The notes: generated by a model from the letters alone, not told the origin. DNA of 64,000 nt from Limnothrix sp. BL-A-16 (GCA_041937175.2 CP166615.1:3744001-3808000), one strand, 5' to 3'; numbered from the stretch's first letter, positions 1 to 64,000 are shown. Numbers and translations: made by a program.

Positions 1-2309
1 AATTCCACCAGTTGCCGCACAATGGCCAACCCCAACCCCGTGCCGCCATATTCCCGAGCTGTGGAACGATCGGCCTGTTCAAAGGATTCAAAAATACGTT
101 CGATCGCCGCTGCGGGAATGCCAATGCCCGTATCACTGACGGAAATGGCCAGCCACTTTTGGTCAGCCGTTTCCGAAGGCGACTCGAAAGATTGCTCCCG
201 ATCAAGCTGCTCAGATTCTGCCGGATCCAGTCCGGGGCGATCGAACAGAGCACCCTGCCCGATCGCGCTTGAGGGCATCACCCCCCCCGTTAATTGATCC
301 AATGGTTGATCCAATGGTTGACCCAATTGCTGATCCCCCAATTGAGGATCGACAGGATGCGACTGACTCAACAGTTCCGCATCCGGCTGCCAACGGCGAG
401 CATGAACAATCACCTCGCCGCTTTGGGTGAACTTCAGCGCATTGCTAACCAGGTTGTGCAAAATCTGTTGCAGCCGGTTGAAATCCGCCAACACGGGCGG
501 CAGGGCCAAATCAATAGCATTCACCAGCGCCAAGCCCTTACGTTCCGCTTGGTCGTAGTGCAGTTGCAACACCTGTTCCACCACCACGGCCAGGGTGCAA
601 GGGCGCAGGGCCAGGTCGATCGTTTGGTGTTGCAGCTTGGAAAAGTCCAGCAGATCGTTCACCAAATTGGCCAACCGATGGCCGCTGGCGGCGATCGTGT
701 CCAGGTTTGACCGTTCCCGATCGCTCAATCCTCCCCGATCGTCATCCAGCATCGCCTCCGCCAAGCCAATGATGCCATTGAGGGGCGTGCGCAGTTCATG
801 GGACGTGTTTGCCAGCAAATCATCCTTCAGGCGGTTCAGGCGCTGGAGTTCCTGGTTGGCGGTTTCCAACTCCGCCGTCCGCTGCTGCACCTGGGCTTCC
901 AGGCTCGCATTCAGGGACTCCAGCGCCTGGGACTTTTCCTGCAAGGCATCCATCACCTGGTTGTAGCGCTCGGCAATGTAGCCCACCTCCATGAACGGAT
1001 CCACCGGCACTCGCAAATGCAAATCTCCCTGGCGAGCGTGGCGATCCATCACCTCAAATAGGTCATAGACCTCCGTTTTCACCTGGTGCTCCGCCACGTT
1101 CAGTCCCATCTGTTCTTCCGCGAGGGAAACCCGCAGGGGATGCAGGCGATCGACCCAACGCAGCAACCCGTAGGACAGCCCAAAGGCCCAAAGGACACAA
1201 ACCCCAATGCCCAACAGTTGCACGGCAATTTGTTGGGGGCGCTCCAAACCACCCGGCAGTTGGCTCAAATCCCCAAATAGCCCCACACAAAGCGTGCCCC
1301 AGGCTCCGGCTCCCGCATGGATGGGCACGGCTCCCACCGCGTCATCGATTTGGCGGCGATCGAGCCACCATTCCACCGCCAACGCCACGGCGGCCCCCGT
1401 GAACCCCACCACCAGGGCGATCGGGGTCGTAATCACATTGCAGCAGGCCGTCACGGCCACCATGCCCGCCAGGGAACTGTTGATTAGGCATTCCACATCC
1501 GGCCGGTGGCGATAGTACCAACCCAGGGCCCCGCCGCCCAGCATCCCCGCCACGCCCCCAATCACCGTATGCACCAACACCGCTGGGACATGTTCATTAA
1601 GGGCCAGGGTGCTGCCGCCATTGAACCCCAACCAGCCCAGCCACAGCATCATGGCCCCAAGCATCGAAAAGGGCAAATTTGACCCGCTGATTTTGTGCTG
1701 CCGGGTGGCTTCGTCATAGCGCCCCCAGCGCGGCCCCACCACCAACAGCGTGGCCAGGGCAATCCAGCCCCCCACGCTATGCACCACTGTGGAACCCGCA
1801 AAGTCATAGAACCCGAGCGATCGCAACCAACCCACCCCCTGGCCGGCGGGACTTGCGCCCACAATTTCCATGCCCTTCCAAGCCCAATGGCCAAACAGGG
1901 GATAGATCAATCCCGAGCACAGGAAACAAACGATTAGATAAGACGAAAACCGCATTCGTTCCGCCACCGCACCGGAAATAATGGTGGTGGAAGTGCCACA
2001 AAACATTAATTGAAAAATTAAAAAAGCGGCCAGTTGAGGCTGCGATTCCACCGATAGGGCAAAGTAGTCATGGCCTATCCAACCCCACCAAGAGGGGCCA
2101 AACATCACCCCAAATCCAAACAACCAGTAGAGCAGTGCAGAAATGCCAAAATCTGATAGGTTTTTGGCCGCCACATTAATGCTGTTTTTCGATCGGGTCA
2201 TGCCCGATTCCAAACACATAAAACCAGGCTGCATCAGAAACACGAGTCCTGAGCACCCTAGCAACCAAGCCACATCGCGCATATTCAGCCAATTGAGATG
2301 AGCAGCCAC
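1..2309 (-). CDS. Ammonium transporter (Amt) fused to a HAMP-like linker and a histidine kinase (HisKA + HATPase_c); 3' end runs off the window
   Basis: Manual minus-strand translation of segments, with the 5' and 3' ends in the same frame: GTG 2309/ATG 2282, WLLGCSGLVFLMQPGFMCLESGMTRSKNSINV, DFAGSTVVHSVGGW, H-box ANTSHELRTPLNGIIG, N-box LHNLVSNALKFT, G1 VSDTGIG, G2 YGGTGLGLAIVRQLVE. Missing from the ORF track because no stop codon lies inside the window. Confidence 0.93.
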   Translation of the reverse strand, partial: MAAHLNWLNMRDVAWLLGCSGLVFLMQPGFMCLESGMTRSKNSINVAAKNLSDFGISALLYWLFGFGVMFGPSWWGWIGHDYFALSVESQPQLAAFLIFQLMFCGTSTTIISGAVAERMRFSSYLIVCFLCSGLIYPLFGHWAWKGMEIVGASPAGQGVGWLRSLGFYDFAGSTVVHSVGGWIALATLLVVGPRWGRYDEATRQHKISGSNLPFSMLGAMMLWLGWLGFNGGSTLALNEHVPAVLVHTVIGGVAGMLGGGALGWYYRHRPDVECLINSSLAGMVAVTACCNVITTPIALVVGFTGAAVALAVEWWLDRRQIDDAVGAVPIHAGAGAWGTLCVGLFGDLSQLPGGLERPQQIAVQLLGIGVCVLWAFGLSYGLLRWVDRLHPLRVSLAEEQMGLNVAEHQVKTEVYDLFEVMDRHARQGDLHLRVPVDPFMEVGYIAERYNQVMDALQEKSQALESLNASLEAQVQQRTAELETANQELQRLNRLKDDLLANTSHELRTPLNGIIGLAEAMLDDDRGGLSDRERSNLDTIAASGHRLANLVNDLLDFSKLQHQTIDLALRPCTLAVVVEQVLQLHYDQAERKGLALVNAIDLALPPVLADFNRLQQILHNLVSNALKFTQSGEVIVHARRWQPDAELLSQSHPVDPQLGDQQLGQPLDQPLDQLTGGVMPSSAIGQGALFDRPGLDPAESEQLDREQSFESPSETADQKWLAISVSDTGIGIPAAAIERIFESFEQADRSTAREYGGTGLGLAIVRQLVE

Positions 2310-2545
2310 AGGATCCCTACTCCAACATGGGGAGCATTTACCATCCGTTGCATCTTTTCTTCAGTAATTTTTAGCAACTGCTTCAGTCTAATCAGAAGTC
2401 TCCAATGAGGGTCAAATTGGATTTGCCCGATCGACCCCAGCAGGTAACCCAAAGGCATGGATTCATCTCAGTCTGTATCAGGTTTTATTGCTTTTGCTGA
2501 TCTTCTCATCGCCCAGGGAACTACGGAATCAATTATTTATTTTAG

Positions 2546-2559
2546 GTATTAATTAACAC
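2546..2559. promoter_or_regulatory. Possible NtcA-like site upstream of the amt-kinase gene
   Basis: GTA-TTAATTAA-CAC (GT-N10-AC), one mismatch to GTAN8TAC, about 240 bp upstream of an ammonium-related gene. No canonical -10 box at the expected spacing. Confidence 0.25.
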
Positions 2560-2679
2560 CTGAAATTAAGTACTGCTGCGAGCCGCTTCAATCATCTGAT
2601 CCATGCTCTTTTGGGCTGGTCTTGAACCGGCTACCGTCGGGATTTGCCCATGGGTTTACAAAATTGCTGTTGACCTGGA

Positions 2680-2850
2680 ATGCAGTTGCTGGAATTGTTG
2701 GATGCGGGTTGGCCAAAACCGTTGCTGATTTTGGGTTTCCCGGTGGGATTTGTAGGGGCGGCAGAGTCCAAGGCGGGATTGGCGGCCGACTCCCGGGGCG
2801 TAACGTTTATCACGCTGCATGGACGATGGGGCGGCAGTGCGATCGCGCGG
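2680..2850 (+). pseudogene. cobH: C-terminal fragment of precorrin-8X methylmutase
   Basis: ELLDAGWPKPLLILGFPVGFVGAAESK...FITLHGRWGGSAIA is the CobH/CbiC C-terminal signature. The N-terminal two-thirds is absent. Confidence 0.8.
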
Positions 2851-3161
2851 CAGCAGCCATGGCTCAAGTGCCCCTGACCTATCACCAAGATGTGCTGACC
2901 ATTTTGCCGGCCCCCCTCGATCGCTCTATCCTGCCCGATCGCCTGGCCCAGACCGATGCGGCGGTGATTATCAAACTGGGGCGGCATTTCGAGAAGGTGC
3001 GATCGGTGCTCAATGAATTGGGGCTGACGGGGCGATCGCTCTACATCGAACGGGCAACGCTACCGGAACAACAAATCCGGGCGATCGACCAGGTAAACCC
3101 GGCCGCCGTGCCCTACTGGTCGCCGATTTTGATTCCCAGCCGCAGCCACCCGGGAGCCTAA
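2848..3161 (+). pseudogene. cobI: C-terminal fragment of precorrin-2 C20-methyltransferase
   Basis: AAAMAQVPLTYHQDVLTILPAPL...DAAVIIKLGRHFEKVR...YIERATLPEQ...VPYWSPILIP. Out of frame with the cobH fragment, N-terminus missing. Confidence 0.8.
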
Positions 3162-3271
3162 GGGCTAGCCTCAAATCTCCCAATTCCTTGCTCTGTTGGA
3201 AGGGGGCAAGGGGCTTAAGCCCCTTGTCTGTGGTCATTGTCGCCCCCTTCGGATCTCAGGCGAAACGAGTC
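3162..3271. repeat. Intergenic element carrying the perfect palindrome CAAGGGGCTTAAGCCCCTTG (3207-3226)
   Basis: Fills the gap between two convergent stop codons. Outer IR GAAGGGGGC/GCCCCCTTC. Termini are only weakly inverted. Confidence 0.7.
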
Positions 3272-4726
3272 CTAGACCTCAGCCAGTTCCCGCTCGGCCC
3301 GTTTGTAGGCTTCGTCGATCACTTCCGAGAGGGTCGGGTGAGCATGTACCACAAAGGCCAGATCCTTCACGGAACTGCGCTGGGCGATCGCCGTGGCCAC
3401 CTCTTGGATCAAGTCCGAAGCATGGATGCCAAACACATGCGCGCCCAACACTTCGCCCGTGTCCTTGCGGAAAATCACCTTGGCCAGGCCGTCGCCTTCG
3501 CCCTCCGCGATCGCCTTGGAGTTGCCCTTGAAATAGGTGCGGGTCGTGCCGATGCTGAAGCCTTCCGCTTCGCCCAGTTCCTTGGCTTGGGGTTCCGTCA
3601 AACCGACGAAGCTGATTTCGGGGTGGGTGAAGGCAGCGGCGGGAATGCTGCGGTAGTCCACTTCCCGATCGCGCCCGCAAATGTTTTCCACCACCACCAC
3701 GCCCTGGGCCGAAGCCGCGTGGGCCAGCATCATTTGCCCCGTTGCATCCCCGATCGCCCACAAATGCGGCACGGGTTCGCCATCCTTCAGCACCTGCATC
3801 TTGCCGTTGACGGGAATGAAGCCGGGGCGGTTGGTTTCCACGCCCACATTCTCCAAACCGATATTCGCCGTGGCGGGGCGGCGACCCGTGGCCACCAAGC
3901 AAGCATCGACTTCCAGCACGTCCACCACTTCCTTGGTTTTCGCGTCGGTCAGCTCGATCGTCACGGGCGCGCCGGGCGTAATCTTGGTAGCAAACACGCC
4001 CGTATAGGTTTCGATGTCGCGCTGATCGATCAGCGTCCGCTTGGCCACCTTGGCGATATCCGGATCAAAGCCCGGCATCAGTTGATCGAGCGCTTCGATC
4101 ATCGTCACTTCCGCACCCAAAGCGGTGTACACATCGGAAAATTCCAAACCGATGTAGCCGCTGCCGATGATCGCCACCCATTGGGGCACGGATTCCAGCC
4201 GCACCGCTTCATCGCTGGTAAAGACCGTTTTGCCATCCAGCTCGATCCCCGGTGGCACAAAGGGCACCGACCCGGTGGAAATCAACACGTTGCGGGCGCT
4301 GATCGTTTTGGTGATCGTGCGGTTGCCGTCGGCGGTGTTCACTTCCACCTTTTGGGGAGCCAGCAGTTTGCCCCAGCCTTGGATGATGTCTACGCCAATC
4401 CGCTTCAGGCTGTTGGTCAGGTCGCCTTGGATTTTGCCCACCAGGTTGGTGGCGTGGTCGGCGATCGCCTGGCGATCGAACTGCACGCCGCCCACTTGAA
4501 TTCCCATGGCCTTCAGGTGCGCCGCATTGCGGAGATCGCGCACCCGGCCGGAAGCCGCCAGCAGAGCCTTGGAGGGAATGCAACCCCGATTAACGCAGGT
4601 GCCGCCCATTTCGGCCGCTTCCACGATCGCGGTTTTCAGGCCGCAGGCGACGGCGTGCAGGGCTGCGCCATGGCCGCCAACTCCGGCTCCGAGGATCAAT
4701 AGGTCGTAGTCGAATGCTTGAGTCAC
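3272..4726 (-). CDS. lpdA: Dihydrolipoamide dehydrogenase
   Basis: GAGVGG FAD motif, [13 protein letters not shown] redox disulfide, [11 protein letters not shown] start at 4726 preceded by AGGAGG. Confidence 0.96.
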
Positions 4727-4851
4727 GCCCGCCTCCTGGGTTTGGATTGCTCTCAGAGTCCCCATTGTCCGGCGAAAGGGGCGATCGGGCAATTGCCACC
4801 CGGCCACCTCGGCTAGCTCAGGGCCTTAGCATCCAATCGGTTGCTCGATCG

Positions 4852-5376
4852 CTAGACAGTGGGATCCCGCTTCACAAAGGGCACGAGGTGCATCATAAAA
4901 TCCCGCTTCCCGATCGCAGCACCAGCCATCCGCAAAATGCCATAGGTTGTGGTGAGGTGAAAGTAGAAATTGGGCATCAAAAAATCATCCACATAGGCTA
5001 ATCCTGGTAACTCCAGCGAGAGGCCTTCTCCTAGGTCAATGCGATGAATTTCTGAGAGTTTGGCATCTCCGGCGTTGATATTGCTGAGTGATTCTTGGGT
5101 GGAGGTGATGTAATCCCGAGCAGTTTCCAGAGTGGTCACTTCGGGATTCAAGTTGCTAGCGGGTTGGTCAGCGCACCAAAGGGCAAAGTTACGCGGTTGA
5201 TTACAGGTAAAGGCGATTTGTGTACCAAAGGGCAGCATGTCGGGCGCAAGCCGAAGCTGAAAGAGGGCCGCCCGATCGGTTGCAAAGTGAGAATCGGCAA
5301 TGTCTAGTAAATGGCTTAAGGTTTCTAGGCGAGATTCAAAAATCGCCTGAAATCGCTTAATTTTGATGTTTTCCAT
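4852..5376 (-). CDS. DUF1993 family (DinB-like) protein
   Basis: RLAPDMLPFGTQI, PNFYFHLTTTYGILR...IGKRDF motifs. Confidence 0.85.
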   Translation of the reverse strand: MENIKIKRFQAIFESRLETLSHLLDIADSHFATDRAALFQLRLAPDMLPFGTQIAFTCNQPRNFALWCADQPASNLNPEVTTLETARDYITSTQESLSNINAGDAKLSEIHRIDLGEGLSLELPGLAYVDDFLMPNFYFHLTTTYGILRMAGAAIGKRDFMMHLVPFVKRDPTV

Positions 5377-5607
5377 GGTATTTGAAGCAATAGAGCAAAA
5401 GACCACAAACCTAAGCAGCCACAGATCAGGTGTTCTTTCAAAACCATATTAACTATAAATTTCAGTTTCTATCGTGGCAGTAATAGCCCGCAGGATCCAA
5501 GTTGCCCATCCACAACCCATAACCCAAGCGATGCGATCTCATTCAGGGAAAAGTAATGATTGCTTTTGAAATGAATAGCACCTCTCCTAGAGAGCAATGA
5601 GCATTAC

Positions 5608-6096
5608 TTACTCTGCTATTGACTCTCGATCGTCTCGGATCGTTTTTAGCCTAAGGTGATTTTCTACTGTTTTCAGCATTGTCATCACCATTTTCGCTTT
5701 TTTGATTGAATATCGTAATCCTTGAATGACCTCTTGCAGATAGTCTTCGCTCTGAATCATCTTACTTTGACTATGAGATGCAATTGAAATCCCTTCCATG
5801 TATTGGTAACCCAAGTGGATATAAATTCCTGGTTTAAAAGTTACTAATCGTGGATCTTGCTTGCCCTGTATAAGGGTGTACTCTTGCTTGAGTTCCAAGT
5901 ATTTTTTCCACGCTGATTCTAAAGCTTGGATATGAGATTCAACTTCAGAAGCATCAATGCGGATAGTATGAACTTTATATCTTAAATCAGGGCCAGCAAA
6001 AGCATAATTGATATGCCAGCCATCAGGATTTACAACTAATTGCCCCATACAAGGCAGAGTCTCAGAATATTCAAACTTTCCCATATTTTGCATCAT
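5608..6096 (-). CDS. Hypothetical protein (AT-rich insert)
   Basis: Open frame of about 160 aa. The longer ORF-track start runs through the REPIN-like repeat and is probably artefactual. Confidence 0.6.
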   Translation of the reverse strand: MMQNMGKFEYSETLPCMGQLVVNPDGWHINYAFAGPDLRYKVHTIRIDASEVESHIQALESAWKKYLELKQEYTLIQGKQDPRLVTFKPGIYIHLGYQYMEGISIASHSQSKMIQSEDYLQEVIQGLRYSIKKAKMVMTMLKTVENHLRLKTIRDDRESIAE

Positions 6097-6137
6097 GTGA
6101 AATAGACCTATTAATTTCGTAGCAGATGTTTGTACAA

Positions 6138-6221
6138 GTAGGTTGGGTTGAGGCACGAAACCCAACACCACTAACCTTGATGGTGATCGCGTTGGGTTTC
6201 GCAAGGCTCAACCCAACCTAC
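6138..6221. repeat. GTAG-type REP doublet (REPIN-like long hairpin)
   Basis: GTAGGTTGGGTTGAG-N3-CGAAACCCAAC...GTTGGGTTTCG-N5-CTCAACCCAACCTAC. Confidence 0.85.
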
Positions 6222-6363
6222 TAGCTCTACGGGATACTCAGGGGATGATCAAAGTGTAAGGTTTATGCCTATGTAAATGACACAGCTAAATCAGAGAATT
6301 AAAGTTGCAGCTATGCAACGCCTGGTTTATGATCTCGCAAGAGGGGAGGGAAACGAAAAATTC

Positions 6364-6873
6364 AGTAATGCCTTTGAAGTAATGATGAGTTATCAAGCGA
6401 TCGACTATGGGAAATTGTGGTGATCAATCAACTGCTAGCTCGTTGCTTCGTGATGGGAAAAAGACAGAGTTCGCCAAACCAAACGACAGATCCGCTAACG
6501 CAATGCATGACTTAATGATTGCCATGTAATTTATCAATCTGGTTTCTTGGTCCGCAGAGTACGACCACCTGCAACCGCCACATAAGATTCAATCCAGGAT
6601 TCGGAAACCTGCGCGACCCGCGCAATGGCTGCCTGGGAGAGGCGCTCTAGGAGCAGACGATCAATGAGCGCAATCTGCTCGGGTGTGACGCGTTTCTGAG
6701 TGGGGTGCTCAATGAACTGTCGGCCACAGGCTTTGCATTTGAAGCGTTGCTTGCCGTTGTGGATGCGACCATTTTTGACCGTGTGGCTGGATTGGCATTG
6801 AGGGCAAGCAGGCATGAACTGGAGTTATAGATTACTGCTGCCAGGCTAACATCATTACTCCACAGGCACTACC
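6364..6873 (-). mobile_element. Internally deleted IS1-family element (remnant)
   Basis: Imperfect terminal IRs AGTAATGCCTTTGAAGTAATGATG and the reverse complement of GGTAGTGCCTGTGGAGTAATGATG. InsA-like zinc ribbon CPQCQS..VKNG...KQRFKCKACGRQF (6534-6815). Degenerate InsB tail (RLVWRTLSFS) near 6450-6500. Confidence 0.85.
6534..6815 (-). pseudogene. IS1-family transposase N-terminal (InsA-like) fragment
   Basis: Zinc ribbon plus HTH (LSQAAIARVAQVSESWI). Catalytic domain deleted. Confidence 0.85.
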
Positions 6874-6877
6874 AAAA

Positions 6878-7030
6878 AACTAATCAAAATATCCTGGCTT
6901 TGTTCAGAACCGAATATTTTTTAAAGGCGTAATCGGTTTTAGGATTAATACAGAGCATCGGTTTTCCAGACAGCACTAGCGTCGCGATCGCTAGCAAAGT
7001 TAATGCCATGGTAACGATTTTTGGGCGATC
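6878..7030 (-). pseudogene. 5' fragment of an Rpn-family nuclease gene, paralogous to 47254-47400
   Basis: Near-identical to the 5' end and upstream region of the gene at 46422-47333. Cut off next to the IS1 end. Confidence 0.85.
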
Positions 7031-7213
7031 GCTGATCTAGCAAGACATCAGACCTATTAAGTGTGTATGAATTACTCCTAGCCCATGGCTCATGCAATCG
7101 CCCGTTGCGCCGCTTGAAGTTGACCCCATGTTTAATGACTAGAACATCGATCGGCGATCGATTAGGACAGCCCGATCGCCGATCAATGCTTCTAGGTGAG
7201 TGGCTGTTCTACC

Positions 7214-7807
7214 CTAGCTGCCGCGATGGCGCTGGGCGATCATGGCAATCCGCTGACCGTACTTTTCCGCCGTCAGTCGATCGCCCGGGTGAACGATCGC
7301 TTCACCACCATTGGGATTCAGATCGCTTTGACCCATCACGCCCAAAAACGACCCGAGACGGTTGATACCATCATCCTTCCCCGCATACTGGCTGGGCATT
7401 TCGGCCGCCCCCACCCAAATCATGCCGTGCTGGGCCGCATTAATCGCCATGTATAGCAGCGTGCCCTGCTTATCACCACTGGGGGAAGCCGAGTGGGTGA
7501 ACCCGCCAGCGATCTTGTCCTTCCACTGTTGGGCAAACCAAGCTGAGCTGGCCGCATCCACAAACGCCTTGAACTGGGCCGCCACGCCGCCCATATAAGT
7601 GGGCGACCCAAACACGATCGCATCCGATCGGGTCAAAGCATCCAGCATCTCCGGATCTTTCCAACGGCCCTCGGTAATTTGCGCCCCCGTAATCCGCAGC
7701 AACTCGGCCGTCACACCGTCCACTTGGCTAGCTCCCCGCGCCACGGCCTCCGCCATCAGATGGGTGTGCCCGGATCCCGAAAAGTAGACCACTGAGATCG
7801 TCGTCAT
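7214..7807 (-). CDS. Flavodoxin-like NAD(P)H:quinone oxidoreductase (WrbA family)
   Basis: YFSGSGHT, FGSPTYMGGVAAQFKAF, SGDKQGTL. Confidence 0.9.
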   Translation of the reverse strand: MTTISVVYFSGSGHTHLMAEAVARGASQVDGVTAELLRITGAQITEGRWKDPEMLDALTRSDAIVFGSPTYMGGVAAQFKAFVDAASSAWFAQQWKDKIAGGFTHSASPSGDKQGTLLYMAINAAQHGMIWVGAAEMPSQYAGKDDGINRLGSFLGVMGQSDLNPNGGEAIVHPGDRLTAEKYGQRIAMIAQRHRGS

Positions 7808-7950
7808 AAAAACCTCAATACGGACTGGAAACGAGCGGCCTCGGCCCGTAATGCTGATCCTAGAAGTCGCTACCCACTAAAGTAAAGTAGGAACCTAAAA
7901 GTAACTAGCTTCCTTTTTGCGCCCAAAATTGAGTCTGGAAGTGCCTGCCC

Positions 7951-8337
7951 ATGCCTCGCCCCTCCAAAGAAGTGAAGCGCTGCCCCGTCAGCTTTTTGAT
8001 GGATATCTTGTCCGGCCCCTGGACGCTCTACCTGCTGTGGGTGGTAGCCACGGAGGGCCCGATCCGCTTTGGAGCTTTGAAGCGACAAGTGGAGGGCATT
8101 TCCACCAAAGTGCTCACGGAGCGGCTGCGGCTGCTGGAGCGTGAGGGGCTAATTTATCGTCACTACGAAGCGACCGTGCCGCCCCAAGTTACCTATGGCC
8201 TGACCGATCGGGGTTCGGAACTGGTGCAGGTGTTGGATCTGCTCGGTGACTTGGCCCAGCGCTGGTATGGTGATGGCGCGATCAGCCCGCTGAACCCCAA
8301 CTCCGAGACCGGCGCAATTGTCGTTGACTATCCCTAG
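7951..8337 (+). CDS. HxlR-family winged-helix transcriptional regulator
   Basis: CPV..MDILSGPWT, RFGALKRQVEGISTKVLTERLRLLE, VPPQVTYGLT. Divergent from the WrbA-like gene. Confidence 0.92.
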   Translation: MPRPSKEVKRCPVSFLMDILSGPWTLYLLWVVATEGPIRFGALKRQVEGISTKVLTERLRLLEREGLIYRHYEATVPPQVTYGLTDRGSELVQVLDLLGDLAQRWYGDGAISPLNPNSETGAIVVDYP

Positions 8338-8471
8338 GAATCGATCGCTCGACTGCCCCGGTTAGCGATCGCGCAAGTTGGGTACAACAGGCGATGATTT
8401 TACCAAGTTTGTAAAGCCCTATAATTTCAGAAACAGGCATGAGTTATTCATTTCTAATCTAATTTTGATCC

Positions 8472-10175
8472 ATGGCTCGGATTAATCTGCTAGATACTCG
8501 AACTGCAACTTTCGGGGATTTAATGGGCAATGGGAAGATTTACCGAGTTCCAATTTTTCAGCGCGATTATTCTTGGACTGAAGAAAACTGGGAAGATCTT
8601 TGGCAAGACATTCTAGGGTTATATGACGATCCCTCAGCCAGCCACTACATGGGGGCGATCGTTCTGCAAACTTCCAGTACCTCTGACCAAGAATTCACCA
8701 TTATTGATGGTCAACAAAGAATTGCAACGATCAGTATCATTGTGATCGCTGTGATTGAAAAGATCCAAGTCCTAGTTAAACAAAATCAGCAAGCGATAGC
8801 TAATCACGAACGACAAGAAATTTTGAGACAAACTTATCTAGGTAATCGAGATCCTATTTCTCTTCACTATTCGAGTAAACTTTTTTTAAATGAAAATAAT
8901 AATGATTTTTACCAGAGTAATTTAATTAATTTAAGAGAGCCTTGGAATCTTCGCTCAGTCTCTCAATCCAACCAATTACTTTGGAAAGCTTTTCAGTATT
9001 TTTCAAGCCAATTGACACAGCTAAAGGGTATTGTCTATAGCGGTGAAAATTTGGCAGAATTTCTGACTAAAATCATTGTTCAAAGACTTTTGTTTATTCA
9101 AATCAACGTCCAAGATGAATTAAACGCCTACACTGTATTTGAGACTCTAAATGCTAGAGGCATAGAACTGAGTTCTACAGATTTACTCAAAAATTATTTA
9201 TTCTCCCTTTTTCGAGGCCCAGATGACTTGAATGAAGGCCAGCGGCGCTGGCGCGTGATTGCCAATACAGTGCAGATGGAAAATATTCCTGAGTTTCTGC
9301 GCTACTATCTCAGTCTCCAGCGACCCTGGGTTAAACGTGAACGCCTCTTTAAAGCAGTTCGAGAATCAGTTCAGGATTCTCAACAAGCCTTTGACCTACT
9401 AGATCAGCTTGAACGCTATAGCAGCCTATTTGTTGCTCTTGGCAATGCTCAGGATGATTTTTGGCGCGAAACGCCTGCGAATCGTACCTACATTCGAGAA
9501 TTAGAGCTGTTCCGGGTGAAGCAAGCTTACCCGATTCTTTTTGCGGCTCATAGTCAGTTTTCTGATGCGGACTTCACGCGATTATTGAAGCTGATTAGTG
9601 TGTTGTCATTTCGATATACGGTGGTTTGTGGGTTGAATCCCAGTGAACTAGAAAAGCTATATAACCAAGTGGCGATCGCGATTCAAAGCTCAGAAATTAC
9701 AACTCCTAAACAAGTCTTTGAACAATTGCGATCAGTTTATGTTTCGGATGAGAAATTTTCACAAGATTTTGAGCTGCTAACGGTTTCTACTCGGGGACAA
9801 CAGAAAAAGTTGGCTCGTTATATGCTGTGGAAACTCGAAAATGATGCAGCGAATCAAGAGATTATTGAAGAGAGTTTTTCGATCGAGCATATTTTGCCCG
9901 AATCACCGGATCAGGATTGGCAAGACAATTTCACCGATGCTCAAATGATTGACATGGTGTACCGACTGGGCAATTTAACCCCTTTGGAACCCAATCTCAA
10001 TCGCCAAATTGGCAATCAGCCTTATGTGGTTAAACGGGAAACTTATGCCACTAGTGGTTATCAATTGACGCAAGGGATTGTGGCTGAAGAATGGACTCCG
10101 AATGCGCTGGCTAATCGACAAAAACAACTGGCCAAGCGAGCGGTGCATATCTGGCGATCGGACTTTGCGACCTAG
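8472..10175 (+). CDS. DUF262/DUF1524 GmrSD-like (type IV, modification-dependent) restriction nuclease
   Basis: VPIFQRDYSW, IIDGQQR, FETLNARG, C-terminal SIEHILPE...RLGNLTPL (HNH-like). Confidence 0.88.
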   Translation: MARINLLDTRTATFGDLMGNGKIYRVPIFQRDYSWTEENWEDLWQDILGLYDDPSASHYMGAIVLQTSSTSDQEFTIIDGQQRIATISIIVIAVIEKIQVLVKQNQQAIANHERQEILRQTYLGNRDPISLHYSSKLFLNENNNDFYQSNLINLREPWNLRSVSQSNQLLWKAFQYFSSQLTQLKGIVYSGENLAEFLTKIIVQRLLFIQINVQDELNAYTVFETLNARGIELSSTDLLKNYLFSLFRGPDDLNEGQRRWRVIANTVQMENIPEFLRYYLSLQRPWVKRERLFKAVRESVQDSQQAFDLLDQLERYSSLFVALGNAQDDFWRETPANRTYIRELELFRVKQAYPILFAAHSQFSDADFTRLLKLISVLSFRYTVVCGLNPSELEKLYNQVAIAIQSSEITTPKQVFEQLRSVYVSDEKFSQDFELLTVSTRGQQKKLARYMLWKLENDAANQEIIEESFSIEHILPESPDQDWQDNFTDAQMIDMVYRLGNLTPLEPNLNRQIGNQPYVVKRETYATSGYQLTQGIVAEEWTPNALANRQKQLAKRAVHIWRSDFAT

Positions 10176-10198
10176 CATGGCCCATTGAGCAACAGGTT

Positions 10199-10873
10199 CT
10201 AGGACTCGATCGCCTGGAATTGTTCCATCAGCCAACGGATTGTGTCTGCGTCGTCGTTGCGATCGGTGCGTTCCAGAGCTTCCGCGACGATCGCCATTGA
10301 CAGCCCCGGCAAAACTTGGGATTCCTCGATCGCCCGGCTGCCCCGATCGGCGATCGCAAAGGCAATCACCTGGCGCTCATTGGCGTTGATCACCCAATAT
10401 TCCCGCACGCCCAACTGTTCATAGAGCAAGCGTTTGGGGCCGAGATCGTCGTTGAAGCTGCTGGCTCCCACTTCCACCACCAAGTCCGGCGGCCCAAACC
10501 GATCAAGGTCGATCGGCTCATTGCCCTTGGGTGGCCACTCAGGGCGATCGCCCACATAGACCGACAAATCGGGCTGGCATTCTTGAACGCCGGTTTTCCG
10601 CAAGCTCACATTCAAGTAGCGAACCACTCGCATCTGCCGTACCAGGGCATAGAACGCCACAATATCGGTGGGCGGCAGGTTCTGGCGAGCATGGTCATGG
10701 CCTAAAGGTGTCATCTCAAAGCGCATCCGGCCGTTGTAGTAGTAGCTGCGGCGATCGGGTGGGGCGGCAGGGTCGTTGGCGATCGCGAGGAATTCGTCCC
10801 AGGTGGCGGGCAACCATTGATCCAGCGGCGGATCTGTAATGGTGGCTGGTGGTGGCGTTGTGGCAAGGGTCAT
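10199..10873 (-). CDS. Uma2-family PD-(D/E)XK endonuclease
   Basis: QPDLSVY, PPDLVVEV, KRLLYEQLGVREYWVIN, SQVLPGL. Start MTLATT at 10873. Confidence 0.9.
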   Translation of the reverse strand: MTLATTPPPATITDPPLDQWLPATWDEFLAIANDPAAPPDRRSYYYNGRMRFEMTPLGHDHARQNLPPTDIVAFYALVRQMRVVRYLNVSLRKTGVQECQPDLSVYVGDRPEWPPKGNEPIDLDRFGPPDLVVEVGASSFNDDLGPKRLLYEQLGVREYWVINANERQVIAFAIADRGSRAIEESQVLPGLSMAIVAEALERTDRNDDADTIRWLMEQFQAIES

Positions 10874-11063
10874 GGGAGCGTCCCCCAGCGATCGGGCGGT
10901 GACTGTTTCCAGTGTAGCGAGACGGTTTGATCGCAACCGGTCAACAGGGCTAATCAGCAGTTGATGACCATTGGTTGATGACCATTGATGGCTATTTGGC
11001 CCCAATCGGCTAAACTACGGTTAGTCGATCGGAAAACCGGCTTATTAAGCCATCAGATTAGCC

Positions 11064-11648
11064 ATGACCGCTGTTGCTTCCCTCCATCATCCTCTTCTGT
11101 CCAAAGGAACCCGCCTGTTTTTGCGGCGATCGCCCTTGCCCCTCGCGTCCGATCGCCTGTGGCAAATCGAATCCGGCGTGGTGCGCACCTTGGCTTGGTT
11201 AGATGACGAATCCTTGGTCACTTTGGGACTGTGGGGGCCCGGCGACTGGGTGGGCGCGCCCCTCTCCAACGTGGCTCACCATCACGCTGAGTGCCTGACG
11301 GATGTGAAGGTGCGGTCTGTGCCGATCGGCCAATGGGCCCCCAACCCTTTAGACCTGTTACGCCGCAGCCAACGCACCGAGGAACTGCTAGCCATCCGCA
11401 GCTATCGGCGCGTTGAAATGATGCTTCTGAAACTGTTGGATTGGCTGGGGCAACATTTCGGCCGCAACACCCAAAATGGTCGCGAGATTGACTTGCGACT
11501 GACCCATCAGGATTTTGCTGACCTCCTGGGAGCCACCCGAGTCACCATCACCCGCGCCTTTGGGCAGTTGGAACGCCAAGGATTAGTCACCCGATCGCTC
11601 CATCGAATTGTGTTATGCCCCGATCGAACATGGCACTACGAAATCTAG
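11064..11648 (+). CDS. Crp/Fnr-family transcriptional regulator (CysR-like)
   Basis: LWQIESGVVRT..LGLWGPGD, HTH LTHQDFADLLGATRVTITR. Confidence 0.88.
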   Translation: MTAVASLHHPLLSKGTRLFLRRSPLPLASDRLWQIESGVVRTLAWLDDESLVTLGLWGPGDWVGAPLSNVAHHHAECLTDVKVRSVPIGQWAPNPLDLLRRSQRTEELLAIRSYRRVEMMLLKLLDWLGQHFGRNTQNGREIDLRLTHQDFADLLGATRVTITRAFGQLERQGLVTRSLHRIVLCPDRTWHYEI

Positions 11649-11788
11649 TTCCCCATCGATCGCGCAATAGCACCCAGAGGCAACCGGCAAATCATGATTG
11701 GTGGGAGACCTAGGGATTGATGACCAATTTCTGGCCATGATTCCCAGCCATGATTCATTGCAAGTTTTGGGGAAGTGAGTTGGAAAAA

Positions 11789-12727
11789 TTAAGCTGAATC
11801 TCGAAATCCCAGCCGATTACTGACTAAGTAATAGGGCCGCTGTTTTACTTCGTCATAGATTCGACCAATATATTCTCCTAGAATTCCCAAAAAAACCAAT
11901 TGAATACCGCCCATAAAAAAGGTTGTGGTCAAACCATAGGCCCAATCTAAAAAACTGTGACCCAACACAAATTTGAAATAGAGACCAATCAAACCCAAAG
12001 CAAAGGCAATCAGGGCGCAAAACAAACCCACATAGACCGTGATTCGCAGGGGAATGACGGAAAATGAAAAGATGCCATCAAAGGCTAATTTAAACAATTT
12101 GCTGATAGTAACCCGAGGTTCGCCACTGAAGCGGGGCCCCCGTTCTACAACAACTCCCGTTTGCCGAAACCCGGCATAGGCCCGCAGTCCGCTGAGATAG
12201 CGATTACGCTCGGGCATGGATCGCAGAGCCGCCGCCACTTTGCGATCCATGAGCGAGAAAATTCCAGCATCAAGGGGCAAGGTTAACCCGGATAGATAAT
12301 TTAAGAGGCGATAAAACAATCGAAAGGCAATGCGTTTGAGGATAAATTCTTTGCGTTTGCGACGAATGGCATAAACCACATCATAGCCCGCTTGCCACTG
12401 TTCCACGAAAGATAAAATGGCACTGGGCGAATCTTGTAAATCACCATCCATCAAAATCACCGCATCTCCTTGGGCGTGATCAATTCCGGCGGCGAGGGCG
12501 CATTGATGACCAAAATTTCGAGAGAGCTGCAAGAGGCGAACTTCAGAATCGCGATCGATCAAATCCTGCACAATCTTGGCGGACTGATCAACACTACCGT
12601 CATCTACAAAAATAATTTCGGCGGGATCTGCTAATTGATCAAGGGTGGCGCGGAGTTGTTGCCATAATTCCAAAATTGTTGCTGCTTCATTAAAAATTGG
12701 AATCACAATCGAGTAGCGAGGTTTCAC
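11789..12727 (-). CDS. GT2 glycosyltransferase (DPM1/GtrB-like, two C-terminal TM helices)
   Basis: SIVIPIFNE, DDGS, SRNFGHQ, MDGDLQD, GEYIGRIYDEVKQRP. Confidence 0.93.
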   Translation of the reverse strand: MKPRYSIVIPIFNEAATILELWQQLRATLDQLADPAEIIFVDDGSVDQSAKIVQDLIDRDSEVRLLQLSRNFGHQCALAAGIDHAQGDAVILMDGDLQDSPSAILSFVEQWQAGYDVVYAIRRKRKEFILKRIAFRLFYRLLNYLSGLTLPLDAGIFSLMDRKVAAALRSMPERNRYLSGLRAYAGFRQTGVVVERGPRFSGEPRVTISKLFKLAFDGIFSFSVIPLRITVYVGLFCALIAFALGLIGLYFKFVLGHSFLDWAYGLTTTFFMGGIQLVFLGILGEYIGRIYDEVKQRPYYLVSNRLGFRDSA

Positions 12728-12763
12728 GGTGTTTACCCTGTCGAACCGCTAGAGAGTATCTGA

Positions 12764-12894
12764 GAGGATGTCTGAAAAGCCAAAATTGCTACTCTGTACG
12801 CCCCAGAGATTGATGTAGACAAGATGCTCAAGCCCCTTGTTCCTATGACAATTAATCTTCAGCCCGTGTTGAAAGATAATTCTCAGACATCCTC
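12764..12894. mobile_element. MITE family A, copy 1 (131 bp)
   Basis: 12-bp perfect TIR GAGGATGTCTGA, flanked by a 3-bp direct repeat TGA (12761-63 and 12895-97). Internal CAAGATGCTCAAGCCCCTTG. Inverted paralogue at 16155-16300. Confidence 0.9.
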
Positions 12895-13044
12895 TGAGAA
12901 TTATCTTGGGAAATGTGTTCTTATTGATAACTTTGAAATTGATAATTTTGACAAGGATGGATTTTAAAGACAAAAGTGCCTTCTTTTGGAAAAGGCTGGG
13001 CGATCGGGCGGTAGCGTGGTTCTGCGGGGCGATTGGATTGGGAT

Positions 13045-13998
13045 TTAACTGGATTTTGAGGGGCGATCGAACCCGATGATTTCTGACAGGGTGTAGAGAG
13101 GGCGGCCTTTGACTTCTTCATAAATGCGCCCCACATATTCCCCCAAAATGCCAATGCTGACGAGCTGGACGGCTCCGAGGAAGAAGATGGCGATCGCGAT
13201 CGCGGCAAAGCCTGTGACGGGGGATTGAGGTTGGGAAATGCGCCAGTAGAACACCATGGCGGCCATGACCAGGGCGATCGCGGCGGAGAGCAACCCCAGG
13301 TAAACCGACAGCCGCAGGGGCGCTTTGGAGAAGGACATTAACCCATCGATCGCCAGCCGCAGCGACTTGCGGAAGGTATATTTCACCTCTCCGGCAAAGC
13401 GTGGATCCCGGTGAAAGTGCACGGCGATTTGTCGAAAACCCACCCACGATCGGAGGCCGCGGATATAGCGATTGCGTTCGGGCATGGCGTTGAGCAAGTC
13501 CACCACGGCGCGATCGAGCAGACAAAAATCCCCCGTGTCGGTGGGAATTTCAATATCGGCCAGTTGTTTGAGTAATCGATAGAACCCATAGGCGGTAAAC
13601 CGTTTGAACCAGGTTTCTTTCTGGCGGGAAACCCGCTGGGCATAGACCACTTGATAGCCCGATCGCCATTGTTCGAGCATTTCAAAAATCAGTTCCGGGG
13701 GGTCTTGCAAGTCCGCATCCAGAATCACCACCACTTGGCCTCGGCAGAAGTTTAAACCGGCTGTGACGGCGATTTGGTGGCCGAAATTGCGGGCTAAGGA
13801 GAGATAGCAAACCCGAGAATCTTGGGCTTGCAGCTCGCGGATCATGGCCAGGGATCGATCGCGGCTGCCGTCATTAATTAACACCAGCTCAAAGGGCCCA
13901 TCCAATTGCTCGCCCACGGCCACCACGCGCCGATATAACTCTGCGATCGTTTCCTCTTCGTTGAAAATGGGCACAATCAGCGAGTAGCGGGGGGGCAT
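13045..13998 (-). CDS. GT2 glycosyltransferase (DPM1/GtrB-like), paralogue of the neighbouring gene
   Basis: [46 protein letters not shown]. Start MPPRYS at 13998. Confidence 0.93.
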
Positions 13999-14146
13999 GG
14001 TTGTAGCAGCGGCGACAGGTTGGCTATCAGAATAAATCTTCAGCAGTCTAGCCAAATGATGAAATGAACTGAGGATAAGATTTTAGATACCATCTTCTCA
14101 GTCAACCCTTAGTTAAATTAACTTCCGCAAGTGTGAGGCAAGACAA

Positions 14147-14569
14147 ATGAGTCACTTGAAATCAACAAAATTCATATCACTTGTTGCTTGCATCGGTGCT
14201 GCACTGCTGCCCATCATGGTCGGCTGTACACCATCCACTAGTGATCAGAGTTCAGCACCTTCACTAAGTCCAACGGTTTCACCTACCGTTACTTCAAGTC
14301 CGCAAGCGTCACCAAGTCCAACAAATCCCCAGTTGACAGCAGAGCTATACGCCCAAATCGTCCCTGGGATGACTTTGGAGCAGGTTACCAATCTATTGGG
14401 TCGTCACATCAACGAAGTAGACAACACTAATGATTTTGGCTCTGGCCCAGTGCGAACCGTTAGCCGTACTTGGGGTAACCCGCTGGAGAAGTCGATCACA
14501 ATTACATTCCAGACCAAACCAAAGATGACGGATTTACGAGTCACTACGAAGTTGGCATCTGGGCTGTAA
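14147..14569 (+). CDS. Putative lipoprotein (S/P/T-rich linker, BLIP/SmpA-like C-terminal domain)
   Basis: Signal peptide with lipobox MVGC. YAQIVPGMTLEQVTNLLG motif. Confidence 0.65.
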   Translation: MSHLKSTKFISLVACIGAALLPIMVGCTPSTSDQSSAPSLSPTVSPTVTSSPQASPSPTNPQLTAELYAQIVPGMTLEQVTNLLGRHINEVDNTNDFGSGPVRTVSRTWGNPLEKSITITFQTKPKMTDLRVTTKLASGL

Positions 14570-14594
14570 TTACTGAATCGGGTGCAACTAAGGT

Positions 14595-14639
14595 GCAAAA
14601 CCCAACAGCAGTACTTTAATTGGTTCTGTTGGGTTTTGC
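14595..14639. terminator. 14-bp perfect inverted repeat between convergent genes (REPIN-related, possible bidirectional terminator)
   Basis: GCAAAACCCAACAG...CTGTTGGGTTTTGC. Same AAACCCAAC core as 6138-6221. Confidence 0.6.
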
Positions 14640-14654
14640 GAAACTCCACTCCAC

Positions 14655-15896
14655 TTACCCAAGTCCTGGTAGCCAACCCAAGCCCAGCCCGATAATTGCC
14701 CCGCAGGCCAACACCTGCCAAGCCGCCAACCGCCACCGCAACAGGCTCACGATTCCTAAAATTAAGAGCGCCCCGGTGGCCGCCGACAGCCAAGCCAACC
14801 CCCGATCGATTTGGAGAGCCGCCTGCACCAAAGGCAGGGTAACCGCCAAAATTGCCCCAAGCACGGCGGGTGTGATCCCCTGTAAGAAGGCGCGTACCCA
14901 AGGATTATGGCGCGATCGCCGCAACAGAGGTGCAGCCAACCCCACAAAGCCAAAGGAGGGCAAAAAAACCGCGACGGTGGCGGTTAGGGCCCCAAGAACA
15001 CCGGCCACTTTGTAGCCCACAAAGGCGACGGTGAGCAGGACGGGGCCGGGGGTGACCTGCCCGATCGCCACGCCATGCAAGAACTCGGGACGGGTCAACC
15101 AGCCCAACCGCTGCACCACTTCCAACTCCAGCAAGGGCACGATCGTTAGCCCACCGCCAAAGACCAGGGTTCCCGCCCGCAAGAACGTGCTGATCAGTTC
15201 GGGGCCGTAGGTGTGGATGCGTTCCCAACCCCAAAAGCTGGCAACGGTCAGGGACTCCGGCGGCAAGGTGGCAACAAAGGTGGGCAGCAGAATGCCCCAA
15301 GGGCCGATCGCCCCCAAGGCGGAGCGGCGCGGCCCAAACAGCACCAACCCGGCTAGCCCCGCCAAGACAAAGGCCCACAAGACTCCCCAGGTGCTGAACC
15401 GCAGCAGCCCAAAAGCTCCAAGGGCGATCGCCCAACGGATCCAAGGGCGATCGCCTCCCAGCAAGACCTTGCGCCCCAATTTCCAACAAAAGGTCAAGAC
15501 AATGGCCACCACAGCCGGGGAAATGCCCAAAAACAAGGCCGAAACAGCCGGTAATGCCCCATAGCGAAAGTAGGCCCAAGCCAAAGCCACCACCATCACC
15601 CAAGCGGGGGCAATGAAGCAGAGGCCCGCCAACAGGGCCCCGAGCCAACCGGCGCGGCAATAGCCGATGTAGATGCCAAGTTGGGTGGAGGCGGGGCCGG
15701 GCAACATTTCGCAAACAGCAATGCCTTCGGTGAATTCTTCCGCCGTCAGCCAACCTCGCTGCACCACCACGGCTTCGTTCATGAGCGCCATGTGCGCCTG
15801 AGGGCCGCCGAACCCGGTCACGCCCAAGGTGAGAAAGAGGTGGGCCAGTTCCCGCAGTCGATCGGGCAAGGAAGGGGTGGGCGATGCAGCAGTCAT
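14655..15896 (-). CDS. chrA: Chromate efflux transporter (long-chain CHR)
   Basis: GFGGPQAH, LPGPASTQLGIYIG, second half FGGG...VTPGPVL. Start uncertain (15896-15926). Confidence 0.92.
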   Translation of the reverse strand: MTAASPTPSLPDRLRELAHLFLTLGVTGFGGPQAHMALMNEAVVVQRGWLTAEEFTEGIAVCEMLPGPASTQLGIYIGYCRAGWLGALLAGLCFIAPAWVMVVALAWAYFRYGALPAVSALFLGISPAVVAIVLTFCWKLGRKVLLGGDRPWIRWAIALGAFGLLRFSTWGVLWAFVLAGLAGLVLFGPRRSALGAIGPWGILLPTFVATLPPESLTVASFWGWERIHTYGPELISTFLRAGTLVFGGGLTIVPLLELEVVQRLGWLTRPEFLHGVAIGQVTPGPVLLTVAFVGYKVAGVLGALTATVAVFLPSFGFVGLAAPLLRRSRHNPWVRAFLQGITPAVLGAILAVTLPLVQAALQIDRGLAWLSAATGALLILGIVSLLRWRLAAWQVLACGAIIGLGLGWLPGLG

Positions 15897-16154
15897 GGGC
15901 CAAGCAAACTCCATCAAAACCATCACATCCCAGCAGCCTAACGGACAGGGCGATCGAACCTAGGTATTCTGGCCAACATTGCCCTTGATGAGCACTCGGG
16001 CAGTTTGAGCAGTCAGGGATCGTAGGCTAAATGGGTTGATTGGGCGCAATGGCACTGCAAAATCACGCGGCAACGTTTCAGTTCGATCGGGTCAATCAAC
16101 GGATGATTACAAACAGTTAATTGCAATTGCAAACGAATGATTTCCATTGGCTCA

Positions 16155-16300
16155 GAGGATGTCTGAGAAGTATCTTTCAATATGGGCTGAAGATTAATTG
16201 TCGTAGAAGGGGCTTAAGCCCCTTGTCTACGCTTAAGCCCCTTGTCTACATCGATCTCTGGGGCGTACAGAGTAGCAATTTTGGCTTTTCAGACATCCTC
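16155..16300. mobile_element. MITE family A, copy 2 (146 bp, inverted relative to copy 1)
   Basis: TIR GAGGATGTCTGA, TCA direct repeats (16152-54 and 16301-03). Internal AAGGGGCTTAAGCCCCTTG with a 19-bp tandem duplication. Confidence 0.9.
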
Positions 16301-16336
16301 TCAGGCGGTGGTGTTGGCAAGCTGGAGACTTTGACC

Positions 16337-17257
16337 ATGACCCTTTCCCCGATCGGCGATCGCTTTTACACGGCTGATGTGTTTACAACCCAAGCCTTTG
16401 GCGGCAATCCCCTGGCGGTGTTCCCGCAGGCCAGCGGCCTGAGCGATCAACGAATGCAGGCGATCGCCCGGGAGCTGAACCTGTCGGAAACGGTGTTTGT
16501 TTTGCCACCGGAAACTCCCCAGGGCACTCGACGGCTGCGCATTTTTACGCCAGGGGGCGAAATTCCCTTTGCGGGCCATCCCACGGTGGGCACGGGCTAT
16601 GTTTTGGCGAAAATTGGCGAAATTAGCCTCACGGGTGATGACACCCGTTTGATTTTTGAGGAAGGGGTGGGGCCCGTGCCCGTGACGGTGCGATCGCGGG
16701 CGGGACAACCGATCGCCAGTGAGTTAACCGTGGCCCAATTGCCGGTAGTGGAACCCTGGCAGGGCGATCGCGCGGCCATGGCTCGGGCGATCGGGCTAAC
16801 GGCGGCGGATTTGACCGTGCCGGGCTGGGAACCGGCCACGGCTTCCTGTGGCTTGCCCTTCACGGTGATTCCCCTGCGCGACTTGGCGGCCCTGAACCGG
16901 GCCCGGTTGCAAATCGGCCCCTGGGAAGAAACCTTTGCGTCCACAGCAGCCCCCCAGTTGTATTTGGTGACGGGGTTAACGGGCGATCGCTCCCTGACGG
17001 TGCGGATGTTTGCTCCGGCCTTGGGCATTGCGGAGGATCCCGCCACCGGCTCGGCGGCAGCGGCCTTGGGGGGCTACTTGGTTCAGGGGCGATCGTTCCC
17101 TGACGGCGAACCGTCTTGGACCATTGCCCAGGGAGCCGCGATTCAGCGGCCCAGCGAATTAACCGTGACGGTGCGAATCGCCCAAGGGGAGGTCACCGAG
17201 GTGCGCGTGGGGGGCAGCTCAGTGCTGATTTCGGAAGGGGTAATGTATCGCGCCTAA
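16337..17257 (+). CDS. PhzF-family epimerase/isomerase
   Basis: [46 protein letters not shown]. The ORF-track extension passes through the MITE. Confidence 0.93.
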
Positions 17258-17296
17258 TTCTGGCTGGCTTAATCTTGGCTGCCTAGTCCTGGCTGC

Positions 17297-17860
17297 CTAG
17301 TCCTGGCTGGGCAGATAACCCAGGCGATCGAGCGCGGCCAACACCTGTGCCGTGCAATCTGCTATGGAGTCCCGATCGGTGCGGCATTCCACCTCCGGTT
17401 GCTCCGGCGCTTCGTAGGGATCATCAATGCCCGTGAAGCCTCGGATCAAGCCCGCCCGCGCCTTGGCATAGAGGCCCTTCACGTCCCGCGATTCGCAAAC
17501 CGCCAGGGGGGCGTTGACATAAACTTCCACAAACTGCCCAATCATCGATCGCACCTCTTGGCGAATGGCGCGATAGGGCGAGATGGCGGAAGCGACCACA
17601 AACACCCCATTCCGCGTCAGCAGATGAGCTACAAAGCCAATGCGCCGGATATTTTCATCGCGATCTTCTTTGCTGAACCCCAGACCCTTGCTCAAGTGTT
17701 GCCGCACCAGGTCACCATCCAGAATTTCCACTCGCTGCCCCTGGGCCTTGAGGGCCTCGGCCACGGCCTGCCCGATCGTGGTTTTGCCCGCACCGCTCAA
17801 CCCCGTTAACCAAATGGTTGCGCCAATCGTCGAAGTTGGGCTTGCCGTTGAAGATTCCAT
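17297..17860 (-). CDS. cysC: Adenylyl-sulfate kinase
   Basis: WLTGLSGAGKTT, LDGD, RDVKGLY, FTGIDDPYEAP. Confidence 0.96.
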   Translation of the reverse strand: MESSTASPTSTIGATIWLTGLSGAGKTTIGQAVAEALKAQGQRVEILDGDLVRQHLSKGLGFSKEDRDENIRRIGFVAHLLTRNGVFVVASAISPYRAIRQEVRSMIGQFVEVYVNAPLAVCESRDVKGLYAKARAGLIRGFTGIDDPYEAPEQPEVECRTDRDSIADCTAQVLAALDRLGYLPSQD

Positions 17861-18039
17861 ACCAAACTGCTTTAAAAATGCGTCTCAAAATGAAACTTGA
17901 GGCCAACAAAATCCCTAGAAGACGGGCAAGGCAATACCGCACCGCTGATCCCCAGCTCCCAGCTCAGCAACCGCCTAGCTAGGCCCCCTGGGGCGGATCC
18001 ACACAGCCACACAGCAGCGGCCCACCCCGATCGGGAAGC

Positions 18040-18327
18040 TCAATCAGCCGTGGACGAATCTTGCGAATTGGTGGCTCCTTCCTTGTCTGTTGGCTTCAGG
18101 TCGGGCACAAAGTCGGGCCGGTCTCTGCCTTCCCAGCCCGCCGGACGCTTGGAGTTATACCAGGCGATCGACCCGATCGACACCGCCGCAATGAACCCCA
18201 CAACATAAACCGCCACAAACGCCCAAGGAAAACCCTGGCTCACACCGGGCAGTGCCAGCAACTGGGAGGTCACCAACGAGCCAAACAACGTCGGCAAGGA
18301 ATGGCCAAACAACAGGGCGGTGTCCAT
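18040..18327 (-). CDS. psb35: Photosystem II assembly protein Psb35
   Basis: TM helix followed by GSIAWYNSKRPAGWE..RPDFVP. Confidence 0.8.
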   Translation of the reverse strand: MDTALLFGHSLPTLFGSLVTSQLLALPGVSQGFPWAFVAVYVVGFIAAVSIGSIAWYNSKRPAGWEGRDRPDFVPDLKPTDKEGATNSQDSSTAD

Positions 18328-18373
18328 AAGGATTACAAAAAGTTACAAACCACTATCCAAACACAACAATACC

Positions 18374-20809
18374 CTAAGGGCTACCACCGCCGTCGCTGGT
18401 GGTGGGGGGTGCGACGGGTGGTGGGGGTGCAACCGGTGGCGGCGGCGGGGCAACCGGGGGTGGGGGTGCAACGGGCGGCGGCGGCGGGGCAACGGGTGCG
18501 GAACGAACCGGGGCCGCCGGTTCCGAAGATCCAGAGCGGGCTGGGGCCGTCGCTGGACTTGGGGCACTGGAACGCGGGGAACGGCGCTCACCCTCGCCAC
18601 GGCTCTCTTCGCCACGTCCCGATCGCGCTTCACCGCTCCGGGGTTGAGGGGAACGCTCCGATGAACTGCCGCTCCGGGGTTCTTCTTCGCGCTCCTCCCG
18701 TTGACGACGCTTCAGATCTTCTTCGGAAGTGGCTTGGCCTTCCCGAGAACCGCGATCGGCCCGTTTCTTGGGTCGGAAGCGACGGCCAGACAGGTTCGGC
18801 AGCTTGTCAAAGGTTTCCACCTTGAACCCCTTCACGGCCTCTTTCATGAAGTCGTGCCAAGTGGCGGCCGCCGCCGCACTGGCTCCATAGGTGGGTTGGT
18901 TATTGTCATTTCCCAACCAAACACCAGTCACCAATTGCGGAATGAAACCAATGAACCAAAGATCCCGCGCCTTATCCGATGTGCCGGTTTTACCCGCCAC
19001 CGGGCGACCTTCCAGGGCTGCGGGGGCCCCAGTCCCGTCATTCACCACCTGCTGCAACATCCAGTTGATGATCGCCGCATCGTTGGTATTCAAGGCCACG
19101 ACTGGGTTCGTTTTGTTTTCATAGATCACCTGACCTCGGCGATCGCGAATCCGCCGAATGCCGTAGGTGGGGAAATGTTTACCCTTGGCGGCCAATGTGC
19201 CATAGGCCGCCGTCAGCTCCAGCAAATTCACCTCCGAAGCCCCCAGGGCCAAGGAGTAGGTGGGCTTGAGTTCTGACTGAATGCCCATCTTGCGGGCCAG
19301 GTCAATCACGTTTTCCCGTCCCACATCCAGCATCACCTTCAGGGCAATGATGTTCACCGATTTGGTCAGGGCCGCAGTGGCCGACTGCCAACCGGAGAAC
19401 TTACCGCTAAAGTTTTTGGGTTCGTATCCCCCAATGCGATAGGGTTCGTCCGCATAACCCGCATAGGGCGACATCCCCGCTTGGATGGCGGCGCTGTAGA
19501 CGAAGGTTTTGAAGGTGGAGCCGGGCTGCCGTTTGGCTTGGGTGACGCGGTTGAATTGGTTGGCGGTGAAATTGGTGTCTCCGCTGCCTACCATGGCCCG
19601 AATTTCTCCGGTGCGCGGGTCGATCGCCACCAAAGCCCCTTGGGAAAATCGTTGATATCGACCGCGTTTTTGAACAGCCTCTTGCACCGCGCGGGTTGCA
19701 ACTGTTTGCCAGTCGGGGCGGAGGGTGGTTTCAACGGTCAGGCCGCCGCGCTCAATCACTTCCGGGGGCAGGTGTTTGGGCAGCTCTTGCAGGATATAGG
19801 ACGTGAAGTGTGGGGCCGTGACGATCAGGCGGCGCGGAATTTTTTGGTTGAGGGCAATTGGCTCGTTTTGGGCTGCGTCCGCTTCGGCCGCACTCAGGAA
19901 ACCGGCCACCACCATTCGATCGAGCACGATATTTCGGCGCTCTTGGGTAATTTCCGGGTTGACCAGGGGCGAAAAATAGCTCGGAGCGGGAGCCAAACAG
20001 GCCAGGGTTGCCATTTCCGCCAGGGTGAGGCGATCGAGGCTTTTGCCAAAATAAACCCAAGCGGCATCGGAAACCCCATAGGCTCCTGAACCGAGATAGA
20101 CCAAATTGAGGTAGCTTTCGGCGATCTGGTCTTTGGTGAGCGATCGCTCCATTTTGGCCGCCAACAGCGCTTCCCGTAGTTTGCGGGTGGCGCTGCGCTC
20201 TTGGTTCAGGAAAACAATCCGTGCTAGCTGTTGGGTGATGGTGCTGCCACCTTCCACCACCTCTCCCGCGAGCAGGTTGGTCCAGGAAGCGCGCAAAATC
20301 CCGATCGCATCAACCCCGTCATGCTCATAAAACCGCCGATCTTCAGCGGCCATAAATGCCTGGAGCAGCTTTTTGGGAATTCGCTTTAGGGGCGTTTTTT
20401 CCCGGGTTGCGGGCCCCTGTTGCTGCAAAATCGTGCCATCGGCAGCAATAATCGTGACCGTGCCATCTCGGGAAAACGTGAAGACATCCTGGGCAGAAGG
20501 CAGGGTATCTTCAAAGGCTTTGACGGAACGCCAGCCGGCCCAGCCGAGGGCAGTGCTGCCACCTAAAAAACTGATCCCAATCAGGATTCCCCAATATTTA
20601 CCAAAGGAGCGGGGACGGCCATCGGAGGGGTGGCGGGTCGATCGGGAGGGCCAACGCAGCCACCGGGGCCAGGGGAAGGCTGCCCGTTGTGGTGTGGCAA
20701 CCGTTGGTGGCAGCGTTGGCAATGGATCAGCCGGAGTCGCTGTCGATCCCTCACCACCCTGGCTAGGGGCTGGTGGTAAATCTGTAAATCCCGAATCTGA
20801 TTGACTCAC
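18374..20809 (-). CDS. Class A penicillin-binding protein (PBP1A) with Pro-rich C-terminus
   Basis: EDRRFYEH, GGSTITQQL, RKLRE, QPGSTFK, GKTGT. Confidence 0.95.
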   Translation of the reverse strand: MSQSDSGFTDLPPAPSQGGEGSTATPADPLPTLPPTVATPQRAAFPWPRWLRWPSRSTRHPSDGRPRSFGKYWGILIGISFLGGSTALGWAGWRSVKAFEDTLPSAQDVFTFSRDGTVTIIAADGTILQQQGPATREKTPLKRIPKKLLQAFMAAEDRRFYEHDGVDAIGILRASWTNLLAGEVVEGGSTITQQLARIVFLNQERSATRKLREALLAAKMERSLTKDQIAESYLNLVYLGSGAYGVSDAAWVYFGKSLDRLTLAEMATLACLAPAPSYFSPLVNPEITQERRNIVLDRMVVAGFLSAAEADAAQNEPIALNQKIPRRLIVTAPHFTSYILQELPKHLPPEVIERGGLTVETTLRPDWQTVATRAVQEAVQKRGRYQRFSQGALVAIDPRTGEIRAMVGSGDTNFTANQFNRVTQAKRQPGSTFKTFVYSAAIQAGMSPYAGYADEPYRIGGYEPKNFSGKFSGWQSATAALTKSVNIIALKVMLDVGRENVIDLARKMGIQSELKPTYSLALGASEVNLLELTAAYGTLAAKGKHFPTYGIRRIRDRRGQVIYENKTNPVVALNTNDAAIINWMLQQVVNDGTGAPAALEGRPVAGKTGTSDKARDLWFIGFIPQLVTGVWLGNDNNQPTYGASAAAAATWHDFMKEAVKGFKVETFDKLPNLSGRRFRPKKRADRGSREGQATSEEDLKRRQREEREEEPRSGSSSERSPQPRSGEARSGRGEESRGEGERRSPRSSAPSPATAPARSGSSEPAAPVRSAPVAPPPPPVAPPPPVAPPPPPVAPPPPVAPPTTSDGGGSP

Positions 20810-21295
20810 AGCTTTTCCTCGTTGCTGGCCCGTCGGTGCAGGAGGAGAGAATGCGGCCCGCCGGTTGGCAAATAACTTAACATGACCCCAACGAAGTCTG
20901 AGGAAAAAAGTCGCTCAATGACTGATGAAGTCTAACTTTGGGCTGATTTAGAGCGTAAAAGTCGTTGGGTAATATTTGCCTCTGTTGCTTGCCTCTGTAT
21001 AAATTGCAAAATCTGCATCGTGCCAATGAAGGTTTGGATTCGGGGCGATCGCCTGGAACGGTCTTTGGCAAATCGAAGCAATTGTCTAGAACAGCGTCAT
21101 GCTGACCAGTTGAAAGCGAATTCAATGCAAATCCAGTGCAAATCCAGTGCAAATCCAAAGTAAATCCAAAGCCAAGAGGGCGAATACACGGGTAGTCTAG
21201 GGGCTGAAATGTTGATGAGAGAACGAGTTGAGGCGATGCAAGGCCGATTTGATCGAGATGGTCGTGGCTTTAAGCTAGATTACTGACCAAAACTC

Positions 21296-21775
21296 ATGAA
21301 GTTGATTGATTGCTCTATGAGCCTTCCCTCCCACGTCACCGACTTAAGCAATCAAGATTATCTAGTTTTGGGCTTGGCCACTTGCTTTCTCAAGGAAGAG
21401 GGTGAGTTGCAGTCGGTCAGCCTCATTGAGCCGATTCCTTCAGCAGCCCTAGAAACGATTTTGCAAGGCATTCCCACCTCTTATCAGTGGGCGATCGCCC
21501 TGCCGATCGAAGCGGCCTTGGCTGCCAGTGCGGCGGGACAATTGCCGGAAGGGTTCCCGCCCGAGTCCCATTGGTGCGCTGATTTTGAACCCCGGGCGAT
21601 CGCGGCGGCTCGCACCTACCGCAGCCGACCCAGCGCCCAACAACACATCCCGATCGGGCAACGGCGGACGGATTTAAATCACTCGGTCGATCGCAAGCGT
21701 GTTTTGAACGCCAACAGCATGGTTCGCCCCGAAGACAACGTGAAGCAACATGCTTACACCCATCAGGTGCTCTAG
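21296..21775 (+). CDS. Conserved cyanobacterial hypothetical protein
   Basis: GLATCF, EPIPSAALE, DNVKQHAYTHQVL C-terminus. Start 21296 or 21317. Confidence 0.75.
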   Translation: MKLIDCSMSLPSHVTDLSNQDYLVLGLATCFLKEEGELQSVSLIEPIPSAALETILQGIPTSYQWAIALPIEAALAASAAGQLPEGFPPESHWCADFEPRAIAAARTYRSRPSAQQHIPIGQRRTDLNHSVDRKRVLNANSMVRPEDNVKQHAYTHQVL

Positions 21776-21838
21776 CGCTTGGGTTCAGCCCGCAAAATCA
21801 GGGAATTCAGAACCGCCAAGTTGGAAATCCCCACCCCC

Positions 21839-24397
21839 CTAGGGATGGGCGTGAGCTTGCTGAAAATCCATCCGCAGCCGCTGCACTGTGGAAGTGCCAA
21901 TATACAAATCACACCACCGAGCCATTTCCCACAACACATGACCGATCGCTTCCTGGGACTCGTAGGCATGGTCTTCGTAGGGCAGCAGCACCAGCCGCGC
22001 CGTTCCCCCTAAGCCGCGCATTGCGTCATACATCCGCTCGCTTTGAATGGGGTAAGTACCGGGATTGGAATCCCGCTGCCCATGAATCAGCAACAGCGGT
22101 TCATTAATGCGATCGGCAAAGGTGAAAGGAGACAGGCGGGTATAGGTTTCTTGGGCTTGCCAGTAGGTGCGTTGTTCGCCCTGAAACCCAAAAGGGGTGA
22201 GGGTGCGGTTATAGGCTCCGCTACGGGCAATCCCGGCCTTGAAGAGATTGGTGTGAGCCAATAAATTCACTACAGTGAAAGCTCCATAGGAATGGCCCCC
22301 CACTAACAACCGTTTGGGGTCGGCAATGCCGCGATCGACCACATAATTCACCGCTGCTTCAGCCCCCGCGATCAGTTGCTCAATGTAGGTGTCATTGGGT
22401 TCTGCGCCGTTTTCACCCACGATCGGGAGGCTAGGATCGAGCAATACCCCATAGCCCAAGGCCAACAAAAACAGGGGTGAATCGGCTTCGGGACGACTGA
22501 AGACGTTGGCGGAGGTGGTGACTTGGCCGGCGGTATTTCGATCGGCATATTCTTCGGGATAAACCCAAAACACCATGGGCAACGGCCCATCCCGATCGCG
22601 TTGGTAACCGGGAGGCAAATAAAGCGTGGCCGAGAGGGGAACGCCATCGGCCCGTTGGTAATAGACAATTTCTTGCTGAATATCAGCCAAGGCGGGAATG
22701 GGATCTGTAAATTGGGTCAGGGGCTGGGCTGGACTTTCGGAGTTGGCTAAGTTGCGCAAAAAGTAGTTGGGAGCCTGGCGCTGGGATTGCCGTTGGGTGA
22801 GCAGTTGTCCCTGACTGAGCAGGTCGATCGGGTACTCATAGTAAGGATCAGTGGCTTGCCAAAGCCGCTCCGTTTGACCGGTCACCAAGTTCCAGCGGTC
22901 TAGGAAAGGATAGCTCCCCTGAGGCGATGCCCCCTGACCCACGAGGTAAAGGGATTGTTGATCGGTCGCCAGCCGCAACACTTCGAGGCCATAGGGCCCT
23001 TGAGCCATCAAAGGGTCGCCGGGGTCACGGTATCGATCCTGATAGTTACGATCACCTCGCAAAATCGGGGCCACGTCGGGGCGATCGGGAGCCACTTGCC
23101 ACAGCCGCACCCGCCGCTCATCGAACCAAATTTCTTCGATCAGGGCCAGGTTACCATTGCCCCACCAGGCATATCGAAACCGAAATGAGGATTGCCAAAG
23201 CCGTTGGGGTGGCTGATCCAAATCCGTGGCTTCTTGGACGTAGAGCGCATCCCGATCGGTTGCGGCTTGCCCCGGATTGCCCCCGTCCAAGGCCTCAACC
23301 CAATAGAGCGTGGCGGGGCGATCGGTACGCCACCCAAACAACCGTTTACCCGGTCGCACAGCATCAAACCCCAGCGGCAAGTTATCCGCCAAGGGCAAGC
23401 GGGTCAGAATCTGAGATCGCCCTTGGTTGAGGTGGTGTAAGGCAATGCGACGGGGAAAACGCTCGATCGGTACCTTATAGGAAAAAGGCGTTTCCACTAC
23501 TTCGACCAAGAGATGTTGACCGTTGGGCGACGGTGTAACGTGGTCGTACAAATCCGGGGGAAGCAGTAATGAGCGACGACCTTGTAAATCAATCCGCTCG
23601 ATCGTGGCGCTGAGGTAATACTTCAGTAGAGCCTCATCATGGGGGCTACTGAGCAGATTGGTGTAAGTGCGATTGGGCGATCGTTGTCCATCATGATCCT
23701 CAATGATCGGCCCCTCAGGTAGCACTGGCATGGGTGGAGGCGCACCCCGATCGGTAGGAATGACCTTACAAACCAAGCCCCCTGTCCCCGGCAACCAATC
23801 GCAGGGCGGCCCATAGGCTCCATTGAGAATTGGCCCCGTCAGTATTCTGGAGCTAGCCGTTTCTAGATCAATGACCCACAACTCCAGTCCGCGATCGGTC
23901 GTTTGCGTTAGGGCCAGCGATCCGCCATCCCGTGACCAGCGCAGGTTGCTGAGGCGACTGTTGGCCGGCAAAGATACCGTCTGTCGTTGTCGTGTCTTTA
24001 GCTCAGTGATACTGATGCCACGATAGTAATTACCCAGTGAGGGGCCATTCGTTTGGGGATTAATGCGCAAACCAGCCAAGGGCAAAGCCGGAGCAGCCAG
24101 ATCGGCAAGGGCTACCATCCCCACCGGCAATAGCTCGATCGCGTAGCGACGGTTAGGCGAAACCATCACGATCGGCGTAACCGGTGCTTTCAGCATTTGA
24201 TCGATCGGTGGCGGTGCGGGCTGCCAACGGGCGGCCCCGGTCACCGACGGTAACTTCACCGATGGTTGTGCAAAAACCGATGATTCAGCCCATCCCCAAC
24301 CCATGACCGTAGCCAAACATCCCAGGACTGACCACCAGCGCGATCGATATCTGCTCGATCGGTCTCCATCCACCACAGGTCTCACACTCCTGATCAA
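21839..24397 (-). CDS. S9-family prolyl oligopeptidase / glutamyl endopeptidase-like, exported
   Basis: GGHSYGAF nucleophile elbow, LLLIHG..D.N.GT, EDH. N-terminal signal-like segment. Confidence 0.9.
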   Translation of the reverse strand: MIRSVRPVVDGDRSSRYRSRWWSVLGCLATVMGWGWAESSVFAQPSVKLPSVTGAARWQPAPPPIDQMLKAPVTPIVMVSPNRRYAIELLPVGMVALADLAAPALPLAGLRINPQTNGPSLGNYYRGISITELKTRQRQTVSLPANSRLSNLRWSRDGGSLALTQTTDRGLELWVIDLETASSRILTGPILNGAYGPPCDWLPGTGGLVCKVIPTDRGAPPPMPVLPEGPIIEDHDGQRSPNRTYTNLLSSPHDEALLKYYLSATIERIDLQGRRSLLLPPDLYDHVTPSPNGQHLLVEVVETPFSYKVPIERFPRRIALHHLNQGRSQILTRLPLADNLPLGFDAVRPGKRLFGWRTDRPATLYWVEALDGGNPGQAATDRDALYVQEATDLDQPPQRLWQSSFRFRYAWWGNGNLALIEEIWFDERRVRLWQVAPDRPDVAPILRGDRNYQDRYRDPGDPLMAQGPYGLEVLRLATDQQSLYLVGQGASPQGSYPFLDRWNLVTGQTERLWQATDPYYEYPIDLLSQGQLLTQRQSQRQAPNYFLRNLANSESPAQPLTQFTDPIPALADIQQEIVYYQRADGVPLSATLYLPPGYQRDRDGPLPMVFWVYPEEYADRNTAGQVTTSANVFSRPEADSPLFLLALGYGVLLDPSLPIVGENGAEPNDTYIEQLIAGAEAAVNYVVDRGIADPKRLLVGGHSYGAFTVVNLLAHTNLFKAGIARSGAYNRTLTPFGFQGEQRTYWQAQETYTRLSPFTFADRINEPLLLIHGQRDSNPGTYPIQSERMYDAMRGLGGTARLVLLPYEDHAYESQEAIGHVLWEMARWCDLYIGTSTVQRLRMDFQQAHAHP

Positions 24398-25017
24398 TCA
24401 AGAACCGCAACACATCCAGACCCACCAGTCGCATCAATCACGACTGCATTCTTATTTGTCCCTTAAAAATCAAGACTCCAACCAATAAACTCCACGCTGA
24501 CTTCCCAGTCAGATTATGCTCAACACAAGCAAGATCTCAACTCAATTAACAAACACAAGACGATCCCATTTTTATGGTCAAGAGTCCTCTTAAAGGCATT
24601 AATTTTGGCTTGAGTTTAATGACTTTAAGAGCCTAATTAACCCATCTTAGTCCTGATTACAGATCCTTTATAACTGATCCCACTCCAGCCTTTCGAGGCA
24701 TTGGGACGCAATCAAAAGCATCATTTTTTACATAGACAAATGAGGATTTTTTTAATCAGAGACTGACATTTCGCCACAACCTAGCCCTAATCAGCCATTG
24801 ATTAATATCCCAAATTTGAAATAGTAATGACTTACGGAAAGTACCGCGTCAAAAATATAGCTAGCTTGACTAAATTTGCAAATATTTCAGAACCCTGATC
24901 AATTTCTAATATTTTCCCCAACGACTGCTCCCTACCTTCTGACACAGTTTAAGCGGGCGATCACCCCTAAATCCCCAAAGAGAAACTCCCCAAACCCGGA
25001 ATCCGAGCTGGGGAGAA

Positions 25018-25041
25018 AAGGCAGAGTCGAAACCCTGCCTT
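25018..25041 (-). terminator. Intrinsic terminator after the RTX gene, with a second hairpin at about 24986-25015
   Basis: Minus strand AAGGCAGGG-TTTCGA-CTCTGCCTT followed by further Ts, then CTCCCCA...TGGGGAG. Confidence 0.7.
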
Positions 25042-25061
25042 GAGAGTCAATCTGTCAAACC

Positions 25062-27218
25062 TTAGAAGATCACGATATCGCGACCGTAGGTCAGGTCGGT
25101 GACAGCAGCACCGCTCTTGAGCACTTGCGCGAACGGAATCGGCAGCACACTGCTGTTGACATTCGTACCGCTGTTGCTGAAGGCAATACCGGAAACAGGG
25201 GTCTGAGGCAGGATGAAGTACTGAACCGTACCAATCAGAGTACCGCCAGTCAGTGCAGCGGCAGCATCTGCGTAGGACGAGATCAAGCCATTGGTACCGG
25301 CACCAGCATTGACGGCAGTCAATGTACCGAAAGCAGGTACTGGGGTCGAGCTGTAGATGAACTGGCTACCGAATGTACCTGCTGTGTTCGTCGTTGCCGT
25401 TGCCGCACGACCGTACAGGATACCCGTGTCGCGAGCATAGATCAACAACTCAGGCTTGTTGACGATGTTGGTGACGTTAGTACCCGACACAGAAGCGACG
25501 GAGAGGAACGCGCCCGGAGCGTTGGCACTCGGGAAGTTGGTTCCGGAGGTGAACAAGCGTCCTTCCAAACGAATTTGGTCAACACCCGAATCAAAGTCGG
25601 TGATGGTGTCGAAACCGCTTAGGGCATAACCAAAGCCAGTCAGCGGTACAGCTGCACCACCAGTGGTTTGCTGAGAACCAAAGGCAGGCGTAACAACAGT
25701 GCCCACACCACCCGTGGTGCCGTAGCTGACAGTCAGGGAAGCACCGTAGGTCGGAGATACGAATGTGCCACCGGCAGCGATTGTACCGGCACCGAAGCTA
25801 AAGGTCGCAGCCGTACCGCCAGCAGCACCGCCCGTGAACTGACCGTGGGCAGGGTTCGGGAAGGTGGTGAAGTAACGGACTTCTTGAAGGACGGCCGGAG
25901 TTGTACCCGCGCCGATTGTGCCAGTTACGTTCAACGTGGTGCTGTTGAAGGTGACCGAAGCCACGTCGCTGACCTGAACGCCCTTGAACAGGAATACGTC
26001 AGCGCCTGCACCACCAGTCAGGATATCAGCGTTGCCCAGGCCTTCCAGGGTGTCGTTACCAGCGCCACCGGTCAGGGTGTCGCGGTTCGGAGTACCGGTC
26101 AGGTACAAACCAGTGCTGCCAGCAATGATCGTGAAGGGAGCCGTGCCCGAGAGGATCGTGTCGCCTTCGCCGGGGTTGAAGCCGGAGATCGCACCACCTG
26201 CCAACACGTTGAAGGTGTCGCGACCAGCGCCACCTACTAGGGTGACGTTCGACCCTTGGGAAACCAGCGAGTCATCGCCAACACCACCTTGGATCGTGTT
26301 CGCACCAGCGCCAACCAGGGTGTCACCCAGGCTACCGGCGATCAACACGTTACCCGAACCCGTGATGGTGGGCAGGATTTGCAGGAAGTTCTTGCCGCCG
26401 CCACCGGAAGCGGTTGAGAAGGCAGCACCACCGTCAAAGGTGATCGTATCGTCGCCTTCGCCACCAGCCAGGGTGTTGTTAGCACCGGTGTTGCGGAGGA
26501 TATCGTTACCCAGATCGCCGGAGATGAAGGCACCCGAGCCGCTAGCGGTCAGCACGTCAGCACCCGAGCCGCCGTATACGGAGTCAGCGGCACCAGCCGT
26601 GATCGTATCGTTGCCTTGGTTACCGAACAGCAGGGTACGACCACCACCGGTGATCGCATCATCGCCGTCGCCACCGTAAACCGTGGTTGCACCAGCAACG
26701 CCAGAACCGCTGAGGACGATGCTGTCATTACCGCGATCGCCGTACAGCAGACCACCAACGGTCGAAGTCAGGGTGTCGTTGCCTTGACCGCCGTACAGGG
26801 TATCAGCCCGGTTGCCGGCTACCAATGCATCGTTGCCTTGGTTACCAAACAAAGCCGAAGGACCAACGGAGTTGGCAACCAGCGAATCATCGCCTTCGCC
26901 ACCGTACATGGTGTCGCCACCACCAGCGGTCGAACCGCCGATGATGCCGGTGGAGGTAGACTCACCCACGATCGTGTCGTTGCCGCGATCGCCGTACAGC
27001 AGCGAGCCGCCGCGGCTGCGGATGATGTCGTTGCCTTGACCACCGTAGATGGTGTCAGCGCCACCTTGGCTGATTAGCGAGTCAGCGCCTTGGTTACCAA
27101 AAATTGAGTTACGGCCGGCGGTGCTACTGACGAGAGAGTCAGCATCCCCCAGACCGATCAGGGTATCTACGCCAGACCCAATCAAAAAGTTGGGTAGGTT
27201 GTTGCCGAACTGAGTCAC
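25062..27218 (-). CDS. RTX / hemolysin-type Ca-binding surface protein (S-layer or oscillin-like)
   Basis: Many GGxGxDxL nonapeptides, G/T/A-rich, DTITDF motif, no Sec signal, C-terminal DIVIF typical of type I secretion. Confidence 0.88.
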   Translation of the reverse strand: MTQFGNNLPNFLIGSGVDTLIGLGDADSLVSSTAGRNSIFGNQGADSLISQGGADTIYGGQGNDIIRSRGGSLLYGDRGNDTIVGESTSTGIIGGSTAGGGDTMYGGEGDDSLVANSVGPSALFGNQGNDALVAGNRADTLYGGQGNDTLTSTVGGLLYGDRGNDSIVLSGSGVAGATTVYGGDGDDAITGGGRTLLFGNQGNDTITAGAADSVYGGSGADVLTASGSGAFISGDLGNDILRNTGANNTLAGGEGDDTITFDGGAAFSTASGGGGKNFLQILPTITGSGNVLIAGSLGDTLVGAGANTIQGGVGDDSLVSQGSNVTLVGGAGRDTFNVLAGGAISGFNPGEGDTILSGTAPFTIIAGSTGLYLTGTPNRDTLTGGAGNDTLEGLGNADILTGGAGADVFLFKGVQVSDVASVTFNSTTLNVTGTIGAGTTPAVLQEVRYFTTFPNPAHGQFTGGAAGGTAATFSFGAGTIAAGGTFVSPTYGASLTVSYGTTGGVGTVVTPAFGSQQTTGGAAVPLTGFGYALSGFDTITDFDSGVDQIRLEGRLFTSGTNFPSANAPGAFLSVASVSGTNVTNIVNKPELLIYARDTGILYGRAATATTNTAGTFGSQFIYSSTPVPAFGTLTAVNAGAGTNGLISSYADAAAALTGGTLIGTVQYFILPQTPVSGIAFSNSGTNVNSSVLPIPFAQVLKSGAAVTDLTYGRDIVIF

Positions 27219-27531
27219 TTATTCCACTCCTCTGAAATTTGCTGTAGCTGTATGTCTGTGCTTGTACCAAACGATCGACAATTCAGCGTTGCATCCAGTG
27301 ACAGGCAGCTTATGAGCTTTCTGTTGATCTGAGACTGCCAAAAAGACTCGTACAGCCAGCGCAAGTTTACCTTAGGTTGACTGATACTGTCTAGCTGAAG
27401 CCCTTGACGACTAGGCTCTCCAATGGGTTCCCCAAGATTCACGGGAAAATTAGGAGAGGTGGCGGAGATCGTGGCTCAGGTTATGGGGCATTGTACAGGG
27501 GTGGGACGATTTTAATGAAGTTCGGGTCAGC

Positions 27532-29631
27532 ATGGGCGTTAATCAACGGTTGCTCATTCACGATCGCCCCCGTTTGGTGACCCGCTTGGCCGAGTTGCCT
27601 CGGGAGCCGGGGGTTTATTTCATGAAGGATGATCGCGATCGCATCCTTTATATAGGCAAGTCGAAAAGCCTCCGATCGCGGGTTCGCTCTTACTTCCGGC
27701 CGTTTCAGGGCCAGTCCAATAAGCCGATCGGGGAGCAACTGCACAGTCCGCGCCTGGAGCTGATGGTGCGGCAGGTGGCGGAGATTGAATTCATCGTTAC
27801 CGATACGGAATCGGAAGCCCTGGCCCTGGAGGCCAACCTGATTCGGCAGCATCAACCCCACTTCAACACGCTGCTGAAGGATGACAAGAAATATCCCTAT
27901 CTCTGCATTACTTGGTCGGAGGATTATCCTCGGCTGTTTATTACCCGCAAACGCAAGCTGAGCCAGCCCGGCGATCGCTACTACGGTCCCTACACCGATG
28001 CGCGGGCCTTGCGGGAAACTGTGCGGCTGGTGAAGCGTTTGTTTCCCTTGCGGCAACGGCCCAAGCCCTTGTTTCGAGATCGCCCCTGCTTGAACTACGA
28101 CATTGGCCGTTGTCCCGGCGTTTGTCAGGGTTTGATTACACCAGCGGACTACCGTCAAACGGTGCAGAAGGTGGCGATGGTGTTTCAGGGGCGATCGGGC
28201 GAGTTGATGGAGCAACTCCAGCAGCAGATGATTGCCGCAGCGGCGGAACTGAATTTTGAGCTGGCGGCTCAGTTGCGCGATCGATTGCGAGGCTTGGAGC
28301 AGTTGGGGGCCGATCGCAAGGTGGAGCTACCCAACGATCGGGTTTCTCGCGATGCGATCGCCCTGGCCACCAGCGATCGCCATGCTTGCATTCAACTATT
28401 CCAAATTCGAGCTGGACGACTGGTGGGCCGGTTGGGCTTTGTGGCGGAAATTCCCCAACCGATGATCGCAACCTCCACAGAATCCGAAGAATCTGAACGC
28501 CGATCGCCCGTTATGGTTGAAGCTGCTGTCGAAGGTACAACCGAAACCGAGTCCGCCATTTCGCCAGTTATGGCCCCAGCCATTGCCCCCGCCGTTTTGG
28601 GGCGGATTTTGCAACAGGCCCTCGAAGAGCACTACAGCACCGTGGAATCCGTTGAAATTCCGGCGGAGATTTTGGTGCAGTACGAATTGCCTGACGGGCC
28701 TTGGCTAGCGGACTGGCTGAGTGAGCGTCGGGGCCGCAAGGTGGCGATCGAGACCCCTCAACGGCAACTGAAAGCAGACTTGATTGCTTTGGTGGCCCGC
28801 AATGCGGACTATGAGCTAGCCCGCACCCAACGCAGCAGCGATCGCAACCAAGCCGCTCTCCAGGATCTGGCGGATCTCTTGGACTTGCCCGATCTGCCCC
28901 GTTGGATTGAGTGTTACGACATTTCCCACATCCAAGGATCCGATGCGGTGGCCTCGCGGGTGGTGTTTGTGGATGGCTTGCCCGCCAAGCAACATTACCG
29001 TCATTACAAAATTCGGAATCCCGAGATTGGCCCTGGGCACTCCGACGACTTCGCCAGCTTGGCGGAAACCATTCGGCGGCGATTCCGCGATTACCAACCC
29101 CGTAGCGCCCCCAATGCGGCTCTGAGCGTTTTGGGTGGACGTGAGCGCCAAACCCAAGATTGGCCAGATCTGGTCGTGATTGATGGGGGCAAGGGGCAAC
29201 TGTCGGCGGTGGTTGCCGTGTTGCGGGATCTGGATTTGCTGGATGAGCTGCGGGTGGTGAGCCTGGCCAAAAAACGCGAGGAAATCTTTTTGCCTGAGGA
29301 ATCCCAGCCCCTCCGCACGGATCCAGAGCAGGCCGGTGTGCAGTTGGTGCGCCGTTTGCGGGACGAGGCTCACCGGTTTGCGGTTAGTTTCCATCGCCAA
29401 AAACGCACGGAGCGAATGCGGCGATCGCGCCTCGAAGAGATTCCCGGCTTAGGACACCATCGCCAAAAGCAACTTTTAGCCCACTTCCGCTCGATCGACT
29501 ACATCCGCGAGGCTACACCCGCCCAGTTACAGGAAGTCCCTGGCGTTGGCCCCCATTTGGCCCAACAAATTTATGAATACTTTCATCCGACTGATTTGAC
29601 CGGCACTGATTTGACCGACACGGTTTCGTGA
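27532..29631 (+). CDS. uvrC: Excinuclease ABC subunit C
   Basis: GIY-YIG (PGVYFM..LYIGKS), [28 protein letters not shown], HhH. Confidence 0.97.
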
Positions 29632-30053
29632 TTGCCGCCTTTAGACGATCGGCCAGCGACGGGCGCAACCTGACTCAGGGGGCCCCGCTGGGGTTCATCA
29701 ACAGGAAAACGAGTCGATCGCAACGTTTCAGCACTTTGACTCCCTGAGCCAACAGCCCGCCCGAGGATCAGCGGCTGGAACCATCACCGCCCGCCCCAGG
29801 TCGTAATCTCCGAACCTTTTCCCAGGCGTGCCGGGCCGCTCTCTTGACAGAATAGCCTTGGTAACGGGCAACGATCGGGGGTGCGCCCCATTTGGTAGTC
29901 CAGTTAGCCCCGTGTAACTTGCGATCGCGATTACCCTATTAGGGCGATCGCCGCCGCACCTCCACTCTCCTCCAATCAGCAGAATAGACCCGTGGCTCGA
30001 AACACGGGGCCGGCCCCGAGCCGGTTGTTAATGCTCGCTCTCTAGGAAGGTTT

Positions 30054-30437
30054 ATGGTGCCCATGATGTACAGCCCTCATGTACTCGAACTCCAAGGTCG
30101 CTGCGATACCCACAGCAGCGCCAATCTGCGTCAACAATTTGAGCAACTGGCCCAGGAAGTTAGCGCTACGGAAACTTCTGCCCCGGTTTGGTTGCTGGAT
30201 TTATCTCAGGTGAGTTCAATCGACAGTTCCGGTCTTTCGGCGTTCATTGCTGGTTTCAAGCTGGCTCGACAGCAGGGCGGAGCGCTGCTCTTCTGTGCGC
30301 CCTCGGATCCGGTGCGGATGGTGTTTGAAATTGCTCAGCTCGATCGGGTGTTTCCCATCTACGAATCGCAGGCGGCGGCATTGGCCGCTTGGGAACAACA
30401 GACCCTGGAGCCGACTTTTAATCCCCTGGCGGCCTAG
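30054..30437 (+). CDS. STAS-domain anti-sigma factor antagonist
   Basis: LDLSQVSSIDSSGL, VRMVFEIAQLDRVF. Confidence 0.9.
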   Translation: MVPMMYSPHVLELQGRCDTHSSANLRQQFEQLAQEVSATETSAPVWLLDLSQVSSIDSSGLSAFIAGFKLARQQGGALLFCAPSDPVRMVFEIAQLDRVFPIYESQAAALAAWEQQTLEPTFNPLAA

Positions 30438-30476
30438 TGGAAACCGCTTGGGTTGGAATCCTGCCTGTTAGATGCC

Positions 30477-31001
30477 ATGGAAGCAGTGTTTAAGGGGTTT
30501 CGGATTCAGGATTGGCAACCTCGCGATCGGGCGGCCGCCGCAACTGTGATCCGTACTGTGCTGACGGAGTATGGTTTGCCCTGGGAACCAACAGGGGCCG
30601 ATCGAGATGTCCTGGCCGTGGAGGATTGTTATCTCGCGACCGGGGGAGAATTTTGGGTGATCTACCAAGGGTCGCAACTCGTAGGCACTGGAGCCTACTA
30701 CCCGATCGACCGAGGCGATCGCGCGGTTGAGATCCGAAAAATGTATCTGCTTCCACTGGCCCGCGGCCAGGGTTTGGGACGCTGGCTGTTGCAACAACTG
30801 GAGCAAGCTGCGGCCAGGCATGGCTTTCAGACTGCTTGGTTGGAAACCGCCAGCGTCCTTGCAACGGCCGTGCAATTGTATGAAACCAGCGGCTATCAAT
30901 TAACCCAAGGGGTTGAAACGCCCCGGTGCGATCGTCTCTACTGCAAATCGATCGCCTATGGGTCAATTGCCGCTAATCAACCCATTTCCAAAAATTCATA
31001 A
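30477..31001 (+). CDS. GNAT acetyltransferase
   Basis: EIRKMYLLPLARGQGLG, LETASVL..AVQLYE..GY. Confidence 0.9.
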   Translation: MEAVFKGFRIQDWQPRDRAAAATVIRTVLTEYGLPWEPTGADRDVLAVEDCYLATGGEFWVIYQGSQLVGTGAYYPIDRGDRAVEIRKMYLLPLARGQGLGRWLLQQLEQAAARHGFQTAWLETASVLATAVQLYETSGYQLTQGVETPRCDRLYCKSIAYGSIAANQPISKNS

Positions 31002-31017
31002 ATTAATTTGCAGCTTA

Positions 31018-31159
31018 GGGTCTGTCGTCATTTCGCCCAAAACCCTAGATCTGCCGTTAGCGGATTGTGTGAGACAAGGGGCTTGAGCATCTTGTTACGA
31101 CGACTGGGGCACGGAAGATCAACCGTTTCAGCATCACCTCGAAAAATGACGACACCCCC
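31018..31159. mobile_element. MITE family B, copy 1 (142 bp)
   Basis: TIR GGGTCTGTCGTCATTT / AAATGACGACACCCCC, flanked by TA on both sides. Internal CAAGGGGCTTGAGCATCTTG. Inverted paralogue at 63085-63226. Confidence 0.9.
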
Positions 31160-31377
31160 TAGAGCCGGTGGTATGGTTATCGTTGGCTCCAATAGGCTTG
31201 GTTCACTCAGCATAATTAACCTGATCGATCTAACCCGATCAATCAGGTTGGGGATTAATGATTCACGACGGATGAATCACGGACGCTGAATTATGATTCA
31301 CACCTCGATTGTGAATACCCCAAACCATTGCCCAGGAGTCGATTCAACTAACTCAATCCCTTCAAACTAAATTTCCT

Positions 31378-32514
31378 ATGCTCGCCCTCGACACCCTGCT
31401 GCAAGAGTTGAGCGTCCTCGCCAGTAGCTACAACAGCTTGGGTACCCGGCTTTCTCTGGCAGCCGGTGAGTTAACCAATTTGGGTACACCACCCAGTGCC
31501 GGACTGCTCCAGGAAGCCGCCCGCTATCAACAAACCTTTGAAACCCTGCGCGATCGGGCGATCGCCCTGGCCAAGGAAGCGGGTTTAACAGGGGGAGCCA
31601 TTCCGGCCAACTTGGTTTCTGTGCGGGAACTGGAAGACTTTATTCGCTCCTTGATGCCCATTGGATCGCCGGAAGCGGTTCAACAACAGGCGCTGGCTAT
31701 GCTCGATCGCCTGCTGTCCATTCGCTACAGCGGCAGCAGCGATGCCCAAGGGGCCCTCGAAGATTGCCAAACTCAAGCGCGGCAGGTGCGCGGCCTGGTG
31801 GCCACCGCTGTGCCCACCAACTTGCCCCAAGTGGCCATCTCCCTGGTGAAGGGCAATCATCCCCTTTGCGCCCTCTTGACCCTGTTGGAAGAGGCCGATC
31901 GCCTAGATGACGATCGCTGGGTGCAACTGGAAGACACCGTGGCCCGTTCCTTTGGTCGATCGCTGGCCGTGGCCGCGTCCCGAGGCAAGCTGCAAGTGGG
32001 TGGTCAAGTGGCCCCCGCTCCCCGAGCAACCCCCAGCACCCAAACTGTCGCGCCTTTGCAAGCCAACGATGTGATTTTTGGGGCCACGGCTCCAACGGCC
32101 GGCGCAGTGGCCTTGGAAGTGATGGTGCATATCGGCGGCATTGGCGATCGCACCTTCAGCGATCGGGAATTTGCTGGAACCATCGGCGAATCTCGCGCCA
32201 TTGAAGGGATGCAAATTCGCTTTAAGCAACCGATTCCCGGTTTGGGCATCCGCTACATGGGTCACCTGCAAAGCACGGGTGACACCGCTTGGGTGGGCGA
32301 AGGGGAATACGTCGGATCCCGCCGTGAAAGTCGCCGTCTAGAAGGATTCACGATCGAGCTGACGGGCCCCGAAGCCGATCGCTATCAACTCTTCTACCAA
32401 GGGCACTTCGCCCGCTATGGCAACTCCAATGTGCTGAGCGGTGGCGAGTTCTGCGGTCTGCGGGGCGATGGTTTGCAACTGGAAGCGCTGAAGGTGTGGA
32501 TCGATCGCAAATAA
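31378..32514 (+). CDS. Hypothetical protein: helical N-terminal domain plus three ChW-like (hydrophobic W) repeats
   Basis: Three ~47-aa repeats: HIGGIGD..GTIGESRAIEGMQI, HLQSTGD..GSRRESRRLEGFTI, HFARYGN..GLRGDGLQLEALKV. Confidence 0.7.
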   Translation: MLALDTLLQELSVLASSYNSLGTRLSLAAGELTNLGTPPSAGLLQEAARYQQTFETLRDRAIALAKEAGLTGGAIPANLVSVRELEDFIRSLMPIGSPEAVQQQALAMLDRLLSIRYSGSSDAQGALEDCQTQARQVRGLVATAVPTNLPQVAISLVKGNHPLCALLTLLEEADRLDDDRWVQLEDTVARSFGRSLAVAASRGKLQVGGQVAPAPRATPSTQTVAPLQANDVIFGATAPTAGAVALEVMVHIGGIGDRTFSDREFAGTIGESRAIEGMQIRFKQPIPGLGIRYMGHLQSTGDTAWVGEGEYVGSRRESRRLEGFTIELTGPEADRYQLFYQGHFARYGNSNVLSGGEFCGLRGDGLQLEALKVWIDRK

Positions 32515-32577
32515 CATCCAGACCGGCACGTTGAGACCCAACCATCCCAGCGTCACCGTTCCAGCGACCAACTAGCC

Positions 32578-32615
32578 CGATCGGGGCCGGTCAATTTGGC
32601 CCCTGGCCCCGATCG
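32578..32615. terminator. GC-rich hairpin downstream of the ChW-repeat gene
   Basis: CGATCGGGGCCGG...CTGGCCCCGATCG. No clear U-tract. Confidence 0.4.
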
Positions 32616-32718
32616 AGGACGGTGGTTGGCTGGCTGGTTTCATGCCCCCAACTGATCGCCACAGCCCACTAGAATCAGCCCAGCGCAATCAAGGGCGAGC
32701 GCCATCAACCAAACTCTA

Positions 32719-32860
32719 GTAGCGCGGCTGCCTTAATTCACTGGGTCAGACTATATGACTGTTACCGTCACCTGATCGTTAGGCAGCAAGGGGCTTAAGC
32801 CCCTTGTTACCACGACTAGCCCTGCAACTTTGACCTAATGCATTATGCCTGTCGCGCTAC
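32719..32860. mobile_element. MITE family C (142 bp)
   Basis: Ends (CTA)GTAGCGCG...CGCGCTAC(TAG), with an imperfect IR extending about 30 bp. Perfect CAAGGGGCTTAAGCCCCTTG at 32787-32806. Confidence 0.8.
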
Positions 32861-32939
32861 TAGCTAGCCCCGAAGACCACGCTAAGAATACTGCCATGGC
32901 TTCCAAGATTTAAGCTGCTTTAAATTGCTGAGACCTGAG

Positions 32940-33012
32940 TGGAGGTTAGCGGACTCGAACCGCTGACATCCTGCTTGCAAAGCAGGCGCTCTACCAACTG
33001 AGCTAAACCCCC
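32940..33012 (-). tRNA. trnA: tRNA-Ala(UGC), CCA not encoded
   Basis: GGGGGTTTAGCTCAGTTGGTAGAGCGCCTGCTTTGCAAGCAGGATGTCAGCGGTTCGAGTCCGCTAACCTCCA. Anticodon TGC, G3:U70 pair. Confidence 0.97.
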
Positions 33013-33034
33013 GCGCCGTGGTGCGGCGAAACCA

Positions 33035-33062
33035 AGTTTAGCAAATTTTCCGAAAGATGCAA
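33035..33062 (-). promoter_or_regulatory. Sigma70-like promoter of tRNA-Ala
   Basis: TTGCAT-16 bp-TAAACT with a TG extension, just upstream of the tRNA. Confidence 0.55.
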
Positions 33063-33100
33063 GCCCTCTGCACAAAAAAAGTTGCCCCGATGGCGTTGAT

Positions 33101-34003
33101 CTAGGAATTCGCCGCCTCGGCCCGTAATTCTTGGATCAGTTGCTCCAAGCCTGAAACGTCCGTTTGATAGACCGAATTACAGAAATGGCAAGTGGCCTCT
33201 GCGCCGCCGTCCTTGACAATCATGTCCCGCAGTTCATCTTCACCCAACGTCTTCAGGGCCCGCAGCACTCGCTCATTGGTGCAACCACAGTGGAAGCGCA
33301 GCATTTGCACCTCCGGGAAAATTTCCAACCCCATATCCCCCAACAGATCTTGCAGGATCTCCGGCAAAGACTTGCCGCTCCGCAAGAGTGGGGTGAACCC
33401 CTGAAGGGCTTCAATGCGGCTTTCCAACAACGCCAGGGCCGAATCCTCGATCGAGGCCTGCGGCATGACCTGAATCAGCAATCCCCCGGCCGCCGTCACT
33501 CCGTCTGGCTCCACAAACACCCCCAAGGAAAGGGCCGAAGGCGTTTGTTCAGAGTTCGCCAAGTAATGCGTCACATCCTCAGCCACTTCCCCGGAGACAA
33601 TTTCCGTGGTGCTGGAATAGGGATAGCCATAGCCAAAATCACGGACAGCATAGAGGTAGCCTTTCCCGATCGCCCCGCCCACATCGAGCTTGCCCTTGGC
33701 GTTGGGTGGCAACTCCACACTAGGATTACCCACATAGCCCCGAGCCGTGCCATCGCAGCCCGCATCCGCCATCACAACGCCCAGGGGCCCATCCCCCCGA
33801 AAGCGCAAATTAACGCGAGCTTCCGTGCGCTTCATGTTGGCGGCCAGCAACAGGCCGGCCGTCATGGTGCGACCCAATGCAGCGGTGGCTACGTAGGATA
33901 GGTTGTGCCGGACTCGGGCTTCGTCGGTCAAACGGGTGGTGATGGCTCCCACCGCGCGGATACCCCCATCGGCGGCAGTGGCTCGGATTAGACGATCGCC
34001 CAT
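33101..34003 (-). CDS. hslO: Hsp33 redox-regulated chaperone
   Basis: ATAALGR, SEQTPSAL, FHCGC...CHFC zinc motif. Start MGDRL at 34003. Confidence 0.95.
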   Translation of the reverse strand: MGDRLIRATAADGGIRAVGAITTRLTDEARVRHNLSYVATAALGRTMTAGLLLAANMKRTEARVNLRFRGDGPLGVVMADAGCDGTARGYVGNPSVELPPNAKGKLDVGGAIGKGYLYAVRDFGYGYPYSSTTEIVSGEVAEDVTHYLANSEQTPSALSLGVFVEPDGVTAAGGLLIQVMPQASIEDSALALLESRIEALQGFTPLLRSGKSLPEILQDLLGDMGLEIFPEVQMLRFHCGCTNERVLRALKTLGEDELRDMIVKDGGAEATCHFCNSVYQTDVSGLEQLIQELRAEAANS

Positions 34004-34098
34004 GACAAAACCCTTACATTTCTTAACCTGCGTTATTAATTCATTGTATCCATTGGATCTGTCTAAATTACGGCACAACCTACAGAACCCCAAAGCCT

Positions 34099-34509
34099 AT
34101 GTTCGGCACCTTTCAACAAGCCCAGTTGCGCATTGAACTCGAAGCCTCCGCAACCCGAATTGGCGATAGCATTCTGCGCCCTAGCGAATGGCCCCATTGG
34201 ATTGGCCCCCAGCGGTTTTCGGCAAATTTGCCCGATCATCTGGTCACCGGCACAACCTACACCAGTTGGCTGGGGCCCCTGGAAATTCAGCACCATGTCC
34301 AATGGGCAAATGATCGGGGTCTCTCGCTCATTCTGGCCGGGGCGATCGATGGTCACCACGAATGGCATTGGGGCGATGGGTGGCTGCAATCGCGCGTTGA
34401 GGGGGTCTCGATGTTGCCCTTGCGGTTAGGCCATGTGACCAGTTTGTTGCGCCTGAAGGCCTATCTCAGCCGCCAGAATCCCACCGTGCGATCGGGCATG
34501 GCCGCCTGA
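34099..34509 (+). CDS. Conserved cyanobacterial hypothetical protein (SRPBCC-like)
   Basis: MFGTFQQ..LRIE, GAIDGHHEWHWGDGWLQSRVEGVS. Confidence 0.7.
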   Translation: MFGTFQQAQLRIELEASATRIGDSILRPSEWPHWIGPQRFSANLPDHLVTGTTYTSWLGPLEIQHHVQWANDRGLSLILAGAIDGHHEWHWGDGWLQSRVEGVSMLPLRLGHVTSLLRLKAYLSRQNPTVRSGMAA

Positions 34510-34572
34510 GTCTCTGCTTAGTGGCCCCCAAACATCAGTTACACCGATCCCGATCGCCCCTTGAGACGGCTT

Positions 34573-35028
34573 TCAAGTGGGGCCCGTTTGCCGAAGGGAC
34601 TGTTCGGCATAGACCCGAAAGCGCTCCAAATCTGCCTGTAGCGTTGATTCCACAATCCGCCCCAAAAACAGCCGATCCATCAACTGCCCAACGATCCCCG
34701 GAATGTCGTAGGCGATGCTCATGCGCACAATGCTGCTGCCCTTGCGATCGTAAAACCGCACGGCTCCCCGGTTGGGCAACCCGTCGATCGATTCCCACTG
34801 AATGATTTGGTTATCCACCAACCGCACAATTCGCGACTTCCAATCAAACCGGAAATTTCCCGAAGCAAATTGCCAAATGGAAATCTCCGGATCCGCATCG
34901 GAAATATGCACCGAATCAATCCATTTCATCCAGCGGGGCATTTGTTCTAGGTCAGACCAAAGGCTCCACACATGCTCGATCGGAACCGGAACTTCTACTT
35001 GAACGCTGTGTTCGAGCCAGTCGGTCAT
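34573..35028 (-). CDS. SRPBCC / polyketide cyclase-family protein
   Basis: WLEHSVQVEV..VWSLWSDLEQMPRWMKWI, GLPNRGAVRF. Confidence 0.88.
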   Translation of the reverse strand: MTDWLEHSVQVEVPVPIEHVWSLWSDLEQMPRWMKWIDSVHISDADPEISIWQFASGNFRFDWKSRIVRLVDNQIIQWESIDGLPNRGAVRFYDRKGSSIVRMSIAYDIPGIVGQLMDRLFLGRIVESTLQADLERFRVYAEQSLRQTGPT

Positions 35029-35347
35029 GGGGAATTGGCGGGCTGTTGCGATCGCCCGGTGAAACGCTCAACCGATGCCTACGATAGCACTCTGGCTCTC
35101 GGTCGTGGCGATTAACCTGATGTGACCGTCGCGATCACCGCGCCGATCAGCCACAGGTATTGGGGCGATCGCACCCAGGGCAAACCAGCATCGTCATCCA
35201 AAATGGGGCGTTTGGGATCCGACATAGGCTGGGGAGGAGCAAGAACCGTTGAGCCATCGCTGTGATCAAGCTAATCCCAATGCTATGGGAATGTCACTCA
35301 TCGCAGCCAACAGTAGAATTCTTCAAGAATCTATATGGCTAATGAGT

Positions 35348-36649
35348 TTAGCGAGAAATTAATAGAAGCTCTGAATGATGTAAAGCAGTTGAGGATCTAA
35401 ATAAATCTTCAAAAATTGCTTGAATGACTGGCACAGATACAGAATTTCCTAGTTGATGATAGGTCGCTATATCATCAGTATGTACCTGGAAGTCATCAGG
35501 AAAACCCTGAAGCCTTGCACATTCTCTTGGAGTAATTCGCCTTGGAATTCCGTTTTGTACAACACCCAAACGATGAGAATCACTGGCAGTGAGTGTAATA
35601 GAAATACTATCAGGATCTAGAAACTTAAATACTTCAAACGACATGTTGCCGCATTTGGGATTATACTTATCGTCAATAAATCGTAAATAACCTTTACTCA
35701 CTAAGTCCTGCAAAAGTTTTTCGAGATTTGGCTGATTCCAGAAGGTTTTAATTTGTTCTAGCGTTAGAGCTTTTCCATCTTGATGTGTACCAAAATGCTT
35801 TTTGCGACGATTTTCAATAATGGCATTCATTAAATCTCGCTCTTCAAGGGAGCAATTTCCCTTAAGACCCAAATCCCAGGAATGAATTGAGTTGCCACCT
35901 CGATAATCAATCAAACGAAAACCATGCAGAGTTTCTAAAGGTTTGCCATTGAGAGCAAGACGTAATTGCTCCGTGAATGTTTCTGAGCATTGATATCGTG
36001 GATCAGGGTTGCGTTCTAAAATATCTCGAACACAACAGTATTGCGATTGATTGATAAATAAATCAATTTGAGAAAATGTTTTTTTAAATTGATGAGAATC
36101 TGGAGTTCCCACATTCGATTGCAGGGTTAACTCGGGTTCATGATCCAAAATACCGACAATGTAAACTCTTACTCGATTTTGTGGAACACCAAAGTTAGAG
36201 CTATTCAGGAGTAAAGTCCTGGTACGATAGCCGAGTGATCGCAGTCTTTCAATGACAGTTTTATGAGTTCTGCCAGAATCATGAGTCGTAAATCCTCTGA
36301 CATTTTCTAATAGCAATATTCTGGGTTTGGTTTCTAAGTTTGACAATAGTCGTTCAATTTCAAAAAAGAGTGTACCTCTAGTATCAGCAAAGCCTTTCTG
36401 CTTGCCAGCATAGGAAAAAGATTGGCAAGGAAAACCCGCCAAGAGAACGTCATGGGTCGGTAAGTAATCAGCAGCCCGAATATCCCCATAAGGCTCTTCA
36501 CCAAAATTAAGTTGATAAGTTTGCTTGGCTTTTTCATCAATTTCGCTGGAGAAAACGCAATCTCCTTTCAGTCCTTGTTTTGAAAGAGCTAATTCTAGTC
36601 CTTTCCTCATTCCGCCAATACCGGCAAATAAATCAACAAACTTGATCAT
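35348..36649 (-). CDS. C5 cytosine DNA methyltransferase (M.BanI/HgiCI-like)
   Basis: DLFAGIGG, AGFPCQ, ENV, PQNRVRVY, RECARLQGFP, LGNSV. Confidence 0.95.
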   Translation of the reverse strand: MIKFVDLFAGIGGMRKGLELALSKQGLKGDCVFSSEIDEKAKQTYQLNFGEEPYGDIRAADYLPTHDVLLAGFPCQSFSYAGKQKGFADTRGTLFFEIERLLSNLETKPRILLLENVRGFTTHDSGRTHKTVIERLRSLGYRTRTLLLNSSNFGVPQNRVRVYIVGILDHEPELTLQSNVGTPDSHQFKKTFSQIDLFINQSQYCCVRDILERNPDPRYQCSETFTEQLRLALNGKPLETLHGFRLIDYRGGNSIHSWDLGLKGNCSLEERDLMNAIIENRRKKHFGTHQDGKALTLEQIKTFWNQPNLEKLLQDLVSKGYLRFIDDKYNPKCGNMSFEVFKFLDPDSISITLTASDSHRLGVVQNGIPRRITPRECARLQGFPDDFQVHTDDIATYHQLGNSVSVPVIQAIFEDLFRSSTALHHSELLLISR

Positions 36650-36684
36650 GCTTGTCCTTTTAAGTAATCTAGATTTCAAATAGC

Positions 36685-37734
36685 CTAAAGATTTCTGATT
36701 AAAAATTCAGCTAGCTTCTGAATGCTCTCTGGTGACATCGTAGAAATGAAATCGCTGTTTTCCAGAAGAATATTAATAGCACTCTTACGAATTTCGATAT
36801 TACCAACCCCGTCAATGACATAACAGATTTTATGATTTTCACTGTGAGCACTTGCCAAAAGAGAAGATGACTCTCGGGCTTTTCTTTCAATAACGCTATT
36901 GGTCGTGACTTGAAAACTGACTTCAATTCCACAATATTGATTTTGAGGAGACCGAACAACAATATCAAAGTTCGTTTCTCGTTGATCTTGAGTATGTGAA
37001 ACCTTCGGTAGAGACGAATCCTTGAGCAGCTCCCAATTTGATGGGAGTAAGTCTTTGAGGTGGTTCAAGACATAATCTTGAGCTAAATGCCCGAGATCAT
37101 TGGAGGTTGCGCCAGCGACTTGACGACTCACTCGAAGATAGTTTTCTTTTGCAAAATTATCTAGCTCTTGGCATTTACCGAGTAAAGATCCGAGGATACA
37201 TTTTTCTTTAATATCGCCTGGCAAGGTGTCGTAAACTGCAGACGAACCGAACAGTAGCAGCATAGCTACATCCTGCATGATTGCTGTTACTTTCTGATCA
37301 GATTTGTCTTTGATGAGAAGACTTTGAGCATCAACACCTAATGCTGAATTACTCAATGAGCATTTTATTTGGATTTTTTTAAACGAATATTCTTGAACTT
37401 GTCCTTGCCATTCAAATTGTAAAATTCCGTCGGAAAAATACCGAGATAAAGGAGGCAGCTTATTTAGTGCTTCCCCTCCTAAATCACTAGCAACCATCAA
37501 ATGTTTTAGAAATAAGGAGCCTGATAGAAGACGGCTCTGTTCGAGTCCGTTAATCCAAGCTTCTGGGTGGCTGTCACAAATTTTCAGCAACGAAATGAAA
37601 GCGTCTTGAGTTTTTAAAAGAATTGGAAGTGTGCTTTTGTGACCCGCTCGTTGAAGCAACTCCGTTGGCCAGTGGAGAATTGCTTCAGCTTGTAGGTCTG
37701 CTAGGGTTCTTTGCTTCGAGAACATTGCTCCCAT
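36685..37734 (-). CDS. Type II restriction endonuclease, BanI/HgiCI-like (GGYRCC predicted)
   Basis: QDAFISLL, LFLKHL..SDLGGE.LN, FDIVV..GIEVSFQVTTNSVIERKA, YVIDG.GN resemble R.BanI as recalled. Directly upstream of the C5 MTase. Confidence 0.8.
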   Translation of the reverse strand: MGAMFSKQRTLADLQAEAILHWPTELLQRAGHKSTLPILLKTQDAFISLLKICDSHPEAWINGLEQSRLLSGSLFLKHLMVASDLGGEALNKLPPLSRYFSDGILQFEWQGQVQEYSFKKIQIKCSLSNSALGVDAQSLLIKDKSDQKVTAIMQDVAMLLLFGSSAVYDTLPGDIKEKCILGSLLGKCQELDNFAKENYLRVSRQVAGATSNDLGHLAQDYVLNHLKDLLPSNWELLKDSSLPKVSHTQDQRETNFDIVVRSPQNQYCGIEVSFQVTTNSVIERKARESSSLLASAHSENHKICYVIDGVGNIEIRKSAINILLENSDFISTMSPESIQKLAEFLIRNL

Positions 37735-37814
37735 CAAGAGTTGCTAACTTAGACCCTGCAACGACACGAGGAGAAGGGCAAAACCTGATCGCCTCATGCC
37801 GTTGCTGGCTAATC

Positions 37815-40302
<2,488 letters not shown>

Positions 40303-40817
40303 GGTGCAGAGAGGGGCAAGAGGGCAAGATTACGCGGTTGAACCGGGCTGGCTCGTGGTGGCGGGGCAATCACCAAAGGTGATCATGGGCGAATCGCAGT
40401 GAACAGACCCAATGAACAGACCAAGCAGCTCCCATGAATCAAATCGATGGACAGATCCCGGGGATTTGTCATTAACCAAGTCAACAGCCCGAAAATGGGC
40501 TAGCAACAGGCTCACAGCGGCTCCTTAACCCCAAATCAGTGCCGATGTTTTGAGCTAGGGGATGGGAAACTGTGAATAAATGTTTACAACCTTAAAACTA
40601 ATTTAAAGGATTCTGTATGGCCTGGCGCGATCGCGCGGGTACGGGAATTGCGACAAGGGCAGGAGCGATAGGGGGCAAGACCCCTCAGGGAGGTGTTAAA
40701 GTGCTGGAATCCAAAGGCTGGTATCTCTCCCTGAGCCACAATCGCGCGGGTTGGTGGGCAATCCGGCCGGGTTTGATTCCCCCCAAACAAGTCCCAGACA
40801 TGCTTCATCAGTCTCGG

Positions 40818-40944
40818 TTGGGCCATGGTTGGGCTTTGATTGGGCCATGATTGGGTTTTGCTTGGGCTTTGATTGGGCATAGATCTAGCGTTAGTCGTTT
40901 TTGATTTACGTCTTCATGTCGATTTACGTCGATTCACGTCGATC
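40818..40944. repeat. Short tandem repeats: 11-mer TTGGGYYWTGN x5, then GATTYACGTC x3
   Basis: Read directly from the intergenic sequence. Confidence 0.75.
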
Positions 40945-41030
40945 GGCATCCCGATCAAGCCCCAACTGGGCGGGTATGGTGATTCACGATGCATCCTCTG
41001 GTCGGGCTGGGCCAAGAACACAGAACACCC

Positions 41031-42728
41031 ATGGGTCAGGTTTCTTTTGATCGTCTCTACCGCTATGCGGAGCTGTCGGAGATTTTGCAGAGCTACGCGG
41101 CCGCATTTCCGCACCTTGTCCAGTTGGCATCCATTGGCCGCAGCTACGAGGGCCGGGATATTTGGTTATTAACCATCACCAATCGTGACACCGGGCCCGA
41201 TCGCCACAAGCCGGCCCTCTGGGTGGATGGCAATATCCACGCCACAGAGCTGGCCCCTTCCACGGCCTGCCTCTATCTCCTCGACTTTTTGACAAGGCAC
41301 TATGGCCGCGATCCGGACGTTACCCGCTGTCTGGATTCGCGGACATTTTATATTTGCCCGCGTGTGAACCCCGATGGGGCTGAGCTGGCCCTGGCCGATC
41401 GCCCCAAATTTGTGCGATCGAGCACCCGACCCTACCCGGGCGATCGGTTGGCGGGCGGCCCCAGCGAACTGCAAATGGAAGATATCGATGGGGACGGGCG
41501 GATTCTTTGGATGCGGGTGCCGGATCCAAACGGGGCCTGGAAGGTGTCCGATCGCGATCCCCGGTTGTTGGTGCGGCGCGACCCGATCGAAACGGGCGGC
41601 ACTTACTATCGACTGCTGCCGGAAGGCCGGATCGATCGCTACGACGGCGCAACGATCGCCACGCCGCCGCCCACCGAAGGGTTGGATCTGAATCGCAATT
41701 TCCCGATGCAGTGGCGACCGGAGCCAGAGCAAACCGGCGCGGGCAACTATCCCACCTCGGAGCCGGAAACCCGGGCGATCGCCGATTTCATTGCCCAGCA
41801 TCCCAACCTAAACGCCGCCGTGGCCTTTCACACCTTTGGCGGTCTGTTATTGCGCCCCTACAGCCATGCCACCGATATGGAACTGCCCCAGGCGGATTGG
41901 CTGAATTACCGGGCGATCGGGCAAAAGGGCACGGAACTGACCGACTATCCCGCCACCAGTGTGTTTGAGGGCTACTGCGACCATCCGAAGAACGTGATGA
42001 CCGGAGCCTTTGACGATTGGTGCTACGAGGAGCGCGGGCTGTTTGCCTGGACGGTGGAGTTGTGGAATTTGCCCCAGGCGGCGGGGGTGAAAACGCCCAA
42101 GCTGCTGGAGTGGCTGGACGACCACCCGATCGAGGAAGATTTGGCGCTGCTGAAGTGGAATGACGAAGTGCTCGATGGGCGCGGCTATGTGGATTGGTAC
42201 GCCTGGGAACATCCGCAATTGGGCAAGGTGGAGCTGGGCGGCTGGAACCAAATTTGCACTTGGCGCAACCCACCGGCTCACCTGTTGGAGCGAGAAATCG
42301 AACGGTTTCCCCGCTGGCTGCTGTGGCAATTGCTGATTTCGCCGTGCCTAGAAGTCGTGAAGGCGACGGCGCAACCCTTGGGCGATCGGCTGTTCCAAAT
42401 TGAATGGGTGGTGCAAAACACGGGCTGGCTGCCGACCAATGGGACGCAAAAGGCGATCGAAAAGGGGGCGGTGCAACCCTGTCGGGCGGCGATCGCCCTG
42501 CCGTCGGGGGCGGAGTTGGTGAGCGGCCAACTGGAAGTGAGCTTGGGTCATCTGGCGGGGCGATCGCACCAACCGACTACGCCCTATTACGACCACATGG
42601 ATCCGACGGACGATCGGGCACGGGTGGTGTGGCTGGTGCGCGGCGAACCGGGGATGGTGGTGGATCTCACAGCTCGGGGCGATCGGGCGGGTTGGGTACA
42701 ACGGGCGATCGTCTTGCCGAGTTCGTAA
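41031..42728 (+). CDS. M14-family zinc carboxypeptidase
   Basis: GNIHATE, NPDG, DLNRNF, SEPETRA, FHT. Confidence 0.92.
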   Translation: MGQVSFDRLYRYAELSEILQSYAAAFPHLVQLASIGRSYEGRDIWLLTITNRDTGPDRHKPALWVDGNIHATELAPSTACLYLLDFLTRHYGRDPDVTRCLDSRTFYICPRVNPDGAELALADRPKFVRSSTRPYPGDRLAGGPSELQMEDIDGDGRILWMRVPDPNGAWKVSDRDPRLLVRRDPIETGGTYYRLLPEGRIDRYDGATIATPPPTEGLDLNRNFPMQWRPEPEQTGAGNYPTSEPETRAIADFIAQHPNLNAAVAFHTFGGLLLRPYSHATDMELPQADWLNYRAIGQKGTELTDYPATSVFEGYCDHPKNVMTGAFDDWCYEERGLFAWTVELWNLPQAAGVKTPKLLEWLDDHPIEEDLALLKWNDEVLDGRGYVDWYAWEHPQLGKVELGGWNQICTWRNPPAHLLEREIERFPRWLLWQLLISPCLEVVKATAQPLGDRLFQIEWVVQNTGWLPTNGTQKAIEKGAVQPCRAAIALPSGAELVSGQLEVSLGHLAGRSHQPTTPYYDHMDPTDDRARVVWLVRGEPGMVVDLTARGDRAGWVQRAIVLPSS

Positions 42729-42989
42729 ATTTTTACAATCTCAAAAACCACGACAGGCTAACGGCTAGCCGGGTTTATTGAAAGGGCTACAAACACCTAG
42801 ATTGAGAATGTGAGTGAGTGGATGTGGCAATAGGTCGATCAGTAAAAGTATGCTAATTGATTGTGGCGATGCCACAACTCTAGTTGTGGCATCAGTCCTG
42901 TAATTAGAGGTGTTATCCTCAGCCTCCGGTCTAATGTATAGTTAGAGCTACCGGTTTTAAGCCACTTGCAAGCATAAAAGACAACAACA

Positions 42990-45272
42990 ATGAAACAAAC
43001 AGACATAAAAGACATAAAAAATGAAATTTGGAATAACCTTGACCGACTTCGGACGGATCTAAGTTTTTCAGGACTTCGTGACACCAGATTATTAGAGCTT
43101 ATCGGAGTAACTTTGGGAGTGGAAAAGCTTAACAGCTTATTCCAAAATGCAGGATTGATTTCCGAATTAACAAAAACCATAACTGCACCTATTTATGTTT
43201 TGAAATTCATTGAAGAACTTATAAAAATCGAGAACAAAAAATCTATTTTTGACCCTTGGGTAACAACATCTTCTCCTGTCTTTTACATTCAAGCTGACAA
43301 TATTTTTGGGACTTGTACAAACCCAACAGAATTTGAAACCATTAAATCCTTATTCAAGGAAAAAAGTCAAAATATAAAACTTGGTGACACACTAAGTGAA
43401 CTATCAAAATCAACACAAATATTTGATTTAGTTTTTTCCTTTCCTCCTTTCGGAATGCGAACGCAATACATAAACGGAGAGAAAAGTCCTTTTGATTTTG
43501 CAACAACTCTACTTTTGAAATGTGGTGAACATTTAGCTCAAGACGGAAAATTGATCTTCCTTGTTGCTAATTCATTTTTGTGGAACGAAAAAGGAAAAGA
43601 AGCATTAAACAAGCAAGGACTTTTTGTTGATGCTATTTTTTCTATTCCTTCCGGTGCCTTTGCACCAATGACAAATATTCAGTCAAATCTTATTCTTATC
43701 TCTAAACGGAATAAAGAGAAAACGTTTGTCGCTGAGATTTCACAAGACGATATAACGAATAAAGCAATACTCCAAAACTTTAAAAACCAAAAAGAAGGTA
43801 AAGCCATTCAACTCGGCTATTTTGTTGATTTTTTGGAGTTTAAGTCATTGAATGTACTGATAGCTGAAAGAGAAATGCAAGAACTTGCTAAGAGAATTGG
43901 CTGCCTGCCAATTCCCTTAACTGATATTTCCAAAATGATAAATGCACTCACAGGTGACAATTCTGATGAAGTCGAGCATTTAGCTAATTCCATTTATTTT
44001 CCTAAATCTGGAAGCAGTCCCGTTGTTTCAAGTGTATCAGAACTAGAAATCAAACCAAGGAATTACTATCAAATTCAACTTGATGAAACAAAAGCTAATG
44101 CAATTTATGTAGCAAATTATTTCAATACGCCAGTTGGCAAAAAACTAAGAGAGAGTTTAGAAGCTGGCGTAGGAATTCCTCGAATTTCAAAATCTCAACT
44201 TTTAAGTTCAAGGTGTGTTTTATTCTTACCCGACTTATCTACTCAAGCAGAGGTGATTGAAGTTGATAGTAAAATTCAACAATTTGCATTTAGACTTGAT
44301 GAACTTAGACGCAATCTATGGAAAAAGCCGAAAAGCCATAAGTCAATCGCCAAGGAATTAACAACTATAAATCAGGAAGAGAAATTGGAAAATTGGATTG
44401 ATAAACTGCCATTTCCTATTTCCTCAATTCTGTGGCGGTATTATGCCACTACAAACGATAAAGATAAAATTGAACACTTGTTTAATTTCTTTGAAGCATT
44501 TTCAGAATTTGTGTGTTTGCTAATATTAAGCTGCTTAAGAAGCAATGAGGATTTTTACAAACAAGAAAACCACCGCTGGACAGCACAAATAAACAAATTT
44601 AAAGATCGGCATTTAAGGGCTGATTTTGGAACTTGGAATAACTTATTGGCTAACTTGTCTAAAGCAATAAGGGTTTTTATGCAGGACAAAGAAAAAAGAA
44701 ATACGTGTTCAGAGTTATTTCCTTCAAGCGGTTTTTTAACGCTTATACAAAACTCAAAAGTATTTCAAATACTTGATGACGTGCGAAAACTAAGAAATGA
44801 CTGGAAAGGACATGCAGGGATAACTCCAAGCAATTTGACTTCTCGAGTTACGACTTTAGAAAAAAAACTAAATGATATAAGAAAACAAATATCAGATTCC
44901 TTTGATGATATGCAAGTTATTACTTCTGCAAAAGATGCTCAATTGGAAGAAGGTATTTGGTCATACACTGCTCGAAATTTAGTAGGTGCAAAATCGCCTT
45001 TCAGAGAAATTAAAGTTAATACTCGACTTAGTTTAGAAAAAAAGAAACTGTATCTCAAAATATCTGAATTTTCAGAACCTATTGAACTTCTTCCATTCCT
45101 GAAATATGAAGAACAAACAGAAGCAATATATTTCTATTCAAAAGTAGAAAGCGAAAAAGTGAACTGGGTTTCATACCATTTTGCAGAAGACCCAAGACGA
45201 GAAGAACAAGAAGACTATAAGTCACTACTTAGAGCATTTGACTTCCTTAACTTCCCTATCCCTGAACCATAG
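42990..45272 (+). CDS. N6-MTase-like domain fused to an HsdS/TRD-like and helical domain (R-M related, catalytic motifs degenerate)
   Basis: IFDPW, VFSFPPFG (not NPPF), HLAQDGKLIFLV, AIFSIPSGAF..TNI, YVANYFNT..G, GIPRISK..LPDLSTQ. Strongly AT-rich. Confidence 0.65.
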   Translation: MKQTDIKDIKNEIWNNLDRLRTDLSFSGLRDTRLLELIGVTLGVEKLNSLFQNAGLISELTKTITAPIYVLKFIEELIKIENKKSIFDPWVTTSSPVFYIQADNIFGTCTNPTEFETIKSLFKEKSQNIKLGDTLSELSKSTQIFDLVFSFPPFGMRTQYINGEKSPFDFATTLLLKCGEHLAQDGKLIFLVANSFLWNEKGKEALNKQGLFVDAIFSIPSGAFAPMTNIQSNLILISKRNKEKTFVAEISQDDITNKAILQNFKNQKEGKAIQLGYFVDFLEFKSLNVLIAEREMQELAKRIGCLPIPLTDISKMINALTGDNSDEVEHLANSIYFPKSGSSPVVSSVSELEIKPRNYYQIQLDETKANAIYVANYFNTPVGKKLRESLEAGVGIPRISKSQLLSSRCVLFLPDLSTQAEVIEVDSKIQQFAFRLDELRRNLWKKPKSHKSIAKELTTINQEEKLENWIDKLPFPISSILWRYYATTNDKDKIEHLFNFFEAFSEFVCLLILSCLRSNEDFYKQENHRWTAQINKFKDRHLRADFGTWNNLLANLSKAIRVFMQDKEKRNTCSELFPSSGFLTLIQNSKVFQILDDVRKLRNDWKGHAGITPSNLTSRVTTLEKKLNDIRKQISDSFDDMQVITSAKDAQLEEGIWSYTARNLVGAKSPFREIKVNTRLSLEKKKLYLKISEFSEPIELLPFLKYEEQTEAIYFYSKVESEKVNWVSYHFAEDPRREEQEDYKSLLRAFDFLNFPIPEP

Positions 45273-45342
45273 CGGACAGGCAGAAACAACAGTTGGGCGT
45301 AATAGCGGGTTCGGTGCTTTGTATGACAGTAGCTCTTAGCCC

Positions 45343-45366
45343 GTAGGGTGAGCACTGCCTACCTAC
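45343..45366. repeat. GTAG-type REP palindrome, with related degenerate copies at 45709-45753
   Basis: GTAGGGTGAGCACTGCCTACCTAC. GTGGGCACTGCCCAACCTAC. Confidence 0.65.
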
Positions 45367-45429
45367 TAACTGCCTCATAGCATCTTCGATATTAAGTACT
45401 AATCGTTTTAGGTAAAAGCTGTATTGGCT

Positions 45430-45541
45430 TTAGGAGTTTAGCGGGTCATGAGTCCTGAGTTGGGCGATCGCCTCCAAATCAAGACCCGTAGTGCGACTAA
45501 TCGCCTCATCATCTAAAACCCCCAGCAATGGTTGGGCGATC
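45430..45541 (-). pseudogene. Duplicated 3' end of the Rpn gene
   Basis: Near-identical to 46422-46533. Encodes IAQPLLGVLDDEAISRTTGLDLEAIAQLRTHDPLNS* with no start codon. Confidence 0.88.
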
Positions 45542-45848
45542 TGTAAACATCAATTTGGCTATCAAGGATGGGATCTCCCATACTAGATCACAAATCTCCT
45601 TGAATCTGGGAAACGTTGATGTTGTTGCAAGTCCATGGTGAAAGTAATCCAATTACCCTACAGGGAGAGGCAATTATTGTTTTAAAGATGGATACAATTT
45701 TGGCTAGATAGTGGTGGGCACTGCCCAACCTACTGAATGGACGCTGCCCCTACTTAATAAATTAGCTCTGACGACACCCATCGCAGAAAAGCTATTCTTG
45801 ACTCGTGGTTTAACGCATAGCTAGCCGCCTTATCTAGGCTGATGTTGC

Positions 45849-46379
45849 ATGAAAGCAAAAACTATTCAAACTCATCTCAATGCTTGCTCAAAAGAAGAAC
45901 TCGTGCAAATTTTGCTTGATTTAGTAAAGCGCAATCCTGCTGTCGAGCATTTCCTAATTGCCAAGTTTTATCCCAGCGAACCAATAGCTGAATTTGATGA
46001 CTATAAGGCGGAAGTCCGAGCCGAATTTTTTCCCAAGCGTGGGTTTGGAAACGGCAGCCCATCAATCGCCTTTCGGATGTTGCAACGTGTTGAAGCCGAG
46101 GCCATCAGCCCGAAGCAGGTGATCGATTTTATCTATTACTGTGTCGAAACTGGGGTGGAATTTACTGCCGCCTACGGAGACATTGATGAAGAGTACTATA
46201 CGTGCTTCGAGGATCTCTTCGAGCGAGCCGCAAAACTCGCAGCGAGCGAAAATTTGATTAATGAGTATGAGGCACGCGCCCTGTGTATTGTCAAAAGCAC
46301 GTCTGAGATGGGGTGGGGGTTCTATGACGAATTGGAGGACATCTTCGGAAGGTACTTTCCTGCGGCAGATGAAATCTAA
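45849..46379 (+). CDS. Hypothetical protein (DUF6155-like)
   Basis: SKEELVQILLDL, EFFPKRG, VEFTAAYGDIDEEYY, GWGFYDEL. Confidence 0.7.
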   Translation: MKAKTIQTHLNACSKEELVQILLDLVKRNPAVEHFLIAKFYPSEPIAEFDDYKAEVRAEFFPKRGFGNGSPSIAFRMLQRVEAEAISPKQVIDFIYYCVETGVEFTAAYGDIDEEYYTCFEDLFERAAKLAASENLINEYEARALCIVKSTSEMGWGFYDELEDIFGRYFPAADEI

Positions 46380-46421
46380 CACACCACTATTGCGACCATA
46401 AAGCTCTGGTAGACATGAGTG

Positions 46422-47333
46422 TTAGGAGTTTAGCGGGTCATCAGTCCTGAGTTGGGCGATTGCCTCCAAATCAAGACCCGTAGTGCGACTAATCGCCTCA
46501 TCATCTAAAACACCCAGCAATTGTTGGGCGATCGCCCGTTGCGCCGCCAGTTTTCCCTGCTCGATACCCCGCTCAATACCTTGTTCAATGCCTTGCTCAA
46601 TGCCCTGGCTGAGCGCTTTTTTGATTGAATTGCGCTGATCCTGAATAAAAATCTCCTGATGCTCCAGCTCATCCAGCTCTTGAGCATTCAGGTTCGCTTG
46701 GTTAGCGATCGCAAAAGCCTTCTGAATTTCAGGAACTGCTCCCATACTGGGTGGCACAGACTCCAGCTTTCGGGCAGCTTTCAGAAAATATAACCACTTA
46801 TCCATTAGGGTTTCGAGATCTGCAAGTTCCTTTTGGAACTTAGGCAATTCAATGAACACCAGTTCAATATCATAAATGGATGAATAATCCGTCAAATAGG
46901 TTCTCTCCTTTAGCACAAAACGCGAAATGAGTTGATCCAGATCAGGAAACATCTCAAAATCAACGATCGTGAGGGCAATCACCGGTTGTAGATCCGTATA
47001 GCCATCACCGATCGCCAGTTGGTTGCTGTAGGTCTTCGCCGCATTGTAGAGAATGCGTTTTTGAAAACCTTCGACATTCAAGACCTGCATTTCAATAATC
47101 ACCGTCTCGGTTTGTCCATGACCATCGGCGATCGTTGCTTTGATATCAAGATAAGTATCTTTGAATCCGCGAATTCGTTGTCTAAAAGGAGGATCGCGAA
47201 TTTCTAGCTCACGGATCGTAGAGTTTCCCTCATACAAAACCGCATTCAGAAAGCTAATCAAAATATCTTGGCTTTGTTCGGAACCAAATATTTTTTTGAA
47301 GGCGTAATCGGTTTTAGGATTAATAAAGCGCAT
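46422..47333 (-). CDS. Rpn-family recombination-promoting nuclease (PD-(D/E)XK)
   Basis: MRFINPKTDYAFKKIFG, LDIKA..IIEMQ, FIELPKF, C-terminal QGIEQGIEQGIERGIEQG repeats. Confidence 0.93.
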   Translation of the reverse strand: MRFINPKTDYAFKKIFGSEQSQDILISFLNAVLYEGNSTIRELEIRDPPFRQRIRGFKDTYLDIKATIADGHGQTETVIIEMQVLNVEGFQKRILYNAAKTYSNQLAIGDGYTDLQPVIALTIVDFEMFPDLDQLISRFVLKERTYLTDYSSIYDIELVFIELPKFQKELADLETLMDKWLYFLKAARKLESVPPSMGAVPEIQKAFAIANQANLNAQELDELEHQEIFIQDQRNSIKKALSQGIEQGIEQGIERGIEQGKLAAQRAIAQQLLGVLDDEAISRTTGLDLEAIAQLRTDDPLNS

Positions 47334-47570
47334 CGGTTTTCCAGACAGCGCTAGCGTCGCGATCGCTAGCAAAGCTAATGCCATGGTAGCGATTTTTGGG
47401 TGATTGTTAACCAGTGCGTATGAGATTCTCCCAGCCGACGGCCCACACGATCACACCCCTAGAACATCGCTTTGAGGTTGGTCTCGTGTTCAATGGCTGG
47501 AAAATCGATCGACGATCGCACCAATCCACCCTGCCCAATTGCGATCGTGCGGCCCTCGTGAATATTGGGT

Positions 47571-47642
47571 TTAGGGATTCAGCGGGTCATCTGTCCTGAA
47601 TTGAGCGATCGCCTCCAAATCCAGACCCGTAGGGCAACTAAT
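47571..47642 (-). pseudogene. Third, more diverged copy of the Rpn 3' end
   Basis: Encodes ISCPTGLDLEAIAQFRTDDPLNP*. Confidence 0.75.
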
Positions 47643-47654
47643 AACTTTATTGAC

Positions 47655-48812
47655 TTAAGAATGACCCGGCTTGGGAACTCTGCGCCGATACTTCCACATC
47701 ACGAAGCCGGTGATCAAAAGGACTAAAGGAGCCAACCCAACGAAAACGTAAAGAATTCGGGTTGGCATACCACCGAAAGTGCCAAAGTGAACCGGATCAA
47801 ATTGATTGATAATGGCTTCGGCACGAGTCGGTTTTAGCCCATCCGCCAACCGAATAACGCTGCCGCTAAACTGATCGATCGCCAATCTTGTATTGCCCCA
47901 ATCCGATCGTTCTTGGGCTTGCCGTTTGCCAACCAAGAACGGAGATTCTGGCTTGGCAGGCAGTGAAATATAAGTAACCACTGCGTTGGGCACTGCCGCA
48001 TCGGCTCGTTGCAACAAGTCAGCAATGGGCAGCGGCTGTTGACCCGGCATCGGCTGAGAAACGGGGTCGGCCGGTTGGGGGGTGAAAGTCACTGCATAGA
48101 TCGCCTCGGTCACCTTTGCCTGGGGCACATTCCAAGCAAACCCGGTGAACCCAATCAATCCCAAAAAGATTGCAGTAGTGATGCCTGAAACCTTATGAAG
48201 ATCGAAGTTGATACGTTTGATATGGGCGTTCTGCCATTTAATTTTGAAACCAGCTTTTAGGTTTCGCCAACCGGGCCATAACACGATTCCAGTTAGACTC
48301 AAAATCAAGGTCAGTAGCGCCACAATCCCCATAATTAGAGTGCCGGTGTCCCCTGCCAGAAGTTTGTAATGCAGCTCATAAATTAAGCCAACCCAACTGG
48401 TTTCCCATTCCCGATCGCCCATGATTTGCCCCGCGTAGGGATTGATCAGCACTTGCCAATGGTGATGGGCGGGAGTTTCTAGCCATGCTTCATAGGGTTC
48501 GTGTGATGATTGCGGGGGCACAACGGTGGTTAGTCGCCAATTTTTATCCCCATAAGCACCGTTGACCAGATCAACAACGGCCGCGATCGACATGATCACG
48601 CCTGTGGGAATCACAGCACCGAATTGCTGGGTTAGCACCCAATGATCAATTTCGTGCCAAAAGACGAGGATGCTCCCCGTTAGGCCAGCAATGCTCAGTA
48701 GAATTCCAACCGTTAGACCCAACCAACGATGGAGGAAAAAAGAGATTGCTCTCACTGGAGAACGAAAAAACCGACTCTGTGTTTTGGGTGGCTGCTGCTG
48801 AGTGGATTCCAT
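47655..48812 (-). CDS. PepSY-associated TM helix protein (putative ferri-siderophore reductase)
   Basis: LHRWLGL..GLTGS, LHYKL, TGIVLW, DLHKVSG, VHFGTFGG. Confidence 0.9.
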   Translation of the reverse strand: MESTQQQPPKTQSRFFRSPVRAISFFLHRWLGLTVGILLSIAGLTGSILVFWHEIDHWVLTQQFGAVIPTGVIMSIAAVVDLVNGAYGDKNWRLTTVVPPQSSHEPYEAWLETPAHHHWQVLINPYAGQIMGDREWETSWVGLIYELHYKLLAGDTGTLIMGIVALLTLILSLTGIVLWPGWRNLKAGFKIKWQNAHIKRINFDLHKVSGITTAIFLGLIGFTGFAWNVPQAKVTEAIYAVTFTPQPADPVSQPMPGQQPLPIADLLQRADAAVPNAVVTYISLPAKPESPFLVGKRQAQERSDWGNTRLAIDQFSGSVIRLADGLKPTRAEAIINQFDPVHFGTFGGMPTRILYVFVGLAPLVLLITGFVMWKYRRRVPKPGHS

Positions 48813-48857
48813 GATCTTTTCCTTCAGGGACGCTAAAAAGATGGGCGATCGCTTGAT

Positions 48858-51347
48858 CTAAAATGTCCAAGAAAGACTGGCTTGCACCGTGAGGGGCGCT
48901 CCATAAAAGATGCGGTTGCGATTGAAAGAGCCTTCAAAATATTCCACATCGAAGAGATTCTTGATGTTGATGGCCGCGCGGAATCCGTTGCGTTTGTAGA
49001 AGATGGCCGCATCGGTTGTCAGATAGCTGGGTAACTCAAACGTGTTGGCATTGTCACCGGCCCGATCGCCCACATAAAACAAGCCCACCCCAAATCCCAA
49101 CCCTTGAAAATCACCCGCTTGAATTTCATAGGTTGTCCATAAACTCGCCGCGTGGGGCGCGGTGCGTTGAACACGGTTATTCACCAAATCCGAGTTACTG
49201 TCCTCGGTGATTCGCGCATCGTTGTAGGCATAGCTGGCGAAGATATTCCACCCTGGTAAAATCTCCCCCGCCACGCTGAGTTCAACACCCCGGCTCCGTT
49301 GCTCTCCCGTTTGCACTGAGAAATTGTCATCCACGGGATCGGTGGTCAGCACATTTTTTTGGGTGATGTTGTACCAAGCCAAGGTTGCAGACAGCCGATC
49401 GCTCAAATCTGCTTTTACACCCATTTCAAACTGGGTTCCCCGAGTGGGTTCAAAAACACTGTCGTCGCGAGACCGCCCGATCGTGGGTTCAAACGATCGA
49501 CTGTAGTTGGCATACAGAGAAATCGGTTCGATCGGCTGATAGACAATTCCTAATCGGGGACTAAACGCCTCACCCGACTGAACCAGATCGGGATTACCAA
49601 AATCCCCAGTCTGCTTGAACATGTCAAATCGACCACCGATCAGCACCTTCAAGTTATCTGCCAGGGCGATTTGATCTTGCAGCAAAATCCCCAGCTCATC
49701 GGTCACAATGTCGTCTTTGCTGCTAAAGGTTACTGCCCCGGGGGATGCCCCAAAGGTGGGATCAAATAAATCAATGGGTGGGCCTTCTAGCCCTGTGAAT
49801 CGTAGTTCGATATCCGATCGCCCTAAATCAACCCCAAATAATAATTGATGCTGAATGGAACCGGTTGCAAACTTACCCACCACATTTGTGGTCATCCGGT
49901 AATCAAGATACTGATCGGAAATGTCAGAGAAGCTGGTTGATAAAGTTCGATTATCCGCACCAAGCGCCCCTGGAAATCGACCAAAGGTATCAAACTCTAG
50001 CGATCCATACCGAAACGCATGATTTAATGACCAATTTTCATTAAATTGATGCTCCAGTTTGTAGCCAATTCGGGTCTGTCTAACCTCAGCATCACTTTCC
50101 GTTAGGTTGCGGCTGCGCGGCACATCTCCCAAGGGGTTATCCAGGATTGTGCCCACGATGGGTAAGCCATGGGTGGCATTGTCGCGCTGCAAGTGCTTAT
50201 GGATGCCTTCAATGCTGAGTGTGGTGTTTTCACCCAAAGCAAAACTGAGAACGGGTGCAATCACTAGGTTGCTGGTTTGGCTGAAGTCGGTGAAAAGTCC
50301 CTGATCTCGATAGGAAGCATTCAGTCGATAAAGAATGTTTTTGTCGCGATCGAGGGGGCCCGACAAATCCACTTCACCCCGGTAAAAATCGAAGCTACCC
50401 CCGCTGGCTTCAATGAAGTAATAGGGATCGCTTAAAGGACGTTTGCTGACAAAGTTAATGGTTCCGCCGGGTGAGGATGAGCCAAACAAAATCGAGTTGG
50501 GCCCTTGCAGCACTTCAATTTGCTCAATGCCAGTGAGGTCGGGGCCAATATTGGAAGAAACCCCATTAAAGTCCCGCGTGATCATGCCATCGACGGTGGG
50601 CGAGGTGAAAAAGCCTCGAACCTGTGCCCGCACCGCGTCAAAGTTAGACGGTGAGCCGACTCGCACACTGGGAGCATTCAGCAATGCGCTGGTCACGTCA
50701 GCCCGTTGATCTTGCAGCAGTTCTTGGGGAATGATCTGAATCGATTGGGGAATATCACGCAATGGCGTATCAGTCCGCGTCGCTGTCGAAGAGTTGGGCA
50801 CGCGATAGCCCCGTTGCCCTTCCCCGGTGACCACAAGTTCCTCGTCTGGTTCCTCCTCTGCTGGGTTGAGGCTATAGGCCAGTCCGGCTGTGGTCAGGAT
50901 TACTTCGGTGTTGGGCGGAGCGTTGGTTCCGGTGACGCTGACCCGGATGGTGTTGCTGTCTTGCTGCGTCACCTGCACCGTGGCAATATCCGCGATCGGG
51001 TTCTCCGCGACAAACGCTTGGCCGTTGGGTAAGGCCAGCACGGCATTCGGAATATCGGCAACGAGGCGATCGCCCTCAGCGCGAAACTGAGTCGCATCAA
51101 TTTGCAGGGGCTTATCTTCGGCGGTTTCGAGGATAATTTCGAGTTCCGTATCAGTACGGTTCAGTTGCACGCCGGTTACTTGTACGGTGGTGCGCTCAAT
51201 TTGCGCCCGCCACTCTTGGAGGCTGGTGGCCGGCTGTCCGAGGTCTTGTATTCGGGGAATTTGAGCGTTGTCTTCGGCCCAAGCGGCCTGCGGCCCCGCC
51301 ACGGACAGCACACTCGCCACAACCAGACCCGACAACCGATTCACCAT
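48858..51347 (-). CDS. TonB-dependent siderophore receptor with N-terminal AMIN domain
   Basis: TonB box ELVVTG, TRTDTPLRDIPQSIQ, IEVLQGPNSILFG, NIKNLFD, C-terminal F. Confidence 0.95.
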   Translation of the reverse strand: MVNRLSGLVVASVLSVAGPQAAWAEDNAQIPRIQDLGQPATSLQEWRAQIERTTVQVTGVQLNRTDTELEIILETAEDKPLQIDATQFRAEGDRLVADIPNAVLALPNGQAFVAENPIADIATVQVTQQDSNTIRVSVTGTNAPPNTEVILTTAGLAYSLNPAEEEPDEELVVTGEGQRGYRVPNSSTATRTDTPLRDIPQSIQIIPQELLQDQRADVTSALLNAPSVRVGSPSNFDAVRAQVRGFFTSPTVDGMITRDFNGVSSNIGPDLTGIEQIEVLQGPNSILFGSSSPGGTINFVSKRPLSDPYYFIEASGGSFDFYRGEVDLSGPLDRDKNILYRLNASYRDQGLFTDFSQTSNLVIAPVLSFALGENTTLSIEGIHKHLQRDNATHGLPIVGTILDNPLGDVPRSRNLTESDAEVRQTRIGYKLEHQFNENWSLNHAFRYGSLEFDTFGRFPGALGADNRTLSTSFSDISDQYLDYRMTTNVVGKFATGSIQHQLLFGVDLGRSDIELRFTGLEGPPIDLFDPTFGASPGAVTFSSKDDIVTDELGILLQDQIALADNLKVLIGGRFDMFKQTGDFGNPDLVQSGEAFSPRLGIVYQPIEPISLYANYSRSFEPTIGRSRDDSVFEPTRGTQFEMGVKADLSDRLSATLAWYNITQKNVLTTDPVDDNFSVQTGEQRSRGVELSVAGEILPGWNIFASYAYNDARITEDSNSDLVNNRVQRTAPHAASLWTTYEIQAGDFQGLGFGVGLFYVGDRAGDNANTFELPSYLTTDAAIFYKRNGFRAAINIKNLFDVEYFEGSFNRNRIFYGAPLTVQASLSWTF

Positions 51348-51363
51348 GACCCCACACCGCAGT

Positions 51364-51378
51364 TGAGAAAGACTTTCA
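51364..51378. promoter_or_regulatory. Fur-box-like site upstream of the receptor gene
   Basis: TGAGAAA-G-ACTTTCA, a 7-1-7 arrangement just 5' of the start. Confidence 0.5.
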
Positions 51379-51444
51379 GGAGCCTAGCAAGGGCGAACCG
51401 CAAAGCAAAGCCGTTTTGGTGAGTCGCGGTACTTTTTTTGGGGG

Positions 51445-52476
51445 TTAGCAGAACTTTTTGCGCTGGGCCTGATAGAGCTTGGGATTGATGCCAAACTTGG
51501 TTCTGAACTGCTTGGCGAAGTGGCTGCGATCGCCAAAGCCCACGGCGGCCGCGACTTCGGACACTTTGAGATCGCCGGTTTCTAGCAACTGTCTGGCCTG
51601 CTCTAGGCGATGGTCATGTAAATAGGTGAAGGGTGGCTGACCAAACACCTGCCGAAAGCCTTCTTTGAGGGCCCGGCTGTTCAGCCCCACCCGTTGCGCC
51701 AGGGTCATTAATGAGGGCGGCTGCTCGAGGTGTTGCAGCAAAATCGATCGCGCCTGATGCAGGCGATCGATATCATCGGGCTTCAGGTTTGCCAACGCCG
51801 CACCGTTCTCCCAAGCGGCTGCTGGGCTGTGGGTTGATTGTTGTTCCTGCTGAATTTTCAGCTCATCGGCCAACACCAACATCACCGCCTCCAGGGCCTT
51901 GCTCTCTAGAAACAGCCGCTTGGTAATGCCCTGATAGGGACAGCGAATGATTTGCCACAGCACTCGCTGCATGGTTCTCGAAACTTTGCCGACGCGGGTG
52001 TAATAAAGCTGATCCGCTGGGCGCACGAGGTGGTGCAAGGCGGGCGGTAGCTCTCCGTCCTGGCCCGCAAAGGACTGAAACACGGACGGTGACAGCCAAA
52101 TATGCACCTCCAAGATCGGGTGCCGATCGGTGCCGATGATGCAATCCTTGGGGGCCAGACCACTGCCATAGAGGGCATATTCCAGATTGTGGACTTCGGT
52201 GTAAGTGTCTTGGTGCTGTCCAGAAAGGTGGAAATGGAACGATAGCCACTCGGCCCGCTCGGCCAGTACTGCATCCCAGCGATCTCGCAGCCGGTAGTGA
52301 TGGATTTGGACTTCAAAGCCTTCTCGGAGTTCCACTTCTCGCATGTAGCCTTCCCAAAGCCAAGCGGGATAAACCAAGAGGCGATCGTGTCGATCGGTGG
52401 AGTCGGGGTGTCGGGCCTGAGCCAGCGTCTCTTGATACAGCTCAACGGCGGCTTGTTCAGAGGTGGTGATGGTCAT
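51445..52476 (-). CDS. AraC-family (PchR-like) regulator
   Basis: RLFLESKALE, PPSLMTLAQRVGLN..LKEGFRQVFG, VAAAVGF.DRSHFAKQFR.KFG. Confidence 0.93.
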   Translation of the reverse strand: MTITTSEQAAVELYQETLAQARHPDSTDRHDRLLVYPAWLWEGYMREVELREGFEVQIHHYRLRDRWDAVLAERAEWLSFHFHLSGQHQDTYTEVHNLEYALYGSGLAPKDCIIGTDRHPILEVHIWLSPSVFQSFAGQDGELPPALHHLVRPADQLYYTRVGKVSRTMQRVLWQIIRCPYQGITKRLFLESKALEAVMLVLADELKIQQEQQSTHSPAAAWENGAALANLKPDDIDRLHQARSILLQHLEQPPSLMTLAQRVGLNSRALKEGFRQVFGQPPFTYLHDHRLEQARQLLETGDLKVSEVAAAVGFGDRSHFAKQFRTKFGINPKLYQAQRKKFC

Positions 52477-52510
52477 GGCGATCGGGCTGGCTCAAAAGAC
52501 AGATTCTAAT

Positions 52511-52531
52511 TAATGCGAAATTGTTGCATTA
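52511..52531. promoter_or_regulatory. Fur-box-like palindrome upstream of the AraC gene
   Basis: TAATGCGAAATTGTTGCATTA. Confidence 0.55.
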
Positions 52532-52770
52532 GAATTTGTCCTTGAGCAAGCTGACCCGATCGTGATCTCTAGACATTTGCTAACCCGTTGTGGCTGCAAC
52601 ACCGATCGGGTTCGGTCATGCCACCGGGGCGATCGGGCTGCATCTGACCGTGGTTGTGCGGCGATATGCCATTGCCAAAACGAAGCACCTTGCCAAAACA
52701 GCAAAGTGCTTCGAGATATTCTGGGTTGCCAAGCTGGCGGGCCGGCTCCTGAATCGGGGAGCCGGTGGGA

Positions 52771-53262
52771 CTAACGATAGTTAGTAAATTGCAGCGCCAC
52801 GGGCAGATCTTCTTGCTTCAGGCGTTGGATCACCAGTTGCAGATCGTCTTTGGATTTGGCAGAAACGCGCACGGCATCGCCTTGAATCTGGGCTTGGGCT
52901 TTTTTGAACTCATCGCGAATCAGTTTGCTGATTTGTTTGGCGATGTCTTGGGGGATGCCCTTTTGGAGTTTCACCTTTTGGCGAACACGGTTGCCGCTCG
53001 CGGATTCAATGTCGCCAAAGTCAAAGATTTTCAGGTCTAGTTTTCGTTTGGCGGCCTTCTCGCGCAAAACGGCCGTGACGGCTTCGAGGGTCATTTCGCT
53101 GGCGGTTTCGATCGTGAGGTCGGTTTCGCCCAGCTCAACGATCGTGTTGGTGTCTTTTAGGTCGTAGCGGGATTTCAAATCTCGCTGCAATTGGTCGATC
53201 GCGTTGACCAGTTCTTGTCGATCGAACTCACTCACCACATCAAAGGAAAACGTCGAAGCCAT
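52771..53262 (-). CDS. yajQ: YajQ-family nucleotide (c-di-GMP)-binding protein
   Basis: [40 protein letters not shown]. Confidence 0.95.
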
Positions 53263-53382
53263 AACCCTAATTTTTCAATCCACACCAATACAAAATAAAT
53301 CGCCCAATTCGTGATCAATCTTCAGCCAGGGGCGATCGAGTTCCCATGAACCAGACTCGCCGATGGTGACTGATGCGGTTCC

Positions 53383-53796
53383 CTAGGCAATTTGCTGGAG
53401 CGCCTGCACAAACAGCGAAATCATGGCAATTTGCCCAATACCAAACATCAGCGATCGTAGGGGCGGAATGTTGGCCAAATAGGCCACCGAAAACAGCGCC
53501 CGCGCTCCCACAAAGGCCACCGCTGCCCAACCGGCCGCAGGGGTGTTGACCCCGGTGGCATAGGCCGCCAGGGCCGAAGCGGCATAGGGGGCAAAGGTTT
53601 CAATGCTGTTTTGGTGGGCCCAAGTGGCTCGCTTCCCATAGTCCGGCAGGCGATCGAACATGGCTCGGGGCGCACCCAAATCCATCCCCACCTGGAACCG
53701 GGCATAGGCCACCGCCAAGTAAGGAAAATAGACCAAAAAGCTCGCCGCAAAAACTGAACCCAGCAGCAAAGTGGGAATGCTAAAACCCAAAATCAT
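53383..53796 (-). CDS. MAPEG-family membrane protein
   Basis: PRAMFDRLPDYGKRATWAHQNSIE. Confidence 0.88.
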   Translation of the reverse strand: MILGFSIPTLLLGSVFAASFLVYFPYLAVAYARFQVGMDLGAPRAMFDRLPDYGKRATWAHQNSIETFAPYAASALAAYATGVNTPAAGWAAVAFVGARALFSVAYLANIPPLRSLMFGIGQIAMISLFVQALQQIA

Positions 53797-53834
53797 GCGT
53801 TTTCACCTAGTCGAATTTCAGGACGTTGAATCAA

Positions 53835-54338
53835 CTAGTCGAAATAGAACAGCGTGACCACCCGGCGCTGTTCTTCGGCTTCCCGGCAGGTTTGCAGCAG
53901 GGTCACACTGTCATGGAAGGCAAAGCAAATTAACTGCTGGCAACGGGAAATAATTTCGTGGTTGCACAGGGAGCTGGCTTCAGCCAAAGAAAGCTGGTCA
54001 TTTTCCGGTTTTTCAACCAGATGAATCACCGATTCCAATTGATCGCGAGATTCGCGCGGTTGCCGCTCCAAACTTTGGGGCAAAATCACGGTCAACAAAT
54101 TGGCATCGGCGCGCATGGCTCCGCGAATGGCGGCGGCGTTGGTTCCCGTAGCACCCGAAGTAATAATTTGATTCCCGGCCAGCACCAATGCATAGCTGAG
54201 GGTTTCAATCAATTGTTGATGCGTAATCGGCACGTGGCGCGAACCCAGGATGGCGATCCGCTTGGAGCCGGTTTGCTGGATTGCAGCGAGTTCCTGCAAA
54301 AAATCGTCAACCTTGGGAAGATCGAGAGACGGACTCAA
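53835..54338 (-). CDS. Conserved cyanobacterial DprA/SMF-like Rossmann-fold protein
   Basis: IAILGSRHVP, TSGATGTNAAAIRG, CFAFHDS. Confidence 0.75.
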   Translation of the reverse strand: MSPSLDLPKVDDFLQELAAIQQTGSKRIAILGSRHVPITHQQLIETLSYALVLAGNQIITSGATGTNAAAIRGAMRADANLLTVILPQSLERQPRESRDQLESVIHLVEKPENDQLSLAEASSLCNHEIISRCQQLICFAFHDSVTLLQTCREAEEQRRVVTLFYFD

Positions 54339-54760
54339 GGGTGCTACGGGGCAATAACAACGCCGCCATTTTAACAGAGACTTGGAGGCTGGCGTTGCGG
54401 CCCAAGAATTTAAAAATGGGGTGGGCTGGCGGGCGCAAATTCAGGCCAGGATTGACGGAAGGATGCTTTCGGGGATGGTAATTCAGGGGATCGATTCGCA
54501 GAACAGCGGCTTTTGCTAGACTGAAGGTTCAATGGCGCGTGACTCAAAACAGTGACCCGTGAACCGGAGGGCTGCGCTCTCATCTTCATGACCCGATCGC
54601 CCCAGTTTGGTGCCACCGTTTAAGTTTTGCTTGGGGTGGCGGCTGGGTTGATCGATCGACCGTTCATCAGCGTTTTGGTTTCGGGTTTCTGCGTTGTGCC
54701 ATTGTGTTGCGTCATTGTGTAGAACTCACCTCGCCAGCCGATCGCGGCGACGTAATTTTG

Positions 54761-55282
54761 ATGAGTGATCCGGATTTGAAGTTGAACGCGCAAGAGCTGG
54801 CCCTGTTGACGGCTGAGGGCATTGAAGACGAAGGGGACGATGAGACGGTCGTAGAGTTTGCGCCGCCCTTGGCCAAAGGGGCGGTCTATCAACTGGGACG
54901 TGGTTCCAGCTATGAAGTGGCGATCGCGGCGGCCAACGCGGCGGACGATCGCAAAGGGGAAGATATTGCGCTGCTGGAGGTGACGGAGGTTTCCTACCTG
55001 GCGGACTATTTCCTGATTGTGACCGGGTTTTCACGGGCCCAAATTCGTGCCATTGCCGACGCGATCGAAATGAAGCTGAAAACCGAGTTCGATCGCCGGC
55101 CCCAAAACACCGCTGGCTATGGCGATGGCGGCTGGGTTTTGCATGACTACGGCGATGTGGTGGTGCATGTGATGATGCCCACGGAGCGCGAATACTACAA
55201 CCTGGAAGCCTTTTGGGGCCACAGCAGGCGGCTGGAGTTTCGGCCCCTGCCCGCCCCCGAATCGCCCCACACGGCCGGCTAA
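54761..55282 (+). CDS. rsfS: Ribosome silencing factor
   Basis: ADDRKGEDI, ADYFLIVTG, WVLHDYGDVVVH..REYYNLEAFW. Confidence 0.93.
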   Translation: MSDPDLKLNAQELALLTAEGIEDEGDDETVVEFAPPLAKGAVYQLGRGSSYEVAIAAANAADDRKGEDIALLEVTEVSYLADYFLIVTGFSRAQIRAIADAIEMKLKTEFDRRPQNTAGYGDGGWVLHDYGDVVVHVMMPTEREYYNLEAFWGHSRRLEFRPLPAPESPHTAG

Positions 55283-55356
55283 GGATCTCAATTCCGATCC
55301 CCCAGCCCATGATCCATGCCTGAGCGGCGCAACAGAGCTGATTAAATCCCTTGTCT

Positions 55357-55857
55357 ATGACGCGATCGCCCCGTTCGGTTTGCCCCGTTCCCGAAGAACA
55401 ACAACCCCTCAACGAGTTTTCCGAGTTGAAGGAGGCTTGGCTATTGTCTTGGCCCACCTTGCCGAGCCGAGGGTTGGTGATCAAGCTGCTGTGGATTTGG
55501 GCCTGGAGCTGGTTGGTGGTGGGGCCCGTGGCCGCCGCCAGCTTCCCCCTCAAAAAAGACCTGGCCCACTTTCTGTTGGGGGCCGGCGGCGGGGCTGTGT
55601 TGCCCGTGTTGTTGGTGTTGGCGCGGATTTATTCGGCCTGGAGCTATGTGGGCCGTCGCCTGTTCAGCGAAAAAATTATCTATGAAGAATCCGGCTGGTA
55701 TGACGGCCAGGTCTGGGAAAAGGCTCCGGAAATGTTGGCTCAGGATCGGCTAGTGGTTTCCTATGAGGTGAAGCCCACGCTCGATCGGCTCCGGCGGTTG
55801 GTGCTGATTTTGGCAGGAACCCTGCTGGCGGGGGCGGCCGTTTGGGGCCTGGTCTAG
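55357..55857 (+). CDS. CGLD27 (DUF1230 / Ycf36) family protein
   Basis: CPVPEEQQPLNE, YEESGWYDGQVWEK. Confidence 0.9.
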   Translation: MTRSPRSVCPVPEEQQPLNEFSELKEAWLLSWPTLPSRGLVIKLLWIWAWSWLVVGPVAAASFPLKKDLAHFLLGAGGGAVLPVLLVLARIYSAWSYVGRRLFSEKIIYEESGWYDGQVWEKAPEMLAQDRLVVSYEVKPTLDRLRRLVLILAGTLLAGAAVWGLV

Positions 55858-56063
55858 GGCCGGTTCGGTTAACCTGGATGGGGAACAGTGGGCGCGATCG
55901 AACTCCCTGTTGTTACACGGCCCAGACCCGTTCAAGACCCGTTCAAGACCGACGGAACAATGAAAAAATAGGCTAATTGCCGAAGCTGATCTTAAATTGC
56001 GGTGAACAATCGCAGTTTTTGACGGAATTAATGTCTAACTAAACAAGTTTCAAACCAGTTTTT

Positions 56064-57017
56064 ATGACTCGGGGCAAATTAACACGCGCGGCCGATATTG
56101 AAATTCGCTTGCTGCGAGAAGGGTTGGTGGAATCCACCCACATGGTGCAAGCAGTGGCCTGCGATGATCGGGGGCGCTTGTTGATGTTGGCGGGCGATTC
56201 CGGCATCTCCAGCTTTGCGCGATCGGCTCTGAAACCCTTCCAGGCCCTGGCTGTCGTCGCTTCTGGAACCTTGGATCACTTCGGCCTCAGCAATCGCGAC
56301 CTGGCGATTATGTGCAGTTCCCATCAGGGAGACATTGCCCAAGCCCGCCAAGTGTTCAACATCCTTTGGCATTGCGGCATTGAACCCAGTGCCCTCCAAT
56401 GCCCCATTCCCCAGGGCAAATCCAGCGCCCTTCAGCACAACTGCTCTGGCAAACATGCGGGGATGTTGGCCATGTGTCGCCACGGCAATTGGTCGATCGG
56501 GGACTATCTGCAATATTCCCACCCCGCCCAGCAAGCCGTTTCTAGCGTCATTGGCGAACTGCTCGGGATTCCTGCTCAAGAATTCGTTGTGGCCCGCGAC
56601 GATTGCGGCGCACCCACCTATCTGATGCCCCTTCAGGAGTTGGCCACCCTGTTTGCCAAGCTCACATCCGGTGACAATCTGCAATTGGAGCGCATCGTGC
56701 GGGCCATGACCGGCTATCCGGAACTGATTTCCGGCCATGGTGGTTTTGATACGGATTTGATGCGGCTGACGGGGGGCGAAATTGTCAGCAAAGCAGGAGC
56801 TGAAGGAATGCAATGTATGGGCCGCGTGGGCGAGCGGCTGGGTGTTGCCATCAAGGTGACGGACGGAGCTAAACGGGCTAAATATGCCGCTGCGATCCAC
56901 ATCCTGAAGCAGTTGGGCTGGATTGGGCCCGATGTGTCGGAAGCGCTGGAAGAAAAATATGTGCAGCTCAATGCCTTTAAGCGTTTGGAAGCGATCGGGG
57001 AGTTAAAAATCGCCTAG
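56064..57017 (+). CDS. L-asparaginase II family protein
   Basis: RSALKPFQA, CSSHQG, HNCSGKHAGML, DDCGAP, SKAGAEG. Confidence 0.92.
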   Translation: MTRGKLTRAADIEIRLLREGLVESTHMVQAVACDDRGRLLMLAGDSGISSFARSALKPFQALAVVASGTLDHFGLSNRDLAIMCSSHQGDIAQARQVFNILWHCGIEPSALQCPIPQGKSSALQHNCSGKHAGMLAMCRHGNWSIGDYLQYSHPAQQAVSSVIGELLGIPAQEFVVARDDCGAPTYLMPLQELATLFAKLTSGDNLQLERIVRAMTGYPELISGHGGFDTDLMRLTGGEIVSKAGAEGMQCMGRVGERLGVAIKVTDGAKRAKYAAAIHILKQLGWIGPDVSEALEEKYVQLNAFKRLEAIGELKIA

Positions 57018-57040
57018 CCCTTGAGTGGATGTTGATTCGC

Positions 57041-57538
57041 TCAACCACTCAATTTCTCCTCTGAATCGACATCTTGATCGGCATATTCGATCGGCAGGGT
57101 GATCGCCAACTCCCAGGAAAAGGGCGGCTCGATCGGGAACGTCTTCAAAGGTAATTTTGTTTCCACAAAAGCTTGCTCGCGGGCTTGGGGATAGGCCTGC
57201 TCGATCGCGCAGGGCAGCCAGGGTTTCAAGCTGGGATTTTCAGTGAGTAACCGTTGAATTTCCCGACGTGCGGAACGAATGCTAAATACCCAAGAATTCG
57301 ATCGCTTACGGGGTTGAAATTGCCACTTCAAAAGATGTAGATAAAGCCGCTCCAATTGGCTCACCAAAGCTCGCTTTTCCGATCGCCCCAAGCTTTCAAC
57401 CTCTTCTAACAAATTCTCCAGATCCAATTGATCAAACTGCCCCGATCGCAACAGTTCGGCCTGTTGTTGCACCCAGCCGTAATAGTCGCTGTCGTAGGTG
57501 ATCGGGGCGATCAGCTCGATAGTCGTCTGTATTTCCAT
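57041..57538 (-). CDS. DUF29 family protein
   Basis: YDSDYYGW, LDLENLLEEVESLGRSEK, HLLKWQFQP, NPSLK. Confidence 0.92.
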   Translation of the reverse strand: MEIQTTIELIAPITYDSDYYGWVQQQAELLRSGQFDQLDLENLLEEVESLGRSEKRALVSQLERLYLHLLKWQFQPRKRSNSWVFSIRSARREIQRLLTENPSLKPWLPCAIEQAYPQAREQAFVETKLPLKTFPIEPPFSWELAITLPIEYADQDVDSEEKLSG

Positions 57539-57549
57539 GCGGTGGCATC

Positions 57550-58008
57550 CTAATCCTGAACAACAGATTCGATCGGCAGGGTGATCGCCAATTCCCAGGA
57601 AAAGGGCGGCTCGATCGGGAATGTATCGATCGGTAAGCCCGTTTCCCGGGCGGCTTTTTTGCGGGCCTGCTCGTAACTCTTGGGAATCCAGCTTTCTAAA
57701 TCACGCCGAAAACTAGGATTATCTTCCAGTAATTCCAAGATTTCATCCCGCGCATCTTCAATTGAGAAAACCCAGGAGTTCGATCGCTTCTGGGGTTGGT
57801 ATTGCCATTTCAGCAAATGCCAATAGAGCCGGACAATTTGACTGGTTAAGGCTCGCTTTTCCAATCGCCCCAAGCTTTCAACCTCTTCTAACAAATTCTC
57901 CAGATCCAATTGATCAAACTGCCCCGATCGCAACAGTTCGGCCTGTTGTTGCACCCAGCCGTAATAGTCACTGTCGTAGGTGACGGGGGCGATCGTTTTG
58001 GAAGTCAT
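57550..58008 (-). CDS. DUF29 family protein (tandem paralogue)
   Basis: Same motifs as the neighbour. Start MTSKTI at 58008. Confidence 0.92.
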   Translation of the reverse strand: MTSKTIAPVTYDSDYYGWVQQQAELLRSGQFDQLDLENLLEEVESLGRLEKRALTSQIVRLYWHLLKWQYQPQKRSNSWVFSIEDARDEILELLEDNPSFRRDLESWIPKSYEQARKKAARETGLPIDTFPIEPPFSWELAITLPIESVVQD

Positions 58009-58093
58009 TGGCTCAAACTCCTCAGCGCCTTGGCGATCGAGAAATCGCAATTCTGCCCAGGGTCGCTGTTGTTATTGTGCAAGATCCAGCACA

Positions 58094-58251
58094 GTGGCGG
58101 CACAGTCCGTGAAAGGTCATCAAACCCGCAAAACCCTTGCCCAAGAACCCTTCTACCCTGCTAGACAAGGGGCTTAAGCCCCTTGCTCCCTGACGATTGG
58201 GTAACAGCCAAGCTCCCGACGGAACCCGCAATTTCCGGACTGTCACGCCAC
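58094..58251. mobile_element. MITE family C-related element (158 bp)
   Basis: Ends (CA)GTGGCGGCACAGTCCG / CGGACTGTCACGCCAC(TA). Perfect CAAGGGGCTTAAGCCCCTTG at 58166-58185. Confidence 0.75.
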
Positions 58252-58350
58252 TACCGTTCCAACCGCTCGAACTGGCCCGGCTGTCCCGTTGCGCTGATAT
58301 CCTGAAAAGCATCAAGACTGAATCATAAGAATTTCCCTTTTTCGCCCGCC

Positions 58351-60396
58351 ATGTCCGTTACTGCGCCGCCCCAAGCCCGAGACCCGATCGCCTTTCCGCT
58401 GACGGCGGTGATCGGCCAAGAGTCGATCAAGATGGCTTTGCTGTTGGCGGCGATCGATCCGGGCCTGGGGGGCGTGGCGATCGCCGGTCGGCGCGGCACG
58501 GCCAAATCGGTGATGGCCCGGGCGATCCATGCCCTGCTGCCCCCGATCGAAGTGGTAGACGGCTCCCTCAGCAACTGCGACCCAGACGCGCCCGATCGCT
58601 GGGAAGACGGCTTGCAATTTCACGGCGAAGTGCCCCGGAAAGTCATCCCCGCGCCCTTTGTGCAAATCCCTCTGGGTGTGACCGAAGATCGGCTCCTGGG
58701 TTCCGTGGATGTGGGCCAGTCCGTGAAGCGCGGCGAAACGGTGTTTCAGCCCGGTTTGCTGGCGGAAGCGAACCGGGGCGTGATGTATGTCGATGAAATC
58801 AATTTGCTCGATGACCAAATCGCCAACCTGCTGCTGGGATCCCTGAGCGAAGGGCGCAACCAAATTGAGCGGGAAGGAATCAGCTTTGCCCACCCCTGCC
58901 AAGCCCTGTTGATTGCCACCTACAACCCGGAAGAGGGGCCGCTGCGGGAACACCTGCTCGATCGAATCGCGATCGCCCTGTCCGCCGATGGAGCCTTGGG
59001 CTTGGATCAGCGGGTGGAAGTGGTCGATCGGGCTGTGGGCTATGCCCGATCGCCCCAGGACTTCCTTGGGCAATACGCCGAAGAACTGGACGGCCTGAAA
59101 ACCCAAATCCTGTTGGCGCGTGAATGGCTGAAGGACGTGACCATCAGCCGCGAGCAGTTGGAATATTTGGTGCAAGAGGCGGTACGCGGCCGGGTGCAGG
59201 GCCACCGGGCGGAACTGTTTGCGGTGCGCGTGGCCAAGGCCCATGCGGCCCTCGATGGGCGGACGGCGGTGAATGCCGATGATTTGCGGGTGGCGGTGGA
59301 ATTGGTGATTGTGCCCCGGGCCACGGTGATTGAAACGCCGCCGGATGAGCAACAGCCGCCGCCGCCCCCGCCGCCGCAACAACAACCGGAAGCGGAACAG
59401 GAACAGGACGACGAAACCGACAACGAAAACGAAGACCAAGACGAAAACGAAGACGAGGATCAACCGGACGAGCCGCCCGCAATCCCCGAGGAATTCGTGT
59501 TCGACCCGGAAGGGGTGGTGATGGATCCGTCGGTGCTGCTGTTTGCCCAAACCACGGCCCAGCGATCGGGCGGTAGCTCCGGCAGTCGATCGATCATCTT
59601 CTCGGACGATCGGGGGCGCTACATCAAACCCGTGTTGCCCCGGGGCCCCGTGCGCCGGATTGCCGTCGATGCCACCCTCCGATCGGCCGCGCCCTACCAA
59701 AAAGCCCGCCGCGCCCGGGCCGCCGCTGCGGGCGAAACGGGTCGCCGCGTGTTCGTGGAAGAAAGCGACGTGCGGGCCAAGCGCCTGGCCCGCAAGGCTG
59801 GAGCCTTGGTCGTATTTGTGGTGGATGCGTCGGGATCGATGGCCCTGAACCGGATGCAGTCGGCTAAGGGTGCGGTGTTGCGGTTGCTGACGGAGGCTTA
59901 CCAAAACCGCGATCAGGTGTCGCTGATTCCCTTCCGAGGTGAGCAAGCGGAGGTGCTGTTGCCGCCCACGCGATCGATTTCGGCGGCCAAGCGACGGCTG
60001 GAAACCATGCCTTGCGGCGGCGGTTCACCTTTGGCCCACGGCTTGACCCAGGCGGTGCGCGTGGGAACCAATGCCCGCCAGTCGGGGGATGTGGGGCAAG
60101 TGGTGATTGTGGCAATTACGGACGGTCGGGGAAATGTGCCCCTCGCCCGATCGCTCGGCCAGCCCATGGAGCCGGACGAAAAACCCGATGTGAAGCAAGA
60201 GCTACTAGACATTGCGGGCAAAATCCGTGCCCTGAACATCAAGCTGCTGGTGATCGACACCCAAAGCAAATTCGTTTCGACGGGTTTCGCCAAGGAAATG
60301 GCAGAAATGGCGGGCGGCAAGTATTACCACCTGCCGAAAGCGACCGATCGGGCGATCGCCGAAATGGCCCGAGGGGCGATCGCCGATCTGAAATAG
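58351..60396 (+). CDS. chlD: Magnesium chelatase subunit D
   Basis: [16 protein letters not shown], Pro/acidic linker, vWA DASGSM..TDGRGN. Confidence 0.96.
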
Positions 60397-60410
60397 GGGC
60401 GATCGCCCGG

Positions 60411-60977
60411 TTACGACTCTCGACGCTTCAGCCAGCTAAACAACTCGTCTACGGTTAACGCCAAGGTCAGTTCCGGCAACACCGGCAGGCGATCGCTTCC
60501 CGATAACTCCAGCGGCAACGCATCGGGCAAAAACACCACCACCACCCGATCGCGCGGCATCACCAACCAGCCCAACTGGCCCCCGTGGCGCAAGCAGTGC
60601 AGCAGGTTTCGCACCACGCGGGTTTCTCCCTGGGCTGGCGACAGGATCTCGATCGCCCAGTTGGGAGCCACCGTCATCCCAAAGTCCGAAATTTCCCCCG
60701 CCTCATCGATCGGCACATCGGTTTCGCGGACAACGATTAAGTCCGGCACGATCGAGCGGCCGCCAAAGGTGCAGCGCATCTCCGTTAGCGCTTCCCAGGG
60801 GGAATCAATGGCATTAATGGCCCCACCCAATCGAATTTGTAGACGGCTGTGTTTTCCACCAGGCATCGGTTTTTGGATCGGCCCTTGATCGTGAAACTCC
60901 CAGGCCGGTGAGTCATCAATATCCGGCTGTTGCAAAAACTCGGCCAGCGATAAACCTGAAGCGATCGTGGCAACCAT
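60411..60977 (-). CDS. Uma2-family endonuclease
   Basis: SPAWE..QKPMP..HSRLQ, EMRCTFGGRSIVPD, APNWAIEILSP. Confidence 0.9.
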   Translation of the reverse strand: MVATIASGLSLAEFLQQPDIDDSPAWEFHDQGPIQKPMPGGKHSRLQIRLGGAINAIDSPWEALTEMRCTFGGRSIVPDLIVVRETDVPIDEAGEISDFGMTVAPNWAIEILSPAQGETRVVRNLLHCLRHGGQLGWLVMPRDRVVVVFLPDALPLELSGSDRLPVLPELTLALTVDELFSWLKRRES

Positions 60978-61203
60978 GATCAAATTGCTACTGTTCGATG
61001 GGTCGGGTCGATCCCTCAATCATGACGGAGAATCGATCGACTCAGCGTTGTGCTAGGCGATGATGATAAACCCGAATCGTCTGGTTTTATGGTAGATGGG
61101 GCACAGCAAAGCAGCCATTGCAGCATCAATCCCATTCCAGAATTTGCAATAGAATCCAATCAACAGAAATGATCTCGCGGCGCTGTTCGCGGGCTGCGTG
61201 CCT

Positions 61204-61782
61204 ATGACGGTTTCGATCGCCCCGATCGCCACCCTGGCGGAATTTCTCGATCGCCCCGATCTCGACGATTCGCCCGCTTGGGAATATCTCGATGGCCGGG
61301 CAGTCCAAAAGCCCATGCCCAAGTTTCGCCATTCCCTGCTGCAAAAACGACTGATTCGGGCGATCGACGCGGTGGGCGATCGCTACACGGCTATGCCGGA
61401 ATTGCGCTGTACCTTTGGCGATCGCTCGATCGTCCCCGATGTGGCGGTGGTTGCTTGGGAACGGGTGGTGCTGACGGATGACGGTGAGCCGATCGATCAG
61501 TTTTTAGCCGCTCCAGATTGGATGATTGAAATTCTGTCCCCAGAGCAATCAACGACCAGAGTGCTAGATAAGCTATTGCACAGTTTGCAATTTGGTAGTC
61601 AGTTGGCTTGGTTAGTTGATCCCCAGGATCGATCTGTTTTGACCTTGTTGCCCGATCGCTCACCCTTAATCGGTCGGCGGGCAGATCCCTTGCTTTGCTT
61701 ACCGGACTTGCCCCTGACCCTGACGGCAGAGCAGATTTTTGGTTGGCTGAAGGTGGGTTCACAACCGGAGGAAACTGCGTGA
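61204..61782 (+). CDS. Uma2-family endonuclease (divergent paralogue)
   Basis: SPAWEY..QKPMP..HSLLQ, PELRCTFGDRSIVPD, APDWMIEILSP. Confidence 0.9.
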   Translation: MTVSIAPIATLAEFLDRPDLDDSPAWEYLDGRAVQKPMPKFRHSLLQKRLIRAIDAVGDRYTAMPELRCTFGDRSIVPDVAVVAWERVVLTDDGEPIDQFLAAPDWMIEILSPEQSTTRVLDKLLHSLQFGSQLAWLVDPQDRSVLTLLPDRSPLIGRRADPLLCLPDLPLTLTAEQIFGWLKVGSQPEETA

Positions 61783-62660
61783 CCGTTGCGCCCCATCCAA
61801 CGCCCGAGACCGATCGCACCTGGCATGGGTCGATCGATTTGCAGTTTGCGCGATCAGGCGATCGCACCCAGGTGCAGGCCCAAACCCGATCGCCCCTGCA
61901 ATTTCAGCGGCCTTTCTATCCCGAGGGGCCGGCGGTTTGCCATGCGGCCATGTTGCATGTGGCGGGGGGCATGGTCGGGGGCGATCGCCTGTCGATTTCG
62001 TTGGATTTGGCCCCGGAAACGGCGGCCCTGGTGACGACGGTTTCGGCGGCCAAGATCTATGGCAGTCGGGGGCGATCGCTGATCGATCCGGCCGGGCGGT
62101 TTGCCCAACAGTCGGTGCGGGTGCGGGTGGGCGAAGGGGCGCACCTGGAATGGTTGCCCCAGGAGACGATTATTTTTGATGGCGCACTCTATGAGCAGCG
62201 ATCGCGCATTGACTTGGCGGCGGGGGCCAGTTGGTTGGGCAGCGAAATTGTCCGACTGGGGCGCACGGCCGGCGGTGAGCGCTACGGCTGCGGCGAGTGG
62301 CGATCGCGCCTGGAAGTGTGGCAGGGCGATCGGCTAGTGTGGCTCGATCCGCAGCGGATTGATGCGACCGACCCGACCACCCGCGACGGTTCCCACGGGC
62401 TGGCGGGCTGCCCGATCGTTGGGACGCTGGCTTGGATTGGTGAGGAATTGCCCAAGGAGCTAATCACGGAAGCGCGATCGCACCTGCCCCAAGGCGATCG
62501 GGTCGATTGCGGCATCACACGGCTACAAGCCGGGCTGCTTTGTCGCTATCGGGGCCATTCGGTCAGCGAGGCCCGGCGCTGGTTCTGGCAGGTGTGGGAT
62601 TTGGTACGCCGTCACCAGCGTGATCGTCCCGCGATCGTCTCCCGGTTTTGGCCCCTCTGA
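61779..62660 (+). CDS. ureD: Urease accessory protein UreD
   Basis: PLQFQRPFYPEG, LHVAGGMVGGD, TTVSAAKIY, LEWLPQETIIF. GTG start overlaps the Uma2 stop (GTGA). Confidence 0.93.
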   Translation: MTVAPHPTPETDRTWHGSIDLQFARSGDRTQVQAQTRSPLQFQRPFYPEGPAVCHAAMLHVAGGMVGGDRLSISLDLAPETAALVTTVSAAKIYGSRGRSLIDPAGRFAQQSVRVRVGEGAHLEWLPQETIIFDGALYEQRSRIDLAAGASWLGSEIVRLGRTAGGERYGCGEWRSRLEVWQGDRLVWLDPQRIDATDPTTRDGSHGLAGCPIVGTLAWIGEELPKELITEARSHLPQGDRVDCGITRLQAGLLCRYRGHSVSEARRWFWQVWDLVRRHQRDRPAIVSRFWPL

Positions 62661-62771
62661 GCGTTCCCAACCCCGAAACCCAAAATCTTCGCAATCAATC
62701 GGTGGCCTGCTAGACAAATCGCGGTACAACCAACAACAGAGTATTGGCAAGATGACCTGCGCGATCGCCCT

Positions 62772-63074
62772 ATGCAACTCACGCCCCAAGAAAAGGACAA
62801 GCTGCTGATTTTCACCGCCGCTCTGTTGGCTGAGCGCCGCAAAAATCGCGGACTGAAGCTCAACTATCCGGAGGCCGTGGCCTATCTGACGGCGGCCATT
62901 TTGGAAGGGGCGCGAGACGGAAAAACGGTGGCGGAACTGATGGCGGAGGGGACAACGCTGCTCACTCGGGATGAGGTGATGGAGGGGGTGGCCGAGATGA
63001 TCCACGATGTGCAGGTGGAAGCGACATTTCCCGACGGCACGAAATTGGTGACCGTGCATGACCCCATTCGTTAG
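62772..63074 (+). CDS. ureA: Urease gamma subunit
   Basis: [34 protein letters not shown]. Confidence 0.98.
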
Positions 63075-63084
63075 TAGGGGCGTA

Positions 63085-63226
63085 GGGGGTGTCGTCATTT
63101 TTCGAGGTGATGCTAGAACGGTTGATCTTCTGTGTCCTAACCGTCGTAACAAGATGCTCAAGCCCCTTGTCCCTCACGATCCGCTAACGGCAGATCTAGG
63201 GTTTCGGGTTAAACGACGACAGGCCC
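63085..63226. mobile_element. MITE family B, copy 2 (142 bp), inserted in a GTAG REP palindrome
   Basis: TIR GGGGGTGTCGTCATTT / AAACGACGACAGGCCC, TA on both sides. Inverted paralogue of 31018-31159. Confidence 0.9.
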
Positions 63227-63274
63227 TACGGCCGCACGCCCCTAATGTACAAACTTGCGATCAGGAACAATGCC

Positions 63275-63649
63275 ATGATTCCCGGTGAATTGATTGTTGA
63301 ACCCGGCGAAATTGAATTGAATGTGGGTCGATCGCCCGTGACGATCACGGTGGAAAACCGGGGCGATCGGCCGATTCAAGTTGGCTCCCATTTTCATTTT
63401 TTTGAAGTGAATGAAGCCCTCGTGTTCGATCGCGCGGCGGCTCGGGGAACCCATTTGGATATTCCCTCGGGAACGGCAGTTCGGTTTGAACCGGGCGATG
63501 AGAAAACGGTGACGCTGATTCCTTTTGCCGGAACCCGGGAAATTTACGGGTTTAATGCACTGGTAGAAGGGCCACTGGAGGGCAATCAGCCCAGCAAGAA
63601 GTCAAAGGAAAAAGCCGAGAAGAAAGCCGAGAAAAAATCCCGAAAATAA
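63275..63649 (+). CDS. ureB: Urease beta subunit
   Basis: [33 protein letters not shown]. Confidence 0.97.
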
Positions 63650-63838
63650 CGTCAGACCGAGACAGATTACAGGACTGAATGTAGTAACGGATCGAGGTTT
63701 GGTGGGTCTCAAATGCTCCTAATTCTTCGCTGGAGCCTGTAGCGTAGACTTCTAGCCTGTCATTAACTAAACCCGATCAAACGGTCAAAATGACCGCGCT
63801 GCTGATCACCTAGCTGACAATATTTGTAGGAGGTTGGT

Positions 63839-64000
63839 ATGTCAACGGAACCCAGTTTGCAAGGCATTGCTGAAAAGCTTGATGCACTCTCTGATGAGTT
63901 AACAAAAGCAAATGTTCGGTTGGAAGAAACGAACATGCGACTCGATCGCAGTGATGAGCGGTTTGAAGTTTATCAAAAAGCAACGCAATGGGTTGTGCAA
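63839..64000 (+). CDS. Small coiled-coil hypothetical protein (partial, runs off the window)
   Basis: AGGAGG then ATG. MSTEPSLQGIAEKLDALSDEL...ERFEVYQKATQWVVQ is open to the window end. Confidence 0.6.
   Translation, partial: MSTEPSLQGIAEKLDALSDELTKANVRLEETNMRLDRSDERFEVYQKATQWVVQ

Follow-up and report, generated by a model that had tools for sequence, protein, structure and literature searches.

The SDR1-8 repeats of Nostoc punctiforme, said to have been described by Elhai and colleagues in 2008, reportedly measure 20-30 nt, include hairpins and occur in diverse contexts, often within mini-transposons or tandem repeats. They are also said to be confined to heterocyst-forming relatives and to have been mobile recently. 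SDR5 of N. punctiforme is mentioned as well in an excerpt of PMC4390886. Among palindromic repeats, REPs are reported to serve as targets of insertion sequences (Tobes and Pareja 2006), and IS1397 is reported to insert into the palindromic units of BIMEs. QMITE2 of Coxiella burnetii is a MITE with a REP-like palindrome that is the target of IS1111, and its truncated copies resemble bare REPs (excerpts of PMC10969869). The BoxC/PIT/TM_ECO motif is an intrastrand triplex motif, with 9-10 triads in TM_ECO (Holder et al. 2015, PMC4666352). As excerpted from the same paper, the BoxC/TM motif is a GC-rich, highly conserved intergenic repeat that is abundant in some cyanobacteria, is linked to genome instability and has no known means of spread. 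Our literature search returned no description of one palindrome central to several unrelated MITE families.

Here we analysed such a palindrome, termed P (CAAGGGGCTTAAGCCCCTTG, a perfect 20-base palindrome), in Limnothrix sp. BL-A-16 (G000), starting from a window, that is, the whole 64-kb stretch of DNA under study. The original prediction had listed seven copies in the window. All seven proved real and lie where it had placed them, each with ≤3 mismatches, far above the chance expectation of 0.01 copies (0/100 shuffles gave 7). An Rfam scan of the window at gathering score matched a single tRNA and nothing at P. The 4.56-Mb genome holds 512 copies, 326 of them exact, and only 16/512 are intragenic on a crude gene map; these numbers place P among the high-copy 20-40-bp palindromes of REP type. 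P folds as a hairpin, with z-scores of -1.4 to -3.8 that add little. The exact 20-mer was found in 59/301 cyanobacterial genomes sampled, representing 30/144 genera; in one genus, P was present in all 20 of the 20 genomes sampled.

The comparison with described systems is one of partial likeness. Like REP, BIME and REPIN sequences, P is short, GC-rich, extragenic, mostly 3' of genes and present in hundreds of copies; like REPs and BIMEs, as far as the excerpted sources describe them, it is single or clustered and is a specific landing site for a transposable element. Unlike REPs, P is a perfect palindrome that lies away from the RAYT-like gene and lacks a general GTAG/CGTC tag (GTAGA is regular in family A only), the same 20-mer is common to many genera, and the element that enters it is a TA-duplicating MITE that itself carries P. 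QMITE2, as excerpted, is likewise a MITE whose palindrome is the target of another element, but it is one family in one genus, whereas P is the exact centre of at least three families here and of others elsewhere. P resembles the SDRs, which are units of 21-27 nt, in being small and scattered over contexts that have nothing in common, MITEs and tandem repeats among them; unlike the SDRs as reported, it is always central, and no recent gain of the bare unit was found. This comparison with SDR1-8 is by description, not by sequence. P shares the general features given above for BoxC, and the unit GGGGG-CAA-GGGG-CTTAAG-CCCC has the G-G-C block order of BoxC as given in the excerpt. Identity with BoxC was rejected in a by-eye comparison with Table 1 of PMC4666352 (in excerpt): P has another sequence, 4 possible triads compared with 9-10, and a two-arm palindrome instead of three blocks.

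Table 1. Copies of P in the 64-kb window, their carriers and their state in the sister species G002.
Feature	Coordinates	Palindrome P	Arms, flanks and repeats	State in G002
Solitary P unit	3202..3229	GGGGG + exact 20-mer 3207-3226 + TCT	Flanks unique genome-wide beyond ~30 nt	P kept at orthologous site, loop changed
Family A MITE, 131 bp	12764..12894	Allele P3, 12820-12839	Arm types 3 and 2; TGA duplicated at 12761-12763 / 12895-12897	Clean empty site
Family A MITE, 146 bp	16155..16300	16206-16225	TCA duplicated at 16152-16154 / 16301-16303; 19-bp internal tandem duplication, 16212-16230 / 16231-16249	Clean empty site
Family B MITE, 142 bp	31018..31159	P3, opposite strand form, 31075-31094	TA at 31016-31017, 31160-31161	Missing from syntenic block
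Family C MITE incl. CTAG flanks	32716..32863	32787-32806		Missing from syntenic block
Solitary P unit	58163..58190	AGA + 20-mer 58166-58185 + CTCCC	Inside a 158-bp stretch private to this locus (single copy, 58094-58251); 16-nt terminal inverted repeats	P present at orthologous site, one change in P
Family B MITE, 142 bp	63085..63226	P3, 63150-63169	TA at 63083-63084, 63227-63228	Missing at orthologous site

Families A, B and C are genus-specific foldback MITEs with P at the dyad centre. Family A has GAGGATGTCTGA ends and a 3-bp TNA duplication, family B has TAGGGnnTGTCGTC ends, TA flanks and a TA duplication, and family C has CTAGTAGCGCG ends with CTAG/TA flanks. The elements are short, non-coding and multi-copy, with terminal inverted repeats, target duplications and empty sites in relatives; for family A, the empty sites in G002 go with TGA/TCA duplications. 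Because arms recombine, whole-flank single-linkage clustering lumped 416 copies, and arm-by-arm clustering was used instead; the two-armed copies comprised 121 of family B, 87 of family A and 25 of family C, and both arms were unique in 117. The prediction that MITE families with differing ends and target duplications share one central palindrome thus holds. Its count of six central copies was too high: five of the window copies lie in repeated MITEs, and those at 3207 and 58166 are solitary. The family C' proposed around 58166 is no family, as neither of its arms recurs elsewhere in the genome and its inverted repeat falls within the null (score 13.0 vs null 99th percentile 13.5).

The presence of P in these families was consistent. 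A full P (≤3 mismatches) adjoined 164/257 copies of arm0, 144/169 of arm1, 116/165 of arm2, 116/170 of arm3, 35/47 of arm5 and 34/45 of arm6, and the majority of the remaining arms adjoined a degenerate or split P. No P-less member of A, B or C was found, and none of the cases listed joined two arms without P, nearly all arms adjoining a full, degenerate or MITE-split P. The bodies had been predicted to be dissimilar outside P. This stood for the outer arms, where likeness is within family only (in B, as in C, the two arms resemble each other in their outer parts), but not for the inner 26 nt of some arm pairs (A2-B1, z 5.6; B0-C5, z 4.7); overall, cross-family likeness is confined to P and the inner ~12-26 nt of the arm. 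Pairing of ends gave no transposase element of 0.8-2 kb in the genome with matching ends, the resident IS630-type ends (TACAGCC...) and IS5/DDE_Tnp_4-type ends (AGACCTCTTGCACGAAT) differ from those of A, B and C, and no founder or autonomous partner was found for any of the three families. Families B and C were found only within the same genus, and in other cyanobacterial genomes, such as G017, G042 and G187, P is central in further, unrelated MITE-like families; across genomes, the part common to P-bearing families is P plus 2-3 nt only. Since P occurs in 59/301 genomes and B and C in one genus, P is older and more widespread than the MITE families.

The 117 solitary copies are units of ~28-31 nt, mostly 3' of genes. 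The unit is asymmetric (AGA-P-CCCC(C)), with the upstream consensus NAGA and T at -3 in 24/117. At more than 25 unrelated loci, ~29-31 nt were 100% identical with nothing further in common. Compensated stem variants outnumbered half-changed ones (10 vs 3), and one doubly compensated variant (C8>T plus G13>A) recurred at 8 unrelated solitary loci. Among intergenic solitary copies, 40/108 lay between convergent genes, which account for 14% of intergenic bases (enriched), and 9/108 between divergent genes, which account for 28% (depleted); the median distance to the flanking 3' end was 80 nt. P showed no orientation bias relative to transcription. Features of an intrinsic terminator were absent, with no U-tract and the copy at 3207 unflagged by a simple terminator scan; T-rich tails beside P occurred only in another, lower-GC genome, where P lies just after stop codons between A-rich and T-rich runs. 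P is also often set in short tandem repeats, in this and other genomes. An origin of MITEs by inverted duplication centred on P was rejected, the private inverted-repeat mean being 7.2 vs 7.1 in the null; among the 117 solitary copies, 4 exceeded the null 95th percentile and none exceeded the 99th.

We then compared P-bearing sites with the sister species. Of the G000 copies that could be mapped, 45/77 were absent from G002, while 31/32 mapped G002 copies were also present in G000 and 1/32 was absent. Nineteen solitary copies had an orthologous site in G002: 14 were shared, and the 5 differences were messy. No clean gain of a bare P unit was seen at these 19 and 32 orthologous sites, and recent P gains are all MITE insertions. 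P in G002 is no better conserved than its flanks, and G000 copies are still perfect at sites where the G002 orthologue has drifted.

MITEs in turn colonise the hairpin: family B preferentially enters the central TTAA of P, duplicating TA. Half of a P followed 106/244 arm0 ends and 38/157 arm1 ends, set beside 0.6% of all TA sites, and 25/112 complete B elements were flanked by both P halves. At C1:3646671 and C1:3413514, P is intact in G002 and carries an inserted B in G000; two further sites are reversed, with B within P in G002 and not in G000. The original prediction had offered a tiny hairpin that repeatedly colonises MITEs. The results do not support this, as P-less members and clean unit gains are lacking and the opposite direction is seen.

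P is also a breakpoint and rearrangement hot spot, marked by half elements, chimeric arms and short tandem arrays. Cross-family arm pairs occur around P, and one site has P with a single C arm in G000 and a solitary P in G002. P is the break site in half elements, nested elements and short arrays alike, which explains some of the intergenic instability seen in these genomes. In addition, the 20-mer switches between discrete alleles with the arms unchanged. Alleles P0/P3/inverted P3 numbered 64/13/7 in family A, 88/22/8 in B and 13/0/11 in C. A nearest neighbour with ≥93% arm identity and another P state was found for 14 elements of A and 19 of B, including pairs with 110/110 identical arm bases, and between identical arms the asymmetric P3 is found either way round. 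For P3, self-correction within a simple hairpin was rejected, as the other perfect palindrome it predicts is absent (0 at ≤1 mismatch). An effect of the replication strand was likewise set aside, the orientation of alleles and flanks having no clear link to the weak GC-skew halves; so was the use of P halves as IS ends, since the spacing of outward-facing halves lacked any peak between 0.3 and 4 kb.

The link to RAYT or HUH transposases that had been suggested for the hairpin fails. The single RAYT-like gene of G000 (NF047646, scoring 56 bits where the cut-off is 80) has no P within 6.5 kb, and no P occurred in the 13 RAYT-like loci examined. Close RAYT-like homologues were not found in the P-bearing genomes G001, G003 and G011 and were found in the P-free genomes G008, G023 and G024. 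Mobilisation of P by a RAYT or IS200-type enzyme was rejected on these grounds.

The reading we favour, at a probability of about 0.5, takes P as the core of a REP/SDR-like passenger module that became part of each MITE family when that family arose. In this genome P multiplies as a passenger at the centre of foldback MITEs A, B and C, and old solitary units persist. Every family would have been founded with P already in place, P having probably entered at MITE birth through recombination, or through template switching, at a copy already present, and the self-complementary sequence may have served as a universal joint that links two transposon ends. The module may be kept because foldback MITEs benefit from a strong central hairpin, or because the module is at least harmless at gene 3' ends, and a templated process, such as gene conversion or strand switching at the hairpin, would keep the 20-mer uniform. 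Several observations count against this reading: the birth step is one we purely infer, founders, P-less relatives and autonomous partners were not found, the resident IS630-type and IS5/DDE_Tnp_4-type elements differ in their ends, the related model of inverted duplication gained no support, the palindrome expected from P3 self-correction is absent, and P in G002 drifts with its flanks. The conservation of exactly P across many cyanobacterial families, which acquisition at birth leaves unexplained, points to a sequence-specific factor.

The shared C8>T/G13>A variant also counts against acquisition at birth, as it fits dispersal of a small unit. It would suit an autonomous SDR-like micro-element that inserts at foldback tips and colonised each family founder, as would the sharp borders at P plus 2-3 nt, the more than 25 loci identical over ~29-31 nt only, the two orientations of P3 between identical arms and the frequent embedding in short tandem repeats, a feature of SDRs too. 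Such an element is nevertheless quite improbable, given that no clean solitary gain was seen (14/19 sites shared with G002, the 5 others complex), that 31/32 mapped G002 sites are occupied in G000, that P is always central, that no P-less family member was seen, and that no enzyme candidate emerged, the RAYT-like loci being free of P. Descent of A, B and C from one old MITE superfamily that changed its ends and diverged except at the centre would account for the inner 12-26 nt alike between some families and for the match between the outer parts of the paired arms within B and within C. It is very unlikely, however: no likeness between families extends to the outer arms and ends, the target duplications differ (TNA vs TA), P would have had to stay identical while the rest diverged beyond recognition, and the distribution of P greatly exceeds that of A, B and C, with unrelated families elsewhere that have only P plus 2-3 nt in common.

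A function under selection is a further alternative and corresponds to the second reading of the original prediction. P could be the site of a conserved dimeric protein or a terminator or stabiliser hairpin, with carrier MITEs tolerated or favoured. The exact 20-mer in 30/144 sampled genera, the convergent enrichment and divergent depletion of solitary copies, their median 80 nt to a 3' end, the A- and T-rich runs after stops in the lower-GC genome, the excess of compensated stem variants (10 vs 3) and the G000 copies that stayed perfect where G002 drifted are all consistent with it. We consider it unlikely, since orientation bias and a U-tract are absent, the copy at 3207 escaped the terminator scan, tolerated mobile repeats of any kind commonly show a 3'-end bias, P drift equals flank drift in G002, no binding protein is known, and the central position in MITEs is left unexplained.

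Taken more broadly, P would be a universal apex, a phylum-wide 20-bp cassette that promotes the birth or spread of MITEs whatever their transposase; as a whole this is a tentative and rather doubtful proposal. It would include P as a cassette with its own concerted evolution, needed for or strongly promoting MITEs, P as a homing site for TA-inserting MITEs, and a sequence-specific factor on the hairpin that would explain both exact conservation and allele switching. Independently of its origin, one 20-mer links at least three MITE families here and further families in other genera, is favoured as a site of integration and undergoes concerted evolution, independent of its carriers. These results bear on the function of central hairpins, the target choice of TA elements and the homogenising of dispersed palindromes, and address the origin of bacterial MITE families and the spread of very short repeats. 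If the universal apex were true, P and the MITEs would reinforce each other and together shape cyanobacterial intergenic DNA.

At up to three mismatches, the window held seven copies of the 20-bp palindrome CAAGGGGCTTAAGCCCCTTG (P), as the original prediction had it (chance expectation 0.01; 0/100 shuffles gave seven). The 4.56-Mb genome of Limnothrix sp. BL-A-16 (G000), in which the window spans C1:3744001-3808000, contained 512 copies: 326 were exact, and 61, 37 and 88 had one, two and three mismatches, respectively. A single recurrent allele, P3 (CAAGATGCTCAAGCCCCTTG or its reverse strand), accounted for 68 of these 88; the perfect form is denoted P0. The cyanobacterial octamer GCGATCGC occurred 5,209 times in G000 versus about 69 expected, which marks the host as a cyanobacterium.

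The 100-nt flanks of all P copies were clustered one side at a time, reading outward. The results revealed six large arm types that paired into three MITE families with P at the centre: family B (arm types 0 and 1; 121 two-armed copies; ends GACGACAggCCC-TA), family A (types 2 and 3; 87 copies; ends TTTTCAGACATCCTC, then TnA) and family C (types 5 and 6; 25 copies; ends GCGCTACTAG). Another 117 copies were solitary, with both arms unique, while the rest carried a single recognizable arm, lay close to another P or combined arms from two families (e.g., four with arm 0 plus arm 3). Beyond about 30–50 nt around P, the arms at window positions 3207 and 58166 had no other match in G000; the latter, originally proposed as a family "C-prime", is thus a single locus. 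Its terminal inverted repeat was the best among solitary copies, and its score of 13.0 lay inside the null (99th percentile 13.5). Tandem repeats opening with half of P adjoined many solitary copies, both in G000 and in another genome, G013.

Positions of P copies in the window and of further features in the window and in other sequences
Sequence	Position	Feature	Detail
Window	3207	P	solitary
Window	6137-6226	84-nt element	GTAGGTTGGGTTGAG ends, two inverted hairpins; resembles a GTAG-tagged REP doublet
Window	12820	P	family A
Window	16206	P	family A
Window	16212-16249	19-bp tandem duplication	half of P + TCTAC, in a family A copy
Window	31075	P	family B
Window	32787	P	family C
Window	32940-33012	tRNA gene, minus strand	77 nt away from family C MITE
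Window	58166	P	solitary
Window	63150	P	family B
G000	C1:280498	resident DDE_Tnp_4-type insertion sequence copy	inserted 3 nt past a P
G000	C1:1722190-1724403 (L064:2200-3795)	last 33 RAYT-like codons + downstream DNA	four tandem repeats, ~510-590-bp spacing
G000	C1:3693344	second DDE_Tnp_4-type copy	interrupts arm of a family C MITE
G013	C1:1422231-1422546	five-copy P array	period 73-77 nt
L056/L059 (another cyanobacterial family, as G013)		five-copy P arrays	period 73-77 nt

The dissimilarity of the families outside P, as originally claimed, held for the outer arm parts including the ends, which were alike solely inside a family (z 5.5–7.7 within, ≤0.5 between), and failed for the inner 26 nt, which were alike across some arms (A2–B1 z 5.6, B0–C5 4.7, A3–B1 2.8, B1–C6 2.9). 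More than 25 loci had about 29–31 nt at 100% identity in common and were otherwise unlike. The solitary unit was asymmetric, AGA-P-CCCC(C), with A, G and A at the three preceding positions in 109, 97 and 112 of the 117 copies and C at the four following ones in 82–96, counts somewhat inflated because the copies were oriented by these same positions. Profile searches with the six arms recovered 853 arm copies in G000, and a full P (≤3 mismatches) adjoined 164/257, 144/169 and 116/165 copies of types 0, 1 and 2 and 116/170, 35/47 and 34/45 of types 3, 5 and 6. Arms without a full P were mostly truncated, or lay beside a degenerate P or a half P preceded by a B end. The P-less MITE copies whose search had been proposed did not appear among the 41 residual rows inspected for arms 2, 3, 5 and 6 (arms 0 and 1, with 19 and 9 residual rows, lay outside this inspection): each of these showed a degenerate or split palindrome or a partial tandem copy, with no case of two arms joined without P.

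Mobility was assessed against the sister species G002 (~90% identity). Both window A copies had clean empty sites in G002, with duplicated bases TGA and TCA, and the window B and C copies fell exactly outside the syntenic alignment. Among P copies with flanks mapping to 721 kb of G002, 45 of 77 in G000 were absent from G002, whereas only 1 of 32 mapped G002 copies was absent from G000, indicating that copies were gained in G000; these gains are MITE insertions. Solitary copies are old: G002 shared 14 of the 19 for which it has an orthologous site, the other five showing large or complex differences (two being MITE insertions in G002). On a crude gene map (codon-usage-scored ORFs ≥90 codons; 3,024 genes, 77% of the genome), 40 of the 117 solitary copies lay between convergent, 59 between tandem and 9 between divergent genes, with 9 inside genes, compared to 14%, 58% and 28% of intergenic bases, respectively (chi-square ~54, 2 degrees of freedom). 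Solitary copies sat close to gene ends, at a median of 80 nt from a flanking 3' end (n = 139) and 155 nt from a 5' end (n = 77), and the same crude map gave no orientation bias relative to neighbouring genes.

P also serves as an insertion site. The family B consensus continues past TA into AGCCCCTT, and half of P lay beyond 106/244 arm-0 and 38/157 arm-1 ends, compared to 0.6% of all TA sites on a given side. Among 112 complete B elements, 25 were flanked by both P halves, 29 by one and 58 by none. At C1:3646671 and C1:3413514, G000 reads CAAGGGG..TA-[B]-TAA..CCCCTTG where G002 has an intact P; the orthologues of C1:1744682 and C1:1631754 present the reverse case, with a B-like element in the G002 copy. 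B was likewise found inside P of A elements (three copies with that exact layout) and of one C element, and is able to nest in its own kind because it carries P itself. P is a breakpoint as well. At C1:1795504, syntenic on both sides, G000 has P plus one family C arm and G002 a solitary P plus unrelated DNA, a layout that fits a C insertion followed by loss of the DNA between two adjacent P copies. One-armed elements were frequent, with P0 beside just one arm in 58 chains. Short arrays with P recurred in G000 at periods of about 70–93 nt, and G013 had arrays with a period of 73 nt.

The state of P varied within families: P0, P3, inverted P3 and other states numbered 64, 13, 7 and 3 in family A, 88, 22, 8 and 3 in family B, and 13, 0, 11 and 1 in family C. 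For 14 A and 19 B elements, the nearest neighbour with ≥93% arm identity had another P state; some switched pairs matched at 110/110 arm bases with three clustered changes in P, and near-identical copies carried P3 in opposite orientations. P evolves independently of its arms. Simple hairpin self-correction is insufficient as the homogenizer, since the variant half of P3 stood opposite a canonical half in 68/68 copies and the perfect palindrome made from that half was absent from G000; some directed, templated exchange limited to the 20-mer is implied. One stem variant with both partners changed to compensate (C8>T + G13>A) was found in 10 perfect copies, of which 8 were solitary and lay at unrelated loci, versus 3 half-changed ones. 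In orthologous pairs, P in G002 was no better conserved than its flanks, and the G000 copy was usually the perfect one. One solitary P3, at G000:C1:1817937, was unchanged in both species, so alleles do not switch by decaying steadily in place into the perfect palindrome.

Pairing of family ends in G000 found no transposase-bearing element, and the ends of the resident IS630-type (3 copies) and DDE_Tnp_4-type (9 copies) elements differ from those of A, B and C. The sole Y1 transposase gene scored 56 bits with the REP-associated (RAYT) model versus 22 bits with IS200 (cut-off 80). The proposed search for a tnpA or RAYT gene beside the hairpin gave a negative result at the loci covered: no P lay near this gene or 12 related loci, and RAYT-like gene presence did not track P across the genomes compared. 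G002 has a pair of repeats similar to the G000 tandem repeats of the RAYT-like gene end. Compared with P, the 84-nt GTAGGTTGGGTTGAG element, with about 11 copies in G000 and dozens of matches in G001 and G002, is the likelier client of the RAYT-like gene, but it was not found in the 4.5 kb around that gene.

P was present at ≤1 mismatch in 12 of 31 relatives and was not found at that threshold in four genomes of one genus of the same family. In a sample of 301 genomes from the class, covering 144 genera, 59 genomes and 30 genera carried the exact 20-mer; one genus had it in 20/20 genomes, and G042 held 182 copies. A reversed control pattern gave 0 in all 301. Inspection of five loci per genome revealed P at the centre of other repeated elements with inverted-repeat ends: one family with ATACC... 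ends in G017 (5/5 loci), two families in G042 (ends TATAGC... and TACAGC..TTCC), an element with CTAGTAC ends in G187 and one foldback in G217, which also had solitary copies with AGAA...TTCT flanks a short distance past stop codons; in G013, P lay in a further repeat. P plus 2–3 nt alone was common to the contexts of different genomes. Among the genomes compared, families B and C were present in G001 and G002 only, with none found in G003, G042 or G013 at E 1e-6. Among the matches listed, named records with P included at least 64 cyanobacteria of many orders and at least 16 with other or no taxon label (L102, L110, L127, L174 and others), the labels being Anaerolineae (at least 4), Chloroflexia, Binatia, Planctomycetota, Treponema, WOR-3, Deltaproteobacteria and Leptospirales; five viral contigs carried seven copies. 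By arithmetic, chance would yield about one such match over the entire collection, and the exact 20-mer under these labels may reflect horizontal spread or faulty binning.

Tobes and Pareja (2006) and a paper on IS1397 reportedly describe REPs as insertion targets. Precedents in PMC3733652 and PMC10969869 are REPs that serve as insertion targets and QMITE2, a MITE whose REP is targeted by IS1111. In concept, P comes nearest to the Nostoc small dispersed repeats, reportedly described by Elhai (2008) and mentioned in PMC4390886. P is not BoxC/TM, whose sequence in Table 1 of PMC4666352 differs. A Microcystis genome paper lists MITE families, its text omitting their sequences. The 18-mer and 14-mer cores of P were printed in the main text of no paper of the literature searched, and the 10-mer matches among those listed were unrelated to P.

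The shared central P is real, general and not ordinary. For the original reading of a hairpin that colonizes MITEs, there was no sign of P jumping in. We give about even odds to a reading in which each family took up P when the MITE arose, through recombination or a template switch at P, and in which templated homogenization acts on it. The mechanism is largely the reverse of that first proposed: P rides in MITEs, and MITEs strike P.
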